From the IMG/VR virus record IMGVR_UViG_3300024259_000011: a DNA stretch of 64,000 bases. The stretch is one strand, 5' to 3'. This document shows, one piece after another, positions 1-64,000 of the stretch. The first letter of the stretch is position 1. Every line of letters begins with the position of its first letter. Origin of the DNA: a virus. Its lineage: Duplodnaviria; Caudoviricetes. The notes below the pieces were generated by a model. It saw only the letters and a list, made by a program, of their open reading frames with translations. It ran no database searches and was not told where the DNA came from. The position numbers were made by a program, and so were the translations under genes.

Positions 1-681
1 AACAGATCCGGAACCGGTGCTCCCAGTGGGTCCGATCTGAACTAGTTCGCCGTTGTGATTGACATCAGAAGCCTCTGCCGCCAACGTGCCAGAGATGTAG
101 AATCTTAGGTTAATGCTGCCTTTCTGGATCGAGGATCCATAAAAAATAGAAGGCACATCAATAAGGTTCATCTCTTGTGTAGCCTTGTTCCAAGTGCCGA
201 TGCTGGAATCTGAGCCTGTAAAAGCGAAGTGGCGACTAGTTGTCGCAGCACGGTCCAGATTGCTCTTAAGCGCGAAGACGTGTTTCCTGTGATCATTAAC
301 CCTATAGTATATCCTCTGAATCGAAGCTGTCAACTGTGCGCTGCCTGTAATCTCATCGCCATATCCATGTGCGTGATAGCCTGTTGAACTGACTGTGCTG
401 AATGCGTGCATCGACGCGCCCTTGATCAGAAAGGGGTACCGCCAGTTATTTGAGCCACTCATTTTGTCTACATTTGTTTCGTAGAGATCGATTCCTCCCC
501 AGTTGAGAGAAGCAGAACTATTAATGTTGTTTGCGAAAGCGCCCGAGATATGAGTCTTATTATTATAGTGGATCTCAGAGTGACTGCCGCCCGGTCCACG
601 GGCAATCTTGAAGTTTACTTTCGGATATGTCTTGACCCTGTTGTAAAAGAGGTCAGCGTCTTGGAATTTGTAATAAGGCAT
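1..681 (-). CDS. Virion structural (baseplate/tail-associated) protein; N-terminal part only, runs off the left edge
   Basis: Not in the ORF track. Manual translation from the ATG at 681 gives MPYYKFQDADLFYNRVKTYPKVNF...VPSIFYGSSIQKGSINLRFYISGTL..., open to base 1. It shares a 'xIxKGSxxL' motif with the 1345..2565 product. Confidence 0.8.
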   Translation of the reverse strand, partial: MPYYKFQDADLFYNRVKTYPKVNFKIARGPGGSHSEIHYNNKTHISGAFANNINSSASLNWGGIDLYETNVDKMSGSNNWRYPFLIKGASMHAFSTVSSTGYHAHGYGDEITGSAQLTASIQRIYYRVNDHRKHVFALKSNLDRAATTSRHFAFTGSDSSIGTWNKATQEMNLIDVPSIFYGSSIQKGSINLRFYISGTLAAEASDVNHNGELVQIGPTGSTGSGSV

Positions 682-688
682 TCTTTTA

Positions 689-696
689 TAATTAGC
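689..696 (-). promoter_or_regulatory. Putative late-promoter motif (GCTAATTA)
   Basis: CTAATTA lies in the 27-nt gap about 8 nt upstream of the ATG at 681. The same motif class occurs at 3551-3577 and 31246-31253. Confidence 0.4.
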
Positions 697-708
697 GCAG
701 TTCTGTGT

Positions 709-1332
709 TTATTCTGCAGCAACGTATCCGGTAGCTTGGGCGAACTCTTTGAAAACGTTCTGCTTCGATGTATCATTCGGCATCTTAGAATAAACCCATG
801 CGTAGGTCTTCTCCATATAATCCATTGTATCACGAAGTTCGCGATTCTTTGATTCTAAAAGAGAAATATGTTCTTTAGTGGGAGCGGGTAATGAGATCCC
901 TAAGTCTGTTGCGATACACAGTAGGCGATACCATTCGCGCTTCGACGAGGCATCTTGCGCATCTCTGAACATTGCCTCTCGTCGAGCCTGCTCATCTTCG
1001 GTCATGTGCATGATCTTATCGGGATGAGTGGCTTTCGCTATCTTTTTAAAAACCGCGTTTGCAACCGCATTGATTCGCTTTGTTTGCTGTTCGTCCTCGA
1101 CAGCTTCAAGTTCAGTGAATTCTTCTTCAGGATCTGCGCCAGTGTCTCCGGTCTGAAGAATGTACTCCTCAGGAGTAACCAAGCCCATCTCTTCGCGGTA
1201 CTCTTCAAACTCTGCAGAGAATCGAGACTGAGCTTCTTCATACACCAAGCGGCGATAATCGTAGTCTGCGGTCAAGTACCGAAGCTCTAAGATTAGTTTT
1301 TCATATTTCTTTTTTAGTTTCGGCGTAAGCAC
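709..1332 (-). CDS. J-domain (DnaJ-type) co-chaperone
   Basis: FKKIAKATHPDK contains the HPD tripeptide after a basic helix, followed by a helix III-like 'EAMFRDAQDA'. Coiled-coil-like segments flank it. Confidence 0.75.
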   Translation of the reverse strand: MLTPKLKKKYEKLILELRYLTADYDYRRLVYEEAQSRFSAEFEEYREEMGLVTPEEYILQTGDTGADPEEEFTELEAVEDEQQTKRINAVANAVFKKIAKATHPDKIMHMTEDEQARREAMFRDAQDASSKREWYRLLCIATDLGISLPAPTKEHISLLESKNRELRDTMDYMEKTYAWVYSKMPNDTSKQNVFKEFAQATGYVAAE

Positions 1333-1344
1333 ATCTATGCCCGC

Positions 1345-2565
1345 CTAATAATCCAAACGTACTCTCAGCGTCAACTCGTTTGTTGGATCCTTCTTCAGCG
1401 GCTCGGAAAGCTTGGCTACTGCCATCAACTCGTTATCTGATGAATAAAGACCGACGCCAGTGCAATAAGCCACCGGGGTGTCGCTGGATACGTTTTTGAC
1501 GCGGATCTTAGAACCGGTCAGATATGTGGGGTTGGAACTATAGTTGAACTCGTTATGGTTCACTCGACAGAAGTAAATCGTTGAGTTAAGTTCAGTGGTG
1601 TTGTTAAACGAAAGGTTATAAATACGTGTTCTGAACGAGTCGCAACTTGAGGAGATCTCGCGTTCTTTAAGCGAGTCTGCAACATAGTATTCTGCCATTC
1701 CTGAAGAGGATGAAGCGGCATAAGGACCGACATCTGTATCAAAAACGGGTGCCATCGTTGCATCACCGCCGGCAGACGCACTAGTGTTGGCTCCCCATAG
1801 TCCAGAAAGTAGTCCCACGCCATTATGGGTGGTGTAGATCGTGTCAGAAGATGAGACTGACTGAAAGATAGAAGCAGTAATGACTGCTACGCCAGCCTGA
1901 TAATATAGCAAGCCTGCCTTGACATCGGTTGAGCTACCTGCTTCGCCGGCAAGGAAAGTGCTGGAGCCATGGGCATCATAGCTGGTTTCTGCATACAGTA
2001 CAGCATAGTCTCCTGCAGGAGAGTTTACGCGGTAATCATTTTGAGCGTTATAGTCAGTAAGCTTAACACGTCGGTTGAACGCCCCTGAAACGTCTGGCTG
2101 GATTCCAAGCTCCAAACTGAATGAGCCTTTCTTAATCTCGTCCTTAGTTAACAGGCGAGCCATGTTGAGGAAGAATACCTCGCGAAGCTTCGTGCCACCG
2201 GTGAGATCTCCGTCTTCATCAAACTCTTGAATGTCTCCAGATGAGCTATGCCCAACGAGAACCTTCGCCATCTGATTGTACATATTAATCTTCTTAGCGT
2301 TCTGGGTGCTGGATGAACCAGACAAGCCAGAGTTCTTAGAATACCCACATGTGAGGTCAAAGACGTGGTTTGCGGAAGAACTCAGATATGGATAATCATA
2401 AACACTCTGGAACATGCCATGAGCATAGTTCTTGATATTTACCTCACTGGTACCTTCCATGTATGTACCGGAAACTACTGTACCGGTAAGAGGGATTGCT
2501 TCGTTCAAGAGAGTCTTCGTTGAGACCACATCGTTGTTAGAAAAAGTTTTATATGTTGTCGCCAT
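1345..2565 (-). CDS. Virion structural protein (baseplate/tail-collar-like C-terminus)
   Basis: The C-terminal 'TGVGLYSSDNELMAVAKLSEPLKKD...LTLRVRLDY' resembles the C-terminal strands of tail-collar/baseplate proteins. Located in the structural module. Confidence 0.7.
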   Translation of the reverse strand: MATTYKTFSNNDVVSTKTLLNEAIPLTGTVVSGTYMEGTSEVNIKNYAHGMFQSVYDYPYLSSSANHVFDLTCGYSKNSGLSGSSSTQNAKKINMYNQMAKVLVGHSSSGDIQEFDEDGDLTGGTKLREVFFLNMARLLTKDEIKKGSFSLELGIQPDVSGAFNRRVKLTDYNAQNDYRVNSPAGDYAVLYAETSYDAHGSSTFLAGEAGSSTDVKAGLLYYQAGVAVITASIFQSVSSSDTIYTTHNGVGLLSGLWGANTSASAGGDATMAPVFDTDVGPYAASSSSGMAEYYVADSLKEREISSSCDSFRTRIYNLSFNNTTELNSTIYFCRVNHNEFNYSSNPTYLTGSKIRVKNVSSDTPVAYCTGVGLYSSDNELMAVAKLSEPLKKDPTNELTLRVRLDY

Positions 2566-2575
2566 TTTTTAGTCC

Positions 2576-3529
2576 TTATGCCTTCTTAACAAGCCTAACT
2601 GGAATATCGATACTGTAGCCCGTGGTTGCTCCCGTCACTCTCACAATCGTATCAATGTAGTTTGTGAAAGAGGATGAGCTAGGACCATCATCGGTTTGCC
2701 GGTTAATACTAACCGTGCCACTGCCGCCAATCAAGTCGTACAGGTAGGTGCTTGTGTTCAGTTCTAGGCTAGCCTGAATTCTGAACTTAAGAATAGTGCC
2801 TCGCGGTCCACGGATAACTTGTGTGTTGTCCTGTGTGGATGTGGATGTGCTCTCATTTGAACTCACATATCCACTATCGTTAAGGGTCAAGTAATAGCTT
2901 GCAATGCTGTCGTCATCAATGAAGGACGGGTCGGCAAGCGATGTCTTGGTGGGGTGCGCGATTCTGCCCAAGCGGTTATCAATCTCAATGATATACGCGG
3001 TCTCAGCCAGATCTGAATCAATCGTAAAGGTTGGAGGAATCTCGGTGGTGTTTAGCCCCTGATCAATACGGATGTGGGAGGGGGAGTTTAGTGTCTCTCC
3101 TGCCAGCACTCCGTTCGTCTGGGATGCATTAAGACCGCCTGATGCGTTCTTCTCTGTATCTGCATCGACCGCTACAACGAATAACGCGCTTGAATCAAGT
3201 GTCGTTTGCGAGGCGTCAGGCGCACTCGTATTCAACTTCAAGATTGGCAGGTACAGCAAGTTAGTGCGTGAGATCGAGAGCAGCTTGCTCTTCATCATAG
3301 AGCCGTTATTTGTGAACGCCTCCATAACAGGAGATTGTAGAATCTCCAAATCATAATACGCACTACCGTTTGCGTGGTCCTTGTTATAAAGTGAGTAGTC
3401 AATTTCGTCGTCGCTCAAAGCGAACTTACTGATTTTAAAAGAGCCATCGCCCTTTGCGAGTCGATATCTGCCCGTGTCAGTTAATACTGCATCGAGGATG
3501 ATATCGCCCGAGTTATCTAAGAATCCCAT
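2576..3529 (-). CDS. Virion structural protein (tail-collar-like N-terminus)
   Basis: The N-terminal 'IILDAVLTDTGRYRLAKG...ISKFALSDDEIDY' resembles the LTxxGxxxLA...ITxFAxGD start of tail-collar fibre proteins. Paralogous start in 10395..11531. Confidence 0.7.
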   Translation of the reverse strand: MGFLDNSGDIILDAVLTDTGRYRLAKGDGSFKISKFALSDDEIDYSLYNKDHANGSAYYDLEILQSPVMEAFTNNGSMMKSKLLSISRTNLLYLPILKLNTSAPDASQTTLDSSALFVVAVDADTEKNASGGLNASQTNGVLAGETLNSPSHIRIDQGLNTTEIPPTFTIDSDLAETAYIIEIDNRLGRIAHPTKTSLADPSFIDDDSIASYYLTLNDSGYVSSNESTSTSTQDNTQVIRGPRGTILKFRIQASLELNTSTYLYDLIGGSGTVSINRQTDDGPSSSSFTNYIDTIVRVTGATTGYSIDIPVRLVKKA

Positions 3530-3550
3530 TAAACTCTTGTCTCCGTTACT

Positions 3551-3577
3551 TAATTAGTTTATTATACAGTAAATAGT
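3551..3577 (-). promoter_or_regulatory. Putative late promoter: two copies of ACTA(A/T)TTA in the largest intergenic gap
   Basis: The minus strand reads ACTATTTA (3577-3570) and ACTAATTA (3558-3551) in an AT-rich 105-nt gap upstream of the ATG at 3529. Confidence 0.5.
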
Positions 3578-3634
3578 GCTTTCTCTTAAAACATTCTTTT
3601 ACTGCTTGTGTAGCTTCCGTTCTATATCCGTATC

Positions 3635-6600
3635 TCATTTCTCACGGACTCCTGTTTCTTTGTCTCTTGTAGGTGCGCCCTCAATCTCATCTGCCGTTCT
3701 TTCATGCTTTTGGTTGAACTGAATATTCAGGTCTGCTGCTTTTCCGGTAGTTGTTGAAGTGATTCGGGCTTTAAACTTTTTGCCCCATACGTTAGTATCT
3801 GCTAAGCCTAACTGTACGTTACCTTTAGCCGCGTCGAACGCAGAAGTAAGCCCTTCATTCTTAATTAGTATCTGAGAGGGCGTTGGAGCAATTTTAATGT
3901 ACTTGTTAAAATATTTCTTATTTGTTCGCGGGACCAAATCTCTGAAATGGTACTCGCTAATCAGTGGGTAGACTGTGCCGTTTTCGTCCACAATCTCAAC
4001 TTGGAACACTGCAGTCGGATTTGAAACATTGCCATGTACATCGATTTGACGCACCGTGTAATAATATTTTGTATTTGGCATCAGTACATCAATCATGGTG
4101 GCAGCATCTGAATATTTTGGTAGAATATTATTAGCTGGAGCAGTCTCAGCCTCGCTTGGTATTCTAGTCGAAACCTTGTATTTGAGCGCGCCATCGAAAC
4201 TGGCATAGCTGTAAGGCGCAACAGTTGTACGATAAACCTCAAAGAATTCCGGTCGGTCGTCCGACTCATAAAGCAACGGATCGCCGGGTTCAATCTCATG
4301 AGTCTGATAGTCGTACTGATTGGCTGCAGCCTGTTGCTCCGTTTGGTTGAACTTGGGACCATAGCTGGCTTCTTGTGTGTTAATATAAATCGGGTGCATC
4401 TGCTGTCTGCCGACAGTTCCCTTGAATATCAGAAGCATCTTATGGTTAATCCCCTTGTAAGGGATGATTTCAAACTCTGGCACAACAGGGGCTGTGTCGA
4501 ACATCACGACCTTTTGGCTATGGATACGAGTCTTAACAATCTTCAGAACGGGAGTGTACCACACCTGCTGAGAATATGTTGCGTCAGCCCACGCCATCGT
4601 TTTAGTTATTGGGTCTCCCTGCTTTATCCTATTATAAAGTTCGGTAGGGGTTTTGATCAGCGGACTCATATCCAAGACGTTGTTTCCGCTGTTATATTTC
4701 GTTCCAATGACCAAGGTGTAGGCATAGATTTCATAGTTGTATTCTTTGCCATAATGAACTTGTGTGTCTACAAAATCGATATTGGTAATATCTGATGAGT
4801 TGGCAAACCAGAAGTTTTGAATTTCTCTGCCGGTGGCTACATCTGTCTTTCTCACTTGATACACCACAGTTTCTGCGTAGCCTAAGTCGCCTTTGAGGAC
4901 TTGGCTGTAGCTGCGGATATAGTCGGTGACCATATCTTTAATCTTTCCTAGAGCAATGATAGTTTTGATTTGTTGCTCTAAAGTATTCGTCATGCCCTTT
5001 CCGGAAATCGTAGCTGCGTGGGCGTGGAGGCGTCCTGTCATCTCGTCGGTGTTTTGGCGGCTGTTTAAGACAGACTGCAGCCATTTTTCAACATCCAAAA
5101 CTGTTCGGTTGTAAGCTTGGATGGACTGGCGTTGACCTAAGGCAATGCCACCATCATCGCGGCGCTTAAGAGTCATTTTGGGCTGTGATTCAAAAATCGA
5201 TTTGCGGGGTCCGAGGACCGGCTTCTTTGAGGCTGGAATCTCTTGAATAAGACGGGAGTTACCGGGCTGGCTGGCAATCAGTGAATCTATTAAAGTTGGC
5301 ATCAGACCCGCAGTATTGATGTGATCTGAAAACTGTGCAAAATGATCTGCAGTAAAGCTGATCTCCGCATGCAGCGGATAGTTTTCTCTTTGTTGCTGAG
5401 CGTCTTTCGTAATCGAAGAATAGTTGCCGCTGAAACACAGGTTCTTCATGTAGCCTGCAGCTTTAGCAGCTAACGGAGCCATTTCAAAAATCTTACTCAT
5501 TACTTCTCTGGTGAGTGCCGTATCTGCTAGTTGCAAATCGTTGCCAAGGTTTGCGACACCACCCGCAGTCCGTGTAGCATTAAAGCCTCTGACAACTCTT
5601 GCCAAGATTTGCCCATATTCATCCCAATATAAACTAGAAAGCTCCATGCTCTCTTTCGCATCCATTTCCTTTTTGGTCATTTTCCCTTTGAGCCTACCTG
5701 AGACAGCGCTCTTAATCGCGCCGCCCAAAGAGGCGTTAGCCTGTGCAACGTTGCTCGTAACTGGATCGCCCATGGATGTTTCTGCTGCTGACTGCACCAT
5801 AAGAGATGGCAAAAGCAACTCGGGACAATGCTTGGAGAACTTCTCATACCGTTGTGAATAAAAATTGTACTCTGATGATGCATGTGCGTGTGCTGATTTC
5901 CCAGTAGAGGCTAAGATTCTAGATTCCATTCTGTTGAATGGAACATTAACGTACGTTGAGTAATCCTCGTAATCTCTGCCGGCGCCGGCGGTCTGCAATG
6001 TAAACTGTCCGATGTAAGTACGCATCAAGTTCCACATGTACATGGAACCTTCTTGCAACCACATTTTGGGATCGATCCCTTCTTTAATAGCTGCTGCAGT
6101 GCCCTCTTGAGTGTCAAGAAACTTCTGTATCTCTGTCATGCGGTCTGAATCGATGCCGGCAACGTGAGCATAGTATTGGTTAAAGGTGCTCTCGATTGGC
6201 AAAAGCTTAATGTTTTCTTGATATACCGGAAACAAGCCGGCTCTGGCGCCGGCGCTGGATCGGCTTGAATCTCTCCATGATAGCATGCGCTCCTCTTGCC
6301 CGGGAGAAAGAACACCGTCGCCAGTTTTTGGAGTCTGGTCCGAAAAAACAATATCAAACGGTAGCGAGTTAAATGCCATGTTATCAGCTTCTTTCTTCAT
6401 TGAGCCGGAAAGAAACATTATGCTTTTAGGGGGCGCGTCAGTCGGGGATAGATCATTAGGTTCAAGATGAACTGACCATATTCGATTTGCGAAGATCCGG
6501 ACTGGATCGATTTCTGCAAATGCGGCGGTGCCCGACTTATTAACGCCGTCAATTTGTTCCTGAGTCATCTTGTATTCAGTAAAGGCTAAGTCGGTTTCTC

Positions 6601-6835
6601 CAGAGACTTGAGCCTCTGGATCTAATAGGTATTTGTCGGCGCGCTGGAGAGATTTATAAAACCCTAGAATATTGACGCGACTTCCCTTATTGTAAATGGA
6701 AAGACCGCGACCCATTGCCTTGTTGGAGGCGCCTGCAGTTACACCGTAAGCCTTGTCAAACCGCAGCGAACGTGCGGGCAAGTTCAGCCCATACGCAGTA
6801 GTTGAAATCAAATATTGTTTCTTGCCTGATGCCAT
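3635..6835 (-). CDS. Large virion structural protein with FN3-like beta segments
   Basis: 1066 aa. 'FVDTQVHYGKEYNYEIYAY' and 'LMPNTKYYYTVRQIDVHGNVSNP' are FN3-like patterns. Stop-start coupled to the upstream structural gene. Confidence 0.6.
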   Translation of the reverse strand: MASGKKQYLISTTAYGLNLPARSLRFDKAYGVTAGASNKAMGRGLSIYNKGSRVNILGFYKSLQRADKYLLDPEAQVSGETDLAFTEYKMTQEQIDGVNKSGTAAFAEIDPVRIFANRIWSVHLEPNDLSPTDAPPKSIMFLSGSMKKEADNMAFNSLPFDIVFSDQTPKTGDGVLSPGQEERMLSWRDSSRSSAGARAGLFPVYQENIKLLPIESTFNQYYAHVAGIDSDRMTEIQKFLDTQEGTAAAIKEGIDPKMWLQEGSMYMWNLMRTYIGQFTLQTAGAGRDYEDYSTYVNVPFNRMESRILASTGKSAHAHASSEYNFYSQRYEKFSKHCPELLLPSLMVQSAAETSMGDPVTSNVAQANASLGGAIKSAVSGRLKGKMTKKEMDAKESMELSSLYWDEYGQILARVVRGFNATRTAGGVANLGNDLQLADTALTREVMSKIFEMAPLAAKAAGYMKNLCFSGNYSSITKDAQQQRENYPLHAEISFTADHFAQFSDHINTAGLMPTLIDSLIASQPGNSRLIQEIPASKKPVLGPRKSIFESQPKMTLKRRDDGGIALGQRQSIQAYNRTVLDVEKWLQSVLNSRQNTDEMTGRLHAHAATISGKGMTNTLEQQIKTIIALGKIKDMVTDYIRSYSQVLKGDLGYAETVVYQVRKTDVATGREIQNFWFANSSDITNIDFVDTQVHYGKEYNYEIYAYTLVIGTKYNSGNNVLDMSPLIKTPTELYNRIKQGDPITKTMAWADATYSQQVWYTPVLKIVKTRIHSQKVVMFDTAPVVPEFEIIPYKGINHKMLLIFKGTVGRQQMHPIYINTQEASYGPKFNQTEQQAAANQYDYQTHEIEPGDPLLYESDDRPEFFEVYRTTVAPYSYASFDGALKYKVSTRIPSEAETAPANNILPKYSDAATMIDVLMPNTKYYYTVRQIDVHGNVSNPTAVFQVEIVDENGTVYPLISEYHFRDLVPRTNKKYFNKYIKIAPTPSQILIKNEGLTSAFDAAKGNVQLGLADTNVWGKKFKARITSTTTGKAADLNIQFNQKHERTADEIEGAPTRDKETGVREK

Positions 6836-9800
6836 TAGTCTGTATGCAATCCTTCTCTTACAATCTGTGTAGCCGGAGTAGTCAGCCCAATCTTACGCTT
6901 CATACCGGTAAGGGGCGCATCTCCGTTTCCTACAAGAATAAACTTTGCATTCCAGATTGGCAAGTCCATTGCTTTTGGAAACGAAATACGCACAGCTTCA
7001 TTGTTGTAGGGTCGAAGGCGACACAGTATCTGCGTACCCTCTCTTCTATTTAGTGTCACAACCAGACTTTTTTCTAAGGGGAGCCAAATCTCAGAGCCAA
7101 TTGATTTTTCATATTTGGGCTGAAGATTTGATGGGCGGTATCCTGCGAGGAATTCAACTCGTACGTTCATCATAAAGTATAGCTGGTACAACATGTTATA
7201 GAATGGATCGTCCCAGTGAGCCTGATCCATCCGGTTCTTAATGTTGTCCAATACAGAATCTCCGTTCAATGCAGAGATGGCTGCGGCTTGGATGGATGGC
7301 GGGAGCTTGTTCAGCATGCTAGCAAAATGGTTAAACACGGATTCCCAGCTACCAGCGCCCATTTTCGCAGACTCTTCCAACATGAAAAAGACAACTGCCA
7401 TGGCACTAAAGTTGGGTGCATTTGGATCAGCCGGTTTTTGCTTCGTTGAGTGTAAATAGTCTCTTTTGGTAGTGGTTAACATCTGTAAGAGAAAATGAGT
7501 TTCTTGTTCTGTTTCATAGCCGGCTGTGAGGTTCTGAAGGGCTCCAAGGATATCGCTTGTATCAGCGTCAGCGCCCCACTCGGTGCTAGCCATAGCTGAG
7601 GGGAATACATCTTGAAAATCGATCTCGTCATCCTCCTCAACTGTAAGTGTCGCTAACGAAAACATCGATGGGAAGGGTGTACCGGTGCCGCCGTCTTCCA
7701 CTCCGGAAGTCATGGCTCGCGGACTAATCGCGGTCGGATAATCTGACAACTCTCTATCAACTTGCTCTTTAGTCATCAAAGTTGCTCCAAACTCCGGAGC
7801 CAGTGCCTGCCCCAAACGCTGCTTGGAGTCCACTGTAAGAACATTGACCTGATCTGCTTTTCTCTTGGAACCAATATACTGAACAAGGCTTTTAAGAGAA
7901 TCTGTCATAGCAGACATGTCTGGACCGTTTGTGCCGTCAGAGTTCTTATACCTATTTCTAACTGTCTGTAGATTAATGGTATTCTCCGGACCTAGGACAT
8001 TCATCGTGCGTGCAGACAAACATCGGAATGCCGAAGTTGCACTAGGAATAGCTGTTGGGCTAATGAAGTACTTTGTTATTTCCTCGTTGGCTCGGTTAAT
8101 ATAGTCGCTGGTGCTGACCAGCCCAAGAGAGGCTGGACCTCCAGCGGCAGACATCTGCAAGAAAGAGGCTCCCGTAAAAGGAGGCGCGTCTGAATCAAAC
8201 GCATCATTTGCGAAATAAGTCTTATAAGTGATTGTCCGGTTCGTTACCCCGGAGCCACCATTTGGTGTTGATGGGTTAGACGCTGCAGACGAGTTGGATG
8301 CTGGCGTCTCAGCAGAAATCAGGTCTTGAACAACTTTAATATATTTTTCTAATGTGTCGATCACTGCACTGATTCCCCGAGGTGTTCCGGATCTGGGGTT
8401 GCAAATACTGGATAGGTTCTTTCGCATCTTTTCTTTCTTTTGTCGTGTCATCTTTTCGGAAACAACAAGATCCATTAGCTCTACGAAAGCTCTGGGGGCA
8501 GCATCCCATGGGCGTGACCTTCCATATTTGGAAGTGGCAAACTGAAGGAACTCCCTTGTGAATTTGTTTGTTGTCGGATCGTAGTGTCCAACCTGAGTCT
8601 GGTTTCGAGTGTTTGTGTTGGATCTGGCTTCACCGGCAACAATAGCCACTGTTGCCTTGGCGCGCTGACCGTCCGGACTTACAAACTTGGTACCCACATG
8701 TGGGTCTGTGTATGTCATCTTATAACGATTAACCACTGGAATATTCGCGAACACCTCATACTCTCTGAGCCTCGCTACCTGTTTTTGCATACGCTTAAGG
8801 TGGCGAGCAATATATACTGGAACATAATCCCTAACCGTAATCTCGACACCATATTGATATATGCCAACTGTCCGATCTTTAACGCCCATATCTTTCCCGG
8901 TGAAATGCCGGATTCTAAAATCTTTGCCGTTGGAGTCTCCATGGCTGAGTTCGACTTCTCTGACCCCACCACCGCCTTTACGACCTTTCCTCTCCCCGGT
9001 ATCAGCCACAGTAATACGCTGCGTTGGAGGTACCTTGCCGGTGCGATTGGACTTGGACGACACAACAATGTGATCGACCTGCTCGGCGTCCCATGGCTCG
9101 TAAACATTCGGGAATCCTCGGGCGTAGGCACCTTGTTTATGGTGCTTGACCCGGCGTCTCAAAATCTTAATTTCTTGGATCGAGCAACGCCTCAGCACTG
9201 TATCGCGAAGACTGTCTTCGACATTATCAAAGAATCTGCCATACATAGAGTTGTCCTTCATAAAGTCCAAATGGCTATAGCCAAAAAGAAATCCGCATGC
9301 CCGGGAGGAATCAGAAGTCAGATGCACATCGCTGAAGTACTTGTGACGATATGCTGGCAATGTAGTAAAATGTTGTCCTGCTCCGGAAGCTAGCCGATTC
9401 AAGATATTAACCTGTGACAAGTCGATGGTATACGCGGGTACAACATCGTCCACATCCCTAAAGTCGGAGATTCTAGAATCGCCCAGATTAAGCTCGCCGG
9501 CTTCAACAGTGGTAAGCCATTCTCCATTCATGCTATACTGATTCGCATTCATGTTGACTGACGTAGTATTAAGGTTATTATCTTCTAAAAGCGCTTCGAT
9601 GTTTAAAAGCGTACAAACGTAATAGGAAAGATGGCTTGGCGTGGCTGATTTGACTTCAAACTGAAACTTTATCGGAAAGTCATATACGGTATTTCCATTG
9701 GTATCTATGCTGGCAAATCCTGCCAACATCAGATCTTGCTCGGAGATTGCGTTACCAGTTGTAGAACTGTCAATGCTATTCACGATGTCTTGGACTGACG

Positions 9801-10395
9801 AGTATTTAATGCTCACGTCATTTTTAACTTTTACGAGGTTTCCTGCGCCCGGGACAGGGGGCTTGGCTTCCATTAGCTGCTGTTTCGTAATGATGCCTGA
9901 CAAATAGTTGAAAGCAGCCGTCATAGCTGGTCCGGAGGCTCCCTTGAGAAGTTTTTTGTACGCATCAACCGACCTTTTACTAGTAAACTGTGCGACCGTA
10001 ATGTATAGATATTTGGTAATATCTTGGCTCATGAACCACTGAGACGCTACATCATCCGCAGCGAGGGTGTCTCTAACGGCACAGTCGAGCGTGATAGCCG
10101 TTGTCTCTTTGTTGCTTGTTTTAAAGCCCATCAACGTGCCCGCTTGGGCTAGCTGATCGCCTGTTCCCGCATCGAGCCCTAAGCCAACGCTGGAAAGAAG
10201 CTGCTCGAAACGGGCGCCGCCATCGACGCCTAGAGCATTTTGCAACTCGGCGCGCTTGAATACCGGAACATTTTCTTCAACAATGTGTGGGTTTCTTTCA
10301 AGCTCGATTTGACCGCCAAGTGTTTCAACGGTGACTACTTTGACAACCGCCGAAGGAAGCAAATCTGCTAAAAAGTTTAAGTCGTTACCAGCCAT
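6835..10395 (-). CDS. Large hypothetical virion protein
   Basis: 1186-aa uninterrupted ORF with 1-nt TAATG overlaps at both ends, inside the baseplate module. No enzyme motif recognised. Confidence 0.55.
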   Translation of the reverse strand: MAGNDLNFLADLLPSAVVKVVTVETLGGQIELERNPHIVEENVPVFKRAELQNALGVDGGARFEQLLSSVGLGLDAGTGDQLAQAGTLMGFKTSNKETTAITLDCAVRDTLAADDVASQWFMSQDITKYLYITVAQFTSKRSVDAYKKLLKGASGPAMTAAFNYLSGIITKQQLMEAKPPVPGAGNLVKVKNDVSIKYSSVQDIVNSIDSSTTGNAISEQDLMLAGFASIDTNGNTVYDFPIKFQFEVKSATPSHLSYYVCTLLNIEALLEDNNLNTTSVNMNANQYSMNGEWLTTVEAGELNLGDSRISDFRDVDDVVPAYTIDLSQVNILNRLASGAGQHFTTLPAYRHKYFSDVHLTSDSSRACGFLFGYSHLDFMKDNSMYGRFFDNVEDSLRDTVLRRCSIQEIKILRRRVKHHKQGAYARGFPNVYEPWDAEQVDHIVVSSKSNRTGKVPPTQRITVADTGERKGRKGGGGVREVELSHGDSNGKDFRIRHFTGKDMGVKDRTVGIYQYGVEITVRDYVPVYIARHLKRMQKQVARLREYEVFANIPVVNRYKMTYTDPHVGTKFVSPDGQRAKATVAIVAGEARSNTNTRNQTQVGHYDPTTNKFTREFLQFATSKYGRSRPWDAAPRAFVELMDLVVSEKMTRQKKEKMRKNLSSICNPRSGTPRGISAVIDTLEKYIKVVQDLISAETPASNSSAASNPSTPNGGSGVTNRTITYKTYFANDAFDSDAPPFTGASFLQMSAAGGPASLGLVSTSDYINRANEEITKYFISPTAIPSATSAFRCLSARTMNVLGPENTINLQTVRNRYKNSDGTNGPDMSAMTDSLKSLVQYIGSKRKADQVNVLTVDSKQRLGQALAPEFGATLMTKEQVDRELSDYPTAISPRAMTSGVEDGGTGTPFPSMFSLATLTVEEDDEIDFQDVFPSAMASTEWGADADTSDILGALQNLTAGYETEQETHFLLQMLTTTKRDYLHSTKQKPADPNAPNFSAMAVVFFMLEESAKMGAGSWESVFNHFASMLNKLPPSIQAAAISALNGDSVLDNIKNRMDQAHWDDPFYNMLYQLYFMMNVRVEFLAGYRPSNLQPKYEKSIGSEIWLPLEKSLVVTLNRREGTQILCRLRPYNNEAVRISFPKAMDLPIWNAKFILVGNGDAPLTGMKRKIGLTTPATQIVREGLHTD

Positions 10396-11531
10396 TATTC
10401 ACATTCTCCCCCGCATAGTTCATCAAGCAGTTGTGTGTCTTCCGACTTGTAAAGCACGGAACCCGGATCATCTGTTGCTTCGTAGCAAGAGAGCACACGG
10501 GACCAAGCCATTTTAGCCTCATCATCTGTCGCGATGTAAGTGCAAACCGATTTATCGTCAATCTCTTCATCTGATTTTACATCCATAAAATATTCCACAT
10601 ATGACGCATCAACTTTTGTTACATCAATTTTTGGGATCTGTCTGGGATCGAGTAGAATGTCATTCACAATAGCTTTCGGATACTTAACAAAACTCATGCG
10701 CTCCAAGCTTTGACCGGAGCGGTCACGGGGCTGTAATGTTTCGTCTTCCGTCACTTCCCATACCTCTACATAAAACTGGTCTACGGCTAAAGCAGAATTC
10801 TGTTCATTAACCTCTAGGATTAAATAGTTGTCGTCCACAACTATCATTGTCTCATCTGCAAATTTAGTTGTCAAGTAGTGCTCTGGTGGCATGGGTCTGA
10901 AATGATCGTAATCTGGAATGGGGGAGTTGTGGTCCCATTGTTCGTCGCCGGCATTAGGATCGCCAATGCTGCTCTCGCCTAACGGACTTGGATCTTTATA
11001 AATCTTCGTTGTGTAATCAATATCAACTTTAAGTTGAGGGATCTTTGTAATATTCTCGTATGAACTGCTGGCATATGCCATGCTAGCTGTAAACTTATTT
11101 TTAAGCGCTTTGATTTCCCAAGAGGGAATATACATCTGACGCTCTGAAACTACCGTAGAGTTACCCAATGGCAGAATATATGGCGCTCTGCTTGTCGCTC
11201 CTAAAAGGGCGCTGGCATATGTGCCTTGTGCCCCTACACCCATTGACTGCCCTTGTGGTGTCGCGTTCTTGACACGGCGAGTTAACTTTTTAACTTGCTT
11301 GGGCAGATCGCTATATGAGGTTTGTGCGCGTAAAGCGGGAGTTTGTTCTTGGATTCTGGCTTCAGTTGTGCCAGAGATCTCTGGTGCCCCAGTATACCGG
11401 CTGTCGTAAATAATATCTTCGTCGAAGAAAGCATAATAGGCAGGCGCCCACTTACCCTTGGAAAGTTTATATTTTCCATAAGATGTGAGGATAACCTCTA
11501 TTACTTCTTCTTTTTTATTAAAAAACGACAT
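10395..11531 (-). CDS. Virion structural protein, paralogue of 2576..3529
   Basis: The N-terminal 'IEVILTSYGKYKLSKG...YYAFFDEDIIYD' aligns by eye with 'LDAVLTDTGRYRLAKG...FALSDDEIDY'. Confidence 0.6.
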   Translation of the reverse strand: MSFFNKKEEVIEVILTSYGKYKLSKGKWAPAYYAFFDEDIIYDSRYTGAPEISGTTEARIQEQTPALRAQTSYSDLPKQVKKLTRRVKNATPQGQSMGVGAQGTYASALLGATSRAPYILPLGNSTVVSERQMYIPSWEIKALKNKFTASMAYASSSYENITKIPQLKVDIDYTTKIYKDPSPLGESSIGDPNAGDEQWDHNSPIPDYDHFRPMPPEHYLTTKFADETMIVVDDNYLILEVNEQNSALAVDQFYVEVWEVTEDETLQPRDRSGQSLERMSFVKYPKAIVNDILLDPRQIPKIDVTKVDASYVEYFMDVKSDEEIDDKSVCTYIATDDEAKMAWSRVLSCYEATDDPGSVLYKSEDTQLLDELCGGECE

Positions 11532-11536
11532 TTACA

Positions 11537-14500
11537 TTACCTCCTCCCCACGGATGGTGAGCCCCACGACGCCCCAACTGCGGCGGAAGCTGCCGCTGAT
11601 GTGCTTGCCCTCATGCTCATTCGTCTTGAAGATTCCAAAACACTGCTAGCAAGAGAAGTGACGGCAGAAGCCCCGCTTTCTCCCGTGTCCATCGTAGGCG
11701 CCATAGTAATCTGTTGGCTCAAGTCTTGCAGTTCAATGTCGCTTATTAGTTTCTTATTTTTGAGGCTAATCGACATGTCGAGTTTAGTTGTCTCGACCAG
11801 AGAGAAGAAATCGTATGGCCAGTTGTAACTCCAGTCAGGTGTAGTCGTGCTTGATGCATTTTTAAACTTGAACCTAAACCTGCTATCGTCTGTGTCATCT
11901 GAGGTCTTCGCAAAGTAGTTAATCGCTGCACGTTGCTTAATCTTGAACACCATAAATCGGATTTGCGGAGGTACTTTAGTACCGCCAGTATCAGATGCTG
12001 CCCCAAGAAGCTCCAGAACATTAAGATCATGCGTGACCGACTTCGTTACCTGCTTCATAACCTTTCCAGAATCGGGGTACAATCCCTGCCACATATCTGC
12101 CAAATCTTGACCATCAAACTGATGCTCAAATTCAAACATGTACATTGCGTACGGATTTGCAGTGTCGTTGCGAGCAAAATCCAAGTGAGGGGGAAGCACA
12201 TAATCTTCCATTAGGCGCATTTGCCTTAAGACAGAAGCCCCAAGGTTCACTTGCAAGCCACTTTTCGGAGACTTGGCTTTGCCTTCCAGCGACAGCCCGT
12301 TTTCAAGCGCTGACCAATAAGTAACATTCTCGTAATCATTGCGACCATAATACCGATCAATCTGATCTCTGTTAAGTTCCACAAAGTGGCGGCGACCTCT
12401 GACCATAATATAAGGCATCGCAACCACTGCCTCTTTAACCTTCTTAACTTCTGCTACTTGTCCAAGCTTCTTGGCTGTGGGGTCAAACCCCACTAAGGAG
12501 CCTAATGACCTTGTGAGTGCGGGGATGCCTGACCGGGGCAAGAACTTGCCCGAAGGCACTGTTCGTGGTGATCCTACGGCATCTTGTATCTTGTGAAGAT
12601 ATTTTGCAGGATTACCCAAGCCAAATCCTTGCAGCGTCATAATGGGACTGCGAAGGTTCATGTCGGCAGTCCGGACATTAGCAATATGAACCGGGTTGGA
12701 ATACCACATTTCAATCGGATCTATGATAAACTGTTCCGGAATACTCTTACCGCGATTGGCGTGGGATCCCGTACTGTTGGAGACCCAGCCAGCGGCGGTG
12801 GCGTCCCAACCTCTCATACCCAAAGGATAAATATCTTCAAGACTCCGGAGATGGTTGGTGCTATATGCGTTATCGGCGGCAAGACCCGGGAGAGTTCCGT
12901 CAGCATGGAAGCCCTGAACACCTGCTTTTTCGCCGCCGCCGCCGGTGCCTTGAGCAGTTAACGAGCCGCTACAATTTGCGGGAGAGTCGTTGCTGTCACC
13001 GGCATAGTAATAGTCGCTAGCCCATCTTTGGTATGAAGTTTCGCCGGCAGTAAAACCGCTGATCAAACGGTTGCCGTTCGGGAAGACAGGCGCCGTTCCG
13101 GAAAGCGGACCATCGATAATATGATCTGCAACAAGCTGGCGGTTGGCTGGGGTGTCTCCGCCGCCTTCGCCCCTTCTAGAATACGAGCCAGTATATCCAC
13201 AAAGAATATCAGCCTTTCCTTGACCAACTGAACTGGAGACAACGTAGCTTGTATTAAAAGTGTTCGCAGGAATCTTTCCGCCGACCAGCGGTCCATAGTG
13301 TGCAGTGCCTTGGGCGCTATGGGTCAAGTGAAGGAGAGTGCCCGTAGAGAATGTTTTAACCTCATAGCCCAGCTTATTTGTATAGTACGGATGAGTGTTG
13401 TCATACGCATGGCTATAGAAACTAGCACCTAGGGCATCGCCAAAGGAACCTGTTCCAATGTTATTGGAGAAGTGAGGTTCTTCTGGAATAACGCCTCTCT
13501 TGTTCTTATGGAGCGGACTTCTGTATCCTGCTGCCAATGCAGCCACATCTACGTTCGGGTTGTTTGGCACAGAGTGCTCCCATTGGCTATAATAATTTCT
13601 GAATGGGATTGGTCCGCCTTCGTCATTGAAGGAGCCTGTCAGTTTTCCGATGCCCATTAAGCGCTGTCTGGCAGAGCTTGTGCCCGGGTAGCCTCGATTG
13701 AGATGGGTCTGCAAATCGATAGGAGAAGCGGCTTTGGTGGCGCCGCCGGCGAGATTGGGACCGCCTATGTGACCGTAGTTGAAGTTCGGCAGATTTTGAT
13801 CAGTTGCTGCGTTGCCGGTGGTGATGTTGAATCCCGTAGCGGAGGACCATACTATGTTTGCGGAGCCGGCGTCGGTTACACCGGTGTCATTGCCTGCTTG
13901 TCCGCCTTTTACGGATCTTAAGATAATGCGGTCGGTCCCAAGACCATGCTGAGCATGGGCGGTAGCCTCGATTGTTGACCCTTGTAGCGTGTTAATACAC
14001 AAGACTATAGCCGTTGCAACTACCTGATTGGATACGCCCGATCTGATAAATTGTCCGTTGGCGGCGTCGGTGGCATCTTTCGCGGTATATACTTGAGATG
14101 CGCCGGCGTAATCTGTAATCGTTATAGTCTGGTTCAACGCAGGGGGAGTAGGCGTGCCGTCAGGATCGCCATCAACTTGAAAACTTGCCATGGCATGTGT
14201 ACTAGTGCTTCCGCCGGCGTGGGCTGAGCCGCTGATAATATTGGAACCGGTGACTTCGGCAGTAATATAGAAGCCTCGTTCATAACAAGGGGCGCTACCG
14301 GAGATGCCCGGGGCAACTGCTGAAGTTCTCGTAATCGGACAGCCCCAAGTTGTATCCAGAATCGTTCCGTCGTCTGCAGAGATAAGTTGCAAGTGGGTCA
14401 TGTCTGCAATAATGCCAGCAAGCGAACCGGTTGACATCAGACGCCAGCGCATATATTGCTGTGCGCCGGAGTTGTCCTCTCGGGCTCCGGACCTTCCAGA

Positions 14501-17500
14501 TACCATATCTGGGTTATCGATGGTTTGACGACTGACGATAAATGCGTCTGCAGAGCCCGAGAAAGAACCACTGAATCTATAGCCTTCGCCGGCGAGGAGA
14601 ATGCCGTTAGTCTTGTTAACAATACTATTGGTAAACGTTCCTGAGATATGTCCGTCCCAATCTACTGCTCCATAATATTCTGTACTACCCGACTTCCAAG
14701 TTCTGAGGTTTGCGGTCGATCCGCAATTCCAATCCGGCGAGCCTGTGACTTGTAGCCATTTTGGATTTGCAATAGTCATCTCGGTGCCATGAAGGGTATA
14801 CGGCTCTGGGATGTCTCCAATCTCTAAATAGATTCCCTGCGAGGCTGACGGGATTTCGCCGTACTGGTGCCACATTCCGATTGGTTCGCAAAGACCAGCA
14901 TATCCATGATGATATCCGTTTCTCTCAACCAGACAAGAGCCAGAAGCAGAGCCAGAAAGTGTTGGCGCAGACTGGTTGTCCGTCAAGCCATACCCAAAGT
15001 GCAGGATTGGAGTCTCAAACTTAGTTTCGATAACCCAAGCAGAATTTCTAGTGCTTGTATCCAACGAATCGGAAACCGATAGCGGCTGACCGGTGAGAGC
15101 GTCGTAAGTAACTTCCTTGATTTGGGTTTTGCCCTTAATCTTAACTGCTGCGTCAACTTGCATTGCGTTAACGTTCATCGCATAGCCCTGCGGACCAACC
15201 GTACCCCAATCGCCGTAAGCGCCGGAAACATAGTCGAACTCGTATCTCAGGAAGTTAACAGTTGTATTCTCCCAGATATCATCAAGATAGTGCTTGCCTG
15301 TTCTGGTCGGCTTAAAGGTTACTAATGCCCATGCCTGCCCGTCGTAGTATGGAGGAGTGAACGGGGCATTGTATCCATTGGTGCTGTCCTTCATTCCATA
15401 AGTTGTGCCAATCCTGTCAGCTACCTTGCCAACTGTACCGGAGCCGGGAACGTGTGAGCCTGCGCCGGCGGCAAAGGACATAGACATCGGAGCCACAGAG
15501 CCAGTATACATATATTCAAGTTCTGGTTGGAAAGCATACCCGCCGGCGCATGGAGGACCAAAGGCGCTCGGGCGGCTGTACATTGTGATCGTTTCCGGCG
15601 CGATGATTTGTGGACGAGGATACTGTGATTCTTCCTTGGCATAATCTTGTCCATATGGGCTCTGATAGTCTGCAATTGGGTTACCGACTCCGAAGCCACC
15701 GTCGCTTGTCCATAGCCCGCCATCATCAGCCGCCTGAGAGTCACCGCCATCGGGGTCATAAGAGCCGGATGTGCTGCCGCCGAAGGCACCATATTCGACA
15801 CCCTCAGTCAGCGCGCCGCCGAAGCCCCGTTGGTATCCGCGTGCCTCCATTCCGACCACATCTGTGTAATAGCAAGGCTCGTATTGTCCCAAGAAAGGCA
15901 TGGTGCCACTTGGAGTCCCAGCGTGGGTCAGAGTTGGTATTGGCTTTAGAGGACCACGGTGGTTTGCCCAGTGGTTGCTGGAACTAGGAGTCGTAGACAC
16001 TGCAACAGATTCTTGAGACTTCCAGACCTTGACCATCATTCTATATTCCGGAATGATCTGATCTCCGTTGTGTACAACTGCGCTGACTTGACCAAAGTTA
16101 CCATCACTTTCAGGCAAAGAAGTAAACGACTGCATTTTTCCATCTGCGAGGAAGAAGCTGGGTACTTCTGCCAAGAAGTTATGCATCATCATCTTGTACA
16201 ATGGATCACCTTGACCATTCCAAGAAGCAGTAACATTCATGGACGCACTCGGGTGAGGCTCCATATCAACCAGTGGAACGTTTGTAAGATATTTTTCTGG
16301 CTCCACCAAAGTTTCAAATGGGAGCCGGTTGTCGAAGTATTCGTTTAGAATCTGGTAGTTCCTGCCGCCGTCACGGTCAACCGATGAAGTGGTGGCTAGT
16401 TTTCTGTTCAGAACAGGATAATCTACGGCGATACCGGATTTGATTGTATTAAAGAGGATGCCGGGAGCCATGAAAGGACCGTAAAACGGGCGTTTTGCTG
16501 CTGCCGCATTTCGACCATGAGTTTCAAAACCACTGCTGTAACGCTTTCCAGATCCACCAACTCTCGGACTAGTGGGATCCACGATTTCATCAAGATTAAA
16601 GTCATATCCGCCTTTGTCCACGTCACTGTAGAACATTGCAGTTGTGAGAGTATGTGCGGTGTTAGTACCACCACCAGCGAAGTTGCTACCGATGTGGATG
16701 CCGGTACAGTTTTCAGACATTGTTCTGTTACCGTTGGAGCCGGCAAGAACGCTTATAATAGTAAGTTCTACATATGAGCCGGCAACATGGGATATGTAAG
16801 CGATGAGCGTGTTTTTATGATCGCCGCGTTCAATAGCGTGGCGGAACGCATTTGCTCGCTCGATTGCTCCAGCAACCGTAGTAGCGGTACTCATTTTTTC
16901 CCAGCCAACCGTGTCGGTGCCTACAGTGTTTGCTTGTGCCACCGTGTAGATTACTGTATTATTAGAATAATCAGCTATAGTGAGAGCTTGACCGACTGAT
17001 GGTCCCGCGCTGTTGATAACAAACTGAAGTTTTGCGGCGGCGGCGCCGATAAGCATTGATCCATAGACTTGTCCTTCCGGAACTCTGTGCCATGGGTTAA
17101 ATCCATACCACGGCAAGGCGCTCTTCGGCGGTCTAATTGAGCCCGAACTGTCTGCTCGAACAAAAGAAGACGGCTTATCATTAACACCCATATCGGATTT
17201 AAACGTAACATGTTCGTCGTAACTGTTAATAAACTGCTTGCAAAGGTCTACAGTGCGAAGCTGCGGGTAAAAGCCTTCATACGGCAGGAACTTGAGAACC
17301 GCATCACATGTCAGCGTTAGCTGATATGGCTCTGCAATGTCTGTGTGCTTGCTGCGAATCGCATCAAAGAGAGCCGGCTTTGCAGTAATAGCATAATCGG
17401 AAACAAAAGACGAGGTAACAGTACTGCCAATTTTGGCTGTGTGCGAGGAACCCGTCAGTGGTCCACCGGCAGAAGAACTTGGGTTGCCAATAAGAGAGAG

Positions 17501-20500
17501 CCATTCGCTATCTCTAGACTTAAAGCGACCCTGCTTGTCGAGAACAAAGAAGGGGATCCTGTCGCTAATGCGATATTCCGGAAGCACTTGTCTGTCTTGT
17601 GATTTTCCTCGCATTTCCTCAAACCAATCTGAATAGTTGGCATAGAATGGAGCCTTGCCAGACTGCTCTGGCGCCTTCCATTTCCAGTCGCTGACGTAAA
17701 GTCCCTCGACTGTGTGTCCGATTGATCTTGTGAGTTGCGAAACGATGCGATCACCCAGATCGTATGGCTTAGGCGCTATAGATGAAGTGTGCGGAATTGT
17801 GCAAAATTGATTAGAGTTGATCCCGTCAGCAATACTGTATTCGTCGTTGTCATCGCTGGTCGCGTATTCGTGGTTTATACCGGGAAACATGGGACTCAAG
17901 CCATCACCCTTACCATAAGACGAAGCGCCAGTAAGTTCTGATGTTTCTGAGGCGAAGTTGAACCTTCGACTGTAAGCCGCTTTGCCGGCAGACGGCGAAC
18001 AATAACTGTCGCGTCCGACAAGCATGTGCGGTCTTGCATATGATGGTCCAAAAGCAATGTTTGACGCGGCGCAAACCACATAGCGCTCGGAAACCATGTA
18101 CCCTGCCGGATCGACCCGGGTGTTTCCGATCATCTCAGCTATATTCTGATAGGAGTTGACGGATACCGTTGAAGACGAGACCACTGGAATCCGGGTGCTG
18201 TCAGCAATATTCGTGGGATCCCAGCCATATTTCATGCCATTATGGAACCATGTGAACTGATTTTGTAGAATTCCGGGGGCGCCAAACGTGTGTGCTTTTT
18301 CGATGGAGCGACCGCGCATGAAGCCTCTGTTGTGGCTCAGCGCATCTGAACCCGATGCCCTAAATTGTGCAGCCTCTAGCGATCCATCGACGCCTCCTGC
18401 TCTTGCGCCGAGCATATCCTTTCTGTCAGTTAGCGCAGTGCTGTTGCGTTCAAGGTTAATACTTCCTCCGTCCATTGGCCAAACGCTGGCAGAGTATTCG
18501 ATATATTGAACGTTGTTTTCTTTTGACTCTTGGTTGTGGAAGACACTGTAAATCGTATCAGTTGTGCTCCAGTAATACGTCGATGCGTCTGGACCTAAGT
18601 GGAACCGAAAAGCCGTCCTAGGAGACCGGGGGTCACCGGTTTCGTCGAAATATGTCCTTCGACCAACTGGATCATAATCTACTAAGTGGGATTCGTCGTC
18701 AAGATGCTGCATTTCCGCGTCGTCGTCGGCTGCCCAAAAGCCTGCATCAAAACGGGCGCGGCTACGATAGCCGGCGCGACCAACATTTTTTGCTCTCGGG
18801 AAAATGGTTTCCCTGTATATTAAGCTTACTAATGTGTATGCATTGTCACCATTAATATCCGTCTTTTCCGTGTACATTTCATACAGATCATCAAACACGG
18901 TTCTTTCACTCTTATAGTTTAATAAACCTACATCTGTGTTAAGCTTGTTGATTGGGAAGTTTTTGAGATTGTTTTGATATGTACTCTTAACATAAAGCAG
19001 ATCTTCGGTTGTAGAATAATGGGTACCTTCGGGTCCGCCCATAGTTCCCAAGCCCGGGCTGAAATGTGCCTCAGTAAAGTCGCCGACCTGAATGGTGGTG
19101 ATCATCGACTTAGAGGACCGGTCTACAACTGGTACATAATAGTGATGGTGCGTTCTTTCTGCCGTGTTGATGTGACCTAAGCGCTTGAATGCCGCAACAG
19201 CATCCTTGCCTCGCATTCTACTCTTGTATCTGCGGCGACCAACAAAGCCCGGGGCGGGGTTTTCAACCCTGTCAGACTGAGGATCTACCAAAACATAGCG
19301 GTTGTTCTCGCGCATGGTTCTTGCAAGAATGTGCTCGCCGGTACGAATCTGCTTCCATGTCGGATATCCATACGGTCCATTGCGTTTCCACATCAAGCTA
19401 TTGAAGATGCTGGCAACAGACTGGTTAATGGCATAATGCTGATGATCTGTGGAAGAGGGTGTAAAGTCTACATTCTCATGAGTAAACGTCCCTGCTGCGC
19501 CTGACCAGTACATGGGGGTCACGTCATAGCGAATCTTCTCGTTATCCCATAGATCCGGGCTGGTGCCATCGGAATCACCAACAAAAGCACCCTGAAGGTG
19601 GATTTTCTCGGAGTTGTGGATGGTGGGACCAATGCCGGAAACCGATTCGCGACCATCGTTGAACAAGAACGTGCCGTTAAGATAGTTATGCAAGCTGCCA
19701 ATGCGAGAGCCATATGCAAATCCGCCGCGTCTATCGTTTGTGTTCGCGCCGATAACCTGCTTATCGTCTGCTGGCAAGATGCCGCCTGAAGCAAAGAAGC
19801 CCAAAGCGACAGCGCCTGAAGCGTCTGAGAGCCATGTGTTCTGCTCTTCGCGGAGATTTAGGTTGAGCGTCTGGACGTTTGGAATATCCTGATAGCCCAG
19901 AGACTTAGCGATACCAAAATATCGGAAGCCTCGGTCGTCGCTGTTGGCGTGAGTGTCCGTGTCGCCGATGGCACTTCCCGCATCGCTAGCACTGTTAAAC
20001 AAGATCGGGTCAACCGGTCGAGAGCCGGTGAGTGTCGGGATGTTAAGAGACGATAGGTGGTACCCGTAACCTAACTGTGGAAGTGTTGAATCGCTGCCAG
20101 ACGGCGCCAAAGACGCACTAATCCAAGCATACTGATAATCATTTTGCGGGATTGGGCGAGTTACATAGTCGTTATCGTAACGCCACCTATCGACAACAGC
20201 GGGAAGCGCGCCGGCGCCCATTTGAGTATCCCCCCATGAAGTGCCCTGTTCGCCGACTGCGGCGCCTCCGTCAACAGTAAACCAAGTCCCAAGCTCGTTA
20301 CGGGCTTCTGCGGCGTTGCTCCAATCAATAGAGTTGGCTAAAGTCCCGCTCAAGGCGTAAGTCAGAATGATAACTTGATAGTAGTTTGACGATCTGTTAG
20401 TGTAGTCTGAGACACCAAAGCCTGTTGTGCCCTTGATCGCATTTCCAAGTGCAGTTATATTTGCAGCACTATCAGCGATTGCAGAGGCTGTAGTGTGAAT

Positions 20501-23500
20501 ACCAATGAGATATGGATCAGCCGCTGTACCCGCTTTTGTAAGGTCGGTAACATCAACGCCGGTGTCGTCAACGCTGTTTTTCCATTGATAATGGTGTGAT
20601 GAGCCGGTGGCATCTTGAATAATAACTGTGGAGCCGGCGGTGGGTAGTGTTGAGTATAGGTTACCAATAGCGACCTTTCTTGCTACCGAAGTAGGATCTA
20701 AATCTGCCTCTTCATCGCTGCGACCGCTGCGGAATCCAAAACTCGGGTTTCTGTTGACCTTGTGCCATGATGCCTGCGTATCGTAAGTACCGGCAGTTGC
20801 ACCACTTGTGACAGTCGGCAAGCCGAACCTGCCCATGGGAAGGCGACGGAGTGACTGCAATCCCAATCGTGGGTGTGCAGCCATATCGTGGGTGCTTGCG
20901 CTAATGTTGTATTGCTCACCGCTTGAAGAGCCTAAGACTTCAAGGTTCCGCCATGGGTATGCGTTGTATACAGAATATTCTTCTGCCGCGAGGTCAAGGA
21001 ATCCCTTGGATTGGTTTCTTGGACCGCCGGGAGCAGAGAACCTGTTTGCGAAAATTGTATCTAAGTTAGTGCTGGAAGACGCTCTATTCTGAACTTCAAA
21101 ATCCATATAAACGTGTTGATCATCAGTGCCAGCGCCGCCACCCTTAATCGCAGAAACAATAACTCTTGCGCCGTCTGCAACTGAGGCTGAAGAGTGGGGA
21201 TCTGCTAAATAGTTATATACAAAGACATCTGTGTTGTCTGTAGAAGAAAGGTGTTGGGGATCGCCGGTCGTGCTGTTTGGCAAGAATGAGTGGCGCTGAG
21301 TCAAGAAAGTCTCGACATGTGTGGTCGCCGGAAGTTCTACAATGTTGGTTGGCGTAGTGGCGCTCCATGACGCGCTGACGCCTGCAGTGTTGACATTGCC
21401 GCTAACTTCTGCGAACGAACCTGTCTGCAAAATATTGCGAACCGATTGGTTGTCTCTTAGGAACGGCTTCTGCACAGAACGTCCGACTGTGTGGACGACC
21501 TCGTAGTTCTTTCTGTAGTTCCCAATGATCGTTCTTGCGGAACCGGTAGCAATCTGGTTATGGTAGTCAATAACCCAAGTGTCAGCAGTACCAGTGGCAG
21601 GTGTGAGAGGCTGAGTGTTATAAGCAAACTGAGTTGCGACGGTAGAGTTCTGGGCTGCCGTAAGGTTATAAATGCCGTACAGTGCATCGTCCTCCCATCT
21701 GGTGCCTAGGCGGTCTGTGTCGTATTCGTTGCGCCCGTCATAGAACAATACAGAGTTCTTGCCCTGACTTGTCAGAGAATGATCGCTGCTGTGATCACCC
21801 ATTCTCCACCATGCCAACAGGCTACCAGTATCAGACTGATAAGCCAGAGTCCTCACCACGAATGGCGGACCTCCAGAAGCGGTGTTGGGGTGTGAATAGT
21901 AACCCCCGTTGCCCATTAGTTCTCGGACTTCGCCTTGTGATAGCGGTCGATTCCAAATGGTAATGTCGTCTATTGAGCCACTAAACTCATATGATGCTGG
22001 AGCGCTGATATTTCCGCCGATTACGACTGCCGGGGCGATATTAAGCGCATTATTTGAACTGTCTTTGCGGAAGGCGTGTGAAGAAGTCATTTCAATGACA
22101 AACTTGGCGGGTGCGATGTTGGTCGTTACAGTCTGCTCCGTACCGTTAAGATAGACTTTCGGCTTCGCGTCGGTGTCAATCTCAAAGCCGTCTGAGCCGG
22201 AAGTACCGCCCTGAGTCGCATCGTAAGTAACTGCTAAGTGCCACCAGCCCTCATTGTCTGTAAGATATGAGCCGCTTTCATCACTGTTAAGTGTCATTGA
22301 GCCTGTGGCTGTAACCCACTGAGCGTGGCGACCATATGTCGTTTGTCCTTGTTCCTGCAGAGCATCGGAAGTTGTTGGCAGCCGAATCGACAAGAAGTCG
22401 TTAGCCGTTTTGTCGATTGTCCAGCCGCCATATTCGCCGCTAGGTCCATATTTAGCACTGCCCATAGTGATGAGGCGGCGGTTTGTGCCGTCATCCTTCA
22501 TCCACAGCCATGTAGAGTACGTGAACTTGGCATTGCTGCCTGAGAAGTAGAATGGGTTGCTAGAGTAGTCAGGAGTCTCCGAGTGAACATGCCGCACTGT
22601 GTTGGTGACAGCGGTGTATGGTCCGTAGATGGATGCGCTGACATAAAGAACATCACCAGCCGCATCTCCGGAGGCTGGCCAAGTAACACCCTTTGAGTTG
22701 CCAGCGTAAATGTTTACAACCTTGTGGCGACCAACGTTTTGTGTTTCTGGGTAAAGATAATAATCTCCCGCAGAAGCCGTCTTCATCTGAATGTTTCTGA
22801 TGTTAACTGGTCTCTTCGCGGTTTCATCGCGATAGTATCTACCGCCAATCGGTCGCCAGTTAGTAGCGTCACCTTGCGCGAAAGGATAAGGACCATGTGG
22901 GTATGGATAGTCTGGACCAACCAAACCAACGCCACCAGAAGTTGCGTCAATAACACCGTCTGAATAACTCATAGCCGTGCTTATGAGCATCAAGAAACCT
23001 TCTTCTCGATTTTGAATTGTGTGCGTTCCGTCGTTAACGTCGGCGTGTCGGTACCTTCGACCTCCAACATACTTTTCAGTAAACGGACCCTGCAGAGGTA
23101 GTTCCTTGTCTTCGCCGTATGTGTCTGTGTGAAGGTTAACTAAGTTAACACCTCGACCGAGACCACCAACCTTCGTAGTTATCTGTGATGGCGGGTCGAA
23201 ATAAGCTTGCCCAATCTTGTGAGTGTAAGTCCCATCAGAGCTAGTGCTGGTGATTGCTATGCCAGTGCCAGTGTATACAGTTAACTCTTGATTGATTAAT
23301 GCGGTGTAGCCTGCGTTAACATCCTCGGTGCTAGAAGAAATAACGTTAAAGGGCATGACCAAGTTACCACGGAATGTGGTGTATGACCCGGATCCCCAGT
23401 CTGGAGTATAAGCTCCGCCGGCAACATATTGCCCACCAGCGTTTGACTTGAAAGTTTCCCAGCCATCAATAACCTTATAACCTTCTCGTTTTACAACGCC

Positions 23501-26500
23501 ACCGTATGAACTGGATGTGGGAGTATCACAGTTGGGAAGACTTGCGCTCGGTGATGCGTCCTTGTCCATGTCCTTCGCCAGCAAATAGCCAAGTGGGAAA
23601 CCACCATAGATATGATAATCAAGGGGTCTTGGAGAGAACGGTACTGTAGCCGGATAAACATAATCCAACTTCTTAATGTCATCGTAGTTGATACCACCAT
23701 GAATGATGGTGCTTCTGTGTACAGAATATTTATAAGGAGTCGTGTACTGTCTATTAAATGTTTGTGCGCTGGCACTAAAGATGCCGGTGCGAGAAGCTAA
23801 CGTACCAGAGTGGTGCAAATCATTAGCGCTGCCGCTTGTCGCACGCAAAGCAGTCGCAGCTAGAATCGGATGTTCACGATCTGCTCGGCGACTCCACCAT
23901 AAGCAGTTCTCGTTGTCGTCCATCATCTCAGCAGAGCCGGTTGAACCTACTTCAACTGAACTGATCGAGTGGATATCCCTCGGAAGAGGGGCACGACCAC
24001 GTTGGTAATCGTACAAAAGTTTATTAATACCTTCGGCGCCTGCAATCGGAGGATCACCGTGGAATTCCATTGAAGGGAACTTGGTCTGGTATTTGTTTCT
24101 TTCCAGAATATGGCTCTCGACCATCGTTCTCAAACCTTCAGAAGAGTAGGCGGAGGCAGGCATAAGCTGCTCTAAGAACCTACTGACAGCGCCATCAACC
24201 CATTTGTAGTAGTCAACGTATTTGTCCAAGTCAGGAGTGTTGCCAATCCTTTCAAAGAACAGTTGACGAAGTTTCGCCAAGTCCTTATATTCGTGTCGGT
24301 ATCGGTTAACCGGCTCGCCGATGAGGTTGTCGAAGTCCTTAAGTGTGGCGAACATATTGATCATTTCTTCCGAAATGGTCTGGTACATGCTCTTTTCGAG
24401 CGCGTAAACAACCTTTGATGGTCGTGTCTCTCTGGTGAAGAACTCATCGTCACGTCTGCGAATCTCGACCATATCGCTGCTGTACAGATATTCTGGTAAG
24501 ACCATCTTAGCAGTAGGGATGTATCGCGTGTTAACAACGTTCGTCTTGTTGTCCAAGAAGAAATCACCGATACCTAGGTGCTGCATTCTGACTTGTGGGC
24601 TGAACTCTTCCTTGTATCGGTCGCCGTGGTCCGCTGATCCGGAAGACATATCATGCACAATGAACTGTGCATCTTGAGTGTTTAGTGCGGTGGTCGGGCT
24701 GTCTCCGGATCCAGTGACATTATCAAAGTTCCAGTGAAGCGCCAAAGTCGCAAGTTGTGGCACATAAACGCCACTCATCGCAGACTGATATACAAATGCA
24801 TTTTCGTATGGGCTGGTGGTACCGTAGTTGCTCTCGTCCATCGCGTGTGCAAGAACGACATTATCCGGTATATAACTCATCCAATAACGGAGATTTCCGA
24901 CATCAACGTTGGAATAATGAAGAACAGTTGAGCTAGTAAAGTCTTGGTGTAGGGCGCCGGCGTAACATCGTTTGGACGAAGACAAGAAAGTTTTACCAAC
25001 TGCTTCTGATACGGTAGTGGAAACACTAAACTCGTTTTGTACCAAATCGGTGAACATGTTAACGCCGTAGAACTCAACATCAAACGAGTTATCAAGACCG
25101 GCATTAAAGCTGGTTGCAGTGACAGTTGTGACGCCACTCATATCAATAGACGTATTCCCTGCAGTACCATGGGCTGCTTGGGTGAGTGTTATTCGCAATG
25201 GACCGGTTTGTTCAGTCGCGGCGATTGCAACATCGGATGCGTTGATAGCATCTCTAATTCTTTCTCCTACTGATGCGGCACTACCTAGAGCACCATTAAC
25301 ACCAATGATTACATTATCTCCATCTTTGGTGCCATCTACGGTTGTGACAGCGCGCTTAAATATAAAACCTACTGCAAGTCCTGCAGCATCTGTAAGGGTA
25401 AAAGTCTCACCGGTGAGCGGTCCACCCGTAGTGGTGATTGCTGCTGTTGCGGCACTAGAAGATCCGCTAACTTGATCTTGCCATGGGTATTTCGAGGGCT
25501 TGACTCTGACTGCAAAGTTCCATCTCGTATCGTCATAAATGTCTTCATAATATGAAGAGGTCAGCACGCCCAAGTTGGATGAAGATAGTTGGAAGTATGC
25601 TCTCTTAGATTCTAACCTGTCCTTGATTGCCATAACGCGGAGGTCTACGCCGTCGTCGGTTGGGAACCTAGTATCAGTGGTGCTCTCAACCGTGCCCATG
25701 GCGCCAAACAAAGATGCAGTAAAGAATGAGTCTTGGAACCATGTAGTGCTATCAGTTGGTTCGTCCTTCAGCGGGAAGAAGACTTCGCACTCGATGGTCT
25801 GCGGGTTGTATGCACCAAAGGCGCTGCCGCTAGCAGAGCCTGTAATATAAGCTGCTGCATGAGGGTTGTCATATACACCGTCTACAGACATAGACATCGC
25901 TTGATAAACCGTTCCTTGGAAGCGGTCTGGATGTGAGAAACTTACATAGTTTGTCTTATTCGATGTACTGCGCCGGTTATCTTTGAACACATAATCCGAT
26001 TGGTCAGAGTATACATTAAGCTTTACGAGTTCATCATCAACTCCGAAGCACCGTAACATATTGCGGAAAGACTTCTCGGTTCCTTTTGACTTGAAAATGT
26101 AGAGCAAGTTGGCGTAGATATTGGTGTAAATCTGATTTCGAGTATCTGCCAATGTCTCAGCATATTCTTTCTTTTCGTTGCGATGTAGGAAGTTCTCAAT
26201 GAATTCTGCTTCTTGCAGCAGTTCCGGTGTTGCGATTCCAAATTGTGAAACAAGCTTGTCTGCGAATGGGATGGGCTTGTAGCTAGCCGAATGTGCATTC
26301 TGGGTGTAAGCTGTCGAATATCGTTCTTTAATCTTACCCATCGCTTCAATCTGCAGATGCAGTTTATCGAAGTAGCTACCCATAATCTGAGTCAATTCAC
26401 TCAGTGTTTCAGATTCCTCGGCGCCTTCTTCAGATGTCCAAGACGGGAAACCAGCAGCTATTTTAGAAGGATTAAGGTTATCATGCGTAGAGCCGGATGC

Positions 26501-27907
26501 GGCTAACTCGCCACGGAGACCAGAAACTTCTGGGTGTGCTCTGTAGATAATTGGATCGTGGAACTCATAGCCATTGTGACTACCAGAGGTCATAGCAGAG
26601 CCAGTATTTCTAACCTCTGCTACACCACCACGCCACCAACCATTTGAGATTCGACCAGAATAGTCCAGAACCGTTGCATCACGGCTAGCCGTATGCATAA
26701 CACCTTCGTTGAACTTATAATAAACTCCGAGACCAACGTTGGATAGATCAGTGTTGGTTCCGCCGGCGATCTGAGTGTGCCAGTATCTTCCAATCTGCTT
26801 GGCATCACGGACAAGCTTCCAATAACGAAACTCGTCCAGTGAAGCTGAAAGCTTTGCTCCGCCCTTGGCAATCGTTGTCGTATCGTAATACCCTGTGGCG
26901 CCGGAGGGTGGAGCACGTAGGGCGCCCAAGTTTGCGGTAATGGAGCCGGTGACTCGACCTAAGGCTGCAGAACCCAGCTTTGAAGAACCGCTGACTTGTC
27001 CGTTGACAAACAATCTTGCGTTAACGCCGTCATCGTCCGGATCATTCTTAAGAGTAATAGCATAATGTTTCCAAACACCGTCAGCAACATCTGATGGGGT
27101 GATGGTCGCGATGGGCTGATTGATGAATCCCGACGTACCTGATTGGGCTGTCAACCTGATGGCTGAGCCTGCATCGGCGCCGCCCGTAAGCTCGATCATT
27201 AATCGACCATAGCCGGCTGAAGATGAGTTCTCGTTGTTCCAAAGGTCGAAGATTACTTCGCGTTCGGTCTTGCTAGTATAGAAATCATTTTTAAGGAGCC
27301 AGAACTCAACGGTTACGCCTGTCCGGAGGTCAAACTCCATGTTGTATTCTCTGGCTGAGCCTGAGTCATAAACATTGGAAAATGTGAAAAGCTTTTTTGA
27401 GCTTACATCGTGAGTCTCAAACGTACGATCAGCCGAACCGGTGTGAGGACCAGCCTTAATCTCGATGTACTCAAGGATATTATTGCTGGTAGTGTCTGGC
27501 ATACCATAGCCGCCAACAGTCTCGTCCGAAGAACTGACCATGCTGAGCCAGTCGCCTGAACCAGAGGTGGTACCAAGAGAAACATAACCTGTTGATTTCG
27601 GGTATCGATTCTCGAATATCCAACGATCTAGATAAGAAGACGAGTTTTGAAACTCTACCTTTTCTGCGCGGGATCCGTCGTAAGGATAAGTGTTTGTGAT
27701 CCGCTCGATACTGTCAGTATAATATTTCTCAGCAGAGCCGTATCTGGCGAAGTTAGAGGCAGTCGAAAAATCCACTGAGGGTACAAAGGTATTCTTATCA
27801 ACAATATATGCTTCTACATACGCCTCAGACTCGGCTTCATATGATACCTTGTCAGCGCTGCTGGATTGTGTTGTTTTTGTACTCTCAAATAAATCTTTAA
27901 GACTCAT
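11537..27907 (-). CDS. Giant baseplate wedge/fibre protein (gp7 / P2 gpI-like core with three LamG-like domains)
   Basis: 5456 aa. 'LLYIFKSKGTEKSFRNMLRCFG' matches the KGT...L..FG wedge motif. LamG-like domains at about 26700-27330, 24720-25810 and 21800-22550 (TVEFW, WKHYAIT/WWHLAVTYD, LFVNG/VYLNG, SLDEFRYW/SIDDITIWNRPLS). Follows gp25 and gp6 genes. Confidence 0.75.
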   Translation of the reverse strand: MSLKDLFESTKTTQSSSADKVSYEAESEAYVEAYIVDKNTFVPSVDFSTASNFARYGSAEKYYTDSIERITNTYPYDGSRAEKVEFQNSSSYLDRWIFENRYPKSTGYVSLGTTSGSGDWLSMVSSSDETVGGYGMPDTTSNNILEYIEIKAGPHTGSADRTFETHDVSSKKLFTFSNVYDSGSAREYNMEFDLRTGVTVEFWLLKNDFYTSKTEREVIFDLWNNENSSSAGYGRLMIELTGGADAGSAIRLTAQSGTSGFINQPIATITPSDVADGVWKHYAITLKNDPDDDGVNARLFVNGQVSGSSKLGSAALGRVTGSITANLGALRAPPSGATGYYDTTTIAKGGAKLSASLDEFRYWKLVRDAKQIGRYWHTQIAGGTNTDLSNVGLGVYYKFNEGVMHTASRDATVLDYSGRISNGWWRGGVAEVRNTGSAMTSGSHNGYEFHDPIIYRAHPEVSGLRGELAASGSTHDNLNPSKIAAGFPSWTSEEGAEESETLSELTQIMGSYFDKLHLQIEAMGKIKERYSTAYTQNAHSASYKPIPFADKLVSQFGIATPELLQEAEFIENFLHRNEKKEYAETLADTRNQIYTNIYANLLYIFKSKGTEKSFRNMLRCFGVDDELVKLNVYSDQSDYVFKDNRRSTSNKTNYVSFSHPDRFQGTVYQAMSMSVDGVYDNPHAAAYITGSASGSAFGAYNPQTIECEVFFPLKDEPTDSTTWFQDSFFTASLFGAMGTVESTTDTRFPTDDGVDLRVMAIKDRLESKRAYFQLSSSNLGVLTSSYYEDIYDDTRWNFAVRVKPSKYPWQDQVSGSSSAATAAITTTGGPLTGETFTLTDAAGLAVGFIFKRAVTTVDGTKDGDNVIIGVNGALGSAASVGERIRDAINASDVAIAATEQTGPLRITLTQAAHGTAGNTSIDMSGVTTVTATSFNAGLDNSFDVEFYGVNMFTDLVQNEFSVSTTVSEAVGKTFLSSSKRCYAGALHQDFTSSTVLHYSNVDVGNLRYWMSYIPDNVVLAHAMDESNYGTTSPYENAFVYQSAMSGVYVPQLATLALHWNFDNVTGSGDSPTTALNTQDAQFIVHDMSSGSADHGDRYKEEFSPQVRMQHLGIGDFFLDNKTNVVNTRYIPTAKMVLPEYLYSSDMVEIRRRDDEFFTRETRPSKVVYALEKSMYQTISEEMINMFATLKDFDNLIGEPVNRYRHEYKDLAKLRQLFFERIGNTPDLDKYVDYYKWVDGAVSRFLEQLMPASAYSSEGLRTMVESHILERNKYQTKFPSMEFHGDPPIAGAEGINKLLYDYQRGRAPLPRDIHSISSVEVGSTGSAEMMDDNENCLWWSRRADREHPILAATALRATSGSANDLHHSGTLASRTGIFSASAQTFNRQYTTPYKYSVHRSTIIHGGINYDDIKKLDYVYPATVPFSPRPLDYHIYGGFPLGYLLAKDMDKDASPSASLPNCDTPTSSSYGGVVKREGYKVIDGWETFKSNAGGQYVAGGAYTPDWGSGSYTTFRGNLVMPFNVISSSTEDVNAGYTALINQELTVYTGTGIAITSTSSDGTYTHKIGQAYFDPPSQITTKVGGLGRGVNLVNLHTDTYGEDKELPLQGPFTEKYVGGRRYRHADVNDGTHTIQNREEGFLMLISTAMSYSDGVIDATSGGVGLVGPDYPYPHGPYPFAQGDATNWRPIGGRYYRDETAKRPVNIRNIQMKTASAGDYYLYPETQNVGRHKVVNIYAGNSKGVTWPASGDAAGDVLYVSASIYGPYTAVTNTVRHVHSETPDYSSNPFYFSGSNAKFTYSTWLWMKDDGTNRRLITMGSAKYGPSGEYGGWTIDKTANDFLSIRLPTTSDALQEQGQTTYGRHAQWVTATGSMTLNSDESGSYLTDNEGWWHLAVTYDATQGGTSGSDGFEIDTDAKPKVYLNGTEQTVTTNIAPAKFVIEMTSSHAFRKDSSNNALNIAPAVVIGGNISAPASYEFSGSIDDITIWNRPLSQGEVRELMGNGGYYSHPNTASGGPPFVVRTLAYQSDTGSLLAWWRMGDHSSDHSLTSQGKNSVLFYDGRNEYDTDRLGTRWEDDALYGIYNLTAAQNSTVATQFAYNTQPLTPATGTADTWVIDYHNQIATGSARTIIGNYRKNYEVVHTVGRSVQKPFLRDNQSVRNILQTGSFAEVSGNVNTAGVSASWSATTPTNIVELPATTHVETFLTQRHSFLPNSTTGDPQHLSSTDNTDVFVYNYLADPHSSASVADGARVIVSAIKGGGAGTDDQHVYMDFEVQNRASSSTNLDTIFANRFSAPGGPRNQSKGFLDLAAEEYSVYNAYPWRNLEVLGSSSGEQYNISASTHDMAAHPRLGLQSLRRLPMGRFGLPTVTSGATAGTYDTQASWHKVNRNPSFGFRSGRSDEEADLDPTSVARKVAIGNLYSTLPTAGSTVIIQDATGSSHHYQWKNSVDDTGVDVTDLTKAGTAADPYLIGIHTTASAIADSAANITALGNAIKGTTGFGVSDYTNRSSNYYQVIILTYALSGTLANSIDWSNAAEARNELGTWFTVDGGAAVGEQGTSWGDTQMGAGALPAVVDRWRYDNDYVTRPIPQNDYQYAWISASLAPSGSDSTLPQLGYGYHLSSLNIPTLTGSRPVDPILFNSASDAGSAIGDTDTHANSDDRGFRYFGIAKSLGYQDIPNVQTLNLNLREEQNTWLSDASGAVALGFFASGGILPADDKQVIGANTNDRRGGFAYGSRIGSLHNYLNGTFLFNDGRESVSGIGPTIHNSEKIHLQGAFVGDSDGTSPDLWDNEKIRYDVTPMYWSGAAGTFTHENVDFTPSSTDHQHYAINQSVASIFNSLMWKRNGPYGYPTWKQIRTGEHILARTMRENNRYVLVDPQSDRVENPAPGFVGRRRYKSRMRGKDAVAAFKRLGHINTAERTHHHYYVPVVDRSSKSMITTIQVGDFTEAHFSPGLGTMGGPEGTHYSTTEDLLYVKSTYQNNLKNFPINKLNTDVGLLNYKSERTVFDDLYEMYTEKTDINGDNAYTLVSLIYRETIFPRAKNVGRAGYRSRARFDAGFWAADDDAEMQHLDDESHLVDYDPVGRRTYFDETGDPRSPRTAFRFHLGPDASTYYWSTTDTIYSVFHNQESKENNVQYIEYSASVWPMDGGSINLERNSTALTDRKDMLGARAGGVDGSLEAAQFRASGSDALSHNRGFMRGRSIEKAHTFGAPGILQNQFTWFHNGMKYGWDPTNIADSTRIPVVSSSTVSVNSYQNIAEMIGNTRVDPAGYMVSERYVVCAASNIAFGPSYARPHMLVGRDSYCSPSAGKAAYSRRFNFASETSELTGASSYGKGDGLSPMFPGINHEYATSDDNDEYSIADGINSNQFCTIPHTSSIAPKPYDLGDRIVSQLTRSIGHTVEGLYVSDWKWKAPEQSGKAPFYANYSDWFEEMRGKSQDRQVLPEYRISDRIPFFVLDKQGRFKSRDSEWLSLIGNPSSSAGGPLTGSSHTAKIGSTVTSSFVSDYAITAKPALFDAIRSKHTDIAEPYQLTLTCDAVLKFLPYEGFYPQLRTVDLCKQFINSYDEHVTFKSDMGVNDKPSSFVRADSSGSIRPPKSALPWYGFNPWHRVPEGQVYGSMLIGAAAAKLQFVINSAGPSVGQALTIADYSNNTVIYTVAQANTVGTDTVGWEKMSTATTVAGAIERANAFRHAIERGDHKNTLIAYISHVAGSYVELTIISVLAGSNGNRTMSENCTGIHIGSNFAGGGTNTAHTLTTAMFYSDVDKGGYDFNLDEIVDPTSPRVGGSGKRYSSGFETHGRNAAAAKRPFYGPFMAPGILFNTIKSGIAVDYPVLNRKLATTSSVDRDGGRNYQILNEYFDNRLPFETLVEPEKYLTNVPLVDMEPHPSASMNVTASWNGQGDPLYKMMMHNFLAEVPSFFLADGKMQSFTSLPESDGNFGQVSAVVHNGDQIIPEYRMMVKVWKSQESVAVSTTPSSSNHWANHRGPLKPIPTLTHAGTPSGTMPFLGQYEPCYYTDVVGMEARGYQRGFGGALTEGVEYGAFGGSTSGSYDPDGGDSQAADDGGLWTSDGGFGVGNPIADYQSPYGQDYAKEESQYPRPQIIAPETITMYSRPSAFGPPCAGGYAFQPELEYMYTGSVAPMSMSFAAGAGSHVPGSGTVGKVADRIGTTYGMKDSTNGYNAPFTPPYYDGQAWALVTFKPTRTGKHYLDDIWENTTVNFLRYEFDYVSGAYGDWGTVGPQGYAMNVNAMQVDAAVKIKGKTQIKEVTYDALTGQPLSVSDSLDTSTRNSAWVIETKFETPILHFGYGLTDNQSAPTLSGSASGSCLVERNGYHHGYAGLCEPIGMWHQYGEIPSASQGIYLEIGDIPEPYTLHGTEMTIANPKWLQVTGSPDWNCGSTANLRTWKSGSTEYYGAVDWDGHISGTFTNSIVNKTNGILLAGEGYRFSGSFSGSADAFIVSRQTIDNPDMVSGRSGAREDNSGAQQYMRWRLMSTGSLAGIIADMTHLQLISADDGTILDTTWGCPITRTSAVAPGISGSAPCYERGFYITAEVTGSNIISGSAHAGGSTSTHAMASFQVDGDPDGTPTPPALNQTITITDYAGASQVYTAKDATDAANGQFIRSGVSNQVVATAIVLCINTLQGSTIEATAHAQHGLGTDRIILRSVKGGQAGNDTGVTDAGSANIVWSSATGFNITTGNAATDQNLPNFNYGHIGGPNLAGGATKAASPIDLQTHLNRGYPGTSSARQRLMGIGKLTGSFNDEGGPIPFRNYYSQWEHSVPNNPNVDVAALAAGYRSPLHKNKRGVIPEEPHFSNNIGTGSFGDALGASFYSHAYDNTHPYYTNKLGYEVKTFSTGTLLHLTHSAQGTAHYGPLVGGKIPANTFNTSYVVSSSVGQGKADILCGYTGSYSRRGEGGGDTPANRQLVADHIIDGPLSGTAPVFPNGNRLISGFTAGETSYQRWASDYYYAGDSNDSPANCSGSLTAQGTGGGGEKAGVQGFHADGTLPGLAADNAYSTNHLRSLEDIYPLGMRGWDATAAGWVSNSTGSHANRGKSIPEQFIIDPIEMWYSNPVHIANVRTADMNLRSPIMTLQGFGLGNPAKYLHKIQDAVGSPRTVPSGKFLPRSGIPALTRSLGSLVGFDPTAKKLGQVAEVKKVKEAVVAMPYIMVRGRRHFVELNRDQIDRYYGRNDYENVTYWSALENGLSLEGKAKSPKSGLQVNLGASVLRQMRLMEDYVLPPHLDFARNDTANPYAMYMFEFEHQFDGQDLADMWQGLYPDSGKVMKQVTKSVTHDLNVLELLGAASDTGGTKVPPQIRFMVFKIKQRAAINYFAKTSDDTDDSRFRFKFKNASSTTTPDWSYNWPYDFFSLVETTKLDMSISLKNKKLISDIELQDLSQQITMAPTMDTGESGASAVTSLASSVLESSRRMSMRASTSAAASAAVGASWGSPSVGRR

Positions 27908-29405
27908 GTTTCTCTACTCTGAACTTAAACGCCTCTGGTTGCTCCACATAAGAGCTGAGTGCGCCGTTATAATATGCGAATTGGATAGCGTATCCATAGC
28001 CCGGTTCTAGTAGTTCCATGTCCAAGTCAAAATAGTTGCCTGAGACATCGAATGATAACTGTGTTTCCATGGTGCTACCGGTGCCGTGAGGGATTACTAC
28101 ATAATCGTCTGTAATTCTGTAAATCTTGAAGGAGCCACTGTCAATACTCAAATTGGGGATTGTAGCGGTTGCCTTAGAATAAATAGATGGGCTCCAACCT
28201 TTTTCGCGAACGAAAAGCCTGAATCTAGCTGTTTCATCTGGGTGGTAAGTCGCCTTAAGGTTAGTAATCTTTGTTACATGTATGGGCGTGGGATTGTAGT
28301 CGGAAGCTTCCAGCAGTTCTGGGTAGATGGAGCCTGTATGCCATTGGGTGCCATCGACCTCCCCTGTACACCAAACATCGAACAATCTATTTACAGGAGT
28401 TGATGCTGCAGTCATGCAGACATCCACACTATAGACGCCTGTTGAGACCCAACTTCCAGTAGCTGGAGTGGATGAGGACATCTCGTCGGACACGGATACT
28501 TGAATCAAAGAATTGGTTGCCGGCTGGGAGTTGTCTGCAGAGCCAGAGTACATATGAACATATACGCTTCCAGTGCCGCCAGCCTCTCCGTGAGACGCGC
28601 TCACTTGAGGCAAGTTCTTTAACTGCCCTCTGACATAGTTGTATAAAAAGAGCGTATTTTTATTATCGTCTGCCTCTGCCAAAGAACTACTGTAGAAGAA
28701 GTTTGCTCTGTCGTCCTTGTCGGCAGAATCCCAGCGAGCCTCGATAACGGGGCGCTTATAAAAGTACTGGCTTGACCTTGCAAAGAACTTTTTGCTGTAA
28801 TAGGAGCTAGATGCGACTTCGTGGCTAGAGGATAGCATGACTCCGACACCATAGTTTGTGTAAGTGTCGGCTAGCCAGTACTCAACCATGCCTGTAATAT
28901 CAACTTCCAAGTCTTCCGTGCCATCGATGAAGTTGGTAGAGTAGACCAAGCTGGTTTGATAGTCGCCGCCGGGGGCTGTCCAAGCTGTCACGCCGCTGGA
29001 CTGGCTTTGTGCCGCAGTCCAGTTGGCATATCCATAATCGGTATAAGAGTCTGCGTCGATGCCGGTGCCTTCATCCCAGTTTCTAGAGATCGCTTTAACC
29101 ATTAAAGTGAAGTTTGTAGGCACCGTAAAGGGATGAACCGCATTAAACATACGCAAGTAAAATGAAACGTTTCCGCTAGCAGGTAATGAGCCGCCGGAGC
29201 GGTCTGAAGTGATGTTGTCTGTTGGGAACTTGACCAATAGGCGAGAGTTCTCGGAAGATGTTCCCTGCGCTTGTCCATAAATATGAAAGATCTCCATACT
29301 GTCTGCTGCGCCCATGTTTGAGCCAGTCGCATGTGAGGTCATGTTTGCCTTGAAAGCATTCGTGATAGTCGTGTCTGCAAACGCAGTATATCTTTTAATG
29401 CCCAT
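27897..29405 (-). CDS. Baseplate-associated protein with DNRLRE/CBM96-like N-terminal domain
   Basis: 'ADTTI...NMG...SRLLVKF...YLRMF...ISRNWDEG...ANW...WTAPGGDY' follows the DNRLRE pattern. Lies between the gp6-like and gp7-like genes. Confidence 0.6.
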   Translation of the reverse strand: MGIKRYTAFADTTITNAFKANMTSHATGSNMGAADSMEIFHIYGQAQGTSSENSRLLVKFPTDNITSDRSGGSLPASGNVSFYLRMFNAVHPFTVPTNFTLMVKAISRNWDEGTGIDADSYTDYGYANWTAAQSQSSGVTAWTAPGGDYQTSLVYSTNFIDGTEDLEVDITGMVEYWLADTYTNYGVGVMLSSSHEVASSSYYSKKFFARSSQYFYKRPVIEARWDSADKDDRANFFYSSSLAEADDNKNTLFLYNYVRGQLKNLPQVSASHGEAGGTGSVYVHMYSGSADNSQPATNSLIQVSVSDEMSSSTPATGSWVSTGVYSVDVCMTAASTPVNRLFDVWCTGEVDGTQWHTGSIYPELLEASDYNPTPIHVTKITNLKATYHPDETARFRLFVREKGWSPSIYSKATATIPNLSIDSGSFKIYRITDDYVVIPHGTGSTMETQLSFDVSGNYFDLDMELLEPGYGYAIQFAYYNGALSSYVEQPEAFKFRVEKHES

Positions 29406-31222
29406 TAGACTGTAACTCCCTTGATATCTTCAAACAAATACTTGATCTCCAGAACAACATTCTCGGGTGTCACCAAGAAGCGACCGTCTGGGGTCTTTTG
29501 CTTCTCAAAGTCGAAACGAACGTCGGAGTATTTATCGCCGATCTTTTTAGTAACATCAACATCAACAACATCCGAAACTCCATCGATTCTGCCAAGAGTG
29601 CGATAGACTTCTGTAATCTCCAAAGGCTCGCCAATATCATGCTTGTGGCGATACCGGCGCCTCAGAACTTTTGAGCACTTTGAGAGGACATCATATTTGT
29701 TCTTGCCCGCTTCAACAACGATGGCATATTCAATACCAAAATTCACAATCTTTGCATCCAAAATGTCAATAGTATCATTAATCATTCTATTCTCATTTAG
29801 CCAAACTTTCAAATTGTTTTTCAATGCTCCGTTGGCGGGAACAAATCGGCGCCTTTCATCCTCGGAAATAATGTAAATATTAAGGTTTCTCTTGAACGAA
29901 TCTGTGTCCTGTAAAACGTTGCAGCGAGTAATCGCTCCGAACTGCGGGGGCATAGAATAGATCAGGGCTTGGTAGTCCTTTTTCGTTACTGCGCGGTTTT
30001 GAGTCGCATAGTTATCGATGGTTAAACGACGGATTTCGTCTACGCTTGGGAGCGAAACATCACCGACAACGCGCTCATCATTTGAACATTCAAACGAGCC
30101 TTTAATATCATTAACTTTGGTCTCGCTCAAAGAGGCGCGATTGGCAAATTTAACTTTAAGATTCTTAATCTGAGTAACTGAGTTCGGGGCAGCGGTTGGA
30201 CTACTAGTCGTGTTAACTCTATATTGTACTTTAAGAGAAGTGTTAGAAGGTCCAACGCCGAACTTATCACTCTTGATAAGATTGGTTGGATCAAACGAAG
30301 TGTCTGTGATATAGTTTCTGGCGTGGAGATCCATGACAACGTTTGCTGGGTCTAATAAGTCTCCAGTAACGGAGCCGGCTTTGAGTTCACTCTCAGAGCC
30401 GTAGCCAAATACAAGGTATGTTCTTAGTTGGTCTCTTTCCACTACAAAGCGACGTGGAACTGCAAAAGGTTTCATAATCGCCTGAACATTGTTGCGGTGA
30501 ACTCCTAGATTCGGCACTTCTCGATATACCACGTCTTGTGACAAGTAGTCTACCTCATAATAGTCATGACCTTCTGTGTCACGAACCCGAAGGATTTCTG
30601 CTACGTTGTTACCAACCAACTCGATTCTACGGAACTTTTTAAAGCCGTCAATGTTTATTTCTTGACGTGCGATGACCCCAGATACAATACTTCCTCTGGC
30701 GCGTACGACGTAATAGGTAGGGGCGCCGTTCTCATCAACGCGACCGACGACAACTTCGTTTGACGAGTGAGCGAAGTCCACATCCTGAGTTAGCACAAAC
30801 CCATCGCCACCCTTTGAACCGAACTGGCTACCCTTCAAAGCGATAGGGAGGTAAGATGTGTCCGGACCCAGACCAGTTGTAGCGGCAGGGCAAAGACAGT
30901 ATAATGTAATAATGCCATATGTGCTCGGCTTTCCTTTAAACTTGTAACCTAGTTGGCGGCTCAATCGAATAACATTATTGTATTCGAGAGCACTGTCAAG
31001 GAACATCTCGTTAACTGAGAAGTCCAAGTAGAAGGATAATACGTCACCAACATAGGCAACGCTATCCAGAATCATTGCACCAAAAGATGCCTCACTAAAG
31101 TCCTTGTATGTATCAGGATAGTAGCGCTTGGCATAATCTGTTAGCTCTGCCTTAATGCTGCCAAAATCTCTCGCGGTATACTTGATTGGAACCTGTTTGC
31201 TCTCGTCATCCCATTTTGCCAT
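29405..31222 (-). CDS. Baseplate wedge subunit (T4 gp6 / baseplate J-like)
   Basis: 'YTARDFGSIKAEL', 'LSFYLDFSVNEMFLDSA...VIRLSRQLGYK' and 'TQNRAVTKKDY' are characteristic gp6 motifs. Confidence 0.9.
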   Translation of the reverse strand: MAKWDDESKQVPIKYTARDFGSIKAELTDYAKRYYPDTYKDFSEASFGAMILDSVAYVGDVLSFYLDFSVNEMFLDSALEYNNVIRLSRQLGYKFKGKPSTYGIITLYCLCPAATTGLGPDTSYLPIALKGSQFGSKGGDGFVLTQDVDFAHSSNEVVVGRVDENGAPTYYVVRARGSIVSGVIARQEINIDGFKKFRRIELVGNNVAEILRVRDTEGHDYYEVDYLSQDVVYREVPNLGVHRNNVQAIMKPFAVPRRFVVERDQLRTYLVFGYGSESELKAGSVTGDLLDPANVVMDLHARNYITDTSFDPTNLIKSDKFGVGPSNTSLKVQYRVNTTSSPTAAPNSVTQIKNLKVKFANRASLSETKVNDIKGSFECSNDERVVGDVSLPSVDEIRRLTIDNYATQNRAVTKKDYQALIYSMPPQFGAITRCNVLQDTDSFKRNLNIYIISEDERRRFVPANGALKNNLKVWLNENRMINDTIDILDAKIVNFGIEYAIVVEAGKNKYDVLSKCSKVLRRRYRHKHDIGEPLEITEVYRTLGRIDGVSDVVDVDVTKKIGDKYSDVRFDFEKQKTPDGRFLVTPENVVLEIKYLFEDIKGVTV

Positions 31223-31245
31223 TTATATGTATCTCCTGCAAATAA

Positions 31246-31253
31246 TAAGTAGT
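31246..31253 (-). promoter_or_regulatory. Putative late-promoter motif (ACTACTTA)
   Basis: In the 38-nt gap upstream of the gp6-like gene, followed by a GGAG ribosome-binding site. Confidence 0.45.
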
Positions 31254-31260
31254 TTCTTTC

Positions 31261-31650
31261 TCAACTTACTGACACTTCAAGCTCGCTGCGACGATTCAAG
31301 GGTTTGATGTTGAAAATAATTTTAATCTGAATAGTATTATCCGGCACTGTGTCGTGCCCCAAGCCTTGGGAAGCGAACTTAATATCTAGTATTTCTAAAT
31401 ACGGTAGCCAGCGACCGGCTTGTTTATAAATTATGCCTGAAAGTGTGCCGTAAGTAGAAGGGTGATCCACTTCAAAGAGGAATCTCCTTACGCCGCAACC
31501 GAAGTCAGGAATCATTATCCTTTCCCCGGGCGAAGTCAGTAAAAGCATTTTCAAGTTTTGAACCACTAGATCATGATAATTCTTGTTAAGTTTGATTCCG
31601 TCTTTAGAATCAATAGTCAGCGGTGCTACTGGTGATAGTCCTTCTGCCAT
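31261..31650 (-). CDS. Baseplate wedge subunit gp25 (GPW/gp25 family)
   Basis: 'NLKMLLLTSPGERIMIPDFGCGVRRFLFE...RWLPYL' is the gp25 family signature. Confidence 0.92.
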   Translation of the reverse strand: MAEGLSPVAPLTIDSKDGIKLNKNYHDLVVQNLKMLLLTSPGERIMIPDFGCGVRRFLFEVDHPSTYGTLSGIIYKQAGRWLPYLEILDIKFASQGLGHDTVPDNTIQIKIIFNIKPLNRRSELEVSVS

Positions 31651-34600
31651 TATTCATCAGCCTCCCCTTCGTCGGGATTGCAATCTGCGTCCTCGCCGGT
31701 CCCATCGGGTGGTGGTGGTACCATGACGCCAGACTTACCCATTCGCATGTTGTGTTTTTCCATTGGGGTCAGTGCTCCTAAAGCTAAGTATGCTAAGCCA
31801 AGCGGGGTAATCGGTGGTCCGATGCCCGGTCCAAACGGCGGAGGTGGAATCAAGTTGAAGGGCAAAGCCATCAAAGTTGATGGAAACTTCTTGATTGCTC
31901 CTTGGTCGCCATCAGCAGCTACTCTAATTAGTTTCGCAATCATGATATTCGGATCTATTGCTTCACATATTCCCTTAAAAAGCATAGGAATTGTATTTAA
32001 TGCCATTTTAATCGGCAAGGGCAAGCCACCGCCATCGGTATCTGTGTTGACTGAGGCAATCTCCATTGACGTTGATTGGCTCGATGCATCGAAGGAGAAG
32101 CCATCGCCACCGGTGCCGATATCATGATACAGGGTCCAAAAAAGATTACGACATTCTTCCTTTGTAGAGGCGAAAGACATGTCGATTCCCGGGACGCTCA
32201 CTTCTGTCATCATTGCGCTGTAGTTCCACAAGTTTGTAATAATATCATTTTGGCGGAAGCATTTCCTGAATAGGAAGTTCCAGTCATCTTCTTTCCTTAG
32301 TTTCTTTTTCAAATCCTTCAGCTTGTTGTCTAATGCAACCTCAGCGTTTGTCCATGGTGTTTCATACGACGCGACCATGGCAGCGATTGCCTCATAGTCT
32401 GGCGGGGTTGCTGTGATTGCGTCTCTATATCCTGTAGCCATGGCTTCCAAATCTGAAACTGCTGAAACTGCAGCGCGGGCTGCTCTCTCTAGACATTCCA
32501 CGTCCCAAGGCTCACATTCCATGGCAGAGTCGGCAGCATCCATAGTGTCTCCCAAAGTCTCTTCAAGAGCGGCAGTGATGGGGTTCCCCGCAGAAATCGT
32601 TGTTTCCACCAAAGGAATCGATATATTGTAAAAACGCTCTTGGAACGTACGAATAGCAGTTACATCTACCATTTCTGTTGTATCCTCTGCTTCTTCCTCG
32701 ATCGCAGTTCCAGAGTCCGTTTCGCTAGAAGCTTCGGAATCTTCGCTTGCTGTGGTGGACGGCATAGGAACGCTGGCGTTCTCCTCGACGTTAAAGTTGA
32801 CCCCTTCCAACTGCAGAAACGAACCTTGTGTTCTCGATATATCAGGGATCATCATGTCTCCAGTCGTTCCGAACATAGAGTTGAGTAATGTGACCATAGA
32901 CTTCGATGCATCACCGCCCTCAACAAGATTGTTACCATCCTTGCCATTGGTCGGGTACATATAACTGAGCCGTAATCCGTAATGAGCTTCGGTTATTGTA
33001 TACGCTGTCAAAGCTGCAATAGCCATCATATCAGGCGTATCCGTGCTCACAGCAGCAATCAGCCTCTCAAGGAATTCTTGGAAGTTGCCGGGATGCCAGT
33101 ATTCATCTCCAACTTTAATAAACTTTTCTAGATAAAGACCGCCGCGAACCTCCGTTGTTGTCGGGTGGGATATCGGTGTAAAGTAAACAGCGTGTCCCGG
33201 GTAATGCCAGTTATTTGTGAGACTATAATAGACACTGTTAACCGTGTTTGAGCCGAATAAGGATGTTGTAGCATCTTCCGGGCTGATCTGTTGCCAGCGC
33301 GCTTCAAGGGTTATTGTGGCACCAGTAGGTAAGCCAGTGTCCGGATCGGTCTCTGGAAGTCCAGTTTCTGGATCCATTACTTGCGTTTCGCCACCGACGT
33401 ATTGTAAGTCTGTGCTGCTGAAGTCTGTTGCCGTAAAGCTGAACATCCTTGGCAGCGGAATGTTATCCGGAAGGAATGGGCTGATTCTCTCTCCCGCATT
33501 GATTGATGTCACATCCATCGGAGTCCAGATCAGGGTCTCTGGTGGCGTGTCCGTGTCTTCTTCCGATGTACCACTTTCAGGTGCTTCAGGATCTGCTGGG
33601 GCAGGTGCTGGACCGCTATAATATGTTTGGAAGCCATCGGTTGCGACTTCAGGTCTCGGATTCATAAGCAGCGTGGTCAGCAAATCAGCTTGAGAGAGCA
33701 TGCCAGATACATCCATATCGTCTGGAATGGGATACTCAGGCAGAGGGAGGACGGTTAGCCAGTCCTTCTGCATGCGCTTGGCGAGGTTTGGCGTAGAAGT
33801 TCCAAACTTTTCATTAAGGATTGGTGCCACGCTCACAAGATGTTTTTTAATCAGATACATCAGTCCATCTAAGCTATCGCAATCTGTTATCTCTTCGCCG
33901 GTCATAGGGTCGGTCAGTGGTTCGTCTTTACACTTGGCAGCTTCGCACATGGACCGAACATTTTCTTGAAGCTGTTCCATGAACGTTGCTGCGTAATTCG
34001 GGTCAAGCATATTCATTTCTTTATCAATCTTATCGGCAATCTGCTGCAAGAACACAGTATCAAAATCTTTTACATCGTATTCGGATAGCGGAAAAATGGA
34101 GCGAAGAAGCGCATCAATAACGTATACTCGAACGGTGACCTCAACACAGCCCATCAGTCCCGCCTGCTTGAGAGCATTTTTGCCTGTCTCTTTTTCCTTT
34201 ACCGGATCAACGCATGCCTGCATGAAAGCATCCTTGGTCGGCTTCTTTGCTGTATTCTCTAAGTCTAGAACACTCTTTGGCTTCTCGCCGCAAGAGTCGC
34301 GTGGTGACATGCTCGATGGCTCAATCTCCACCAACTTTAATGTTTCTGTGTCGAACAAATCTGTGTATGTAAGTTGAATCCCGGCACTTTGTATTACCTG
34401 ACCGATGATCTGCTGATAAACCTCTTTGAACCCGAAGCCCATGGGGGCGCCTTTGCTATCGAACCCAGTGTTCGCCCAAGAAGCCAGAGATGTTACATCG
34501 ACTCCTTCAACCACATTCGGGTGTTTAATAAACTTATCACGTACAAACTGCCTAAACAACTGATAGTGGACAGGAAGACCTGCTTCCCAATCAACACCAG

Positions 34601-37600
34601 CGGGACTAGTTTCTTCTTCAGCCACGATTTCGTCCGGAGGATCGCAGTCCTTCCCAAGTGGTGTCATCGAAGTTGAAGGAATGGTTGTCGTCGTTGTCGC
34701 CTTCGGGTTCCGTTTATCAGCGTCCTCTTGTGTCATTGGCTCTAACGACCAAGTGACAGTTGGCCAAGCATCGCCCAAGGGGGTCTCAGCGGTACCGCCG
34801 TATTGGAAATTCCATGAGAACTGTTTGTTCTCTGTGTCCCATGTATCGCTAACATAATCATAGCGTCTTAAAGAGTTATAAAGCACAGGGACTACAGAGC
34901 TACTGTTGCGAGTCTGCAGAACATGGATGTCATCTTGGAATAGTTTTTTCCAATCTTTAGTTTCCGAGATTCCTCGTACAATATCGATCTTATCCTTATA
35001 TTTGCCAGAGCCCCATTCGGTGCCGTCTGATTTTACTAGAGGATTCCCTTGCGCGAATAGCTGCTCAGCGAATCGACTGATGCCGGCATCGCCGCCGCCC
35101 ATATGAGTACCGGCTGCTTCCCAGAAAGGAATCGCTTCTTTGAGAACGGTGCCGGAAACCAGCATCTCTGGGTACATATCCGATTCCATCTTGAACATGA
35201 GATTGATTGGCTCATACATAAGATTTGTTGCCATTTCATTCATAAAGTTTAATGTCGGGATCTCGCTGTCTACTGGGAACAGGGATGGTTTGGGTGGGTC
35301 TTCGCCCGGGCAGCGTTCTTCGCAGTTCTTTTCTGGCCACATGGAGGGCACAATCGTTCCGCCATGACCATCGCCACCTAATGGATTAAACGGAGACATC
35401 AATTGTGAAAAATATTCGAGGGCTTCAACCTTGGCTAGCACCGCTTCATCAAATGCTTCTTTTGCCTCTTCTTCGGTACCCGGGTGATTCTTGAGGAACA
35501 TATCACGCCAATACGGTTCGGTATTGCAACATAACACTCTCAAATCTTTAACTGCTTGGAATCTGGGGAACTCAATCCTTGCCAGAATGTGCGGCTTGAT
35601 CTTCTCACCTAAGACTTCAAAAGTATCCGCGACCTTTGAGCAGTCGTCAAAAACAGTCATCATCCATGGACAGCCATCTCGCATGGTCTCTTCAATGTGG
35701 CTACATGTAGAAGGGGCGATCATGCCGCCAACTAACGCCTTGACTTCGTTCCTGTTAAGTTTTTTACTAATCATTCCAACTAGTTCAACCGGAGTACATG
35801 GTGGGTCGTCTTCGTCAAGTTCATATGGCTCGCCGCAACCCATTGTAATCTCTACGGTGGTATCAGTTGTAGTTATAATCTTTCCGTTTTCATCAACACC
35901 CATCTCATTGAAAGCCGCGTTGATAGCGTCTAACGCACCCAACTCACCCAAGCTTTCCGAAAGCATGTCGAGAATGTCAGCATCGCCGAAGCCTCCTGAT
36001 GCAGCGTCTTCAAGCAGAGAACGAAGGACTGACTTACCCATTTCAACGAGGGCTTGCTCGATGGCGCCCTTAACACTGTCCTGCATGCCCTTGAACATCA
36101 TTCCCATCAAGTCACCTGTTGGAATGTTATCCGGCAGAGTGATTGTTGGAATCTCAAACTTTTCAGCCATGCCAGCAACAGAGCCGCCACTTAAGCCGCC
36201 GCCAGTTGAACCGGGACCGCCACCGGGCATGCCGCCGCCCGGGAGTGCAGTAGAGGGAGCCTCAACTGAGCCTCCGCCTCCGCCTCCAGCAGAGCCTCCG
36301 CCACCGCCAAAGCCGCCACCGCCTCCAAAACCTCCGCCGCCGCCCATGCTTGGCAAGGACGGAACATTCAGTTCTGGCATGGAGGGTGCTGCAGCCATAA
36401 GCGCGTCAATCTTAATCTGGATTGCTGGAATCTCGGAGATCATTGCAGGAGTTAGGTCGCCGGCGGACATTGCAATCTTAAGAATATCAGCTAGCTGCTC
36501 GATCATCGGGTTCAGTCCAAGCTTGTCAATAATAAATCTGAACAGAGCTAACATGATTTTCTTGGCATCTACGCCGTTGCCTTCGCCGCCGGGGATGGAA
36601 TCCATATTAAGAAGGTTTTGTGAGAAGCCATCAAGCTCACCAAGAGCGCCAGAGACGGTGGGGAGGTTCCCGAACATTAAGTCGAACAATGTTTCAAAAA
36701 GCTGCGGCACGTCACAAAGAAGCGACAAGTTGTCAGCGGTAATTCCGGGGGGCAGAAGGTCAGGGAAGTTGGGAATCTCTGGTAGTTTCTCCAAAAGGTT
36801 TGGCATGTCAAACAGATCGAAGGTCTCGTCACCGTTAGGACCAGCGATTGGGAGCGGGAAGCTCATTCCGCCGTAGCCGAAATCGGGCAGCCCGTAAAGT
36901 TTAATAAGTCCACAGCCAACCTTCGGTCGGAACACAGCAGTAGGTAAGGTGATATCCGCGAGGTTAATCTCGTAGCCGCCATCCAAGCCGATTCTTCCGC
37001 CCTCAATTGGGTCCGGACCATTTAGTTCGTTGAGCGCATCCATTAGGGCATCAATTTTATCTATAATGACACACCATTCGTGAACGCTCGTAAAGTCTGT
37101 GTCTGCCAGATCTTCGCAGGCTGCGATAACTACGGACAAATCTTGTCCAGTTTCTGTCATGTACCCTGTTAGCTGGTCTTTCATTGCTGCAAAGTTGGGA
37201 ACCTCCATAACAGCAGAGGCATCTGAGCCTTCTGTGGTTTTAGTCCACCATTCTTGCGGCATTGTTGCAAGAGTTTGCCAGCCAAGCCCAGAGACCTCGC
37301 TTACAGATACATCCATGTCGCAGGTGGGCAAAGGTACCTGTGTACCGCTAGCGTCCCATTCTGGGATGTTCGGCAATGAGCTATTCGGGATGGTTGGTGG
37401 AGTGAGACCATCGCCTTCTGGGATGGACATTGAAGCATCCGTGCCCCAGTCTAGCCCTTCCAACTTTGCTCTAAACTTGCTGAAGGCTCCTCCTCCGCCG
37501 GCGATGGCAAGAGCGAAGTTACTCAGAAGAAAGCCGCTCATTGCTTCGGCAAAAATACGGCGCCAATCATCTAGAAACTCGCCAAACTTAAGATCGCCCA

Positions 37601-40433
37601 GTTCTATTTCCGGCAGGGATGCTGCGGGGAAGTCGGGATTCAGGTCAGATAGTGACAGCCCGGGCAAGCCTCCGGTGGGCAATGATCCAATTGCCTCTAT
37701 AATCACCTCAATACCACCGGGAAATTCTAGTTCGGAAAATGATTCGGCAAACTTAATGTTTGGCATTTGAATCCCGCCGGGGGATGAGCCCAAATCGGGC
37801 ATCGCAAACTGAGGGAAGTTCAGATCGGGGGCGCAAGCCGCAAGGTTAGGACCGCCGGGTAGGGCGGGGAAGCCGGGAATATTGCCCAACTCTGGTCCGT
37901 GAACATCCCAATCGGTAATGTTAATGAACTCACCATCAGGAAGTCGGATATTAAGGTTTGGCGCCGATGGCTGAAGTAAAGACCAATCAATCTCGCCGAG
38001 ACGAGTGATATCAATCGGAAAGCCAGTAAGAGGTATCATAAACGGCATCAAGAATGCGCCGATCATCAATTCGATGTCCTTGACATAGCAAGACAGATCG
38101 ATAGTCGGGGGCTCAAAGCTGAAAGTGGGAACGCCGCCGACAGCAATGTTTTTAATCATTAACTTGAGGTCATCACATGTCAGGTTGGCAAGCATATCTT
38201 CAATCGAAGCCTGTACCGATTCCTCTAGTTCTTCTAAGTCTTCATCGACAGAGGTTTCTAACTCAGCCTCCGTAGCAGTTCCGCAAACTTCTGGAAGCAA
38301 TGAGTTAAACTCATCCAGCTTGTCTTGTAAGAAGTCCATCTGTTCGCCAACCTGATCAATGATCGGCTGAAGGTGGTTGAACTCAATGCCCATGCCCACA
38401 ATAAGTTGAATCAGGTCATCGCAAGAAACATCCAAATTGTCGAATAATCCATCCAACAAGTTAGCAAAAATGTCATCTGGCAACTGCATCAAGAACTGTT
38501 TAATAAGGGCGTCGATGGAAAACTGTCCAAGTGCTGCCTTCAGCATCGCAGCATAGATGTTATCCAGCCCAAGTTCTGCCATAAGTTTTGCCATGGCAGC
38601 TTCAATCAACTTGGGAATAGAGATTTTCTGCAGCAGTTCGGCAAAAACATCGTCCAAAGAATTAATCTTGTCCAGAACATCTGGCAAGTTGGCAATGATA
38701 TTGTCGCCTGACGGAAGAACAATGTCGGCTCGCGCCAATGCCATATTTGCTAAGAAGCTTGGATCACCTAGTTTAAGGTTCTCAAAATCAATATCCTTTG
38801 GTCCCTTGATCGGCAAAGAGTTAAACTGGTTCGCAATGTTACCTAAGTCGCCTAAGTTCGGAATATTGCCCAAGCCACTTGGCGGGGTAGGTAAGATCAT
38901 CAAAGGCGGAAATGTGTATTTAGTAAGGTATTCCATCCATGGAGGAGTCATGCTCGACCATTGCGGCTTTTTAGCATCACTAAACATGTTATTGCCTTGC
39001 AGAATATAATGCATCAACCGATCTAGGGACGCGGGTTCGTTGGCGGCAAACTGGTTGAAGCTAATATTTTGCGGCATGCCGAGTCCTGTATCGTCTGGAT
39101 AAACAATACAATGCACCGGGTTGAAGGCACCATCTGTACCGATTTCAATAATATCTTCGTGGTCTGGTCTGAGTGGCTGTCCGTTCTTCTGCATGAGACC
39201 TTTCAAGGCGGGCAGGAACTTACGAATACGATTTCCTTGCTTCTTTGCCGAGAACTTGTTTGAGCCGCGAATCGTACCCGGAAACATGTCTACATACATC
39301 TGGATCTTATCCATCGTGTCTGCAACCTTTTTCAGCTTTTTCTCGATTGTGTTAGACTGATACATCACCGTGCGGTGACCGGTCTGCATTTCGGTGGTAG
39401 TACTGTATGACCTCACCATTCGGGGCAAGGCAAGAAGATGTGCCATGTTTACGGAAACTAGCGCCTTGACTGAAACCCCGGGTCTGTCGGATTGAAAAGT
39501 CTTTTCTACTTTTGCAAACTTATAAAGGTCGTCTTGCAAATGTGCAATTGCATTATCCAAGGTCCGGACATCGTATCCTTTTGGGGACCGGTCAAAATAG
39601 ACCAACATTTGCTTAATGCCAACTCTGATGGCGGTCTCATTAAGCATATCCATGACTTCAAGATTTTTGTGACCGGTGTTCACCATGGTCCTGTATTGAA
39701 GTCGTTTCTTGTCAAGCCACGGTTCGCAAGCCTGCATGGTATACCATGGAGAGCCTAATCGCCAACTGCGCTTCTTTGCCTGATTGTGATTTTTGTAGTT
39801 AGGTGACGGAAGTGTGGTGCCACCTTCCCAGCACATATCGCCATATTTCAAGCGATGCAAATGCTGGCGGCGAACGTATCCTACGACCTTATAAAGATCA
39901 ACATTGCGCTCTAGATCTTGGATTCTTACCTTACACCATTTACAATCAGGACCGATTGCTTCATCCAGCAAAGTTACAATAGTAAGGTGATCCACTTCCC
40001 CCAAGACCACTGAGGTGTCAGTCATAAACTTACGCAGCTTAATCGTAGCCCAGCCGGGTTCACCGCCGGCAAGTGTCTTTGGCTCCAGCTTAAAATAGTG
40101 AGTACCAATTGTGCTCTCTTCAAACGAGCCGGCGACCGGGCGCCCTTCATCAAACTGCTTTGTTACACACTCCTCTACAACGCAGTCTGCCAAATCCTCA
40201 TCAGAATATCTCTGGGGTGGCGGAGCTTTGGGCTGAGGATCTTCTGTAATCATTGATACAGAAGACATCATCGGAGAAACTGGAGAGTGCCATGGACCGC
40301 TGACCGTAAACACCTCAACGGCGCTGGTCGCCAATGCCGCAGAAGCCTCGTCGCGTTCTGCCTCAGACAAAGCACTGTCAGTCGATGCTATAAACAGCGC
40401 TTTTCTAGTTTCAATTTCTTCGTCAGTTGCCAT
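31650..40433 (-). CDS. Very large acidic virion protein with N-terminal SH3b-like domain
   Basis: 2927 aa. SH3b-like 'IKLRK...SVVLGEV...VTLL...KWCKV...GYVRRQHL' at about 39850-40050. Pro/Gly/Leu-rich middle and a hydrophobic, Pro-rich C-terminus. Lies between the spike genes and gp25. Confidence 0.55.
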   Translation of the reverse strand: MATDEEIETRKALFIASTDSALSEAERDEASAALATSAVEVFTVSGPWHSPVSPMMSSVSMITEDPQPKAPPPQRYSDEDLADCVVEECVTKQFDEGRPVAGSFEESTIGTHYFKLEPKTLAGGEPGWATIKLRKFMTDTSVVLGEVDHLTIVTLLDEAIGPDCKWCKVRIQDLERNVDLYKVVGYVRRQHLHRLKYGDMCWEGGTTLPSPNYKNHNQAKKRSWRLGSPWYTMQACEPWLDKKRLQYRTMVNTGHKNLEVMDMLNETAIRVGIKQMLVYFDRSPKGYDVRTLDNAIAHLQDDLYKFAKVEKTFQSDRPGVSVKALVSVNMAHLLALPRMVRSYSTTTEMQTGHRTVMYQSNTIEKKLKKVADTMDKIQMYVDMFPGTIRGSNKFSAKKQGNRIRKFLPALKGLMQKNGQPLRPDHEDIIEIGTDGAFNPVHCIVYPDDTGLGMPQNISFNQFAANEPASLDRLMHYILQGNNMFSDAKKPQWSSMTPPWMEYLTKYTFPPLMILPTPPSGLGNIPNLGDLGNIANQFNSLPIKGPKDIDFENLKLGDPSFLANMALARADIVLPSGDNIIANLPDVLDKINSLDDVFAELLQKISIPKLIEAAMAKLMAELGLDNIYAAMLKAALGQFSIDALIKQFLMQLPDDIFANLLDGLFDNLDVSCDDLIQLIVGMGIEFNHLQPIIDQVGEQMDFLQDKLDEFNSLLPEVCGTATEAELETSVDEDLEELEESVQASIEDMLANLTCDDLKLMIKNIAVGGVPTFSFEPPTIDLSCYVKDIELMIGAFLMPFMIPLTGFPIDITRLGEIDWSLLQPSAPNLNIRLPDGEFINITDWDVHGPELGNIPGFPALPGGPNLAACAPDLNFPQFAMPDLGSSPGGIQMPNIKFAESFSELEFPGGIEVIIEAIGSLPTGGLPGLSLSDLNPDFPAASLPEIELGDLKFGEFLDDWRRIFAEAMSGFLLSNFALAIAGGGGAFSKFRAKLEGLDWGTDASMSIPEGDGLTPPTIPNSSLPNIPEWDASGTQVPLPTCDMDVSVSEVSGLGWQTLATMPQEWWTKTTEGSDASAVMEVPNFAAMKDQLTGYMTETGQDLSVVIAACEDLADTDFTSVHEWCVIIDKIDALMDALNELNGPDPIEGGRIGLDGGYEINLADITLPTAVFRPKVGCGLIKLYGLPDFGYGGMSFPLPIAGPNGDETFDLFDMPNLLEKLPEIPNFPDLLPPGITADNLSLLCDVPQLFETLFDLMFGNLPTVSGALGELDGFSQNLLNMDSIPGGEGNGVDAKKIMLALFRFIIDKLGLNPMIEQLADILKIAMSAGDLTPAMISEIPAIQIKIDALMAAAPSMPELNVPSLPSMGGGGGFGGGGGFGGGGGSAGGGGGGSVEAPSTALPGGGMPGGGPGSTGGGLSGGSVAGMAEKFEIPTITLPDNIPTGDLMGMMFKGMQDSVKGAIEQALVEMGKSVLRSLLEDAASGGFGDADILDMLSESLGELGALDAINAAFNEMGVDENGKIITTTDTTVEITMGCGEPYELDEDDPPCTPVELVGMISKKLNRNEVKALVGGMIAPSTCSHIEETMRDGCPWMMTVFDDCSKVADTFEVLGEKIKPHILARIEFPRFQAVKDLRVLCCNTEPYWRDMFLKNHPGTEEEAKEAFDEAVLAKVEALEYFSQLMSPFNPLGGDGHGGTIVPSMWPEKNCEERCPGEDPPKPSLFPVDSEIPTLNFMNEMATNLMYEPINLMFKMESDMYPEMLVSGTVLKEAIPFWEAAGTHMGGGDAGISRFAEQLFAQGNPLVKSDGTEWGSGKYKDKIDIVRGISETKDWKKLFQDDIHVLQTRNSSSVVPVLYNSLRRYDYVSDTWDTENKQFSWNFQYGGTAETPLGDAWPTVTWSLEPMTQEDADKRNPKATTTTTIPSTSMTPLGKDCDPPDEIVAEEETSPAGVDWEAGLPVHYQLFRQFVRDKFIKHPNVVEGVDVTSLASWANTGFDSKGAPMGFGFKEVYQQIIGQVIQSAGIQLTYTDLFDTETLKLVEIEPSSMSPRDSCGEKPKSVLDLENTAKKPTKDAFMQACVDPVKEKETGKNALKQAGLMGCVEVTVRVYVIDALLRSIFPLSEYDVKDFDTVFLQQIADKIDKEMNMLDPNYAATFMEQLQENVRSMCEAAKCKDEPLTDPMTGEEITDCDSLDGLMYLIKKHLVSVAPILNEKFGTSTPNLAKRMQKDWLTVLPLPEYPIPDDMDVSGMLSQADLLTTLLMNPRPEVATDGFQTYYSGPAPAPADPEAPESGTSEEDTDTPPETLIWTPMDVTSINAGERISPFLPDNIPLPRMFSFTATDFSSTDLQYVGGETQVMDPETGLPETDPDTGLPTGATITLEARWQQISPEDATTSLFGSNTVNSVYYSLTNNWHYPGHAVYFTPISHPTTTEVRGGLYLEKFIKVGDEYWHPGNFQEFLERLIAAVSTDTPDMMAIAALTAYTITEAHYGLRLSYMYPTNGKDGNNLVEGGDASKSMVTLLNSMFGTTGDMMIPDISRTQGSFLQLEGVNFNVEENASVPMPSTTASEDSEASSETDSGTAIEEEAEDTTEMVDVTAIRTFQERFYNISIPLVETTISAGNPITAALEETLGDTMDAADSAMECEPWDVECLERAARAAVSAVSDLEAMATGYRDAITATPPDYEAIAAMVASYETPWTNAEVALDNKLKDLKKKLRKEDDWNFLFRKCFRQNDIITNLWNYSAMMTEVSVPGIDMSFASTKEECRNLFWTLYHDIGTGGDGFSFDASSQSTSMEIASVNTDTDGGGLPLPIKMALNTIPMLFKGICEAIDPNIMIAKLIRVAADGDQGAIKKFPSTLMALPFNLIPPPPFGPGIGPPITPLGLAYLALGALTPMEKHNMRMGKSGVMVPPPPDGTGEDADCNPDEGEADE
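36271..36344 (-). repeat. Low-complexity glycine repeat (GGGGGF x2, GGGGGSA, GGGGGG) inside the 2927-aa ORF
   Basis: An imperfect (ccN)n run on the plus strand translates to MGGGGGFGGGGGFGGGGGSAGGGGGGS. Confidence 0.9.
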
Positions 40434-40447
40434 GAAGTTTCCTCACA

Positions 40448-41380
40448 TCAGTTAGTGTTGTTGTAACGACTGTTGATGTATTTTCCTCCTGCTACGCTAA
40501 AGTACGTTTGCTTGAACATTACTAAGTTTGCTCTTTGTGTCATTAGGGAACGTTTTGTGTCTGCCAAACAATCAATAACGTTTTGAATACCCGAAGTCAT
40601 CGCCGGTGGTGATGGGGAAGTTGGGGCTCCGAAAAATGGAGAATGATGGAAATGAGTAGCGAGTGCTGTATTATACTTCATTTGATACATCAAGAAGTTA
40701 TCCATAATGCCGATTAGCTTATCTACATGATCCGTAAGTCTAACTAGTGCTTCCTCAAGGTTGTTGCCCAAAGGAATTGGCTGGAGTTTTTCATCATCGT
40801 TTCCGGCAATCAGGTCGATTCCGTTGATTGCATCAACAGCACCGCCTTGCGAGTTTTTCATGTCCGTCTTGGTTACAAGCTTAATACCTTCGCGTGCCAT
40901 GATTCTGATCCCATCTGCCTTCATACCAATCGCAGACTTTGCCGATGAGTTTCCGACATTGCCATCTGCTAACCCAAAGTTGGCATCGATGTCAGTCTTC
41001 TGGCTCATATAAATTCTAGCGGCGTCAAGCTTAAAGTTTGGATCGGCGCTCATAGCTTCGCCTTGCGCTGTAACTGTAGCGGCGTGGTTCGCCATGCGTC
41101 CAGCTACCATGTCAATAGAAGCGCAGTGAGTGTCACCAGACCCGCCATAACCACTCAAACGAGAGCCCGGGCGGTCGCGACCGAGTACAATGTTAGCGTT
41201 TGTTGTGCTAGCTATCACATTTTCAGTATCAGTTGCGATAAATCTGGGGTTAGGCTCAGCCACCTTGCTGCCGCCGATTCCTCGTCCAGCGCCTCGATTT
41301 GTGGCACCCGGGTCGGAAGCCAGATTTTTCTTAACTGTGGGGTGTAGACCTGATGTGTCTACTGCTTTTTTCTTCGCCAT
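40448..41380 (-). CDS. Baseplate central spike, C-terminal/tip portion (gp5/gp138/gpV-like)
   Basis: Beta-rich body ('ARIYMSQKTDID...KADGIRIMAREGIKL') and a terminal 'THFHH...GAPTSPSPP' like the HxH metal-binding apex of spikes. Directly downstream of the hydrolase gene. Confidence 0.6.
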   Translation of the reverse strand: MAKKKAVDTSGLHPTVKKNLASDPGATNRGAGRGIGGSKVAEPNPRFIATDTENVIASTTNANIVLGRDRPGSRLSGYGGSGDTHCASIDMVAGRMANHAATVTAQGEAMSADPNFKLDAARIYMSQKTDIDANFGLADGNVGNSSAKSAIGMKADGIRIMAREGIKLVTKTDMKNSQGGAVDAINGIDLIAGNDDEKLQPIPLGNNLEEALVRLTDHVDKLIGIMDNFLMYQMKYNTALATHFHHSPFFGAPTSPSPPAMTSGIQNVIDCLADTKRSLMTQRANLVMFKQTYFSVAGGKYINSRYNNTN

Positions 41381-41396
41381 TTGTTATCCTATTGTG

Positions 41397-44300
41397 TTAA
41401 CAACTCTGTGCATTCTGGTTGCCGGGGGCGCACTTGTTGCCAGTACATTCTAGTCCCAGAGCTTCTTGCGGATTGACTTTCACACCATTAACCTTGAACT
41501 CAAAGTGGAGGTGGGCTCCGTACGAGCCGCCAGTATTATCCGCTTGTCCGATTACTTGTCCCTTTGTTACCGTGGCACCCACGGATACTGCGGAAGACAG
41601 CAGATGCATGTATATTGATTCTCTACCGCCGCCATGATCAATCTTAACCATGTTGCCGGCGCCGCCATTACAACTGCCGCCATTGGATGTGTCATTGCAG
41701 TTGTTAGTCGCCAAAGTAACTGTGCCCGGGGCACCAGCAAGAAGTGGTCCGCCATGAGTCGAGGGATTGGATGAAACTACATCAATGCCGTTGTGATTTT
41801 GCATTGCCCCAGTGTCCCAGCAACGGGCGCGCATTCCATAATCAGAAGTAATCGACGGAGTACCAGCGATTGGCCATGAGCCGTTCTGGGCTATGTCTCC
41901 CAACGCTGCAACTTGAGCCGCTGTCATTGGAGTGCCGCCGCCGCCGGCTGCGCCTGCAGCACCGGGTACACCAGCAGCGCCACCGCATTGTTCTGGAGCG
42001 CCGGCTGCAGCAGCAGCGCCGCCACCGGAACCGGCTACGGTTCCTCCTGCACCAGCAGCGTTAGAGCCTTGAGAAGCCCACTCTTGTGCTGGCGGCATGG
42101 GAACGCCACCACTTGTCATGTAGCCTTTAATAAGGGTCATAAGCCGATCCCAGTCAAAGGTTGGTTGACCGTTGATGTTGGGGCTATAAGAGTTAATCTG
42201 GCGTTTTCCATTTGGTGCCATCTTACCACCATCGGGACCGCCTTCAACCGGATAAGAAATGCCATCTGGAAATGGTACGGAGAGGTGTGTGCCCGGGTCG
42301 GAGCGATCTGCTTTTGTCTCGTCATGACCAAAGATGTGAGTTCGATCAACTGGGATCTGGTTTCTGTGACAAACGTTTGCGATTAAGAATGCTAAGTTTT
42401 CATATACTGCATCATTATAAATAGATCCCGGGCTGTTTGACTCTTGTTCCGGAATGCCGCTGATCTCGACTTGAACTGCGCCGGTGTTGTTGCCGCCGGG
42501 AACGGATTTATCTTTGTCCATGGAGACACCCCAAGCATCTCTGCGATATTCTCCGGCGCTCAAGCCTCCGGCGCCGTTTGCAACAGCACTCTCTTTTACG
42601 AATTGGAACACCCAACCGCCCTGATTAATGCCGTAGTGAGTGCTGCCCAATCCGGAGCCGTCGTCAAAGTCAGAGCCGCCGGCGGTCTGGTTATTGCCGG
42701 CTGTTGTATGAACAATAAAATGAGTGATATCTGCTGGGGTTCTGTTCCGTTCGCTCCACCTGTTGGCGTGTGCCGGATACCAGCCGCCTTGATCGTTTGG
42801 GTTGCGACCGCCATCAAAGTTAATGTAACTGAATGGCGGATAAGCGTCTAGGGAAGCGGCGCCGCCTTGTGCTACTCCGCCGCCCTCGGCGGGTGTAGTG
42901 CCGTCAGCAGGCGGGGGATCTTCAGCGCTGGCTGCGCCAGAAGTATCAGTCTCTTCCACTGGGTCAGAACCGAAGTAGGCATCTGGGTCTGGGATGTCGG
43001 CTGAGCCGTCTGAGTATTCGTCTGTTGCCGCGTCAACATCTGACGCTCCGCTGCCGCCGCTGTCGTATCCTAGTTCCGTAGCGGCTGCTTGAGCTACATG
43101 TGACGCGGCTTTGCCTGCATCTGCGATATCTCCCATTCCTGAAAAAGCGCTCACCATGCTAGGTGCGGTTTGAACAGCCATCATATATGCTTCCAAGGAG
43201 ATTGTCTGCATAGCAGGGTTTCTCTCGGCAACACGGTTCCATGATTCAATGCGTTCAATAGCTTCTTGAATCTGTTTACCGAATGTTTCATAGCTTAAGT
43301 TGTTCAAAGCGCCACCTTCAGCAGCTTGTTCATAAGCAAGAGGGCTGAATCGATTAAAGTTTTTAATGATATCCCAGCGGGTACTCTTCCAACAAGGAGT
43401 ATGCTCTTCTGCGTTCAGCCAGTCCCACCATGTCATAGAATATCGAACTTGAGACTTGATCGGCGGGACCATCGGTTCTTCTCTTGGGAACGCTCGGCTG
43501 GTTACATCTTTCACTTCGTCTATAACCTCGGCTGCAACACCGAAACCATCAGCTATATCTTCCATGAGTTCATCACCAGTAAGATCTGCTACAAGATCTG
43601 CAGCCTTACCTCCCAGATCGACAGCTTCTTCTAAGGAGAGTCCGTTACAAGGCGCATCAATCAAAGTTGGATCCCAGCCCTCACATTCGCAACGTGGATC
43701 TGGATCTCCCTCTTCGCAGAACCATTTTAGCCCAAAATAACCAGAACTCCAATCTTCAACACGCTCGGTGGTGGACTCGAACCCGGGCTCAGGCAGATAA
43801 GATGGCGAGTCAGCTTCTGTAGATAGCTCTCCGATATAAGGCGCTGTGCCCTTTGGAGCAAGGAACTCAAGCTCCTCCCTCACACGACCGGGCGGTTTCT
43901 CCGAAGACACTCTATAGTCTTCAAAGCCACTGCCCATCAATCCGAAAGCCGGAATAATATTCTTGAATCCCATTTTGACATAATCTTCTATTGCTGTAAC
44001 AAAATCCGTAGCCTTCAATGCGTTCTGACCGCGCACAGACCGAAGGAACACCTCGCCTGTGGAATCATTAACATAGACATCAGACTTTCCATTGGTGGAA
44101 AGTATTTGGCATATTGACCAATCAACCTTAGAAAAGCATGCATAAGGGAATGAATCTTTATATCGAATGGCGACTGGAGTTTCTTCGCCGTCTAGCTCTG
44201 CGATAGTGTATGTCGCGCTAGGAAGCCATGGGTTTGTGAACCCTACCTGTAGGTGGTATTCCCTACCCGCCTTCATCATCGCTGACGTAAGATATTCTGC

Positions 44301-45431
44301 TTGGCGCGAGTACTTGTCTTTGTCACCCGGAGAGAGGTATCCCCATGTCGGCTCCATGACGATGCCTTTTGCTCCAGAGAGCGTAGCATAATCTACTACG
44401 GTGTCAATAAACTTAGCTGCCTTGCCGGGATAAGGCTTGCCGGATACATAAACTCGGACACCGCCCAGTTGAAACATGCGTGCATATGCCATAAATACAT
44501 TCTTTTGGGCGTATCTGTCTCTCGCATCGCCCTCATATTGTTCAACACATTCCATCACAACGTACCCAAGGTTTGCCCAGAGCGCTCGCTTAAGCGCAGC
44601 CATAGGCTGGGGCATTTTGGGATCTAGAAGCGAAGCCCTGCTAATAAATACTCCCTTGTGATTGTACGGCGAAGCAATTGTATTCAAACTGCCATCTGGG
44701 TTGCGACCCGGGGCGACTTGAGAAAGCGTAGTGATTGAGGTCATGATCTCTAGCATGCAGTCCCAATCGCAATCCTCTGGGAACATGAACGGGTTAACGT
44801 CTTCGTTTGAGACCTCTTCACCACCAACAGCGTCACCCTCTCCACCTTTCGCGTCGAGGGCTGCAGAGCCGCCGGCGTCTGAGGGTGGGCATGAGCCGCC
44901 CTTCTTAAGACCGCCATCAGCTTCGCGAGTCACAACGTTGGCAAGAATCTCTCCGGCGCTATGTGGGTCGCCGTTAGCAATGCTAACTATTACAGCATCA
45001 CCACATTCGGGCTTCTCAATATTTTGTGAAGAAGCATAGTATGTTGGATGCATGTTGATCCAGAACTGGTGCTTGCCCTTAGCTCCGTCGCATCCATATT
45101 TTTCAGGTGCGGGGATCCCTGCGTGAAGAGTCGGGATACGCGCCTTGATTTTAATTGTTTCTGGTATATCGGTCTCTAAGATCTCTTTATACCAAGCTTT
45201 CATCCAACTAGTGCCCGGAACTTTATTAGATTCCGTGTCCACACGAAGGACAATAGCCTTCTGTGGTCCAGAAGGCTTGTTCTTGGGGGTCGCAGTGTCA
45301 ATTGCGTTCTGCCTAAGCTGAGACATCAGGCTGGTGCGCTGATTGCTGCTTATTGCACGATTTGTTGTGTTCTTCTTACCCGAGTTTAGTTTGCCCCAAA
45401 CTAGGTCTTTGAACGGTCCTTTCTTCCCCAT
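41397..45431 (-). CDS. Virion-associated multi-domain peptidoglycan hydrolase: gp5-like OB N-terminus, GH-like TIM barrel, Amidase_2, peptidase M23
   Basis: Amidase_2 'HFIVHTT...STHYGI...GHDE...SDPG' at about 42285-42735. M23 'HNGID...YMHL...HLHFE' at about 41455-41855. TIM-barrel-like segment at about 43940-44660. OB-like 'KIKARIP...PECGDAVIV'. Confidence 0.85.
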   Translation of the reverse strand: MGKKGPFKDLVWGKLNSGKKNTTNRAISSNQRTSLMSQLRQNAIDTATPKNKPSGPQKAIVLRVDTESNKVPGTSWMKAWYKEILETDIPETIKIKARIPTLHAGIPAPEKYGCDGAKGKHQFWINMHPTYYASSQNIEKPECGDAVIVSIANGDPHSAGEILANVVTREADGGLKKGGSCPPSDAGGSAALDAKGGEGDAVGGEEVSNEDVNPFMFPEDCDWDCMLEIMTSITTLSQVAPGRNPDGSLNTIASPYNHKGVFISRASLLDPKMPQPMAALKRALWANLGYVVMECVEQYEGDARDRYAQKNVFMAYARMFQLGGVRVYVSGKPYPGKAAKFIDTVVDYATLSGAKGIVMEPTWGYLSPGDKDKYSRQAEYLTSAMMKAGREYHLQVGFTNPWLPSATYTIAELDGEETPVAIRYKDSFPYACFSKVDWSICQILSTNGKSDVYVNDSTGEVFLRSVRGQNALKATDFVTAIEDYVKMGFKNIIPAFGLMGSGFEDYRVSSEKPPGRVREELEFLAPKGTAPYIGELSTEADSPSYLPEPGFESTTERVEDWSSGYFGLKWFCEEGDPDPRCECEGWDPTLIDAPCNGLSLEEAVDLGGKAADLVADLTGDELMEDIADGFGVAAEVIDEVKDVTSRAFPREEPMVPPIKSQVRYSMTWWDWLNAEEHTPCWKSTRWDIIKNFNRFSPLAYEQAAEGGALNNLSYETFGKQIQEAIERIESWNRVAERNPAMQTISLEAYMMAVQTAPSMVSAFSGMGDIADAGKAASHVAQAAATELGYDSGGSGASDVDAATDEYSDGSADIPDPDAYFGSDPVEETDTSGAASAEDPPPADGTTPAEGGGVAQGGAASLDAYPPFSYINFDGGRNPNDQGGWYPAHANRWSERNRTPADITHFIVHTTAGNNQTAGGSDFDDGSGLGSTHYGINQGGWVFQFVKESAVANGAGGLSAGEYRRDAWGVSMDKDKSVPGGNNTGAVQVEISGIPEQESNSPGSIYNDAVYENLAFLIANVCHRNQIPVDRTHIFGHDETKADRSDPGTHLSVPFPDGISYPVEGGPDGGKMAPNGKRQINSYSPNINGQPTFDWDRLMTLIKGYMTSGGVPMPPAQEWASQGSNAAGAGGTVAGSGGGAAAAAGAPEQCGGAAGVPGAAGAAGGGGTPMTAAQVAALGDIAQNGSWPIAGTPSITSDYGMRARCWDTGAMQNHNGIDVVSSNPSTHGGPLLAGAPGTVTLATNNCNDTSNGGSCNGGAGNMVKIDHGGGRESIYMHLLSSAVSVGATVTKGQVIGQADNTGGSYGAHLHFEFKVNGVKVNPQEALGLECTGNKCAPGNQNAQSC

Positions 45432-45435
45432 GCCA

Positions 45436-45732
45436 TTATGATTCCTTTATCAGATCGTATATCTTGTCTTTATCCATGTCGGTCAAGGAAGCGGTAGTGG
45501 AATCCCCTTGACGCTTAAGTAAAAGTCCCGATATTTTAACCAGTTGCTCATTAGAGCGTTGGAGGGTTTCGACATATTTTGCGGCTGTAAGCCCAACGTC
45601 GCGGTGAGTAGACTCACCCTTCGCAAGAAACTGAATAATATCGTCTAAAAGCTCTTTTGTAACATCACGATCTTCACGGATATTGTCAATAGCTTCTTCT
45701 AGATAATCATCGATGTTCTGCTTCTTGCTCAT
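45436..45732 (-). CDS. Small helical hypothetical protein
   Basis: 98 aa with an ATGA overlap to the sigma-like gene. Predicted two-helix coiled coil ('AAKYVETLQRSNEQLVK'). Confidence 0.6.
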   Translation of the reverse strand: MSKKQNIDDYLEEAIDNIREDRDVTKELLDDIIQFLAKGESTHRDVGLTAAKYVETLQRSNEQLVKISGLLLKRQGDSTTASLTDMDKDKIYDLIKES

Positions 45733-46415
45733 AATTTCCCCTCATCCCAGTCTTTCTTAAAAGTTCTGTATTTCGCCCTCATTTTGTTGAGGTTGTTTAC
45801 AATCTGTTTTGTGTTTAGACCGGTAATCTCTCTAATGTATAAATAAATAGCTTTCTTATTGAAAATTTCAATCGAATCTGGGTTGTCTAAGAGGATCTTT
45901 ATCGCTTCTAATACTTTTTTCTCATTTGGTTTGAGGTTTCCGGTGTCCCATGACTCCATTTCCTTCCATAAGTTTTCCCAAAACTCCCTTTCAGTACGCT
46001 TAGCATAATAGCCGTGAGTGACGACTAACTTCTCATCTAAGATCGGTCTGACCATCACATCCGTAATCGAGATTTCAACTCGGCGTGCTTTTGAGTTCTT
46101 TTTAACCTTTGCGATAAACCAGTTCTTTGTGATCACCGAAAAATACGAAAAAGCTTTAGAGCCCTTGGACGGGTCGAACTTCTGTAAGATCGTGGTAAGC
46201 CAAATCTTACATTCATCCCTTAGGGAATCAATATTCGGCAGTGTGGTAAATCTGTATGTGAAAACTATCTTGTCAACCATCTCGCTAAAGACTGGACCAA
46301 TATAGTTGTTGTATAAATATTCTCTTTCATCCAAGTCTGTAGTATTATTGAAATCAATAATTGCCTGTTCATGGACTTTAGTAAAATATGCTGTTTTTCT
46401 ACGGCGCTTCGCCAT
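45729..46415 (-). CDS. Phage sigma factor (sigma70 region 2, T4 gp55-like late sigma)
   Basis: 'KFDPSKGSKAFSYFSVITKNWFI' resembles gp55 region 2. C-terminal HTH-like 'YIREITGLNTKQIVNNLNKM'. ATG at 46415 has an AAGGAG RBS. Confidence 0.7.
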   Translation of the reverse strand: MAKRRRKTAYFTKVHEQAIIDFNNTTDLDEREYLYNNYIGPVFSEMVDKIVFTYRFTTLPNIDSLRDECKIWLTTILQKFDPSKGSKAFSYFSVITKNWFIAKVKKNSKARRVEISITDVMVRPILDEKLVVTHGYYAKRTEREFWENLWKEMESWDTGNLKPNEKKVLEAIKILLDNPDSIEIFNKKAIYLYIREITGLNTKQIVNNLNKMRAKYRTFKKDWDEGKL

Positions 46416-46743
46416 CTTCAACTTCTCCTTCTTCCTGTTCTGCAGCGCCTAGATTTTCATATCCATCCGCTATTGTGTAAATCTCATCAAATTCTTGAAG
46501 CATAGTCACAACTAGCGTAGAGTGCTCTAACAGGGCTTGGAGGGTTTGGTCACCATAGAATGTTTCCATACCATGTACTGCGTCTAAGTGTTCTGTAAAC
46601 TTCCTCATAACTTCGTTCACCTCACCTAAGTTGCTTGAAACAAAAAGCAGCTTGGTTAATAAATTCCGAATGAACCAAAGCGCTACAACATTTAGTGTCG
46701 CAGAGACGACCAACAACGTTATTATTATTTGTAATGTGGTCAT
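46399..46743 (-). CDS. Single-pass membrane protein with coiled coil
   Basis: Hydrophobic N-terminal helix (LQIIITLLVVSATLNVVALWFI) followed by a heptad-like segment and an acidic tail. Confidence 0.6.
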   Translation of the reverse strand: MTTLQIIITLLVVSATLNVVALWFIRNLLTKLLFVSSNLGEVNEVMRKFTEHLDAVHGMETFYGDQTLQALLEHSTLVVTMLQEFDEIYTIADGYENLGAAEQEEGEVEDGEAP

Positions 46744-47015
46744 TTTTTCTCCTTATAATCTTTTCCACGCAAGTCGGCTTTTTCTTGTGCCAACTCTTCA
46801 CGCGCATCTTGGATGTGTTGTTCAACTAGCTCTCCGACTTTCTGACCGGTCGGAGCAGACATAGCTGTGCCTGCCTTTATAAACGTAATGGCAGGAACAC
46901 GGACCAATGTGGATTTTTCATCACACTGATCACAATCTGTTAGGCACTCTTTCATAGAGTGAACTGTTTCCAGTGTGAAATCGCATTTTTCACACCGGTA
47001 TGTATACCTCGGCAT
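46740..47015 (-). CDS. FmdB-family zinc-ribbon protein
   Basis: 'MPRYTYRCEKC...CDQC...LVRV' is the FmdB-family pattern. Confidence 0.85.
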   Translation of the reverse strand: MPRYTYRCEKCDFTLETVHSMKECLTDCDQCDEKSTLVRVPAITFIKAGTAMSAPTGQKVGELVEQHIQDAREELAQEKADLRGKDYKEKK

Positions 47016-47021
47016 ATGCGG

Positions 47022-47237
47022 CTAATCCTTGTCGGGACCGCTATCCGTATCTGGTGCCCGGGTGGTGGGCGGGTTTGAGACAACGAGCCTTGAGTCGTCG
47101 TCAAAAACAAAATTAAACCCCCTAAGCACCGGAACGATATCGCTCTGGTCCAGTAGTGAGTTTTGGAGCGCTAGCATAACGGCTCCGAGTGCTTGGTCAG
47201 ACAAATTAAGTGTCTTCATGGTTGTGGACATATTCAT
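47022..47237 (-). CDS. Small hypothetical protein
   Basis: 71 aa with an AAGGAGA RBS upstream. Fills the gap between FmdB and gmd. Confidence 0.6.
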   Translation of the reverse strand: MNMSTTMKTLNLSDQALGAVMLALQNSLLDQSDIVPVLRGFNFVFDDDSRLVVSNPPTTRAPDTDSGPDKD

Positions 47238-47244
47238 ATTCTCC

Positions 47245-48216
47245 TTATAGTTCCTTTACCCATCGGTCGATCATGTCATCCAGAAGTGTTTCAAATGTAT
47301 ATTCTGGTTTCCAGCCCAAGACATCTACAGCCTTAGAAGGATCCCCCTTAAGATACTTAAGTTCTTCAGGACGCATATACTTTGGATTCTGAATGACATA
47401 ATCTTCGTAGTTCATTTCCAACTTGGTGAAGACTCTTTCTACAAGATTTCTTACAGAATGTGTCTCCCCAGTTGCAACAATAAATTCGTCCGGCTCATGA
47501 TGGTTCATAATCATGTGCATCGCACGAACATAATCTTTTGAGTGTCCCCAGTCTCGATAGGAGTCTAGGTTACCCAATTCAAGTTTATCTCTCAGCCCCT
47601 TTTTGATTTGCACAGCAGTCTTCACAACCTTGTTTGTCACAAAGTTTGAGCCGCGTCGAGGGGATTCGTGATTAAACAGAATACCATTACATGCGTGAAG
47701 TCCGTATGCATGGCGATAATGTCTAACCAAGTTGTACCCCATGACCTTTGCGCAGCCATAAGGACTGACAGGGTTCATGGGGGTAGTGAGGCGCTGTACG
47801 CCATCGGCGTCAACAGAGTTGCCGAACATCTCTGAAGAGCTTGCCTGATAGAAGCCAGCATTAGGAACGAAAGAGCGATAGACTTCCAACATATTCAGCA
47901 CACCCAAAGCATTTGTTTGGATAGTAAACGATGGCATGTCATAACTGATTCGTACATGGCTCATAGCTCCAAGGTTATAAATCTCATCAGGGCGGGTTTC
48001 CGACACAATACGGACCAGAGAAGGGTAATCAGTTAGATCCCCGTAGTGCGTGTGAATCTGCCCCTGCAAGTGCTGAATGCGGCTGTCTTGATTCTCTGAA
48101 ACAGATGACCTTCGGATGATTCCGTGGACCTCGTAGTTCTTTTCTAACAGCAGTTCAGATAGGTAGCTTCCATCCTGTCCTGCGATTCCTGTGATTAATG
48201 CTTTCTTTTTGCTCAT
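47245..48216 (-). CDS. gmd: GDP-mannose 4,6-dehydratase
   Basis: 'ALITGIAGQDGSYLSELLL', 'YNLGAMSHV', 'YQASSSEMFG', 'SPYGCAK', 'LFNHESPRRG', 'RDWGH'. Confidence 0.97.
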   Translation of the reverse strand: MSKKKALITGIAGQDGSYLSELLLEKNYEVHGIIRRSSVSENQDSRIQHLQGQIHTHYGDLTDYPSLVRIVSETRPDEIYNLGAMSHVRISYDMPSFTIQTNALGVLNMLEVYRSFVPNAGFYQASSSEMFGNSVDADGVQRLTTPMNPVSPYGCAKVMGYNLVRHYRHAYGLHACNGILFNHESPRRGSNFVTNKVVKTAVQIKKGLRDKLELGNLDSYRDWGHSKDYVRAMHMIMNHHEPDEFIVATGETHSVRNLVERVFTKLEMNYEDYVIQNPKYMRPEELKYLKGDPSKAVDVLGWKPEYTFETLLDDMIDRWVKEL

Positions 48217-48860
48217 TTAAGTTCCTTGTAGTATCCACCAACAGTAAAAGAAGTGCCACGGGTAGCTGACTTCTTCGCCTTTGATGGGTCGTATTTGTTA
48301 AGTGGTAAAATTCTAAAATCAAATGATACGCGGGTCTGACCCGAATCATTAATCATGTTGCCGTGATTGAGCTTCCCCCCGTCCCAGACTGTAAACTCGC
48401 CCTGATTCATTTCTATTGGCGCAAAGTCACCAAGACCCGGCACAGATTCACTCCATGTTGCGTTCGTACCAAACATATCGGTCACAGCAATCTGGATGTT
48501 GATCTCTCCCTCTGGGTGATTATATCCGGGTTGTGAATCACAATGGAATTCGGGCACTGCCCAGTTGCCCACCAAATGTACACGGAACGTAGGGAGGGTT
48601 TGGTAAATAAAGTCTCTACTTCCGTAAATCGGTACAATGACTTCTTTGACAAAGAGATCATAAGTGTCATGGAAGTCTGACCAACCTGATCGGAGCTTGT
48701 CATAAAACCGGTCATGCAACACGGTATTGGAGTTGTTTTCCATAGTAAATGGTTCGTAGGTATAATGTTTATGTAGGTTCTCCAAATCCTCATGCCCCAA
48801 AGCCTCGCAAACCAATGCGCGGAGAGGGTAATTCTCTACATCATATGTCTTTTTTTTCAT
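48213..48860 (-). CDS. StrG-like 2OG/Fe(II) cupin-fold oxygenase
   Basis: 'YQTLPTFRVH...FHCD...HGN..N.SGQTRVSFDFR' provides an HxD...H facial triad plus an RxS motif. Confidence 0.7.
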   Translation of the reverse strand: MKKKTYDVENYPLRALVCEALGHEDLENLHKHYTYEPFTMENNSNTVLHDRFYDKLRSGWSDFHDTYDLFVKEVIVPIYGSRDFIYQTLPTFRVHLVGNWAVPEFHCDSQPGYNHPEGEINIQIAVTDMFGTNATWSESVPGLGDFAPIEMNQGEFTVWDGGKLNHGNMINDSGQTRVSFDFRILPLNKYDPSKAKKSATRGTSFTVGGYYKELK

Positions 48861-49279
48861 TGTTTCTCCTCGATATAAGTCTTGTCTTTTTCGACGCCAA
48901 AATAGGGACCGGTCTTGAACTCATATAAAATAGTGCCCTCTTCTAAAACCTCAAAGCTGTGACCACCACGGAACACAATTGCGGCATCGCCTTCGCCCAA
49001 CTCTGTCTCATAAATCAATTGATCGTCGATATCCCAGAACCTAGCAGCAACGCGACCCTTCAAAAACACCCAAGCCTCTTGGGTAATATCTGTCGTTCGG
49101 ATTATCTCGTTGTGGCGGTGAGGTGCAAAGGTGGTTCCCTTGGAAAGCTTCTTGGTTGCACACTGTAAGTATTGATCGTCTGGACTAAGATCGGCGCGGT
49201 TGACACCGATTTCGTCGCCCCGGTTAATAACCAGCAGCAGCGTGCCGGGGTCTGCTGCAGAATGGACATGAATCATCAT
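48857..49279 (-). CDS. Cupin (WbuC-like) protein
   Basis: 'FAPHRH...QEAW...GGHSFEVLE...EFKTGPY'. Sits between nucleotide-sugar enzymes. Confidence 0.75.
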   Translation of the reverse strand: MMIHVHSAADPGTLLLVINRGDEIGVNRADLSPDDQYLQCATKKLSKGTTFAPHRHNEIIRTTDITQEAWVFLKGRVAARFWDIDDQLIYETELGEGDAAIVFRGGHSFEVLEEGTILYEFKTGPYFGVEKDKTYIEEKQ

Positions 49280-50391
49280 TTTCTCCTGTAGAATTCTTTA
49301 ATTACATCGCAGACATATAAAATCTGCTTCTCTGTTAGCGCGGCAAAAGAGGGCAGGCACACGCCATGGTTACGGGCGTGTTCGGCAACCTCAAAATGCT
49401 TGCGGTTGTGGCGCTCGTCATCAGCCCAGATGTCAAAACAGGGCTGTAGATGGAGCGGGTGAAAAAAGGTTCTTGGCTCAACGCCATTCATAGACATAAA
49501 GCCCATCAAATGTTCGCTCGGATGGCTTCGGGTGCGCAAGATAACTCGGAACGGCACATACGGCTCTACCTTTTCAGCCGGAGACAAAAGCTCAACCTCT
49601 TCAACATCTGCTAGCGCTTCTTTATAAAGGCTGTAGTTTTTCTGCTTTTTCTCGATGATTTCGGGCAGCTTCTTTAGCTGAGCCAAACCGATTGCCGCTT
49701 GTACGTCATTCATCCGAAAGTTGTATCCGATTGCTGGGTGTTCAAAAGTGCCTCTATGGAGACGACCTTGGTTTCTCAGAAGAAGAAGTTTATTATAGAT
49801 CTCTTCGTCGTCTGTCGTTACAAAGCCGCCCTCGCAGGTGGTTAAAGTCTTGTCTGCAAAGAAAGAAAAGGATCCGGTGTCTCCAAAGCTTCCGCAGCCT
49901 TGACCGTCCCACTTAATACTTAGTGCCTGAGCAGCGTCTTCGATAACCATTAGGTTCCTTTCTTCTGCGTACTTCATGATCTCCGTCATGTTTGCTGCAA
50001 ATCCATAGATATGAACCGGCATAATTGCCTTAGTTTTGTCGGTGCGTACACGCTCGCAATCGTCAATGCGAAGTTGCAAGTCGTGACATCCAACGTCAAC
50101 AAATACGGGGCGGGCACCAACCATTTCGACGGCGTTTGCGGAGGCAATAAATGTGAAGTCTGGCACAATGACTTCATCGCCGGGACCGATACCCATCGCC
50201 CGTAAAGCGAGGTAAAGCGACAAAGTGCCATTTGGAGCGAAAACACCGTATTTACTTCCAATTATTTCAAGCAATTTCTCGCTAAACTCTGCTGCCTTCG
50301 GACCTTCTGTAATCCAGTTGTCTTCAAAGCAGCTTTTAATAGCTTCATATTCTTCCATGCCAATGTAAGGCATAAACTGTGGAACTCTCAT
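49276..50391 (-). CDS. DegT/DnrJ/EryC1/StrS PLP aminotransferase (perosamine-synthase-like)
   Basis: 'NGTLSL', 'GDEVIVPDFTFIASANAV', 'IEDAAQA', 'FSFFADKTLTTCEGG' (catalytic Lys), 'GYNFRM'. Confidence 0.93.
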   Translation of the reverse strand: MRVPQFMPYIGMEEYEAIKSCFEDNWITEGPKAAEFSEKLLEIIGSKYGVFAPNGTLSLYLALRAMGIGPGDEVIVPDFTFIASANAVEMVGARPVFVDVGCHDLQLRIDDCERVRTDKTKAIMPVHIYGFAANMTEIMKYAEERNLMVIEDAAQALSIKWDGQGCGSFGDTGSFSFFADKTLTTCEGGFVTTDDEEIYNKLLLLRNQGRLHRGTFEHPAIGYNFRMNDVQAAIGLAQLKKLPEIIEKKQKNYSLYKEALADVEEVELLSPAEKVEPYVPFRVILRTRSHPSEHLMGFMSMNGVEPRTFFHPLHLQPCFDIWADDERHNRKHFEVAEHARNHGVCLPSFAALTEKQILYVCDVIKEFYRRK

Positions 50392-50852
50392 GTACCGTAT
50401 TCCATCCTATAATTCGTGACATAATCACTGCATATTCCCAAACATCGGGATAAGTCTACTCTAGAGTATACCACGTTTTCTGGCATAACGCAAATGGTTT
50501 TCTCGTTTAATGTTTTTCCCGGGTATGCCCAAATCATGCCGGCAGAGGTTAATGTATAATCATCCTCTTGATGCCAGAACACGTTCCATCCTTTTTCGCG
50601 AGTAAAGTATGTGTATGTTTCTAAGTCTTTTGCGTGGATGAACAGATGCCCTCGGCGTTCTTCAAACCATTCAATAGGCAACTTGTGTTCGCCGTAGTCA
50701 TGACCCATGATAAACTGTCCGAGCATATTCCCCTTTCTAACGTCTATTTCGGCGTAGAAGCCTTCTGACAGGGCTTTGTCGATGTAGTCGGGGCTGTTCT
50801 CCAGTTCGGGCTTAGGACCGTCTGTGTTGCCTCTGTGGGCTATATACATCAT
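50388..50852 (-). CDS. PLC-like/GDPD-like phosphodiesterase-fold protein
   Basis: 'YIAHRGN...ENSP...EIDV...GHD...HAKD...WHQEDD...GICSD'. Confidence 0.7.
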   Translation of the reverse strand: MMYIAHRGNTDGPKPELENSPDYIDKALSEGFYAEIDVRKGNMLGQFIMGHDYGEHKLPIEWFEERRGHLFIHAKDLETYTYFTREKGWNVFWHQEDDYTLTSAGMIWAYPGKTLNEKTICVMPENVVYSRVDLSRCLGICSDYVTNYRMEYGT

Positions 50853-51586
50853 TGTTCAAGACCTCCGTGGAGGCGCCGAACAAGCTGGAAGTCTTCAATC
50901 TCCCAGAAGTGAAACTTGAACTTATCTAACATGTTTTCTTTTTCTATGTGATATGGGATAACGTCGTGGTTTGACATGCGGCAGTTCCCCACATAAATAT
51001 ATTCTGGTACTTTCCGGACCAAATCTATCGTACGGTCCATGGCTTCGGAGCCGCCAAACAACCAATATTCCAGCACGCCTTCTACGGGCATGCCTTTGCT
51101 GTTAAAGGTGTCAAAGACTGTATCCTTCTCATGGCGACCGCACCAGATAGAGTCACGGTCGAACTGGCTGAAATCCAAGGGCTTGAGCCACGCCACATCG
51201 AAACGAGATGTCATAACATAATCATATTTGAAGCCATGCTCTTTTTCGTAGTCGTCTTTAAGTCGTAGCACCTTTTCGTTAGAGTACCAACGACTCATGA
51301 TTGAATGAAAGTGCCGTGGCACATCAGAGTGTACCTTCTTATCAAATCTATTCGCCAATGAATCAAAGTCAATCTGTTTTTGAAGCATATATTTTTTAGG
51401 GTCATAAAACTCTACCAGTTCTTCTTCAGCTTCAGTGCTCCATGTGTGAAAGAACACATCGACTTCTTGACTTCCAAGGTTAATAATGTTGTCTTTGAAA
51501 TATGGGACTGCCAGTTGCCAGTCAACGGGGAGCCCTTTGTCATTCTTTCCGCCGGCAAGACCATTAAAACATAATGCAACTCTCAC
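50849..51586 (-). CDS. Putative glycosyltransferase-like protein
   Basis: 'RVALCFNG...VDVFFHTW...SRWYS...YDYVMTSRFD' is a pattern seen in glycan clusters of large viruses. GT-A-like RxD motif. Confidence 0.55.
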   Translation of the reverse strand: MRVALCFNGLAGGKNDKGLPVDWQLAVPYFKDNIINLGSQEVDVFFHTWSTEAEEELVEFYDPKKYMLQKQIDFDSLANRFDKKVHSDVPRHFHSIMSRWYSNEKVLRLKDDYEKEHGFKYDYVMTSRFDVAWLKPLDFSQFDRDSIWCGRHEKDTVFDTFNSKGMPVEGVLEYWLFGGSEAMDRTIDLVRKVPEYIYVGNCRMSNHDVIPYHIEKENMLDKFKFHFWEIEDFQLVRRLHGGLEQ

Positions 51587-52215
51587 TCTGCTCTCCTTGA
51601 AATATCAGCAACCAAGCCATAGTTAACATCGCGCCAGCTTTTGACTTCATGTACAGAGGCACCAGTGGCGCGTGCAGCTTCAAGCCCTACTATAGAGTCC
51701 TCAAAGATAATACATTCGTCAAGGTCACACCCGATACGCGCTAGCATCATCAAAGCACGGATGTACGGCTCGGGATGTGGCTTCGGATTGATGACATCAC
51801 TATTTGTAATAAGCACGTCGATGTATTTTGCAAAATCTAAGTGTTCCAATAACATACGGGTAGACTGACCATTAGCATTTGTTACAATGGCTATCTTCTT
51901 TTTCTGTTCTTTGAGGTACTTAAACATTTCTATCTTATCAAAGTAATGCTGAGGGTTTAGTTCTGCCATCAGTTCATTTGCAATCTGTTTCTTGTCTTCA
52001 TAAATCGGATATACCTGATCCATGGTGATGTAACCCTTGTCACAAAACTTGATAAGCTTAGCCTTAGTGGTGATTGTAGAGTTTACAATCTCCAAGTCAC
52101 TAGGGTGCCTAACATTAAAGTCGCGGCGCCCAAGCGCTCGTACAATCGAGCGAACCTGAATATCGGTAGTGTCAACGAGTACGCCATCAAAGTCAAAGAT
52201 AAAAGCCTTATACAT
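51583..52215 (-). CDS. HAD-family phosphatase
   Basis: 'FDFDGVLVDT' (motif I), 'VTN', 'PKPHP', 'FEDS..G'. Confidence 0.9.
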   Translation of the reverse strand: MYKAFIFDFDGVLVDTTDIQVRSIVRALGRRDFNVRHPSDLEIVNSTITTKAKLIKFCDKGYITMDQVYPIYEDKKQIANELMAELNPQHYFDKIEMFKYLKEQKKKIAIVTNANGQSTRMLLEHLDFAKYIDVLITNSDVINPKPHPEPYIRALMMLARIGCDLDECIIFEDSIVGLEAARATGASVHEVKSWRDVNYGLVADISRRAE

Positions 52216-52216
52216 G

Positions 52217-53605
52217 CTATTCCCTAGGGTGGTGCTGAAGATAGTGGTTTAGATCCTCGGGTGTTCCGAGACCCCACATTCTATCAATGTGGAAAACCTT
52301 AATCTTCTGGGCGTCCTCGCATGCCTGATTGTATACAGGGCAAACATAAAACTCGTTATTAGTACGAATATCTCGCTCAATCATTTGCTCAGTATACTTT
52401 ACATAATCAGAGCCCTTGCGGAAGTAATAAACTCCAGCCGTCGCAATATTGCTAATGGGATTCTTCTCTGCGACCTCTGTAACAAACCCATCGTCACCAA
52501 GCTTTGCGAAACTCCACTTGGGATGAGTCGCTTCAAAGGTAAGGATACCTCCGTCTACCTCATCTGCAACCATAGAATACATAAACTCGTTGCTGTCCCA
52601 CTCAAAAACCTGATCGGAGTTTGAGATGACCAGAGGCTCATCGTTATTGATAAACTCCTTTGCCAACAATGTAGTACACGCTGCACCTTCAGTAATGCCG
52701 TCCACCTGTACAATCACACATTCCGGTGAGATGAGGTTTAATAACTGTTGAAGATTATATTTCTCATAGTGCGACTTTTGCACGATGTAAATGTGACGAG
52801 CCTCGATGTTCAAGTTCTCCGTCACTAGTTGGATCATTGGTTTACCGTTGACATCGATAAGCGGCTTCGGGAAAGTATACCCTGCCTTTTCAAATCGACT
52901 TCCGGCACCCGCCATTGGAATTAATACGTTCATTTTGCCTCCTTGCCATGGTGTAATAATTTTTTGAGATTTAAAGTTATGTTCGATAGCACCCTTGACC
53001 TTCTCATAGGTCACGTCGTCAGGGTTACGCACCGCGCATAAAGAAGCACCTGAACTGAGTGCTGCCTTACGACCGATGTGTGAGTCCTCTACAATAAGAG
53101 TATACTTGGGTCCGATGCCAGCTTTGATCATGCACTTCAGATACATTTCTGGGCTGGGCTTTGGAGCCTTGACATCTTGGTTGGAATAAATAAACTCGAC
53201 ATACTCCAAGAGTCCCTTCTTGAGAAGCATCATCTTCACGGATTCTCTGATAGAGTTCGATGCGCAGCAGATTCTATATCCGTCATCGCGGAGTTGCTTG
53301 AGCACCCCACGCATGCGTGTGTCATACTCCATCTCCTCGGAGATGATCTTGTAAGTCATGTCCTGCTTGCGCTGCCACACAGTATTGTGTAGTTCCTTCG
53401 GCAAGCCCTTGTTCTTTGTGAGCATGTTCAGCTTCTTTGACGTGGGCAGCCCATCATATGTTGATAGGTGCTCAGCACGATTCACAATGTACTTTCCGTC
53501 CACTGATGCTAACGCTCTGTTTAAAGCCTCGTAGTGTAGCTCGCGAGCATCTACGAGGACGCCATCTAAATCGAAGATGACTAAGATTTCACTATTGTCT
53601 ACCAT
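52217..53605 (-). CDS. HAD phosphatase / sugar-phosphate nucleotidyltransferase fusion
   Basis: N-terminal 'FDLDGVLVD...PKPSP...EDS'. C-terminal 'LIPMAGAGSRF...PKPLI...EGAA...NSD...EK...GTPEDL'. Confidence 0.9.
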   Translation of the reverse strand: MVDNSEILVIFDLDGVLVDARELHYEALNRALASVDGKYIVNRAEHLSTYDGLPTSKKLNMLTKNKGLPKELHNTVWQRKQDMTYKIISEEMEYDTRMRGVLKQLRDDGYRICCASNSIRESVKMMLLKKGLLEYVEFIYSNQDVKAPKPSPEMYLKCMIKAGIGPKYTLIVEDSHIGRKAALSSGASLCAVRNPDDVTYEKVKGAIEHNFKSQKIITPWQGGKMNVLIPMAGAGSRFEKAGYTFPKPLIDVNGKPMIQLVTENLNIEARHIYIVQKSHYEKYNLQQLLNLISPECVIVQVDGITEGAACTTLLAKEFINNDEPLVISNSDQVFEWDSNEFMYSMVADEVDGGILTFEATHPKWSFAKLGDDGFVTEVAEKNPISNIATAGVYYFRKGSDYVKYTEQMIERDIRTNNEFYVCPVYNQACEDAQKIKVFHIDRMWGLGTPEDLNHYLQHHPRE

Positions 53606-54318
53606 TATTGTCTTCCTAAAAATATTTTCTCAAATCTATGAGTTTCTTGATAACCGGGATCATAGCAGTATCCCTGAACAGAAAGCTCTGACAAGTCATA
53701 GCCCTCCATATTTAAAACCATTCCCCACACACGCTCCATCGCTTCAGACTGGCGCTTGGTTGTGGGTCGAATCTTGTCGAACCCTGCAGCCTTGAGCTTA
53801 TCTAAGACAGTGCGCTTACACATGAGCATCGGTCCAAAGAGGGCGGCGAATCGATGACCCAACTCTGGCTTATAACTTGTCTTCGCCAGAAGCTGTGTGT
53901 TCGCCCAGTTGTATGTTTCATCATAAACAAATCCATTGTCTCCGGTTGGCACCTCTGCTGGTGTCCAGCCCACTCCATTCCACGAACGGAAGTAGCGCAA
54001 GGCGACAACATCTTCTTCTAGAAGATCCAAGAGCCCGTCCTTGATTAGCATAGAATCATGAAGAAAATAATAATAATCGTAATCAGGATAGTTCTCATAG
54101 GTGTGCCAAATATTTCCAGTTGTAAGGCTTTGGTTCCCAATGTCTTCAACCTTTGCGCCAAACTGTTTAACTGCTCCATAATATGATTTGTCCTCTGAGT
54201 TACTGTCTACGATATGAATGGGAGAATCCGGATGGTGCTCGCGAATGCTTTGAACGCACGGAAGCACGACCGGGTTCGCCGGGTCAAATCGACAGGTGAT
54301 TGAAAAAAGATGTTTCAT
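53605..54318 (-). CDS. Putative GT-A glycosyltransferase
   Basis: 'CVQSIREHHPDSPIHIVDSNS...YYFLHDS' and 'AMERVWG'. Located in the glycan cluster. Confidence 0.55.
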   Translation of the reverse strand: MKHLFSITCRFDPANPVVLPCVQSIREHHPDSPIHIVDSNSEDKSYYGAVKQFGAKVEDIGNQSLTTGNIWHTYENYPDYDYYYFLHDSMLIKDGLLDLLEEDVVALRYFRSWNGVGWTPAEVPTGDNGFVYDETYNWANTQLLAKTSYKPELGHRFAALFGPMLMCKRTVLDKLKAAGFDKIRPTTKRQSEAMERVWGMVLNMEGYDLSELSVQGYCYDPGYQETHRFEKIFLGRQ

Positions 54319-55226
54319 TTGAATCGTGGTGGGGCTGTAGATTGAATCAGGCGCTCATAGAGAAGCGTTGCTTTGTCAACACCTACAGACATTATCCTTG
54401 TGAGCTTCGGGCGATATCGGGAGCCATAGAATCCATCGTTCCGCCACACTCGCATAAGAACACTACCATCGCGGTCGCGATAAATACGCATTTGGTCAGG
54501 CATGCCAAGACCCCAGCCGCGAGAGTCGCGACCTAGGTTGTTGTCGTTGTCCCATACGTCGTTGACCAACAGTTCATAGCCGGCTCTGTTTGCCGTCAAG
54601 CCCCACAAGGATTGCTCGTTGAGTCCTTGCTCCATCATGGGGTTCTGAATAATGTCAGCGTCAAGAGATACGCGATAGATGTCTTCGATAACTTTCTGGT
54701 AAGGTCCGGCGGATTGCCAGCCCAAGACTGCAGCAAACACTTGAAACTTGCTGGCTTCTTCTTCGGTCAAGCCGATACCCTTGTGGTAGTTCTCACTGGT
54801 TCGCCAATCGTTTCTCCAACGTTGATCGGAAGAAAAGAACAGCCCGTCGCGGGCAATGACTTCAAAGACTTTTTCAACGTTAGTAAACGGAGCGATACCA
54901 GAGTCAATCCAAAGAATGTTCTTTCCATACTCCTGTGCATGATGGACGGCGCCGCACTTCCAAACGTGATTGCGGCTCTGACTCGTCTGCTCGTCAGTCA
55001 TACAGTCGGTGTAGCCCTCGTAAGGGTCTTCGGGGAACTCAACAACTTGAGTCTTTGGATATTCATTAAGGATTGCCTTCTCTTCATCCGTGAGTCCCAG
55101 ATTAAAAACAATAATCTGATCCACAACATCACCTGAAAAACATAAAATGTGCTCAATCATCGTACGACCCGAAGTGAAGTACTCGCCGGAGTTGTTGAAC
55201 GCTGTGGCGATAATATTATTATACAT
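54315..55226 (-). CDS. Putative nucleotide-diphospho-sugar transferase (DUF1647/GT77-like)
   Basis: 'IIVFNLGL...VWK...ILWIDSG...EQSL' is a GT-A pattern with a DxG/DxD site. Confidence 0.6.
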   Translation of the reverse strand: MYNNIIATAFNNSGEYFTSGRTMIEHILCFSGDVVDQIIVFNLGLTDEEKAILNEYPKTQVVEFPEDPYEGYTDCMTDEQTSQSRNHVWKCGAVHHAQEYGKNILWIDSGIAPFTNVEKVFEVIARDGLFFSSDQRWRNDWRTSENYHKGIGLTEEEASKFQVFAAVLGWQSAGPYQKVIEDIYRVSLDADIIQNPMMEQGLNEQSLWGLTANRAGYELLVNDVWDNDNNLGRDSRGWGLGMPDQMRIYRDRDGSVLMRVWRNDGFYGSRYRPKLTRIMSVGVDKATLLYERLIQSTAPPRFK

Positions 55227-55228
55227 CT

Positions 55229-55564
55229 CTATCCCTTATACGCTCTGATTGCAACGATCTTGCTATCGGAATTGAACTCAATGATGTCCACAACTAGGAA
55301 AGGGTCCATTCCTGTTATCATAATCTCGATTTCAGCCGAAATTGTAAGGTCATCTGTGTCAAAATGTAGCGCAATTGGGCGCACCACGATGGCTTCCACG
55401 TTCTCAAAAAGTGCCGCATTTGCCTTCAATACCGGATATTTGCCTACATACGTCCCTTCCCAGTCTCGTAAATAAATGTTATCGGCATACAACTCCCCTA
55501 AACGCTCTGTGTCTTTAGCCGAAAATGCGTCAAAATACGCTACTGCTGTTGAATATAAATCCAT
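55229..55564 (-). CDS. SnoaL/NTF2-like protein
   Basis: Start moved to the ATG at 55564 (AAGGAG RBS). 'YFDAFSAKD...LYAD...DW...G...VVDIIEF...KIVAIRAYKG'. Confidence 0.75.
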   Translation of the reverse strand: MDLYSTAVAYFDAFSAKDTERLGELYADNIYLRDWEGTYVGKYPVLKANAALFENVEAIVVRPIALHFDTDDLTISAEIEIMITGMDPFLVVDIIEFNSDSKIVAIRAYKG

Positions 55565-55574
55565 TTGTTTCTCC

Positions 55575-56465
55575 TTAATACCTTTGACCCGGGTGGACCT
55601 TGTATTCGTCCTCTCGGGGCTCTTCTCTGTTTGGTCCCACAATCGAGTGGAAAATGTGTACAACGAATGGACCGCCGATGTCAATAAACGGCACGCCTTG
55701 CACTCGTTGGGCAGCTTGGATTCCCCAAAAACTCAGGTTCCAAGTGCGGTCTGGGTTAGAACCCTGAAAATCAATCTCTGAGAAGGTCGTCCCATCCATA
55801 TAATGGCAGTTAAAGTCTGCTCTAACGGTGTGGGCTACAAACCTTACCCTAGGATCTGTAGGGTCTTCAAAGTCTCTACGCATGTCAGCAGCCAAGTCCT
55901 CTGGATCTTGATGCCAAATGTCTTTTAAAACCCGGAGGTCACCGTCGCCCAAAGAATCAGCGTAGTCGCTGCCAAAGTAATAAGTGATCTCATCTGATGG
56001 GACGAAGGCTCCTCGTTGGAGATATTGTAGAATTTCATCTTTTTGAATATATTCTTTTGCATTAGCGGTTGGTGGGGTAAAGATAAAGCGACTATCAGTA
56101 CTTATTGACGTGTCAATATCTCCCAAGCCCTTCATAAAGTTGGCAGAAACCCCATAATCTGACTTTAACATTAGTACTTTAGCAGGATTTGCCTCTTGAC
56201 AATGACTAGTTAAATAAAGCATGTCCTGCCCAAGAGTCTTTCCATCGCTCTTGGGCAGGATCTCAATCTTATCAAAATGGTGTCGAAGCCTATATTTATC
56301 GATCAGACCGAGAAGCTTGTTGTTCGGCAACTCCTGAGGGTGGGTATTGTAGATGTACATTACATCAAACTTATAATCCACGCTCTGGTTTGCCAAAGAG
56401 TTAAAACAAATGTCAGCATGCTCTTCGCCTAATGTGGCATGCGTGTTAAAGTAGCAGATTCTCAA
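55575..56465 (-). CDS. Putative glycosyltransferase-like protein
   Basis: TTG start overlapping the upstream TGA. 'LMLKSDY' DxD-like site and late 'VVHIFH'. Located in the glycan cluster. Confidence 0.45.
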   Translation of the reverse strand: MRICYFNTHATLGEEHADICFNSLANQSVDYKFDVMYIYNTHPQELPNNKLLGLIDKYRLRHHFDKIEILPKSDGKTLGQDMLYLTSHCQEANPAKVLMLKSDYGVSANFMKGLGDIDTSISTDSRFIFTPPTANAKEYIQKDEILQYLQRGAFVPSDEITYYFGSDYADSLGDGDLRVLKDIWHQDPEDLAADMRRDFEDPTDPRVRFVAHTVRADFNCHYMDGTTFSEIDFQGSNPDRTWNLSFWGIQAAQRVQGVPFIDIGGPFVVHIFHSIVGPNREEPREDEYKVHPGQRY

Positions 56466-57232
56466 AGTACTACCTCATAATATTGTCCCTTGGGTTTAAT
56501 AATCTTACAGTCTTGCATTTCCTCGATTGTTGCCTCGTCAAGAGGAAGCTGAAATGAGCTTCTTTCGGGGTGCAAGCGCGCACGAAGGTCTAAGATGTTC
56601 GGGCGCTTGCCGCCAGTCATCGCAACTCCGTCCATAATATGCATAACGTACTGCCGGTCAGTGGCAAGGATTTGATAGCCGTCATTTTTCGAGCGTTCGA
56701 TTCCCTTCACTTCGTACTCCCAACAGTCTTCTCCACGAATCAAGTATTTCATTAGATAATCCTTGTTCCAGATGTTAAAGCGCAGAGCCAGACGATAGCT
56801 GGCGTCTTGTGTTAACTCAATTATATCATACTCTCCGCGATTTTCAACTAAATTGTTGCTGCGCTGAGAGGGACCGGGGGTTAAATCGACTCGTCCAATC
56901 TTTGGATTGAGGCGATCTACCAAATCATTATAGATTGACATGTCAAGCGGCTTAAGAAAAAACTCATTCTCAAGCATATGCACAAAGTATTCGTCTTCGA
57001 TGCCTTTGAAATAATCAAGATGATCATCGGTCCAGTACTTCAGACCGCGTTGTTCGCCCAAAGAGACGAACTCATAGTTAGATGGAAGGTCGAACTGCGG
57101 ATGGTCAAACCCTACGATTACGACTTTCTGTTCTGGCGACCAAAACTTGTTTAATAGGAAGCTGAATGGTCGCAGGATATGCAGATAATCGTTAGATGTA
57201 AAGACGTATACATTTAAATCTTGTGTTGTCAT
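56462..57232 (-). CDS. Putative glycosyltransferase-like protein
   Basis: 'VYVFTSN.Y...FLLNKFW...YFVHMLENEFF...NIWNK.YL...WEYE'. Start placed at the ATG at 57232. Confidence 0.55.
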   Translation of the reverse strand: MTTQDLNVYVFTSNDYLHILRPFSFLLNKFWSPEQKVVIVGFDHPQFDLPSNYEFVSLGEQRGLKYWTDDHLDYFKGIEDEYFVHMLENEFFLKPLDMSIYNDLVDRLNPKIGRVDLTPGPSQRSNNLVENRGEYDIIELTQDASYRLALRFNIWNKDYLMKYLIRGEDCWEYEVKGIERSKNDGYQILATDRQYVMHIMDGVAMTGGKRPNILDLRARLHPERSSFQLPLDEATIEEMQDCKIIKPKGQYYEVVL

Positions 57233-57233
57233 G

Positions 57234-58052
57234 TCAGCCCCCTTGAATAAAGTATGTGACGATAGAGTTTTCGATAGGCTTGCCATGCCAGAAGGCTTTT
57301 AAACCATGGTGTTCACCCAAGCTGGCTAACGTATCTTTGCTGAAATAATATAAATGCTCTGCCGGCTTGATGTGTTTCCACTCTACGCCTTCGTTTTTAT
57401 AGTTCTCGCATTCAATATCATGAGTACCTACGACAAGCACACCCTTAGGGGATAGTCTCTTCACCATCTCAGCCATTAAAATGTCCGGGCGAGCAACGTG
57501 TTCAATAGTATTAAAGCACATGATGACATCAAACGTGCCATTGTCGTAATCCTCAATGTATCCCTGCTCTAGAGGGACAGCATACTTTTCGATGCCCTCA
57601 TCAACATCTTGTTGGTTGGGGTCGATCCCATGCGCTGAGAATCCTGCCTCTTGTGCCGCATCGACTAGGAAACCCATTGAGCAGCCAACATCGAGAAACC
57701 TGCCAGTCGGATTAAACCGCAAAGGCGGAGGCAGCAGGCGATAAAAGCTTTGAAGAAAGCCAATGCGTTCAACAGAAATCATTTCAAACTCTTCACAGCG
57801 CTCATCAATCCTGCGCTCACCGATGCTGGTTTGATACTCTCGCCAGTAGTCGCCCTCGTACTTGTCACTCCAGTGATCGTTGGGTTGTGGCGGGTGGGAT
57901 GCAATGAAACCACAGTTGGAGCATTGTTTAATATCAAGCTTTTGCTTGCCGCGCCGGGACGCAGGCAAGTCAGAAAACTTATGCACAATCTTACGACGTT
58001 TTCCGCCGCAAATCAAGCATCCGCTTTTTTCTGTTCTATCCTTCATTCGCAT
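57234..58052 (-). CDS. Class I SAM-dependent methyltransferase with N-terminal Zn ribbon (sugar methyltransferase-like)
   Basis: 'CLICGG...CSNCG', 'FLDVGCSMG', 'GIDP', 'FDVIMCFNTIEHV', 'HLYYFS'. Confidence 0.9.
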   Translation of the reverse strand: MRMKDRTEKSGCLICGGKRRKIVHKFSDLPASRRGKQKLDIKQCSNCGFIASHPPQPNDHWSDKYEGDYWREYQTSIGERRIDERCEEFEMISVERIGFLQSFYRLLPPPLRFNPTGRFLDVGCSMGFLVDAAQEAGFSAHGIDPNQQDVDEGIEKYAVPLEQGYIEDYDNGTFDVIMCFNTIEHVARPDILMAEMVKRLSPKGVLVVGTHDIECENYKNEGVEWKHIKPAEHLYYFSKDTLASLGEHHGLKAFWHGKPIENSIVTYFIQGG

Positions 58053-58950
58053 ACCATGTGTTTTTGCCGATAGTGATGGCTTCATAAATTGTATTCCATA
58101 GATTATACTTGTTGAGGATTAGCTCTCTCGCCTCAGTCATCGCCGGAATATGATCTTCAAAGTTGTCCTCTTCGAGAAGCTTAATAATCCGTTCTATTTC
58201 ATTATGATTTCGAGCATCGAACGGAATGTAAGAGCCCTCGGGAAAGAACTCATGAATGTTGGAGATTCCGGGTGCAACATTATAAATAGGCAAAGCCCAA
58301 GACAGTAATGTATCTGTGAATTGTGTTGCGAAATAATTTGGGTAAGTTCCATTGTCGAAAGCCAAGCAATAACGGTAGTCTTTAAGAGTATTATACTTGT
58401 CATCGTCTTTAATTTCAAGCACAAAATCAGTTAATTCTGGAAGTTTACTGATTCGTCCGTATAAATCAAACTTATCAGCGTGGCGCTTTTGTAGTTCTTT
58501 AACAAACTGTACGCGGGTATCCATGCCCGGTAGCCATGTCTTTTCAGAAACAGTGCAAGACATTCCTTTGTTCTTTTTCTGGGGCTGTAGCTTGAGCAGT
58601 TGATCATAAGTTTTTGTATACCCGGAGCGCTCGCAGTACCAGAAGCTAGAAAAGTAAGATTCACCGGTCAGGAAGGAGAACCGCCTGATACGTGGATCCA
58701 TTGGTCCCATACCTCGACCGACACCCCGGGGCTCACGACTAAAATAGAAAGTCTTGTTAGCATCCGGTGTCTGGTGATCTGTTGCTTCCAAGATAACGTA
58801 GTAGTCGGCATCGTTTATATCCGGCACTCCCTTCATATCTTTCCACACGCCAGAGTTCCCGGGCGTTTGCCGCTTGGCTCGCTCCAGCAGTTCATTCTGG
58901 CTCATGTTGTCCATGCCGCGTGAGGGCATAAAGTAAATCTTAAAACTCAT
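58036..58950 (-). CDS. Glycosyltransferase family 10-like protein (fucosyltransferase fold)
   Basis: 'FDLYG...KYNTLKDYRYCLAFDN...LPIY' matches the GT10 C-terminal motif, but the canonical TEK reads ATQ. Confidence 0.7.
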   Translation of the reverse strand: MSFKIYFMPSRGMDNMSQNELLERAKRQTPGNSGVWKDMKGVPDINDADYYVILEATDHQTPDANKTFYFSREPRGVGRGMGPMDPRIRRFSFLTGESYFSSFWYCERSGYTKTYDQLLKLQPQKKNKGMSCTVSEKTWLPGMDTRVQFVKELQKRHADKFDLYGRISKLPELTDFVLEIKDDDKYNTLKDYRYCLAFDNGTYPNYFATQFTDTLLSWALPIYNVAPGISNIHEFFPEGSYIPFDARNHNEIERIIKLLEEDNFEDHIPAMTEARELILNKYNLWNTIYEAITIGKNTWYANEG

Positions 58951-58952
58951 TG

Positions 58953-59759
58953 TTAATCTCTGCAGTCTCTATAGTGGTAGTTAAATGTTGTTAACTGATC
59001 GCCCCAAGCCTGCTCCAGTAGATGTACTTGGCGGAGCGTGTACTTGTCTTTATGCGTTTCTTCAACTGGGTTTATATTGCTTTCTTCTGCAGCAACGTTC
59101 CGATATGGAATCTCGTTCCTTTCGCACCAACTGGTAAAGTCTGTCTGTAGATATTCGGTTCTCAATATGTTTTCCATCTTAGGAATCAAAGTTCCGTCTT
59201 TCCTGTATAGCTGGGCAAATAAGTTCTGCTTAAGTGGCGGAATGTGCCAGTCCTTTCCCTCATCCAAATAATGCTCTACAAAATCATGAAATGTGGTTGT
59301 TCCCATAATCGCATTGCAGCCAAACCAGCCGCCGTGGTTATCAGTTGTTGCAACCCAATCGTCCATGTACTTTGGACGATACCGCCAATATGAATAAAAT
59401 AAATCAAATGGATTCCTGATAATCGTAACGTAGCCTATGTGGTCATTCTCTTCCGTATAGTCTGGGCTGAACTTAAGATGATATGGCATGTCCTCCAGAA
59501 ACGGCATATGAAAATATTTTGTAGCTTTGGGCTTCCATCCGTTGACTGTAAACCTATACGGAAATGAATGTCCTAGATTCTCTACTTTAGCCCCTAGGGG
59601 TTCAACCGAATCCGCCTTTGACACTACATGCTTTCCTAGATTGTCCATCAGATAGAGATATTCCATCTTTTCTGGGGGAGGCTTAAAAGCATCAAGTGAG
59701 TTCTTAAGCCAAGTCCCTCCCGTTTTGGGAACATGAATAAATAGCCATTTAGAAATCAT
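58953..59759 (-). CDS. Sulfotransferase (Sulfotransfer_2-like)
   Basis: 5'-PSB 'FIHVPKTGGTWLK' and 3'-PB-like 'IIRNPFD..YS'. True start is the ATG at 59759, overlapping the upstream stop. Confidence 0.8.
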   Translation of the reverse strand: MISKWLFIHVPKTGGTWLKNSLDAFKPPPEKMEYLYLMDNLGKHVVSKADSVEPLGAKVENLGHSFPYRFTVNGWKPKATKYFHMPFLEDMPYHLKFSPDYTEENDHIGYVTIIRNPFDLFYSYWRYRPKYMDDWVATTDNHGGWFGCNAIMGTTTFHDFVEHYLDEGKDWHIPPLKQNLFAQLYRKDGTLIPKMENILRTEYLQTDFTSWCERNEIPYRNVAAEESNINPVEETHKDKYTLRQVHLLEQAWGDQLTTFNYHYRDCRD

Positions 59760-61197
59760 AGTCGAACATCTCAATGTCTTCTTGATATCTCTCCGCAACT
59801 TTGGCACGGAGGTTGTCAGTATAGTAATCTTTGTAGGCGCCGGAGTTCGAGGAAACGTTAATGTTCCCAAGCTCGTTGTCAATATTGACGTTGGCACACA
59901 AATACGCCCATTCTTCTTCGATGTTCTCCAGCTTTCCAACATGGTTAACGAATACTTCACCGCGATGTGTGATGAATGTATGTTGTGACCTGAAATGGTC
60001 TTCCGCCAACTCATCTGGAATTGCGCAGACCGCATCTGCGAAATCAGAGAACGTCATGTCAGGCTGAAATAAGTCTCCGTAGTTTTTTACCAAAGCGCGG
60101 TGGACGCCATTCTCATAAAAATCGTTTGTATCTCCAGACGCAAGAATCTTATTCTTATAGCAAGAGACAAGTCGATCCCATGGATTGCGAACTATTGCGA
60201 ACTTTAGATAATCCCACACACGGTCTGTAGCCATCAAATGCTTAGATGCGATTGGCCAATTGGCAGCGTGCATCGCCTCAAAAGAGTGTAAGTCGTTAAA
60301 TACATCCTCTTTAGCTTCGGTGCTGATATTCACTTCTACGTCGAACTTGGTCGCCAGCGCCATTTTAAGACTGCTGCATGCGACCTTTGGAATGAAAGTA
60401 TACACAAACCGATTTGCCTCTGAGACAATGCAGGTCGATGGGTATTGCCCATGTTCCTGCGGGAGTGTTGCATAAGGACGCTTGGCACGAATCTCATTCT
60501 CCGTTCGGATCTGCAACTCGTTATCAATCTTATGATCGTTTAGCGGGTTTGACATATTGTAAACGTATAAAGGTTCAGTTACGTGAGTGCTCTTTGCTCC
60601 AGCCATCTCCAGCATTGGGAACATGAAAGCTAAGTCCCATGCCATGCGGTAAAAGTTGCCATCAGTGTCCTTAAGATCTGCAGGGTCAATGCGCTTCCAC
60701 AGGTCGTGCTTAAACGTACGCAAGTGAGAAGCCTGCCACGGGGATCTTCTTAAGACACTATTAGCTACCCATTCGTTAGGGATTTGCTTCGCAAACTTAC
60801 CCTTCATCCCAGATGGATATTCGGCGTAGCTACCGTAAGTCATTCTGCAATCTGAGTTCTTATAGATTTGGTCTAAAGCATACAATACGTCTCTGCGAGA
60901 CAGCCAGTCATCACCGTCAAGGGTTACAATAACGTCTTCCGGGGAGGGGTCTGCGATCTTAATGCCATCGTAAATATTCTTAAGAGCATATGCTTTTTCT
61001 TGCACCTCAATAAATATAAAGCGAGGGTCATCACCGATCTCTTCGCGTACAATCTTTGCTGTACCATCTGTTGACATGTCATCCAATAGGATACATTGGA
61101 AATCTTTATAGTCCTGCGCCTTGACCGAACGAATACAAACTTTAATCCACTTCTCTACGTTGTAAAACGGAACAATGATTTTAAAATGGTTACCCAT
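59749..61197 (-). CDS. GT2 glycosyltransferase / Sulfotransfer_2 fusion
   Basis: N-terminal 'IIVPFYN...DDMSTD...LDGDDWL'. C-terminal 'FIPKVACSSLK...IVRNPWDRLVSCY...HFRSQ...GKLE'. Confidence 0.88.
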   Translation of the reverse strand: MGNHFKIIVPFYNVEKWIKVCIRSVKAQDYKDFQCILLDDMSTDGTAKIVREEIGDDPRFIFIEVQEKAYALKNIYDGIKIADPSPEDVIVTLDGDDWLSRRDVLYALDQIYKNSDCRMTYGSYAEYPSGMKGKFAKQIPNEWVANSVLRRSPWQASHLRTFKHDLWKRIDPADLKDTDGNFYRMAWDLAFMFPMLEMAGAKSTHVTEPLYVYNMSNPLNDHKIDNELQIRTENEIRAKRPYATLPQEHGQYPSTCIVSEANRFVYTFIPKVACSSLKMALATKFDVEVNISTEAKEDVFNDLHSFEAMHAANWPIASKHLMATDRVWDYLKFAIVRNPWDRLVSCYKNKILASGDTNDFYENGVHRALVKNYGDLFQPDMTFSDFADAVCAIPDELAEDHFRSQHTFITHRGEVFVNHVGKLENIEEEWAYLCANVNIDNELGNINVSSNSGAYKDYYTDNLRAKVAERYQEDIEMFDYDF

Positions 61198-62041
61198 TTA
61201 ATATCCCCTTCACGATCTGCGGAATCTCTTCTCGTTTCTGATGCATTACCTCAATAAGTTCTGTGCCCTTGAGCCCAAACCACTTTTCTTTAGTGGCGCC
61301 AACATTCTGATTTGTAATAACTGTCATACCCATCATCCTAGCTTCAACTGCGATGCGGGAAAGTGTCTCTGGTGTCTGTGGGAAGAACACAATTCTTTTA
61401 TAGCTTCCGAGCCTTTGCAGGAACTCATGATAATCACAAGGAGCGATCAGTTCATATTTTAGTTGCTTCATCCTGCAGTAGCGTACGGCTCCAACAGTAT
61501 TCTTGTGCCAGTTGTCAGTCTGCATAATCGCACAGGTGTCCACCTTCTCTTGACTTGACAAGTCTTTCATGAGGGACAGGCTTTCTGGCGACCAAAGGTT
61601 GCCGCCCAAACTCTTGATGGTTTCCAACCCTAAGTTCTTCCGTACGATATCCGCGTGGAAATCTGATTGGCACAATACTGCTGCAGCATTCTTATAAAGC
61701 TCATAGTGAACAATATCCGACCGGGGTACCTGATAATCTGGGTACTCTGCTGGGTTACGATTACGCACGTATTTATGATCGTGCTCGTAAATAATGTACT
61801 TCGCTTTTTCAACCAGCTTTTTATAACTTTGATATGGTAGTTGAAGAAAGTTAGAAACAATATAATAGTCTACCAGTCCATACTCGATGGCAACAGGGTC
61901 TAAGTTTCTACTCTTGACTTTCATGATATGAAAATCGGCAGAAAGAAGCTTAATAAGTTCATCGTTATTCACTTCTCCTCCGCCGCTGATCTCGTCAGCA
62001 AAGAAATCAGCTACAAATGCTATTGTTGGCTTTCTGCTCAT
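61190..62041 (-). CDS. GT-B fold (GT4-like) glycosyltransferase
   Basis: 'GGGEVNN', 'YEHDHK', 'VLCQS..H', 'ETLSRIAVEARMMG'. Confidence 0.7.
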   Translation of the reverse strand: MSRKPTIAFVADFFADEISGGGEVNNDELIKLLSADFHIMKVKSRNLDPVAIEYGLVDYYIVSNFLQLPYQSYKKLVEKAKYIIYEHDHKYVRNRNPAEYPDYQVPRSDIVHYELYKNAAAVLCQSDFHADIVRKNLGLETIKSLGGNLWSPESLSLMKDLSSQEKVDTCAIMQTDNWHKNTVGAVRYCRMKQLKYELIAPCDYHEFLQRLGSYKRIVFFPQTPETLSRIAVEARMMGMTVITNQNVGATKEKWFGLKGTELIEVMHQKREEIPQIVKGILNG

Positions 62042-62270
62042 TCATTCTTTCCTTAAAATCTTCTTTGTCCTCTACATGCCCTTCTTCAAACCACATAACA
62101 TCGCCATGCTTGTTTCGCAGGACGCCATAAGTTATATGGTCGGAATAAACGTGATGCTGACGAACTTCAGTTACAACGCCGAAGCCGGCATCGCGACCCA
62201 TGATACCTTCTGCATATGCTTCGTACCATCGGACAAACTGTCCAACTTCGTATTTATTCGTGCTCTTCAA
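62007..62270 (-). CDS. Small hypothetical protein (SH3/KOW-like beta barrel)
   Basis: TTG start at 62270 with a GGAGG RBS. 'YEVGQFVRW...GFGVVTEV...YGVL...WFEE'. Has a 35-nt 3' overlap with the next gene. Confidence 0.5.
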   Translation of the reverse strand: MKSTNKYEVGQFVRWYEAYAEGIMGRDAGFGVVTEVRQHHVYSDHITYGVLRNKHGDVMWFEEGHVEDKEDFKERMNEQKANNSICS

Positions 62271-63534
62271 CGCCAGCCTCCAACTCAGTAAGCCATGCAT
62301 CGATGTCTAACTTCTGATCGCCGGCGAATGCCTCGCAAAACTCTGCATACTTTTGTTCAGCAGTAAAGTTGGCAAGTAGGTGCTTCTTGAGTCGAGTTGC
62401 CTGTCCCTTATAACGGGAGGAGTCTTTATACAGTGCCCGCATTTGCTTCTTCGCGCTGTCTTCCGTTGGCTCACACCACTGTGAACCTTTCACCAATACC
62501 CCTTCCCACACTACATCGTCGGGAATGTCAACCATGGTGTGTTCCACCTTAAGAAAGTGAGGTCGAAGCTTGTCGCTTTTCTTGCTGTTGCTGGGGGCAA
62601 ACAAAAAGTCCATCTGCCCACTCCACGCAGGAGCGATAACTGGAAGACCTTCGTATGCTGCCTCAAATAGCGGAAGCCCGAAACCCTCTCCGTGTGTCAA
62701 AGTGACGAGGGCATTGATCTGAGGGTGTCGATATAGAGTATGCATTTCTGCCTCAGACATGTGACCATGAACCAAGTGAATCTTGCACTTCCTATTCGGG
62801 AACTGACTCAGCGCTTCAGCCAATTGCTTCTTAACAAAGTCGCGGTCCATGTTGGAGGCATTCATATGGAAGACCTTAAGCACCAGCCCAGCATCCTCGT
62901 TGTCATTAAACTCTTCGATGAACCATTTCATCATATTAGGTACATTCTTGCGCGGACCCCACTGGGCTACGCACAGAAGGTTAAAATCTGTGCTGAACTC
63001 CAGTCCGAGATCAACTGATTCAAAACTCTTAACCGGATAGTTGACAGCAGTGACTGGGACTTGAACGCTAGCGACACCAATCTTTTCATTGGTCTGGCGA
63101 TCCATGATTGTGTATTCCGTACCTTCGTATACTTCCTTGGCATGGTTTGAGACCACAATAATGCGGTCCATATCTCGGGACTTCTCGATCCATTGAGGGG
63201 CGACCCGGGTTGTTTCAATCCCAGCGGTGTACCCGACATTGACCGGTGCGATCTTCTGCCACTCATTGGGAATGGTTACCTGCAAAGATATATCATACTC
63301 TCCGTTTTGTTGGTTGTGCTGTACCGTCTTATGCAGAATATTGTCCAGCCATTCTCGCTCTTCGTTGTCTTCATGAATCCAGCCGGTCTGACCCCAGCTA
63401 GTAGTATTCAAGTAGATATCGTATTGGTCTTCTTGTGATCGCAGAGAGCGTAAAGCAAATCGAGTTTGCTCTCCGTATCCGGACAATGTTAATGCCGGTC
63501 CAACGACTATCACCTTTGGTCTGTTATCACTCAT
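62254..63534 (-). CDS. GT4 (glycosyltransferase group 1) protein
   Basis: 'LSGYGEQTR', 'RKN', 'HGEGFGLPLFEAA...PVIA..WSG..DF'. Start at 63534 (ATGA overlap). Confidence 0.88.
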   Translation of the reverse strand: MSDNRPKVIVVGPALTLSGYGEQTRFALRSLRSQEDQYDIYLNTTSWGQTGWIHEDNEEREWLDNILHKTVQHNQQNGEYDISLQVTIPNEWQKIAPVNVGYTAGIETTRVAPQWIEKSRDMDRIIVVSNHAKEVYEGTEYTIMDRQTNEKIGVASVQVPVTAVNYPVKSFESVDLGLEFSTDFNLLCVAQWGPRKNVPNMMKWFIEEFNDNEDAGLVLKVFHMNASNMDRDFVKKQLAEALSQFPNRKCKIHLVHGHMSEAEMHTLYRHPQINALVTLTHGEGFGLPLFEAAYEGLPVIAPAWSGQMDFLFAPSNSKKSDKLRPHFLKVEHTMVDIPDDVVWEGVLVKGSQWCEPTEDSAKKQMRALYKDSSRYKGQATRLKKHLLANFTAEQKYAEFCEAFAGDQKLDIDAWLTELEAGVEEHE

Positions 63535-64000
63535 AGCTCTGTATGCTCCCATCCTTTATAGTTTTTGCGACCGTCTGGGTGGTTCCAAGAACCATAGTGT
63601 TCATATGCTTCTTCTAACAGGCTAACCCAGCGGTCAGTATATACCTGAAAGTTATAGTTATTGAGCGTGTGCTCTCGACCGGCTAGCCCCAACTTGGAGC
63701 GGTCTGCCGAAGACATCTCATATACCTTCTTAAGAGCCGAAACAAGCTGCTGAGAACCAATCCTGTCTTCGTAGATATAAGGTACGTCTTGGGAGCCAAT
63801 AACTGCCTTTGAAGAGGGCTCAAGCCCGATGCCAAACCAGTTTGTCCCGTCTGTAACCTGCTCCTGCAAGCCGCCGGTCATGGTGACAATGATAGGAGTA
63901 CCACAAGAAAGTGATTCCAGTGTTGCCAAGCCAAAGCCTTCTGCGTCACTAATGTTAACCGTGCAATCAGCAGCGTTATACATCATAGCTAAACGATCCG
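63531..64000 (-). CDS. GT4 glycosyltransferase; C-terminal part only, starts beyond the right edge
   Basis: 'YNAADCTVNISDAEGFGLATLESLSCGTPII'. The frame is open to base 64000. Confidence 0.88.
   Translation of the reverse strand, partial: DRLAMMYNAADCTVNISDAEGFGLATLESLSCGTPIIVTMTGGLQEQVTDGTNWFGIGLEPSSKAVIGSQDVPYIYEDRIGSQQLVSALKKVYEMSSADRSKLGLAGREHTLNNYNFQVYTDRWVSLLEEAYEHYGSWNHPDGRKNYKGWEHTEL

Follow-up and report, generated by a model that had tools for sequence, protein, structure and literature searches.

The word CCWGG (W denotes A or T), a classic Type II restriction site, is completely absent from a 64,000-nucleotide stretch of DNA, hereafter called the window, of an uncultured marine T4-like myovirus. 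The purge acts at the DNA level, is genome-wide in relatives, has been kept across saturating synonymous divergence, and depends on the lineage. We infer that the selective agent is a host restriction enzyme that cuts at single sites, and avoidance of restriction by an orthodox Type II CCWGG enzyme of the host very probably accounts for the purge.

A previous survey found that non-temperate dsDNA phages typically eliminate sites of the orthodox Type II class (Rusinov et al. 2018, PMC6286503). Marine viral MAGs bear methylated CCWGG, GGCC, GGWCC, RGCY, GAGCTC and CYCGRG (PMC8919816, PMC9516812); methylation may thus be how other viruses of the ocean guard the same sites.

Results

Absence of CCWGG from the window

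Neither CCAGG nor CCTGG occurs on either strand of the window (0 copies each), whereas Markov models of maximal order, order 2 and order 1 predict 68, 95 and 101 CCWGG sites, respectively. Approximately 98% of the window is coding, with every gene on the minus strand. When synonymous codons were shuffled within each gene, so that proteins and codon usage were preserved, 300 shuffles of the whole window gave 103.4 +/- 7.8 sites and never fewer than 81 (z = -13 for the observed zero); the Poisson probability of finding none is about 1e-45. An earlier note, made from the letters alone, had estimated about 100 expected sites, which was correct, and the depletion holds under each of the Markov and codon-shuffled nulls against which it proposed that the word be counted.

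Other words of similar composition behave differently. Raw counts in the window are 307 for CCGG, 123 for CCSGG, 253 for GATC and 236 for GCGC, as against 7 for GGCC. Relative to the synonymous shuffle, CCGG is enriched (303 versus 215 expected), and so is CCSGG (121 versus 77), for which an enzyme of the CCNGG type (ScrFI/SsoII) would have predicted avoidance. Since neither CCSGG nor GGWCC is avoided in the window, the target is strictly CCWGG.

The purge is equally complete in the two gene blocks of the window.

1..64000, both strands: whole window, free of CCWGG (0 versus 103.4 +/- 7.8 expected; three codon phases empty)
1..47015, minus strand: virion and baseplate genes with giant ORFs of 5456, 2927 and 1344 aa, free of CCWGG (0 versus 81.4 expected)
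47245..64000, minus strand: glycan synthesis cluster, free of CCWGG (0 versus 23.4 +/- 4.1 expected; minimum 11 in 200 shuffles)

In the first block, the ORF at 29405-31222 matches baseplate wedge families, and the 1344-aa protein carries Amidase_2 and Peptidase_M23 domains. The Pfam content of the glycan cluster includes GDP-mannose dehydratase, DegT aminotransferase, glycosyltransferases and a sulfotransferase.

Codon-level spelling

All three codon phases of the window are empty of CCWGG, which identifies a DNA-level effect rather than a codon-pair effect; di-codon bias alone, an origin that the earlier note had considered, fails to explain a depletion that is full in each phase. All 63 Pro-Gly pairs are spelled with CCC or CCG, where 33 with CCW are expected. 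NCC never precedes TGG or AGG (20 expected), and NNC-CWG-GNN never occurs (54.5 expected). Proline codons preceding tryptophan are CCA (13), CCG (3) and CCT (1), in agreement with the pairs listed in the note. Its attribution of the conspicuous CCGG to forced Pro-Gly spelling was right in part: CCGG is indeed enriched, but the forced spelling explains only about 33 of the 88 excess copies.

Other avoided words and surviving sites

Several further words are avoided in the window, namely SAGCTS (1 observed versus 59.5 expected), CWCGWG (0 versus 29.5), TTCGAA (0 versus 21.6) and, partially, AATT (103 versus 320). GGCC and AATT are depleted in the virion and baseplate block (6 versus 156 and 76 versus 237.5 expected, respectively) and in the glycan cluster (1 versus 39.3 and 27 versus 83.4). 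The only SAGCTS site and the seven residual GGCC sites are as follows.

27952..27957, no strand assigned: GAGCTG, sole SAGCTS site (59.5 expected)
11816..11821, minus strand: residual GGCC 1 of 7, TGGCCA, in-frame Trp-Pro (TGG-CCA)
18476..18481, minus strand: residual GGCC 2 of 7, TGGCCA, Trp-Pro
22676..22681, minus strand: residual GGCC 3 of 7, TGGCCA, Trp-Pro
34761..34766, minus strand: residual GGCC 4 of 7, TGGCCA, Trp-Pro
35334..35339, minus strand: residual GGCC 5 of 7, TGGCCA, Trp-Pro
41871..41876, minus strand: residual GGCC 6 of 7, TGGCCA, Trp-Pro
60253..60258, minus strand: residual GGCC 7 of 7, TGGCCA, Trp-Pro, within the glycan cluster

All seven surviving GGCC sites thus read TGGCCA. 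The same holds more widely: in the lineage of the window and in independent GGCC-avoiding lineages, the leftover GGCC sites are nearly all Trp-Pro, for which TGG-CCA is the spelling in almost every case and TGG-CCB is very rare. The lone CCWGG of the relative G001 and that of the relative G003 both read CCTGGCCA, at non-orthologous positions.

Relatives of the window

Close relatives share the purge, with observed versus expected CCWGG counts of 1/179 in G001 (141 kb), 0/86 in G002 (59 kb) and 1/75 in G003 (52 kb). Two complete genomes of the family, G011 (0/253 in 184 kb) and G012 (1/186), are also purged. On the contrary, the sister genome G005, which is syntenic with the window, has normal counts of both CCWGG (17/24) and GGCC (47/51).

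Approximately 64% of four-fold sites differ between the window and these three close relatives, G001 included, and the persistence of a shared purge across this divergence argues for continuous selection. At the 39 Pro-Gly pairs conserved between the window and G001, CCC or CCG is used in both in every case, 21 having toggled between C and G, whereas in the non-avoiding sister G005 CCA or CCT is found at 6 of 12.

Of 70 loci that could be scored for CCWGG in ocean-metagenome relatives, 24 avoid the word, and the tree requires at least seven state changes, compared with about 20 when labels were shuffled; CCWGG avoidance is therefore heritable but labile. GGCC is avoided in 26 of 81 scorable loci, with at least 14 state changes, and all four combinations of CCWGG and GGCC avoidance are present.

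The glycan cluster is an old resident, as had been proposed from the gap running through it: its purge is as full as that of the structural genes, and it is colinear for all genes in G001 and G003 (47-97% amino acid identity), relatives that differ from the window at 61-64% of four-fold sites. Its AATT ratio of 0.32 equals that of the structural genes. Site content equilibrates within about the time that synonymous sites need to saturate, and missing sites are thereby of limited use for dating gene acquisition.

Methylases and the search for a host

No C5 methylase (PF00145) was found in the 21 longest related records, two complete genomes included, and N4/N6 methylases were present in just two of them. 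PF00145, PF01555 and PF02086 had no match in G001-G005, and the non-avoiding G006-G010, records that are only 12-37% complete, gave no methylase either. The GltF family NF033764 was likewise without a match in G001-G005, and ORFs at its expected position in G001 did not contain it.

G001 encodes a tmRNA with the tag ANNNNHFDSARLAA. Two back-translated tag patterns searched against 185,579 species genomes gave no host; one match, to a contig labelled as a Woesearchaeota MAG, was set aside as an evidently mis-binned phage contig. No cultured phage exceeded 31% identity in the baseplate protein, and no GenBank phage had near-identical DNA.

Discussion

The pattern described above is best explained by restriction-site avoidance. 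The phage DNA would apparently be unprotected at CCWGG cytosines, and the host enzyme, most likely an orthodox Type II cutter that acts on single sites as MvaI/BstNI/PspGI do, would cut unmethylated CCWGG. A newly arisen CCWGG would then be lethal or costly upon cell entry, and purifying selection would clear it via synonymous changes, so that Pro-Gly would come to be written as CCC/CCG-GGN, NCC would not stand before TGG/AGG, and no C-ending codon would stand before CAG-G/CTG-G. The losses of GGCC, SAGCTS, CWCGWG and TTCGAA probably reflect independent pressures of a like kind, with that on AATT being weaker. The earlier note had named CCWGG as the EcoRII/Dcm-type site, and the avoidance of this site is real and selected at the DNA level.

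Because EcoRII requires two sites, a phage can retain a few, as the coliphages T7/T3 do, and its purge need not be complete. CCWGG is under-represented in these virulent phages as it is in the window, where unlike in T7/T3 the count is exactly zero, which would point to a single-site cutter. With none in 64 kb, none in 59 kb, none in 184 kb and one in 141 kb, an enzyme of the MvaI/BstNI/PspGI type would fit the complete purge better than EcoRII.

The closest precedent for such avoidance is the survey of Rusinov et al. 2018 (PMC6286503), with which the window shares the removal of a short palindromic Type II-type site by synonymous recoding in a phage with T4-like virion genes, and the purging of several sites together; a methylase is likewise not in view in the records covered. 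The present case differs in that a 5-bp site is fully gone over 64-184 kb, and in that on/off switching was tracked in many uncultured relatives. Marine Myoviridae-like viral MAGs (Hiraoka et al. 2022, PMC8919816; Seong et al. 2022, PMC9516812) resemble the window in their ocean setting, in their sites (CCWGG, GGCC/RGCY, GGWCC) and in combinations that vary among related viruses. However, those viruses methylate their sites, often with methylase genes, whereas the lineage of the window deletes them, and its examined records gave no methylase.

A phage might instead make or inject its own CCWGG-cutting nuclease to destroy host DNA, in which case the site would have to be absent from its own genome. 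We regard such self-avoidance as improbable. Genes of the EcoRII-C or MvaI/BcnI families were not found in G001-G005, a weak negative in that control genomes also gave no matches, and the flanks of the shared region in G001 (ORFs of at least 120 aa) gave one nuclease family only, a generic PD-(D/E)XK. Moreover, purges of at least five distinct motifs in the window, and of over 20 in G011, would require many phage nucleases.

Slightly harder to credit is that a Dcm-like host enzyme methylates CCWGG and that Type IV enzymes of the next host cut the methylated progeny, so that selection would act against the site itself. The DNA-level signature would be identical, and methylated CCWGG is known on marine viral genomes (PMC8919816, PMC9516812), but only weak avoidance from modification-dependent enzymes was found by Rusinov et al. 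(PMC6286503), and a complete purge implies a cost for even one site, a situation more in keeping with direct cleavage.

Decay without selection, in which 5-methylcytosine at CCWGG deaminates to give CTWGG/CCWAG, seems very improbable. Such products are slightly in excess in the window (241 versus 215 expected), yet of the roughly 104 sites that are missing they account for only about 26, with 45 having become CCSGG and 32 lying elsewhere. These neighbor-word counts largely refute deamination as the only explanation. In addition, an exact zero across hundreds of kilobases is not expected from decay, and the C-to-G toggling of conserved Pro-Gly codons represents transversions. Very-short-patch repair by Dcm/Vsr in E. 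coli acts on the same word, but it raises CCWGG and lowers CTWGG, a signature opposite to the counts of the window (CCWGG 0; CTWGG/CCWAG 241 versus 215). Chance, a translational bias in codon pairs and an artefact of assembly can all be virtually dismissed, given the Poisson probability above, the three empty codon phases, on which the codon-pair explanation was rejected, and the sharing of the purge by independent assemblies (IMG/VR and other ocean metagenome records) alongside a syntenic sister genome without it.

The surviving TGGCCA sites may be exempt from the purge via MscI/BalI-like methylation, by a host or phage methylase, that blocks both GGCC and CCWGG cutters. This idea is rather doubtful. 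In Pacific MAGs, m5C methylation of a TGGCCA motif that matches nothing in REBASE has been reported (PMC8919816). If true, the phage would pair site deletion with one hidden methylation.

The earlier note had also read the missing CCWGG and GGCC as a usable fingerprint of the host. The two words do seem to reflect separate pressures, as their four combinations among relatives indicate, but the fingerprint was incomplete, with SAGCTS, CWCGWG, TTCGAA and AATT missed; it differs between close relatives, G005 and L036 being unlike the window, and no host was matched to it. The further suggestion that the host has no systems for CCGG, GATC or GCGC is unsafe, as non-avoidance permits no such conclusion, and it is weakened for CCGG because the excess of this word is partly a by-product of the CCWGG purge.

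While the mechanism is textbook and a single window adds little to it, the picture of the family has some value. The family, of which no representative has been cultured, comprises more than 500 relatives from the ocean, and it purges CCWGG, GGCC, GGWCC, AGCT, CGCG, TCGA and GATC in varying combinations, even among close relatives. These combinations represent a readable record of the restriction specificities deployed by the hosts, and, once ocean methylomes become available, that record could assist in matching lineages of phage to populations of hosts.

Results

All genes of the window are carried by the minus strand, with a baseplate and tail region followed by a glycan cluster:

11537-27907, minus strand: giant open reading frame (ORF) of 5456 aa, baseplate and tail region
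29405-31222, minus strand: ORF with a match to baseplate wedge families
31650-40433, minus strand: giant ORF of 2927 aa, baseplate and tail region
47245 onward, minus strand: glycan cluster (GDP-mannose dehydratase, DegT aminotransferase, HAD-nucleotidyltransferase, GT2-sulfotransferase and a GT4-like enzyme)

The product of a third giant ORF (1344 aa) contains Amidase_2 and Peptidase_M23 domains. Because G001, the closest long relative, encodes T4-type proteins (portal, prohead protease, tail sheath, tail tube (gp19), gp15 and terminase), the source of the window is an uncultured T4-like myovirus. No cultured phage matched the baseplate protein above 31% identity. Even in G005, a close relative, the 2927-aa protein is only ~50% identical to that of the window.

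Neither CCAGG nor CCTGG occurs in the 64,000-nt window (GC, 47.2%), which contains 307 CCGG, 123 CCSGG, 7 GGCC, 253 GATC and 236 GCGC. Markov models predict 68 (maximal order), 95 (order 2) or 101 (order 1) CCWGG sites, and a codon-aware null, in which synonymous codons were shuffled inside each gene (300 shuffles), predicts 103.4 ± 7.8 and never fewer than 81; P(0) is ~1e-45. The absence claimed in the earlier note is thus borne out. Di-codon bias, named there as a possible refutation, was addressed by splitting CCWGG by codon phase. Proline is spelled CCC (35) or CCG (28) in all 63 Pro-Gly pairs, and never CCA or CCT, for which 33 were expected; no CC-ending Ser, Pro, Thr or Ala codon precedes TGG or AGG (20 expected); and the 629 contexts of the form x-[Gln/Leu]-[G-starting codon] include 179 whose first codon ends in C and 109 with CAG or CTG, yet the two never occur together (54.5 expected). 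Since CCWGG is absent in all codon phases, its loss is a DNA-level rather than a translational constraint, and di-codon bias is not the cause.

Other words were scored against the same null.

Other purged words in the window under synonymous-codon shuffling
Word, observed, expected
GGCC, 7, 194
SAGCTS, 1, 59.5
CWCGWG, 0, 29.5
TTCGAA, 0, 21.6
CAGCTG, 0, 19
AATT, 103, 320 (partial depletion)

No avoidance of CCSGG or GGWCC was seen in the window, and the targets are therefore strictly CCWGG and GGCC, not CCNGG or GGNCC.

The close relatives G001, G002 and G003 (74-77% amino acid identity) are purged across their whole records. Observed over expected counts are 1/179 for CCWGG, 11/334 for GGCC and 0/176 for SAGCTS in G001 (141 kb), 0/86 for CCWGG and 7/176 for GGCC in G002 (59 kb), and 1/75 and 6/154, respectively, in G003 (52 kb). 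Inside conserved residues, 64% of four-fold sites differ between the window and G001, so that synonymous sites are near saturation. Nonetheless, all 39 conserved Pro-Gly pairs are spelled CCC or CCG in both, and 21 of them have swapped C for G or the reverse; where no G-starting codon follows, over half of the Pro codons end in A or T. Because this spelling was kept despite near-saturation, the comparison shows that purifying selection against CCWGG is ongoing. In the syntenic sister G005, CCWGG (17/24), GGCC (47/51) and AATT are normal, and 6 of 12 conserved Pro-Gly pairs use CCA or CCT; SAGCTS and CWCGWG are still absent. The two main purges are uncoupled in L036 (Ga0163180_10004639), a relative with 81% DNA identity to G001 over the baseplate region: CCWGG is missing (0/10), while GGCC has been regained to expectation (19/21), scattered over conserved genes. 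Site content thus re-equilibrates quickly, within ~20% DNA divergence.

These data also bear on two proposals of the earlier note. Long residence of the glycan cluster is upheld by its CCWGG (0 versus 23.4 expected) and GGCC (1/39) counts, by a partial AATT ratio (0.32) identical to that of the structural genes, and by the colinearity of all its genes in G001 and G003, with at least the first gene in place in G005; given L036, a missing site is only a coarse clock. The depleted words as a usable host fingerprint were only partly right: the list missed SAGCTS, CWCGWG, TTCGAA, CAGCTG and partial AATT, and the fingerprint differs between close relatives. A host devoid of GATC, CCGG and GCGC enzymes does not follow, as non-avoidance of a word does not show that the enzyme is absent. 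A search of 185,579 species genomes with the tmRNA tag of G001 (ANNNNHFDSARLAA) gave no host match. A similar tag, ANNNNNFESVRLAA, occurs on L032 (CAZNKX010000014.1), an 11-kb contig labelled Candidatus Woesearchaeota MAG, which is probably a mis-binned phage contig.

Each of the seven GGCC sites left in the window is an in-frame Trp-Pro pair, encoded by TGG-CCA and never with CCB:

11816, 18476, 22676, 34761, 35334, 41871 and 60253, minus strand: residual GGCC (TGG-CCA)

CCA accounts for 33% of all Pro codons in the window, and Trp-Pro itself is about half as frequent as expected (7 versus 14.6). At the six pairs alignable with G001, both genomes have TGGCCA. What GGCC is left in independent GGCC-avoiding lineages, among them the complete genome G011, is also mostly TGGCCA, versus at most 34% of TGGCCN in non-avoiders. 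The lone CCWGG sites of G001 (137277) and G003 (28465), at different loci, are both CCTGGCCA. TGGCCA thus seems exempt from both purges, perhaps via methylation. An m5C motif of this sequence has been described for Pacific MAGs (PMC8919816).

Searches with the baseplate protein yielded 13 IMG/VR loci, then 80 metagenome loci and 80 more IMG/VR loci, the latter two sets being the best 80 of >500 confirmed relatives in each. On a FastTree phylogeny of the baseplate protein, built from the window, the initial 13 IMG/VR loci and the 80 metagenome loci (94 rows), avoidance of CCWGG marks 24 of the 70 loci that could be scored and requires at least 7 changes (~20 with shuffled labels); for GGCC, the figures are 26 of 81 loci and at least 14 changes. 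Thirteen loci avoid both words and 35 avoid neither, while 8 avoid CCWGG alone and 9 GGCC alone; a hint of co-occurrence from independent contrasts was not significant. Other lineages purged GGWCC, AGCT, CGCG, TCGA, GATC or AATT. G011 (184 kb; L193-L202) lacks CCWGG (0/253), AGCT (0/590) and >20 six-base palindromes, including AAGCTT, CCATGG, CGATCG, CTGCAG and GATATC, and searches of it for C5 and N4/N6 methylases gave no match. G012 (192 kb, terminal repeats), the other complete genome read from end to end, has 1/186 CCWGG and normal GGCC.

Discussion

The pattern fits classic restriction-site avoidance, an ordinary mechanism in which host restriction of CCWGG would remove the sites from phage DNA. 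Orthodox Type II sites are typically eliminated in non-temperate dsDNA phages without other protection (Rusinov et al. 2018, PMC6286503). Among 21 long related records, no C5 methylase was found and only two carry N4/N6 methylases; G001-G005 yielded no PF00145, PF02086 or PF01555 methylase. Marine viral MAGs carry methylated CCWGG, GGCC, RGCY, GGWCC, GAGCTC and CYCGRG, in combinations that vary among Myoviridae-like genomes (PMC8919816, PMC9516812). These are largely the words purged here, but the MAGs methylate them as an alternative strategy. Because EcoRII requires two sites, sparse ones are tolerated; the CCWGG count here is exactly zero, which suggests that the selecting enzyme is a single-site cutter.

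A phage-encoded CCWGG nuclease could also force site loss from its own genome, and we found no positive evidence of this. EcoRII-C and MvaI/BcnI genes were not detected in G001-G005, though these searches also matched nothing in control genomes; among ORFs of 120 aa or more in the G001 flanks of the shared region, the sole nuclease family is a generic PD-(D/E)XK nuclease; and the purged words seem too numerous for such self-avoidance, which is an unlikely explanation. Loss of CCWGG as an escape from Type IV enzymes that attack methylated sites is less likely than host restriction, as is pure mutational decay. One-substitution neighbours take up the deficit, with CCSGG gaining 45, CTWGG/CCWAG (the deamination products) 26, and the remaining two classes 17 and 15; therefore, deamination of methylated CCWGG was not the main route. 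The abundance of CCGG/CCSGG noted earlier is real, and partly a by-product of the CCWGG purge. CCCGGG (29 versus 7 expected) and GCCGGC (47 versus 18) are also enriched in the window, which the purges explain only in part. Chance or bias is less likely too, given the shuffling result.

Restriction-site avoidance by host selection being ordinary, the value of this case is modest, and lies in how the set of purged words switches across the family and in the apparent exemption of TGGCCA.

Follow-up and report, generated by a model that had tools for sequence, protein, structure and literature searches.

The outer baseplate proteins of an uncultured marine tailed phage, and of many of its relatives, carry the tripeptide Ser/Thr-Gly-Ser ([ST]GS) about five times more often than expected, and the motif probably marks the attachment points of a sugar coat made by the phage, because a lineage without the island of sugar genes has lost the motif as well. 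Judging from sequence comparisons, we put the probability that [ST]GS is the acceptor signal for a phage-made covalent glycan at roughly 0.55. The window analyzed here is the whole stretch of 64,000 nucleotides of viral DNA, and all of its features given below lie on the minus strand.

The giant baseplate protein (5456 aa, 11537..27907) is encoded downstream of the genes for gp6 and a 502-aa protein. It has LamG/pentraxin-type domains, and the AF2 model of its N-terminus resembles LamG/pentraxin folds. The protein contains 47 copies of [ST]GS (26 SGS and 21 TGS) versus 9.2 expected from its composition, and none of 1000 shuffled sequences reached that number (mean 9.3, standard deviation 3.0, maximum 22). 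The control tripeptides SGT and TGT, with 7 and 3 copies, were not enriched (7.9 expected jointly), and SGS and TGS scored highest among the frequent tripeptides of the protein. The 502-aa protein (27897..29405), a beta-sandwich baseplate protein, has 7 copies versus 0.9 expected, most of them at positions conserved in the family (27, 287, 357, 423 and 442), and its AF2 model (pLDDT 85) matches CBM/Ig-like folds. The label DNRLRE previously given to this protein does correspond to an NCBIfam match, but its sole basis is below threshold (21.9 bits against a cut-off of 34). A distal baseplate protein of ~410 aa, truncated at the window edge to its N-terminal 227 aa (1..681), has 6 copies versus 0.5 expected, three of which overlap in ...TGSTGSGS, and a 406-aa protein (1345..2565) is a weak carrier in the window with 2 versus 0.9 expected. 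The original prediction had counted about 47 copies in the giant protein (26 SGS and 21 TGS) against 8-10 expected, with SGT and TGT far rarer; our recount agrees with these figures and with the 7 copies in the 502-aa protein, whereas the 5 copies reported for the 227-aa fragment proved to be 6.

Other proteins of the window do not share the excess. The motif is absent from the 2927-, 1186-, 1344-, 605-, 378- and 310-aa proteins and occurs once in a 1066-aa protein; the seven together have 1 copy versus ~6.5 expected. The earlier statement that the 2927-aa, 1186-aa, gp6 and spike proteins lack the motif was borne out, with 0 copies in each. The 2927-aa and 310-aa proteins and the 1344-aa spike (Amidase_2, M23), which lie within 31650..45431, would be expected to hold 3.9 copies jointly and hold none. 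The gp6-like baseplate wedge protein (605 aa, 29405..31222), which shows 30% identity to annotated wedge proteins, has the motif in no lineage and acted as a negative control within the genome. Loci of relatives contain an annotated gp25 (PF04965), and the gene order, with gp25 and gp6 homologues ahead of large baseplate proteins, fits a baseplate of the T4 type (gp25-gp6-gp7). In the sugar island and its neighbors (21 ORFs), we found 1 copy versus 2.1 expected.

Because the codons at the sites are diverse, the [ST]GS signal is at the protein level: every Ser, Thr and Gly codon is present at the motif sites of the giant protein, which rules out a restriction site or a codon pair as a DNA-level cause. 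A composition artefact was ruled out by the shuffles, against which the enrichment persisted, and by the first-order expectations. A hidden tandem or domain repeat was ruled out as well, since the 47 sites have unrelated flanking sequences. As had been proposed, the copies are dispersed and not in tandem; they are scattered internally, though a few are spaced 4-6 residues apart.

Among homologues of the giant protein (120 of 3000-5800 aa), 119 showed the enrichment, which extends to the closest 120 homologues of the 502-aa protein, a family with more than 4000 homologues in 90% clusters and 1282 representatives at 50% identity. At least 575 related contigs were confirmed in IMG/VR. A tblastn search for the giant or the 502-aa protein in cultured phages gave no match. 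The cultured relatives Flavobacterium phage immuto and Microcystis phage Mel-JY01, whose link to the window phage is the gp6 homologue only, both have the motif and the island. The giant and fiber proteins of T4 and of the cyanophages P-SSM2 and P-SSM4 were not enriched, which rules out a generic trait of such proteins. P-SSM2 possesses a glycosyltransferase (GT) cluster without general motif enrichment, so the presence of a GT cluster is by itself no predictor of the motif. In a scan of the whole proteome of the relative G001, the motif flagged just seven proteins, all of the virion. Orthologues that are carriers in the window are carriers in G001 too, and not one is a carrier in G006: the orthologue of the ~410-aa protein has 5 copies versus 1.0 expected in G001 (412 aa) and 1 versus 0.2 in G006, and that of the 406-aa protein has 4 versus 0.7 and 0 versus 0.2, respectively. 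Since orthologous carriers are enriched in the first two genomes and not in the third, motif status is, as far as these orthologues indicate, a property of the genome and not of the protein.

G006 belongs, with G007 and G008, to a clade (clade A) that has no island, whereas all 12 motif-bearing genomes examined have one. In clade A, the homologues of the giant and 502-aa proteins contain the motif at chance level, and it is gone from all orthologous proteins that carry it elsewhere; motif and island thus co-vary across the relatives, clade A being without both. Because clade A is nested, as a sister to motif-bearing phages (98/88 support), and the outgroups are motif-bearing, the phylogeny points to a secondary joint loss of motif and island, which represents one evolutionary event in one clade of three genomes. 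The comparison of islands covers the 12 motif-bearing genomes and clade A; in a second motif-less clade (G034/P0356), the 138-kb G034 contig ends just before the island site, and the contigs of the motif-poor P0349, P0356, P0381 and P0325 are too short or absent from IMG/VR. Drift in GC content or composition was ruled out as the cause of the motif loss, and no replacement motif was found in the motif-less clade.

In the motif-less proteins, the motif positions are now occupied by Asp, Glu, Lys or Asn, and the Gly is often retained when the flanking Ser/Thr is gone. The motif-less giants are also rich in Glu (8.3% and 7.2% versus 4.2-5.0%), which suggests an altered surface chemistry. Together with the carriers being distal, receptor-facing proteins, this would suit an adaptive surface feature without any modification, such as flexible hydrophilic loops which bind polysaccharide of the host and were lost with the island on a host switch. 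We regard such an origin as very improbable, since it leaves unexplained a strict tripeptide with an invariant Ser that occurs in unrelated contexts in dozens of domains.

Pooled over the 119 homologues, X-G-S was enriched solely when X is Ser (4.1x) or Thr (5.0x), and [ST]-G-X solely when X is Ser. The middle position prefers Gly over Ala and Ala over Ser, and the looser form [ST]-[GAS]-S is likewise enriched. Acidic residues are scarce beside the motif, with Asp and Glu depleted at positions -1 to -3 (0.46x and 0.53x, respectively, at -1). Between giant proteins of 75% identity, 42 of 47 sites were retained versus 41-52% of control triplets, and at 43% identity 10 of 26 sites were retained versus 9-12%. 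Because retention far exceeds that of control triplets, these alignments indicate that selection acts on the sites. New sites nevertheless keep arising in lineage-specific domains; 24 sites were present solely in the partner sequence, and the motif density was 20 in 2552 aa (3.4 expected) in the conserved core and 24 in 2128 aa (4.9 expected) in the lineage-specific parts.

Based on DSSP and pLDDT of the AF2 models, by which site placement was judged, 16 of 18 sites are located in coil or where a strand or helix ends. Substitutions in motif columns are almost exclusively to small or polar residues. Both features are consistent with surface exposure. The location at strand and helix ends would also agree with [ST]GS being an unmodified structural turn or capping motif of beta-sandwich and LamG-type domains, whose association with the island is coincidental. 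Conserved domains do contain fixed columns, such as L-S-[GA]-S-[LIM]-D-E-F, which belongs to the LamG core, and N-T-G-S-A-[IM] at residue 435, where Ser437 immediately precedes a helix; the latter persists even in the motif-less clade, and some invariant sites of this kind may be structural. The frequent retention of Gly where the flanking Ser/Thr was lost speaks in the same direction. As an account of the motif in general, however, a structural turn is unlikely. The motif-less clades retain the same proteins and domains and have replaced the hydroxyl residues by charged residues or Asn, other beta-rich proteins of the virion as well as the T4, P-SSM2 and P-SSM4 proteins are not enriched, the third position takes Ser in strict preference to Thr, which fits turn geometry poorly, and unrelated lineage-specific domains have the motif at the same density, which is hard to account for in this way.

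The variable sugar island (47245..62041) was annotated using Pfam. Its sugar enzymes in the window include GDP-mannose 4,6-dehydratase, DegT aminotransferase, HAD phosphatases, a nucleotidyltransferase and a methyltransferase, and its transferases include a GT10-like protein, a GT2-Sulfotransfer_2 fusion and further GT-like ORFs. The GT and Sulfotransfer_2 genes on which the original prediction had drawn are real and located within the window (47245-64000). No flippase, polymerase, lipid-carrier transferase or export gene was detected by Pfam in the island proteins scanned, and the absence of export, flippase and lipid-carrier genes would agree with a soluble cytoplasmic acceptor. The site of the island is conserved while its content varies: in 12 of 12 motif-bearing genomes, ~8-20 genes are placed between a core GT4 pair (on the side of 'c1') and gene c2 and the spike operon. 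In the window and in these 12 relatives, the GT4 pair and the island are directly upstream of the spike/baseplate operon.

Of the core pair, c1 (432 aa, 62254..63552) is found in all relatives examined, including the motif-less clade, and no other GT of the group is as conserved as 'c0', whose C-terminal part (63531..64000) is present before the window edge and which occurs at 57-76% identity in all 23 of the further contigs. A sequence search of the PDB gave generic GT4 matches for c0, the nearest solved structure being the chlorovirus NY-2A GT B736L (3oy2, E 5e-8), a weak match to the generic GT-B C-terminal half; c1 gave no match. The pair is intact in the motif-less clade, where the EX7E motif and 88-91% of the conserved columns are kept. 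An additional GT family common to all islands was not found, as 'c1b' occurs in 7 of 12 only. Because the GT4 pair is intact in the motif-less clade and no other GT family is present in all islands, no enzyme in these genomes tracks the motif one-to-one. A candidate reader of the motif is the GT4 pair, despite its persistence in the motif-less clade.

That the core pair does not follow the motif would also be expected if [ST]GS were the target of another modification or of processing (phosphorylation, phosphoglycerol or some other small moiety, or recognition by a chaperone or protease acting in trans), with the factor encoded elsewhere or by the host and lost or irrelevant in motif-less lineages. 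The all-or-none behavior at the genome level over several proteins does argue for some trans-acting reader. However, the sugar island is the one block of genes found to distinguish motif-bearing genomes from clade A at the syntenic position, the regions examined showed no kinase or comparable enzyme, and cleavage at 47 sites of one structural protein is implausible. We consider such a target improbable.

Virion glycosylation by a tailed phage's own GTs is known from mycobacteriophages (Freeman et al. 2023, Cell Host Microbe, as summarized in PMC12619734 and PMC12801897), so the earlier claim that nothing comparable had been described in tailed phages was too strong. According to the summary in PMC12619734, the mycobacteriophage glycans are on the C-terminal tails of capsid and tail-tube subunits and are thought to shield the particle. 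In the mycobacteriophages, the phage's own GTs decorate virion proteins in the cytoplasm, as is proposed for the phages studied here, which likewise encode GTs of their own close to the structural genes. As far as these summaries describe the mycobacteriophage system, the phages studied here differ in their dispersed internal tripeptide in baseplate, fiber and, in immuto, sheath proteins, and in the coupled hypervariable island of ~8-20 genes including nucleotide-sugar synthesis. In the literature, we found no glycoproteomics or glycostaining showing a glycan on virion proteins of these phages.

In chloroviruses and mimivirus, virus-encoded cytoplasmic enzymes glycosylate the capsid or fibrils without the host secretory machinery. 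They resemble our phages in their nucleotide-sugar pathways (GDP-mannose dehydratase, aminotransferases, methyltransferases) and soluble GTs, but they are giant viruses of eukaryotes, and chloroviruses attach their glycans by N-linkage at atypical sequons. In Gram-positive bacteria, the adjacent GT-B pair GtfA/GtfB O-GlcNAcylates Ser of serine-rich-repeat adhesins in the cytoplasm. The likeness would cover Ser in Ser-small-Ser contexts, an adjacent GT-B pair and extension by GTs from a variable locus, although our motif consists of dispersed single tripeptides in folded domains and not of long tandem repeats, and neither c0 nor c1 matched GtfA/GtfB in the PDB search. The general O-glycosylation motif of Bacteroidota, D-[ST]-[AILVMT], differs in that Asp is depleted at -1 of our motif and Gly follows [ST]; no member of the BAHT family (autotransporter heptosyltransferases Aah/TibC) was among the Pfam matches of the island.

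The original prediction had drawn an analogy to the eukaryotic attachment of glycosaminoglycans at Ser-Gly. Ser stands beside Gly in both, and the window encodes Sulfotransfer_2 domains, but the analogy fails: here Ser is required after Gly and Ser/Thr before it, acidic neighbors are depleted, and GT14 xylosyltransferases and GAG polymerases are absent from the Pfam scans of the island (GTs seen: GT2, GT4 and GT10-like, along with Sulfotransfer_2). Nor would a sulfated coat be general, as the GT2-sulfotransferase protein is lineage-specific and clusters solely with one G016 protein when the proteins of 13 regions are grouped. As such, the idea of a sequon coupled to a gene cluster held against shuffles and in its co-variation with the island, whereas its proteoglycan, general sulfation and novelty parts did not.

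If [ST]GS is an acceptor signal, soluble phage-encoded GTs would build the glycan from nucleotide sugars of the adjacent hypervariable island and attach it, within the cytoplasm, to loops exposed on distal baseplate and fiber proteins. The modification would be a sugar and the acceptor the invariant third-position Ser; the coat may differ between phages like a serotype and, in the window lineage, may include sulfated and methylated sugars. The more extended proposal, tentative and slightly short of an even chance in our estimate, is that O-linked glycans at the third-position Ser of [ST]-G-S coat the distal baseplate, the fibers and sometimes the sheath of abundant, mostly uncultured aquatic myoviruses, that an O-antigen-like hypervariable island sets the glycan and thereby 'serotypes', and that some lineages discarded the island together with every sequon.

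GT and sugar-synthesis clusters are common in marine phages and are usually read as genes for modification of the host surface or DNA (PMC12801897), and the island could serve such another target, for example the host envelope or DNA. A motif that appears and disappears with the island would indicate a different target, the virion itself. If this is true, exposed and modified virion proteins could be predicted from sequence only. The hypothesis is directly testable in the cultured phages immuto and Mel-JY01, and relatives that naturally lack the motif show what a negative result should look like. Hypervariable virion glycans could influence host range, evasion of defense, particle stability and adhesion at sea.

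[ST]GS was counted as overlapping matches in the translated ORFs, all genes of the region lying on the minus strand, and expectations were taken from composition, with 1000 shuffles for the giant 5456-aa baseplate protein (11537..27907, -). The giant protein carried 47 motifs (26 SGS and 21 TGS) against 9.2 expected and a shuffle maximum of 22 (n=1000), and its enrichment thus survived composition-matched shuffling. The 502-aa protein (27897..29405, -) had seven against 0.9 expected, and the 227-aa fragment at the window edge (1..681, -) had six against 0.5. These values reproduced the original prediction almost exactly; for the edge protein it had given five copies, and SGT and TGT, which it had described as far rarer, were unenriched in the giant protein but at expectation. 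The motif was absent from the 2927-, 1344- (Amidase_2 and M23 domains), 1186-, 605-, 378- and 310-aa proteins, and the 1066-aa protein had a single copy, which, pooled with these six, gives one against ~6.5 expected. The sugar island and its neighbours (21 ORFs) contained one against 2.1. Among frequent tripeptides of the giant protein, SGS and TGS scored highest, the flanks of its sites were unrelated, and a few sites were 4-6 residues apart. Since every Ser, Thr and Gly codon was used at the sites, the signal is at the protein level.

The giant protein has metagenomic homologues of 3000-5800 aa, of which 120 were retrieved, and [ST]GS was 2.5- to 7.8-fold enriched in 119 of these, the sole exception being P0120 (2 vs 2.5 expected). 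For the 502-aa protein, the 120 closest homologues averaged 7.7 sites against 1.0 expected, and 149 representatives at 50% identity had 953 against 158 in total. In the pooled giant family, only S (4.1x) or T (5.0x) was enriched before G-S, S alone was enriched after [ST]-G, and Lys, Pro and acidic residues were depleted around the motif. Considering that acidic residues are depleted and that Ser is needed after G, the proteoglycan analogy originally proposed fails on sequence rules. The middle position ranked G > A (about 3.2x) > S (about 2.3x). As [ST]-A-S and [ST]-S-S are also enriched to these extents, the true signal may be a hydroxyl residue, a small residue and Ser, in which case the predicted site count was too low. 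Compared with a 75%-identical homologue, 42 of the 47 giant-protein sites were kept (control triplets, 41-52%), and compared with a 43%-identical one, which has 24 sites of its own, 10 of 26 were kept (controls, 9-12%). Within the giant protein, the conserved core (2552 aa) has 20 sites and the lineage-specific segments (2128 aa) have 24. Nearly invariant columns were N-T-G-S-A-[IM] at residue 435 of the giant protein and T442-G-S of the 502-aa protein, and the third-position Ser was the most conserved motif residue.

AF2 models showed a LamG/pentraxin jelly roll for residues 1-850 of the giant protein (pLDDT 76), and a CBM-like sandwich followed by Ig-like domains for the 502-aa protein (pLDDT 85). 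Across both models, coil accounted for 10 of 18 sites (several in low-confidence loops), six occupied the terminal residues of a strand or helix, and two were inside regular elements. In homologues lacking the motif, substitutes in the motif columns were almost only small or polar (hydrophobic fraction <=0.11). Both patterns suggest that the motif sites are surface-exposed.

The gene order was PhoH, a small gene, a peptidase-like gene, a PD-(D/E)XK nuclease and two GT4 genes (c0 and c1) in all relatives, and then the island, four small genes, the spike, an 1800-2900-aa protein, gp25, gp6, the 502-aa protein and the giant protein. The 605-aa gene product, a gp6-like wedge protein, shares ~30% identity with its counterparts in Flavobacterium phage immuto and Microcystis phage Mel-JY01, and no homologue of the giant or 502-aa protein was found in cultured phages. 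Between PhoH and the nuclease, all relatives have c13 (L132:1810-2490), a conserved 227-aa protein with weak matches to Peptidase_M90 and anthrax lethal-factor-like metalloprotease families. A 207-aa ORF (709-1332, -) between the 406-aa gene (1345..2565, -) and the edge gene resembles a lineage-specific insertion into the baseplate operon, since its homologue in the relative G001 is weak (22% identity), on the opposite strand and elsewhere in the genome. Within 47245-64000 (-), Pfam identified a GDP-mannose 4,6-dehydratase, a DegT aminotransferase, two HAD phosphatases, a nucleotidyltransferase, a methyltransferase, a GT10-like protein, a GT2-Sulfotransfer_2 fusion and two GT4 enzymes. The sulfation originally suggested is limited to a few lineages and is not a general property.

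The predicted link between motif and glycosyltransferase clusters was supported across relatives. An island of about 8-20 genes was present in 12 of 12 motif-bearing genomes examined; its content differs greatly, and the sole family present in all 12 is an SDR epimerase/dehydratase. Three related IMG/VR contigs, G006 (103.8 kb), G007 and G008, form a clade that includes P0120 and has no island, c1 directly adjoining the small genes. Their giant proteins were at chance (2 vs 2.5, 2 vs 2.6 and 1 vs 0.7 expected), as were their 502-aa homologues (0-1 vs 0.4). The carriers in the window and G001 (91% complete) are the 502-aa, giant, 406-aa-like and 227/412-aa-like proteins, and the G006 orthologues of all four were empty of enrichment; the gp6-, 378-, 1186-, 1066- and 317-aa-like proteins were empty in the window, G001 and G006. 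Scanning whole proteomes flagged only seven proteins in G001, all virion, and none in G006 (17 observed vs 23 expected, 72 ORFs). GC content did not separate the two groups. With immuto and Mel-JY01 as the root, gp6 trees put the motif-less clade inside the radiation, where its sister group (98/88 support) consists of motif-bearing phages that have small islands, and by this nesting the joint absence of motif and island is a secondary loss. Motif-less proteins often retained Gly, with flanking Ser/Thr replaced by D, E, K, N, V or A, and no substitute motif appeared. Glu in two giants of the clade (P0120; G007, L086) was almost doubled (8.3% and 7.2% vs 4.2-5.0%), with less Ser, Thr and Gly, and it looks as if an acidic surface took the place of the motif-bearing loops. 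Separately, the small island of G009/G024 (L133/L132; L132:10308-11419) has a transketolase split into N-terminal and pyrimidine-binding halves as two ORFs, adjoining an SDR dehydratase, a DegT aminotransferase, an FkbM methyltransferase and a GT8-like protein, which suggests a branched-chain or two-carbon-extended deoxy-amino sugar as product.

The co-loss of motif and island counts as a single evolutionary event. A second motif-less clade, G034 with P0393/P0356, was separate in the tree, and the whole 138 kb of G034 had 32 [ST]GS against 30.8 expected. The contig breaks off immediately ahead of the island site, so the lack of GT4/SDR matches in the 70% of the genome covered is uninformative; the remaining motif-poor 502-aa homologues are on short contigs. 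In G034 (L233-L239, 10004-26737), four consecutive ORFs (1903, 1117, 785 and 1738 aa) take the place of a single giant-protein gene of 3000-5800 aa. The core GT4 genes were intact in the G006 clade (EX7E kept, 88-91% of conserved columns), and no further GT family was common to all islands. The c0 reading frame of G025 (25454-26644) crosses one in-frame TAG, which could stem from a sequencing error, from decay to a pseudogene or from recoding of the stop codon.

Among other phages, T4 was nowhere enriched (20 vs 28.4 expected; gp7 has 0), and the cyanophage giants were at expectation (P-SSM2, 7 vs 8.5; P-SSM4, 14 vs 11.2), despite a GT cluster in P-SSM2. A 597-aa protein of the Prochlorococcus phage P-SSM2 (18953-20746; L209/L210) had 15 against 3.8. 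Immuto was enriched in its tail spike (26 vs 5.9), sheath (7 vs 1.3) and several fibres, and likewise has the nuclease-GT4-GT4-island layout, with GT2, WecE-type aminotransferases, a methyltransferase, an epimerase and a 'pilin glycosylation protein'. Mel-JY01 was enriched in its baseplate module (49 vs 7.3), with a small island (GT-A, methyltransferase, GT2). At 635-8430 (L158), it also has two very motif-rich proteins (805 aa, 37 sites; 508 aa, 13 sites) directly upstream of a motif-free 1227-aa ORF with a Glycos_transf_1 domain.

The motif could be required for folding or be read in trans. Its genome-wide all-or-none behaviour across unrelated domains, its strict residue requirements, the conservation of sites with turnover, and the tolerance of replacements where the island is also lost argue for a trans-acting reader and against a need of the motif for folding. 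The island is the sole gene block seen to differ at the syntenic position, and among the island proteins scanned, Pfam gave no match for export or lipid-carrier functions. On these grounds, cytoplasmic O-glycosylation at motifs in exposed loops is the most economical reading, with a probability of roughly 0.55. We are cautious since the loss was a single event, the core GT4 pair persists in the motif-less clade and the island may serve another target. In the literature searched, we found no dispersed tripeptide sequon of baseplate and fibre proteins with a link to a hypervariable island. Mycobacteriophages are known to have their virions glycosylated by phage GTs (Freeman 2023, as cited in PMC12619734).

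Follow-up and report, generated by a model that had tools for sequence, protein, structure and literature searches.

Loss of GGCC to the coding limit in phage DNA, with TGGCCA at the sites that remain

The word GGCC has been purged from a 64,000-nt stretch of phage DNA (IMG/VR virus record IMGVR_UViG_3300024259_000011; the whole stretch is referred to below as the window) up to the limit set by the genetic code. Every avoidable copy is gone via context-dependent synonymous codon choice, and the few copies forced by a Trp-Pro pair are written with the proline codon CCA. With a probability of roughly 0.8, natural selection has cleared this DNA of words targeted by many host DNA-cutting defences, including a GGCC-directed one, most simply a HaeIII-type Type II enzyme, for which TGGCCA would be the worst-served flank.

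Extent of the GGCC purge

The window, which we take to derive from an uncultured marine T4-like jumbo phage (a putative assignment), carries almost all of its genes on the minus strand. It contains a baseplate/virion module, in which ORFs 29405-31222 and 31261-31650 match baseplate wedge PHROGs, and, at 47-64 kb, a glycan-synthesis island whose enzymes were recognized by domain search. Neither the DNA nor the proteins of the window gave a match in a phage collection, and its GDP-mannose dehydratase, with 47-54% identity to many phyla, does not indicate a host.

An exact search of the window finds seven GGCC, at 11817, 18477, 22677, 34762, 35335, 41872 and 60254. An initial annotation had arrived at the same count, with coordinates that mark the T of TGGCCA and are one base early, and had expected about 200 copies near 48% GC, in line with the 194-214 given by computed null models. 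Base composition predicts 199 copies, a second-order Markov model 214, and dinucleotide shuffling 193.5±13.6, the lowest shuffle being far above seven. The exact count had also been proposed for comparison with a codon-preserving shuffle; exchanging synonymous codons within genes yields 196±11 copies (minimum 171). GGCC is strongly under-represented in the window against nulls that preserve composition, dinucleotides, or protein and codon usage.

The seven survivors are distributed over four minus-strand ORFs (11537-27907, 31650-40433, 41397-45431 and 59749-61197). As the initial annotation had claimed, each is an in-frame TGG-CCA encoding Trp-Pro, so that all seven NGGCCN flanks read TGGCCA, with no other context and no CCG, CCC or CCT. 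They are listed here with their counterparts in relatives, including three related phage contigs from IMG/VR (G001, G002 and G003) that together with the window make up the four depleted genomes.

11816-11821, minus strand: TGGCCA, Trp5363-Pro5364 of the 5456-aa ORF 11537-27907; a deeply conserved Trp-Pro, with CCA in G001 and G002 and CCA, CCT and CCA in the distant relatives G004, G005 and G006
18476-18481, minus strand: TGGCCA, Trp3143-Pro of the 5456-aa ORF 11537-27907; in-frame, no aligned ortholog among relatives
22676-22681, minus strand: TGGCCA, Trp1743-Pro of the 5456-aa ORF 11537-27907; in-frame, also present in L014 (baseplate protein 96% identical)
34761-34766, minus strand: TGGCCA, Trp1890-Pro of the 2927-aa ORF 31650-40433; TGG-CCA in all aligned clade members
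35334-35339, minus strand: TGGCCA, Trp1699-Pro of the 2927-aa ORF 31650-40433; TGG-CCA in all relatives retaining Trp, with the Pro codon CCA or CCT in orthologs that have Tyr instead
41871-41876, minus strand: TGGCCA, Trp1186-Pro of the 1344-aa ORF 41397-45431, whose virion-protein product carries Amidase_2 and Peptidase_M23 domains; CCA in G001, G002 and G003
60253-60258, minus strand: TGGCCA, Trp314-Pro of the 482-aa ORF 59749-61197, a GT2/sulfotransferase by its domains, inside the glycan island; CCA in G001 and G003

Wherever the code offers a choice, the word has been avoided. The glycine codon GGC never precedes a codon starting with C (0/261), though it makes up 41% of Gly codons, and the alanine codon GCC never follows a codon ending in G (0/296), though it makes up 23% of Ala codons. 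In each of the three frames, and to either side of the word, avoidance is total. The loss is due to selection at synonymous sites, not to amino-acid composition or mutation bias.

This avoidance extends to TGGCCA itself, which is found out of frame 0 times in the window against 14.9 expected under the synonymous-codon shuffle. TGGCCA is therefore the least bad context and not a neutral one, and an asymmetric target (VGGCC/GGCCB) that would leave it untouched is ruled out by the same count. A union of six-base enzymes (StuI, ApaI, EagI, EaeI, HaeI and Sau96I types) in place of a four-base one was likewise rejected: the loss extends to all ten NGGCCN contexts, and GGWCC occurs at normal levels.

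Forced Trp-Pro sites in related genomes

The purge is shared by the three related contigs, which are partial genomes (G001, at 141 kb, is an estimated ~78% complete). Observed GGCC counts against the synonymous-codon shuffle are 11 vs 324 in G001, 7 vs 183 in G002 and 6 vs 156 in G003. The four depleted genomes thus hold 31 copies, every one an in-frame Trp-Pro, of which 30 use CCA and one uses CCT. Between the window and these contigs, synonymous sites are saturated: only 0.36-0.39 of four-fold third positions are identical (0.34-0.36 for Pro).

Selection against GGCC also reaches the protein, since Trp-Pro is halved in the GGCC-depleted genomes only. These encode 31 such pairs where 60.8 are expected, compared with 33 vs 34.3 in relatives with normal GGCC; the reverse pair Pro-Trp, taken as a control, has a ratio of 1.10. 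The intense selection posited by the initial annotation is borne out by this loss together with the complete synonymous avoidance at Gly and Ala codons.

The choice of CCA at these sites exceeds what codon usage, context and ancestry account for. General Pro codon usage, an explanation that the initial annotation had itself raised, does not produce the bias, because CCA, though the commonest Pro codon, accounts for just 33% of the window's Pro codons. Preceding-G context is rejected along with it: where Pro follows a G-ending codon other than that of Trp, the four depleted genomes use CCA in 35% of cases. Against the 0.35 baseline, 30/31 CCA has a binomial p=4e-13; when distinct orthologous sites are counted instead (~16, of which 15 are all-CCA), p=1.6e-6. 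Phylogenetic inertia is rejected on two grounds, the saturation of four-fold sites and a control within sites: three orthologous prolines are always CCA after Trp, but are spelled CCA, CCC or CCG when Phe, Tyr, His or Leu comes before them.

Genomes outside the depleted set behave differently. In distant relatives with normal GGCC, CCA occurs at 10/23 Trp-Pro pairs (Fisher p=1e-5 vs the depleted genomes). In close relatives whose GGCC depletion has since disappeared it occurs at 7/8, perhaps as a leftover of earlier selection, or perhaps through another factor that also favours CCA. GGCC-depleted cyanobacterial loci mostly retain TGGCCC, and the TGGCCA rule does not hold for every case of GGCC depletion. 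In the partly depleted genome G008, TGGCCA is weakly enriched out of frame (9 vs 4.5, p=0.015), an enrichment that the undepleted G005 shares.

Taken together, the codon choice at forced sites suggests that TGGCCA is the flank on which the GGCC defence acts least well. The initial annotation had put TGGCCA forward as the least harmful context, giving flank-dependent cutting and overlapping methylation as examples of a cause, and this status fits the 30/31 forced sites with CCA, yet out-of-frame copies are absent where 14.9 are expected. The latter count bears on the possibility that TGGCCA is shielded from a GGCC nuclease by an overlapping phage or host methyltransferase of BalI/MscI-type specificity. 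Such shielding would explain why the surviving context is exactly this six-base palindrome, but TGGCCA is still removed wherever there is a synonymous choice and half of Trp-Pro has been lost, and so it is not fully protected. Moreover, searches of the partial genomes G001 (141 kb), G002 and G003 returned no C5 (PF00145), N4/N6 (PF01555) or D12 (PF02086) methyltransferase, and the window ORFs scanned, none of them the 5456-aa ORF 11537-27907, showed no DNA methyltransferase domain. Shielding of this kind is an unlikely account of the TGGCCA rule.

Source of the selection

GGCC is one of ~20 purged restriction-type words in the window. Also missing are CCWGG (0), 13 six-base palindromes (0), CACGAG and CAGCTC; the asymmetric words among them are missing in both orientations, and AATT, a word without cytosine, is likewise depleted. 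The co-purged words resemble Type II/IIS specificities. Close relatives have lost different sets of words, as would suit hosts whose restriction repertoires vary. The account given in the initial annotation took in GGCC alone, and the ~20 other words are absent from it.

The depletion is patchy in a tree of the baseplate protein, where a non-depleted lineage is nested within the depleted clade, and it recurs in more distant lineages (L142, 3/40; L144, 0/63). GGCC is at normal levels in some close relatives; the purge is thus a labile trait, which would mean that host populations differ in carrying the system. This patchiness among close relatives, alongside the other restriction-type motifs, agrees with the restriction-type pressure that had been proposed from the window.

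Methylated cytosines are mutable, and GGCC methylated in hosts could in principle have decayed by deamination, with CCA, the commonest Pro codon at 33%, left at Trp-Pro through chance, codon bias or ancestry. The expected products are not enriched (GGTC/GACC ratio 1.09 and 0.96), and deamination decay was rejected on that result. Avoidance is also total in whichever of the three frames, and to whichever side of the word, it is measured, cytosine-free AATT is depleted too, and the CCA excess stands at p=4e-13 over a context-matched baseline among lineages with saturated synonymous sites. Mutational decay is scarcely credible as the cause. A target at the RNA level may be considered for GGCC taken alone, since the word is palindromic and the genes lie almost all on one strand.

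Differences in purged motif sets between relatives would also suit a phage that packages or expresses its own GGCC-cutting nuclease against host DNA and is immune through having almost no sites. This seems very improbable, given that ~20 words are purged and that the seven sites still present would leave the phage badly exposed to an enzyme of its own. The profiles RE_HaeIII and RE_NgoPII had no match in G001-G003, and they matched in no control genome either, so that this search is uninformative. No restriction or modification gene with GGCC specificity turned up in any of the searches.

Virulent phages commonly avoid restriction sites (PMC6286503), and flanking sequences modulate the rates of restriction enzymes in general (PMC4081073). 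Under selection by host DNA-cutting defences, the preferred reading, each GGCC would be a separate cutting risk on entry into a cell with the system, and lineages with fewer sites would survive better. Avoidable GGCC has been purged through synonymous choice and about half of the unavoidable Trp-Pro pairs have been lost by amino-acid replacement, the remaining pairs being kept at TGG-CCA. As the Trp codon fixes a 5' T, a 3' A presents an identical T-flanked half-site on both strands, which would fit a symmetric enzyme with 5' T as its worst flank, via slower cutting or faster protective modification. The tolerated flank probably extends to H-TGGCCA-D.

Whether codon choice at forced Trp-Pro pairs reports a real property of an uncharacterised marine-host defence is, on present evidence, an evenly balanced question. 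That defence would be either a GGCC restriction or phosphorothioate system that is strongly flank-dependent to ~8 bp, with H-TGGCCA-D tolerated, or a dedicated protection of TGGCCA. Literature searches for a TGGCCA-specific effect gave nothing relevant.

The defence that reads GGCC might also be other than a methylation-based Type II system, for example Dnd phosphorothioation with its GpsGCC core. DndFGH is reported to restrict DNA that lacks the modification, and modification itself to shift when the flanks are changed (PMC6435447), so a flank rule at leftover GGCC would fit a flank-dependent system of this type. However, no report was found in the literature of Dnd systems causing site avoidance in phages. 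The ~20 co-purged words match classical Type II/IIS specificities, so that for GGCC, too, an ordinary HaeIII-type enzyme is the more economical explanation. A Dnd-type or similar defence is accordingly given only a small chance.

Relation to known cases and significance

Avoidance of restriction sites in phages is textbook knowledge; this case adds two novel features, a flank rule at forced sites and a dipeptide that has been lost in part. Rusinov et al. (2018, PMC6286503) report that roughly one viral genome in ten has eliminated a site completely or nearly so. As in that survey, a short palindromic restriction-type word has been almost eliminated together with other such words, the surveyed case being that of non-temperate dsDNA phages. 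The survey uses known pairs of host and enzyme; in the window, the purge has been followed to the coding limit, where only Trp-Pro copies are left, the dipeptide is halved and the flank at forced sites is fixed.

A close parallel is found in Bacillus phage phi29 (EU771092), which has 0 GGCC vs 21 expected in 19.3 kb. HaeIII, BspRI and BsuRI all recognise GG|CC (PMC4081073), and the host of phi29 is Bacillus subtilis. The window lineage keeps 7-11 forced sites per 50-140 kb; the small genome of phi29 can do without GGCC, and hence without any Trp-Pro codon pair. It therefore shows no flank rule.

Restriction avoidance is usually given as a count ratio only. The window shows how far it can go, every site that the code allows to be avoided being gone, and that it costs protein sequence, with one dipeptide halved. 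The few forced sites would carry extra information on the flank preference of the enzyme. The ~20 purged words, differing as they do between close relatives, would also list, indirectly, the restriction systems present in a population of uncultured marine hosts, a list that predicts a GGCC system handling TGGCCA poorly and a CCWGG system. If codon choice at forced Trp-Pro pairs does report a real property of such a defence, then phage codons at sites under coding constraint could reveal which flanks are preferred by defence enzymes not yet isolated.

GGCC content and codon choice in the window

The window (64,000 bp, 47.2% G+C) contains GGCC at seven positions in an exact search (11817, 18477, 22677, 34762, 35335, 41872, and 60254), and TGGCCA encloses all seven. 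The initial annotation had reported seven copies, each an in-frame Trp-Pro pair written TGG-CCA, against some 200 expected. This account is borne out in all its details: the seven sites are in-frame TGG-CCA, spread over four minus-strand ORFs, and the null models range from 193.5 to 214 copies, with 193.5±13.6 for dinucleotide-preserving shuffles, 199 for base composition, 214 for a second-order Markov model, and 196±11 (minimum 171) for a synonymous codon shuffle performed within each gene, which preserves protein sequences and codon usage. In the ranking of depleted 4-mers GGCC lies far ahead (ratio 0.03), the second being AATT (0.42). General Pro codon usage is excluded as the reason for CCA, which supplies only 33% of Pro codons in the window.

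Codon choice accounts for the avoidance in detail. Gly is encoded by GGC more often than by any other codon (41%), yet GGC occurs at 0 of 261 positions before C-starting codons; GCC makes up 23% of Ala codons and 0 of 296 after G-ending codons. The NGG codons of Arg and Gly are never used before Pro, leaving TGG as the sole GG-ending codon to precede it. Trp-Pro, the single dipeptide that is unwritable without GGCC, explains every leftover site.

ORFs in the window are nearly all on the minus strand and densely packed. Its main features are:

11537-27907: giant ORF of 5456 aa, beside the baseplate wedge genes
29405-31222 and 31261-31650: ORFs with baseplate wedge family matches
31650-40433: giant ORF of 2927 aa, beside the baseplate wedge genes; no Pfam match for its product
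41397-45431: ORF with Amidase_2 and Peptidase_M23 domains (domain search)
47245-64000: glycan-synthesis island, next to the virion genes

Counterparts of the two giant ORFs in relatives measure 4800-5000 aa and 1900-2250 aa. The island encodes a GDP-mannose 4,6-dehydratase, a DegT aminotransferase, a HAD/nucleotidyltransferase, a GT2-sulfotransferase, a GT10-like fucosyltransferase, a GT4 enzyme, and a SAM methyltransferase. It holds one forced GGCC site and is as GGCC-free as the remaining window, and thus is fully adapted to the purge.

The proline codon at forced sites and its protein cost

Relatives of the baseplate protein are abundant in marine metagenomes and among IMG/VR viral contigs. 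Three contigs of the same clade, whose baseplate protein is 74-77% identical to that of the window, were fetched and compared with synonymous shuffles: G001 (141 kb) has 11 GGCC versus 324 expected, G002 (59 kb) 7 versus 183, and G003 (52 kb) 6 versus 156. Because identity to the window at four-fold degenerate third positions is only 0.36-0.39 (0.34-0.36 for Pro), synonymous sites in these genomes are effectively independent of those in the window. All 31 GGCC copies in the four depleted genomes are in-frame Trp-Pro, 30 with CCA and one with CCT, while CCA accounts for 35% of Pro codons after other G-ending codons (p=4e-13). Counted per distinct orthologous site (about 16), 15 are all-CCA (p=1.6e-6). 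Three orthologous positions offer a within-site control, where Pro is CCA, CCC, or CCG after Phe, Tyr, His, or Leu and always CCA in lineages with a preceding Trp. Of the 23 Trp-Pro pairs in distant relatives whose GGCC counts are normal, just 10 carry CCA (Fisher p=1e-5). In close relatives that have regained GGCC, CCA still stands at seven of eight Trp-Pro pairs, perhaps a relic of earlier selection.

The TGGCCA context is tolerated rather than neutral. In the two other reading frames it occurs 0 times, against 14.9 expected from synonymous shuffles. Trp-Pro itself is reduced in the depleted genomes (31 versus 60.8 expected, Poisson p=2e-5) and not in non-depleted relatives (33 versus 34.3), and the control pair Pro-Trp has a ratio of 1.10. 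At several positions where G008, a non-depleted close relative, has Trp-Pro, the depleted genomes have Tyr-Pro, Phe-Pro, or His-Pro instead. In the more distant L144 lineage (L144/L145, a 190-kb TARA contig with a 52% identical baseplate protein) the forced sites are purged as well: 21.8 kb hold 0 GGCC versus 63 expected, and hence no Trp-Pro. Tentatively, the tolerated context may extend to H-TGGCCA-D, as only 2 of 60 strand-symmetrised half-sites in the window and G001-G003 have a G immediately before TGGCCA (or, read on the other strand, a C immediately after it), a rough statistic given that the sites are partly orthologous.

A protective modification of TGGCCA, by which such copies would be spared, is weakened as an explanation. 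The out-of-frame avoidance speaks against it, and neither C5, N4/N6, nor D12 methyltransferases were found in the 141 kb of G001. The window ORFs scanned, a set without the 5456-aa ORF, likewise contain no DNA methyltransferase domain, their sole methyltransferase being of a generic small-molecule type within the glycan island. We infer instead an enzyme-side cause of the preference. Flanking sequence modulates restriction-enzyme kinetics in general (PMC4081073). With T set by the Trp codon and A chosen on the 3' side, both half-sites are T-flanked, as would be expected of a symmetric enzyme that dislikes a 5' T.

Distribution among lineages and other purged words

In a baseplate-protein tree GGCC is depleted in most of the 74-96% clade. 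Non-depleted members include a sublineage (G008/L012, L025, L148, and L149) and the locus L019, nested beside depleted L001. More distant lineages are patchy (L142, 3 versus 40; L144, 0 versus 63; L139, normal). Such a mosaic would be expected if hosts differ in their restriction repertoires. Cyanobacterial chromosomal loci met by chance in a GDP-mannose dehydratase search (L083, L104, L106, L107, L110, L111, and L126) also show strong depletion, e.g., 1 versus 32, 4 versus 22, and 7 versus 40. Their leftover contexts are mostly GGGCCA/TGGCCC, so the TGGCCA rule is not universal to GGCC depletion.

Other words are purged too. CCWGG is absent from the window (0 versus 65 by Markov model or 105 by composition), whereas CCSGG is abundant; CCWGG is also absent or nearly so in almost all relatives examined, including normal-GGCC L019, L139, and G006. 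Thirteen 6-bp palindromes occur at 0-1 copies each versus 11-17 expected by composition: ACGCGT, CACGTG, CAGCTG, CCGCGG, CGCGCG, CTCGAG, GACGTC, GAGCTC, GTCGAC, GTGCAC, TACGTA, TTCGAA, and, at one copy, CGATCG. The asymmetric CACGAG and CAGCTC are missing from the window in either orientation, which indicates a DNA-level target. AATT is partially depleted across all flank contexts (the window has 105 copies and G001 371, where synonymous shuffles give 317 and 715); since codon choice could avoid every copy, selection on it looks weaker or more recent.

G001 (loci L032-L039) lacks CCCGGG, GGCGCC, TCCGGA, CTCCTC, CGTCTC, and GGTCTC, and its counts of CTGAAG and GGCGGA are reduced; the window has all eight in normal numbers. 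Several of these words resemble Type IIS/IIG sites, and PMC6286503 describes no avoidance for that class. AGGCCT is at zero in every normal-GGCC relative (G004, G005, G006, G008, and L019; e.g., 0 versus 9.5 and 0 versus 11.3), and several of them have few GGGCCC and CGGCCG. In these relatives TGGCCA shows no depletion, and G005 and G008 even have a weak out-of-frame excess of it.

The selecting agent

The best-supported explanation is that host restriction systems, one of them reading GGCC, select against their target words. The initial annotation's proposal of intense selection by a GGCC-directed defence is supported by avoidance in synonymous choices, in relatives, and across many purged words. 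Roughly one viral genome in ten shows near-complete site elimination, chiefly of orthodox Type II sites (PMC6286503), and phage phi29 has likewise eliminated GGCC (0 versus 21 expected). A less likely alternative agent would be a flank-dependent phosphorothioate Dnd system that has a GGCC core (PMC6435447). Avoidance by the phage of its own nuclease is weakened, as too many words are purged. Mutational decay was rejected, its deamination footprint being absent.

Restriction-site avoidance as a class is textbook. New here are a purge that reaches the coding limit, the halving of a dipeptide, and, at the forced sites, a flank rule that is statistically secure; together they yield a specific, testable prediction about an uncharacterised enzyme.

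What the first reader, a model, noticed from the sequence alone, without database searches (positions are those of the whole stretch)
47245..64000. At least 17 kb of glycan synthesis, sulfation and methylation genes adjoining the baseplate operon
Seen: about 21 contiguous co-oriented genes, including about 10 GT or GT-like ORFs, two sulfotransferase domains, a methyltransferase, an oxygenase and nucleotide-sugar enzymes. No flippase, Wzy/Wzz, ABC exporter or lipid-carrier transferase is visible. Known: giant eukaryotic viruses glycosylate capsids and fibrils with their own clusters, while bacterial surface-glycan loci normally include export genes. Inference: the acceptor is cytoplasmic (virion protein or DNA). 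Adjacency to virion genes and the [S/T]GS enrichment favour virion proteins.
Basis: partly seen in the sequence, partly recalled or inferred. Interest (0 to 1): 0.8.

Follow-up and report, generated by a model that had tools for sequence, protein, structure and literature searches.

The report
Phage glycan island, candidate virion sequon
A widespread marine tailed phage carries a 21-gene sugar-building island with no export machinery. Comparative evidence suggests, without proving, that it decorates exposed tail and baseplate proteins at a short [S/T]-G-S motif.

Summary
Positions 47245-64000 (plus about 805 nt beyond the window) carry 21 tightly packed minus-strand genes. They include GDP-mannose dehydratase, a DegT aminotransferase, a HAD-nucleotidyltransferase fusion, a methyltransferase and two sulfotransferase domains. 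Eight genes are glycosyltransferases or GT-like: four by Pfam, two by fold and three by language-model neighbours, one of them counted under both Pfam and fold.

None of the 21 proteins has a membrane segment. No flippase, polymerase, priming transferase or ABC exporter was found in the 7 kb upstream in the same phage, or anywhere in four complete relatives.

It acts at the protein level, depends on residue order, and persists across relatives while individual sites turn over. It is confined to virion proteins, including the non-core insertion region of the tail sheath.

The enrichment occurs in all four genomes tested that carry the island's GT4 gene g20, including cultured Flavobacterium phage immuto and Microcystis phage Mel-JY01. 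It is absent from four that lack g20. One of those four is a related huge phage that shares 19 of 22 core genes.

Published mass spectrometry of immuto DNA reports no glycosylated base.

My reading is virion-protein glycosylation (about 0.5), with host-surface remodelling as the main rival. Other readers of this scan noted the same island on overlapping windows.

The parts
63531..64000 (-). g21, GT4 glycosyltransferase. Only the C-terminal 155 aa lie in the window; the full protein is 424 aa and starts about 805 nt beyond the window end. First gene of the island.
   Evidence: Pfam Glycos_transf_1 E=9.5e-12. Full gene on L081:7237-8511. Best PDB sequence hits are BshA 5d00 and chlorovirus B736L 3oy2. 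Homologues found in 31 of 80 related loci, in immuto and in Mel-JY01.
62254..63534 (-). g20, lineage-specific GT4-like GT-B glycosyltransferase (426 aa). Candidate enzyme that reads the sequon or primes the glycan.
   Evidence: Weak Pfam GT1/GT4 hits. AlphaFold model pLDDT 90.6. Best PDB fold match is chlorovirus NY-2A B736L at E=1.6e-15, with SdgB and GtfA in the top 50. The family profile hits B736L at E=3.2e-7. An EX7E-like pair of invariant glutamates, E283 and E291, is present. Among 50,697 phage records it is found only in the immuto phages and Mel-JY01. It is the only enzyme gene whose distribution matches the [S/T]GS-positive genomes.
62007..62270 (-). g19, 87-aa ORF of unknown function that overlaps both neighbours.
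   Evidence: Called on L081/L082. Conserved in L001 (82%) and L002 (61%). No family hit.
61190..62041 (-). g18, 283-aa protein, probably GT-B/GT1-like. Part of the conserved core.
   Evidence: Atlas neighbours are virus-only clusters, some carrying Glycos_transf_1 (score 0.95-0.96). Homologues in 29 of 80 loci. No Pfam hit.
59749..61197 (-). g17, fusion of a GT2 glycosyltransferase and a Sulfotransfer_2 sulfotransferase (482 aa).
   Evidence: Pfam Glycos_transf_2 E=5.4e-20 and Sulfotransfer_2 E=4.2e-27. The GT2 half is conserved in all 80 loci, which were retrieved with g17 as the query, so this is by construction. The full fusion was confirmed only in the closest relatives L001 and L002.
58953..59759 (-). 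g16, divergent second sulfotransferase (268 aa from the corrected start).
   Evidence: 5'-PSB-like motif HVPKTGGT and 3'-PB-like motif RNPFD. hhalign against the g17 sulfotransferase domain gives probability 90.7%, E=1.3e-6. Pfam gives only Sulfotransfer_1 E=0.018. No PDB sequence hit.
58036..58950 (-). g15, GT10 (fucosyltransferase-type) glycosyltransferase. Expected to use a GDP-6-deoxyhexose donor.
   Evidence: Pfam Glyco_transf_10 E=4.1e-11. Present in 20 of 80 loci.
57234..58085 (-). g14, SAM-dependent methyltransferase.
   Evidence: Pfam Methyltransf_23 E=1.3e-22.
56462..57232 (-). g13, GT-A-fold glycosyltransferase-like protein (256 aa).
   Evidence: Model pLDDT 83.1. Foldseek hits B4GALNT1 (E=3e-7), Mimivirus R699, the ABO transferases and SpsA. 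No Pfam hit.
55575..56465 (-). g12, probable GT2/GT7C-like GT-A protein.
   Evidence: Atlas neighbours are virus clusters carrying Glycos_transf_2 or Glyco_transf_7C (score 0.96-0.97). This is a lead only.
55229..55564 (-). g11, SnoaL/NTF2-like small protein (111 aa).
   Evidence: Pfam SnoaL_2 E=7.7e-9. Start taken from L081.
54315..55226 (-). g10, probable GT-A nucleotide-diphospho-sugar transferase-like protein.
   Evidence: Atlas neighbours carry DUF1647, Glyco_transf_8, Nucleotid_trans or TOD1_MUCI70 (score 0.94-0.97). This is a lead only.
53605..54318 (-). g09, 237-aa protein, unassigned.
   Evidence: No Pfam or NCBIfam hit. Conserved in L001 and L002.
52217..53605 (-). g08, fusion of a HAD (beta-phosphoglucomutase-like) domain and a sugar-1-phosphate nucleotidyltransferase.
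   Evidence: Pfam HAD_2 E=3.6e-27 and NTP_transferase E=1.2e-10. 96-97% identical in L001 and L002.
51583..52215 (-). g07, second HAD-IA (beta-PGM family) enzyme.
   Evidence: Pfam HAD_2 E=1.8e-29; TIGR02009 95 bits.
50849..51586 (-). g06, 245-aa protein, unassigned.
   Evidence: Only a weak DUF7796 hit, E=3.9e-4, below cut-off.
50388..50852 (-). g05, 154-aa protein. It looks GDPD/PLC-like by eye only.
   Evidence: No family hit at E<=5. Homologues in 5 loci.
49276..50391 (-). g04, PLP-dependent sugar aminotransferase (DegT/LegC/PseC type).
   Evidence: Pfam DegT_DnrJ_EryC1 E=1.9e-104. The best NCBIfam match is the LegC family at 270 bits, below its cut-off.
48857..49279 (-). g03, WbuC-type cupin. 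Possibly a sugar isomerase or epimerase.
   Evidence: TIGR04366 at 37 bits, cut-off 42.
48213..48860 (-). g02, possible 2OG-Fe(II) oxygenase. Inconclusive.
   Evidence: TIGR04324 E=3.6e-5 over 40 residues, 23 bits against a cut-off of 150.
47245..48216 (-). g01, GDP-mannose 4,6-dehydratase. Last gene of the island.
   Evidence: Pfam GDP_Man_Dehyd E=1.8e-115; TIGR01472 380 bits. Present in 45 of 80 loci.
47022..47237 (-). 71-aa ORF that fills the apparent gap between the island and the downstream genes.
   Evidence: Read directly from the sequence.
45729..46421 (-). Late-sigma-factor-like gene between the island and the spike and baseplate genes.
   Evidence: phrog_234 E=2.9e-7. Conserved in relatives, immuto, Mel-JY01 and LR756508.1.
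29405..31650 (-). gp25-like and gp6-like baseplate wedge genes.
   Evidence: phrog_261, phrog_43 and phrog_219.
27897..29405 (-). 502-aa virion-module protein enriched in [S/T]GS. Candidate acceptor.
   Evidence: 7 observed against 1.0 expected, z=6.3. The orthologue in G001 is also enriched.
11537..27907 (-). 5456-aa baseplate-module giant protein. It is the main carrier of the [S/T]GS motif and a candidate acceptor.
   Evidence: 47 observed against 9.1 expected, z=13. The motifs are encoded by 39 different codon triplets, and SGS and TGS are the two most over-represented tripeptides. Enrichment is kept in five orthologues while 71 of 108 motif columns are unique to one sequence. No Pfam domain.
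1..681 (-). N-terminal 227 aa of a roughly 420-aa virion-module protein enriched in [S/T]GS.
   Evidence: 6 observed against 0.5 expected. The orthologues in G001 (10 against 0.78) and G004 (5 against 0.72) are also enriched.

Best explanation
The island is a self-contained, soluble, cytoplasmic glycan factory of a lytic marine myovirus. Its most likely product is an O-linked glycan placed on exposed virion proteins: the giant baseplate protein, its neighbours, the fibre or spike proteins, and the non-core insertion region of the tail sheath.

Proposed steps:
1. Sugar supply. The HAD-nucleotidyltransferase fusion (g08) and the second HAD (g07) make an NDP-hexose, probably GDP-mannose. This is inferred.
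2. Sugar tailoring. GMD (g01) makes GDP-4-keto-6-deoxymannose; this is supported at family level. The cupin (g03), the oxygenase-like protein (g02) and the aminotransferase (g04) then turn it into an amino-dideoxyhexose. This is inferred.
3. Assembly. A conserved core of transferases (g21, g20, g18 and the GT2 half of g17) builds an inner glycan. The variable set (the GT10 g15 and the GT-A-like g13, g12 and g10) adds outer sugars. This is inferred from conservation patterns.
4. Decoration. The methyltransferase (g14) and the two sulfotransferases (g16 and the C-terminal half of g17) decorate the glycan, using host PAPS. This is inferred.
5. Attachment. The glycan is attached at a hydrophobic-[S/T]-G-S motif. 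The lineage-specific GT4 g20 is the best candidate for the enzyme that recognises the motif. This rests on comparative genomics only.
For: Soluble machinery and no export genes:
- None of the 21 island proteins has a TM-like segment.
- No export gene lies in the 7 kb upstream in the same phage.
- Wzx, Wzy_C, Bac_transf, Glycos_transf_4 and ABC2_membrane were not found in four complete relatives plus one that is 78% complete; the Wzx search covered three complete relatives plus that one. The searches rang in 10-14 of 14 control genomes.

The motif is real and specific:
- 47 against 9.1 expected (z=13), 7 against 1.0, and 6 against 0.5 in three window proteins. The other large virion proteins have 0-2, and the pooled island proteins have 1 against 2 expected.
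- It is encoded by 39 different codon triplets.
- It depends on residue order. SGS is 5.7x and TGS 5.9x, against SGG 0.63, GGS 0.67, SSG 0.89, SGT 1.3 and TGT 0.7, with F/V/I favoured at position -1.

The motif behaves like a short linear motif:
- Enrichment is kept in five orthologues of the giant protein (z 5.7-10.3).
- Meanwhile 71 of 108 motif columns are unique to one sequence.

The motif is confined to virion-module proteins:
- G001 and G004 each have 5 enriched proteins, all in the structural block.
- These include the tail sheath. Its motifs lie only at aa 137-638 (G001) and 142-605 (G004), outside the conserved C-terminal core.

The motif co-occurs with g20:
- Immuto and Mel-JY01 carry g21-g20 homologues (E=1e-56 and 1e-40 for g20). 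They have 6 and 7 enriched proteins, among them immuto's tail spike 169, spike 167 and sheath 229.
- T4, S-WAM2, Desulfovibrio phage 7757 and LR756508.1 lack g20 and have none among 253, 204, 206 and 691 ORFs.
- LR756508.1 shares 19 of the 22 clade-core ORFs and has its own GMD/GT2/g21-like cluster. It lacks g20 and the motif. g20 is the only enzyme with that distribution.
- The two cultured hosts belong to different phyla, so the trait follows the phage and not the host.

Fold of g20: its nearest solved structure is a chlorovirus GT (B736L), and the cytoplasmic protein O-GlcNAc transferases SdgB and GtfA are in the top 50.

DNA as an alternative acceptor is disfavoured.
Against: - No glycan has been observed on any virion of this lineage. 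All evidence for the acceptor is correlative.
- The four motif-positive genomes form one clade, so co-occurrence with g20 is partly shared ancestry. Only one informative within-clade negative exists (LR756508.1).
- The hydrophobic flanks of the motif would also fit a structural beta-turn preference.
- Soluble GT2 and GT4 enzymes without TM segments are also normal in lipid-linked O-antigen assembly.
- Comparable cyanophage clusters are read in the literature as host-surface modification (PMC7824862, PMC12801897).
- Adjacency to baseplate genes is not conserved in immuto or Mel-JY01.
- The fold matches of g20 also include many small-molecule GT4 enzymes.
- No RNA run was listed that holds the island, so timing of expression is unknown.
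- The sigma-70 promoter and terminator scans are at chance level.
Confidence: 0.5

Rival explanations
1. Host-surface remodelling. The island builds a sulfated, methylated oligosaccharide on a host lipid carrier such as Und-PP. The host's own priming transferase, flippase or ABC transporter and ligase then export it. This would change the LPS or capsule during infection, for example to block superinfection or to stop progeny being lost on cell debris. Cyanophage 'LPS' clusters are read this way. On this reading the [S/T]GS motif is unrelated.
For: [quoted passage not shown] Both are interpreted as cell-surface modification (PMC7824862; PMC12801897).
- GT2, GT4 and GT10 enzymes, GMD, DegT and WbuC-type cupins are typical O-antigen locus content.
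- The gene content between the conserved core and GMD varies between relatives, as O-antigen loci do.
Against: - No priming transferase, flippase, polymerase or exporter is found in the window, upstream, or in four complete relatives.
- The phage would have to match host machinery in hosts as different as Flavobacterium and Microcystis while keeping the same GT pair.
- This reading does not explain the order-specific, virion-restricted motif that tracks g20.
Confidence: 0.28
2. DNA hypermodification. The glycosyltransferases decorate modified bases in the phage genome to evade restriction, as in T-even phages and other phages with glycosylated hydroxymethyl-pyrimidines.
For: - Phage GTs commonly act on DNA; Pyle et al. 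2024 is cited for this in PMC12619734.
- A PD-(D/E)XK nuclease gene sits immediately upstream of the GT pair in the window phage, its relatives and immuto.
Against: - No ThyA/dCMP-hydroxymethylase family gene is present in any of the four complete relatives. The only match, in the 78%-complete G001, is a sub-threshold 10.9-bit hit inside the giant ORF.
- In immuto_2-6A, which carries the homologous GT pair and island, LC-UV-MS/MS found canonical dA, dC and dT, with dG fully replaced by fdPreQ1 (324 Da) and no glycosylated nucleoside (PMC10516641).
- A 21-gene pathway with sulfation is far beyond any known DNA glycan.
- Caveats: the Tet_JBP search had no positive control. The TGT search missed immuto's known DpdA3, so it says nothing about 7-deazaguanine systems here.
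Confidence: 0.03
3. Another cytoplasmic product. The island makes a soluble glycoconjugate or small molecule, for example a sulfated glycoside, a modified cofactor, or a decoration of a host protein. The virion motif has a purely structural origin.
For: - g20's fold neighbours include small-molecule GT4 enzymes such as BshA, TreT, SenB and VldE.
- The island also holds SnoaL-like, cupin, oxygenase-like and HAD enzymes, which are common in natural-product pathways.
- Jumbo cyanophages have sugar-derived secondary-metabolite clusters (PMC7824862).
Against: - Eight GT or GT-like genes indicate an oligosaccharide rather than a monoglycoside.
- No polyketide, NRPS or aglycone-forming enzyme is present in the island.
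- This reading leaves the motif unexplained.
Confidence: 0.12

Closest known systems
Megavirinae (Mimivirus-group) fibril glycosylation gene clusters
   Same: Both are virus-encoded and host-independent. Both are clusters of roughly 6-33 genes that combine bacterial-type nucleotide-sugar pathways (amino-dideoxyhexoses), several GTs and methyltransferases. Some clades also have sulfate-metabolism enzymes, for example Moumouvirus australiensis (12 genes) and Cotonvirus (21 genes). Sugar content is clade-specific, and the glycans end up on external virion proteins (PMC9614988). The g13 model also matches Mimivirus R699 among GT-A folds.
   Different: Those are eukaryotic giant viruses whose glycans have been shown chemically. 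Here the host is bacterial and nothing has been shown chemically. The genes here form a gapless operon-like block. A short candidate sequon and a lineage-specific GT4 are proposed here and have no described counterpart there.
Mycobacteriophage virion glycosylation (Freeman et al. 2023, as summarised in PMC12619734)
   Same: A tailed phage encodes its own GTs, and the glycans sit on virion proteins assembled in the cytoplasm.
   Different: Those systems use a few GTs and modify the C-termini of the capsid and tail-tube subunits. This island has 21 genes including its own sugar synthesis, methylation and sulfation. Its presumed sites are internal [S/T]GS motifs in sheath, baseplate and fibre proteins. 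I could not read the primary paper because it is not held.
Cyanophage 'LPS' / cell-wall synthesis and modification clusters (P-SSM2, S-SCSM1, S-SCSM2R)
   Same: Both are large multi-GT clusters with NDP-sugar enzymes in T4-like or jumbo marine phages, polymorphic between relatives (PMC7824862, PMC12801897). From memory, not checked here, those clusters also lack export genes.
   Different: The phage lineage is different. The one cyanomyovirus examined, S-WAM2, has no g20 homologue and no motif enrichment. Those clusters are interpreted as host-surface modification and, as far as I know (not checked here), none has a demonstrated acceptor. Sulfotransferases are not described for them in the passages I read.
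Chlorovirus GT B736L / A546L (PDB 3OY2, 3OY7)
   Same: It is the best solved-structure match to both g20 (Foldseek E=1.6e-15; profile E=3.2e-7) and g21 (E=4.3e-9). It is a virus-encoded GT-B/GT4 enzyme that binds GDP-mannose.
   Different: Sequence identity is only about 14%. The acceptor of B736L is itself unknown (PMC9614988), so the match says 'viral GT4' and not 'capsid glycosyltransferase'.
Bacterial O-antigen / capsule loci (Wzx/Wzy or ABC-transporter dependent)
   Same: Both have GMD, DegT aminotransferase, a WbuC-type cupin, GT2/GT4/GT10 enzymes and a methyltransferase in one co-oriented block.
   Different: The priming phosphoglycosyl transferase, flippase or ABC transporter, polymerase and chain-length regulator are all missing from the island, its flanks and complete relatives.
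Cytoplasmic protein O-glycosyltransferases of the GT4 family (GtfA/GtfB, SdgB)
   Same: These are GT-B enzymes that glycosylate Ser in short repetitive motifs of surface proteins before export. They appear among g20's top 50 fold matches.
   Different: TM-scores are modest (about 0.46-0.50). They are no better than matches to small-molecule GT4 enzymes. Whether g20 has the extra beta-domain (DUF1975) of GtfA/SdgB was not tested.

Membership tests
Virus-encoded virion glycosylation system | The virus encodes its own glycosyltransferases | tested here: met
   Four GTs by Pfam, two by fold (g20, also counted under Pfam, and g13), and three by language-model neighbours.
Virus-encoded virion glycosylation system | The virus encodes nucleotide-sugar synthesis or tailoring enzymes | tested here: met
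   GMD, DegT aminotransferase, HAD-NTP transferase, cupin.
Virus-encoded virion glycosylation system | Glycans are covalently attached to virion proteins | not testable with these tools
   The evidence is indirect only: an order-specific [S/T]GS motif confined to virion proteins that tracks g20.
Bacterial Wzx/Wzy- or ABC-dependent surface polysaccharide locus | Initiating phosphoglycosyl transferase (Bac_transf or Glycos_transf_4) | tested here: not met
   None found in the island or in four complete relatives, with positive controls.
Bacterial Wzx/Wzy- or ABC-dependent surface polysaccharide locus | Flippase (Wzx) or ABC-2 transporter | tested here: not met
   No TM protein in the island. PF01943 and PF01061 are absent from the relatives.
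Bacterial Wzx/Wzy- or ABC-dependent surface polysaccharide locus | Polymerase or ligase (Wzy_C) | tested here: not met
   PF04932 is absent from five relatives.
Phage DNA glycosylation (hydroxymethyl-pyrimidine type) | dNMP hydroxymethylase of the ThyA family | tested here: not met
   PF00303 gave no match in the four complete relatives and only a sub-threshold 10.9-bit hit, inside the giant ORF, in the 78%-complete G001. The window phage's own full genome could not be searched.
Phage DNA glycosylation (hydroxymethyl-pyrimidine type) | Glycosylated nucleosides in virion DNA | not testable with these tools
   Published LC-MS of the cultured relative immuto_2-6A reports dA, dC, dT and fdPreQ1 only (PMC10516641).
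GT4 (GT-B, retaining) glycosyltransferases, for g20 and g21 | Two-Rossmann GT-B fold with the C-terminal EX7E-type motif | tested here: met
   g20 model pLDDT 90.6; all top Foldseek hits are GT-B/GT4. Invariant E283 and E291 lie in the GEGFGxP...E block. g21 hits Pfam Glycos_transf_1 above cut-off.
Sulfotransfer_2 (PF03567) | Score above the family threshold, with 5'-PSB and 3'-PB PAPS-binding motifs | tested here: met
   The C-terminal half of g17 scores 96.3 bits against a cut-off of 22.
Sulfotransfer_2 (PF03567), for g16 | Score above the family threshold, with 5'-PSB and 3'-PB PAPS-binding motifs | tested here: inconclusive
   No Pfam hit to PF03567. hhalign against the g17 domain gives probability 90.7%, E=1.3e-6, with both motifs aligned.
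Moraphages (PMC12619734) | Genome of 200-307 kb and phylogenetic placement with the 25 described genomes | not tested
   Both groups have several core GT genes (four core GT orthogroups in moraphages; g21, g20, g18 and the GT2 half of g17 here), a PhoH gene, sigma-like and gp6/gp25 genes, and a Bacteroidota link. Complete relatives here are 185-193 kb and marine, and no moraphage sequences were available to compare.

The most novel reading that the evidence does not exclude
A very abundant clade of marine (and some freshwater) myoviruses coats its tail sheath, baseplate and fibres with a sequon-directed, multi-sugar, methylated and sulfated O-glycan. This would be a proteoglycan-like virion surface, primed by a clade-specific GT4 (g20) at hydrophobic-[S/T]-G-S sites. 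A conserved inner glycan (g21, g20, g18 and the GT2 half of g17) would carry outer sugars that vary between relatives. It would be the first defined glycosylation sequon for a phage virion and the first sulfated phage glycan.
Probability: 0.33. Interest if true: 0.85.

Novelty: new variant of a known kind. Interest (0 to 1): 0.68.

Why it matters
Phage-borne glycan clusters have been known since P-SSM2, but to my knowledge none has a demonstrated acceptor. Virion glycosylation in phages has been shown only for a few-gene system in mycobacteriophages.

This work gives the question a concrete, testable form:
- a defined motif (hydrophobic-[S/T]-G-S);
- a defined set of candidate acceptor proteins: the sheath insertion region, spike and fibre proteins, and the giant baseplate protein;
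- one candidate enzyme (g20);
- two cultured systems that carry all three, Flavobacterium phage immuto and Microcystis phage Mel-JY01.

The family is ecologically large. At least 6184 protein clusters in public metagenomes are related to g20. This phage's island is found nearly letter for letter in seawater metagenomes of at least 14 studies from 2012 to 2020.

A sulfated glycan coat on the tails of abundant marine phages would bear on adsorption, on resistance to proteases and grazers, on sticking to marine polysaccharide gels, and on how virion mass and charge are modelled.

Tried and rejected
- The window's own genome is not held. An exact 49-mer was not found in IMG/VR. Megablast of the island against 50,697 phage records found nothing. 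An exact-protein look-up of my first g20 start failed; the g18 look-up succeeded.
- The sigma-70 promoter and terminator scans of the island are at chance level: 38 against 30.5±5.3 and 17 against 15.2±4.1. The 'late motif' ACTAATTAT noted elsewhere in the genome does not occur in this window. Timing of expression therefore could not be inferred.
- No RNA-seq run was listed as holding the island.
- The Pfam TGT search for DpdA was negative even in immuto, which is known to encode DpdA3. That result is uninformative and I discarded it. The Tet_JBP search had no positive control.
- Pfam at E<=5 gave nothing useful for g02, g05, g06, g09, g10, g12, g13 or g18. PDB sequence searches gave nothing for g20 as a single sequence or for the g16 profile. 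Pfam found no domain in the giant protein, p502, p227, p378 or the 1846-aa G001 protein.
- I considered that the [S/T]GS excess reflects a DNA-level signal. I rejected this because 39 different codon triplets encode it.
- I considered that it reflects low-complexity Ser/Gly composition. I rejected this because the permuted tripeptides SGG, GGS and SSG are not enriched.
- I considered that it reflects a shared repeat domain. I rejected this because the enriched proteins show no cross-similarity apart from orthologues.
- I considered that it reflects the host phylum. I rejected this because the cultured hosts are a Flavobacterium and a Microcystis.
- The portal protein appeared as 'absent' from LR756508.1 in the phyletic profile. 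Portals are universal in tailed phages, so I treat that as sequence divergence and not as signal.
- Membership in the 'moraphage' lineage could not be tested.

Full report
**1. What is there**

Positions 47245-64000 hold 21 minus-strand ORFs whose stops and starts overlap or abut. The exact 283-aa product of gene g18 occurs on many public contigs: 172 index blocks, of which 24 contigs were read. Two of these (L081, 62.7 kb; L082, 143.8 kb) gave independent gene calls for the same phage plus 10 kb beyond the window end. Those calls confirm 21 genes and correct four starts. They show that the first gene, a 424-aa GT4, ends about 805 nt outside the window. The island is therefore about 17.6 kb, as readers of overlapping windows also noted.

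Upstream of the island lie a PD-(D/E)XK nuclease, small ORFs, a PIN-PhoH protein, an AhpC/thioredoxin and a cytidylyltransferase-like gene. None is an export gene. Downstream, the one apparent gap is filled by a 71-aa ORF (47022-47237). The block then continues into small genes, a late-sigma-like gene, a spike protein with a peptidase domain, and gp25-like and gp6-like baseplate genes.

**2. Gene content**

Pfam and NCBIfam assign the following:
- GDP-mannose 4,6-dehydratase
- a DegT/LegC-type aminotransferase
- a HAD enzyme and a HAD-nucleotidyltransferase fusion
- a SnoaL-like protein
- a class-I methyltransferase
- a GT10
- a GT2-Sulfotransfer_2 fusion
- two GT4 enzymes
- a near-threshold WbuC cupin
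- a very weak 2OG-oxygenase match

It aligns profile-to-profile with the g17 sulfotransferase domain at 90.7% probability, E=1.3e-6, with the PKTGGT/PKVACS and RNPFD/RNPWD motifs in register.

Two structure predictions helped:
- g20 has pLDDT 90.6 and is a GT-B enzyme. Its best solved neighbour is the chlorovirus NY-2A glycosyltransferase B736L.
- g13 has pLDDT 83 and a GT-A fold.

Language-model neighbours suggest that g10 and g12 are GT-A-like and g18 is GT1-like. g05, g06, g09 and g19 stay unassigned. None of the 21 proteins has a hydrophobic segment of transmembrane type.

**3. The phage and its relatives**

The window comes from a large myovirus with no close cultured relative. Megablast against 50,697 phage records finds nothing. 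By the gp6-like baseplate protein, the nearest isolates are Flavobacterium phage immuto and Microcystis phage Mel-JY01, both at about 30% identity, followed by a 484-kb uncultured phage, LR756508.1.

IMG/VR holds 80 loci with a relative of the GT2 protein. L001 and L002 are syntenic with the window across the stretches fetched; neither locus reached g01-g03. Across the 80 loci:
- g21, g20 and g18 recur in about 30.
- GMD recurs in 45.
- The aminotransferase recurs in 37 and the GT10 in 20.
- The remaining genes occur in 2-15.

The island therefore has a conserved core plus a variable periphery, between fixed flanks: the nuclease on one side and the sigma, spike and baseplate genes on the other.

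The island DNA occurs almost letter for letter (31-mer share >=0.94) in 20 marine or seawater metagenome runs from at least 14 studies, 2012-2020. The g20 family has at least 6184 clusters in public protein data. The top 120 are >=51% identical and lie on contigs of <=202 kb.

**4. Export genes and DNA modification**

I searched complete relatives (185-193 kb, CheckV 100%) and one that is 78% complete, in six frames. Wzx was searched in three complete relatives plus the partial one, and the other families in four plus the partial one. Wzx, Wzy_C, Bac_transf, Glycos_transf_4 and ABC2_membrane were all absent. The same searches rang in 10-14 of 14 control genomes. No APS kinase was found, so PAPS must come from the host.

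The ThyA/dCMP-hydroxymethylase family is absent. The Tet_JBP and TGT searches are uninformative: the first had no positive control, and the second missed immuto's known DpdA3.

Immuto_2-6A carries the homologous nuclease-GT-GT arrangement followed by its own sugar genes. Its DNA has been analysed by LC-UV-MS/MS. dA, dC and dT are canonical, and dG is fully replaced by fdPreQ1. No glycosylated nucleoside is reported (PMC10516641). DNA is therefore an unlikely acceptor.

**5. The [S/T]GS motif**

Shuffles give 9.1±2.9 (z=13). p502 has 7 against 1.0 and the edge protein has 6 against 0.5. The other large virion proteins of the window have 0-2, and the pooled island proteins have 1 against 2 expected.

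Properties of the motif:
- It is encoded by 39 different codon triplets, and SGS and TGS are the two most over-represented tripeptides in the giant protein.
- It has no extended consensus and is scattered along the chain.
- The giant orthologues in five relatives (2949-4863 aa, 36-67% identity) all keep the enrichment (z 5.7-10.3). Meanwhile 71 of 108 motif columns are unique to one sequence. That is how a short linear motif behaves when it is selected for density and not for position.

Pooled over 25 enriched proteins there are 314 copies against 51 expected. Only S or T is tolerated at position 1, and only S at position 3. G is preferred at position 2, then A, then S. F/V/I is favoured at -1 and F/A/L at +1. 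Permutations of the same residues (SGG, GGS, SSG) are not enriched.

**6. Which proteins carry the motif, and which genomes**

In G001 and G004, scanned genome-wide, five proteins each pass p<1e-3. All lie in the structural block: the giant protein, p502, the p227 family, a 1846-aa or 1056-aa protein, and the tail sheath. The sheath motifs lie only in the inserted region (aa 137-638 and 142-605) and not in the conserved C-terminal core.

Immuto and Mel-JY01 both carry g21-g20 homologues (E=1e-56 and 1e-40 for g20). They have six and seven enriched proteins. In immuto these include tail spike 169 (26 against 5.9) and the sheath 229, with spike 167 just below the cut-off at p=3.5e-3. In Mel-JY01 they mostly flank the baseplate genes.

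T4, cyanophage S-WAM2 and Desulfovibrio phage 7757 have no g20 homologue and no enriched protein.

The most informative control is LR756508.1. It shares 19 of the 22 ORFs common to G004, immuto and Mel-JY01. It even has a g21-like GT, a GT2 and a GMD. It lacks g20 and has no enriched protein among 691 ORFs. Three core ORFs are missing from it:
- the portal protein, which is universal in tailed phages, so this is simply divergence;
- a 367-aa structural protein that is itself motif-rich;
- g20.

Among 50,697 phage records, g20 homologues occur only in the immuto phages and Mel-JY01.

**7. Interpretation**

I favour virion-protein O-glycosylation in the cytoplasm, at about 0.5. The proposed steps are as follows. 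The family assignments are supported by the searches cited; every substrate, the order of steps and the acceptor are inferred.
- A GDP-mannose-derived amino-dideoxyhexose branch: g08 and g07, then g01, then g03, g02 and g04.
- A conserved set of inner transferases: g21, g20, g18 and the GT2 half of g17.
- A variable set of outer transferases: g15, g13, g12 and g10.
- Methylation by g14.
- Sulfation by g16 and the C-terminal half of g17.

The main rival, at about 0.28, is remodelling of host envelope glycans through host lipid-carrier and export machinery. This is the conventional reading of cyanophage clusters (PMC7824862, PMC12801897). It explains the gene content equally well but not the motif.

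The caveats are serious:
- There is no chemistry.
- The four positive genomes form one clade.
- There is only one within-clade negative.
- The hydrophobic flanks of the motif would also suit a beta-turn.
- Adjacency to baseplate genes is not conserved in the cultured relatives.
- The g20 fold does not discriminate between protein and small-molecule acceptors.

**8. Comparison with known systems, and novelty**

In function the closest analogue is the set of clade-specific glycogene clusters that decorate Megavirinae fibrils. Some of those also include sulfate-metabolism enzymes (PMC9614988). Among phages the closest analogue is the much simpler mycobacteriophage system. In gene content the island resembles a bacterial O-antigen locus stripped of every membrane step.

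I class it as a new variant of a known kind. Phage glycan clusters and phage virion glycosylation are each known. What is new is the combination of:
- a 21-gene island with two sulfotransferases;
- a sharply defined candidate sequon restricted to exposed virion proteins;
- a single clade-specific candidate transferase;
- two cultured systems that carry homologues of that transferase (g20) together with the motif, in which the hypothesis can be tested.

Noticed in passing
window 47022-47237 (-): A 71-aa ORF (MNMSTTMKTLNL...) fills what looks like a 229-nt intergenic gap after GMD. As a result there is no non-coding break between the island and the downstream sigma, spike and baseplate genes.
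   Followed up: partly
L085 = G004:C1:66864-68354: The p502 orthologue in the complete relative G004 contains one in-frame TGA. This could be a sequencing error, readthrough or a broken gene.
   Followed up: no
PP395634.1 (Mel-JY01) 635-5655: Two Ser/Gly-rich, [S/T]GS-rich ORFs (805 aa: 37 against 19 expected; 508 aa: 13 against 2.5) lie next to a 1234-aa ORF that contains a Glycos_transf_1 domain. This may be a second glycosylation module with its substrates alongside.
   Followed up: no
LR756508.1 about 306-322 kb: This 484-kb uncultured phage shares most clade-core genes. It has its own cluster with a g21-like GT4, a GT2 and a GMD (48% identical to g01). It has no g20 and no [S/T]GS enrichment.
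   Followed up: partly
MW353176.1 47964-58766 (immuto35A_87 to _100): Cultured Flavobacterium phage immuto has the same arrangement of a PD-(D/E)XK nuclease followed by GT4, GT4 and GT2. This is followed by aminotransferases, a methyltransferase, a mannosyltransferase, a 'pilin glycosylation protein' and an NDP-sugar epimerase. The conserved nuclease next to the GT pair is unexplained.
   Followed up: partly
hits P0018, P0028, P0042 and others: Some g20-family proteins in metagenomes are fused to a GT2 domain (about 655-698 aa). One is fused to PF01973, which I recall is the MptE/Maf-like domain found in flagellin glycosyltransferases; I have not checked this recollection.
   Followed up: no
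window 62007-62270 (-): g19, an 87-aa ORF wedged between g20 and g18 and overlapping both, is conserved in the two closest relatives and has no family match.
   Followed up: no
window 54001-64000: The island is present with >=94% of its sampled 31-mers in 20 marine or seawater metagenome runs from at least 14 studies (2012-2020). This genotype is cosmopolitan and stable, even though island content differs between related phages.
   Followed up: partly
window 41397-45431 (-): A 1344-aa spike- or tape-measure-like protein with M23 peptidase and endolysin/amidase-type matches sits between the sigma-like gene and the baseplate genes.
   Followed up: no
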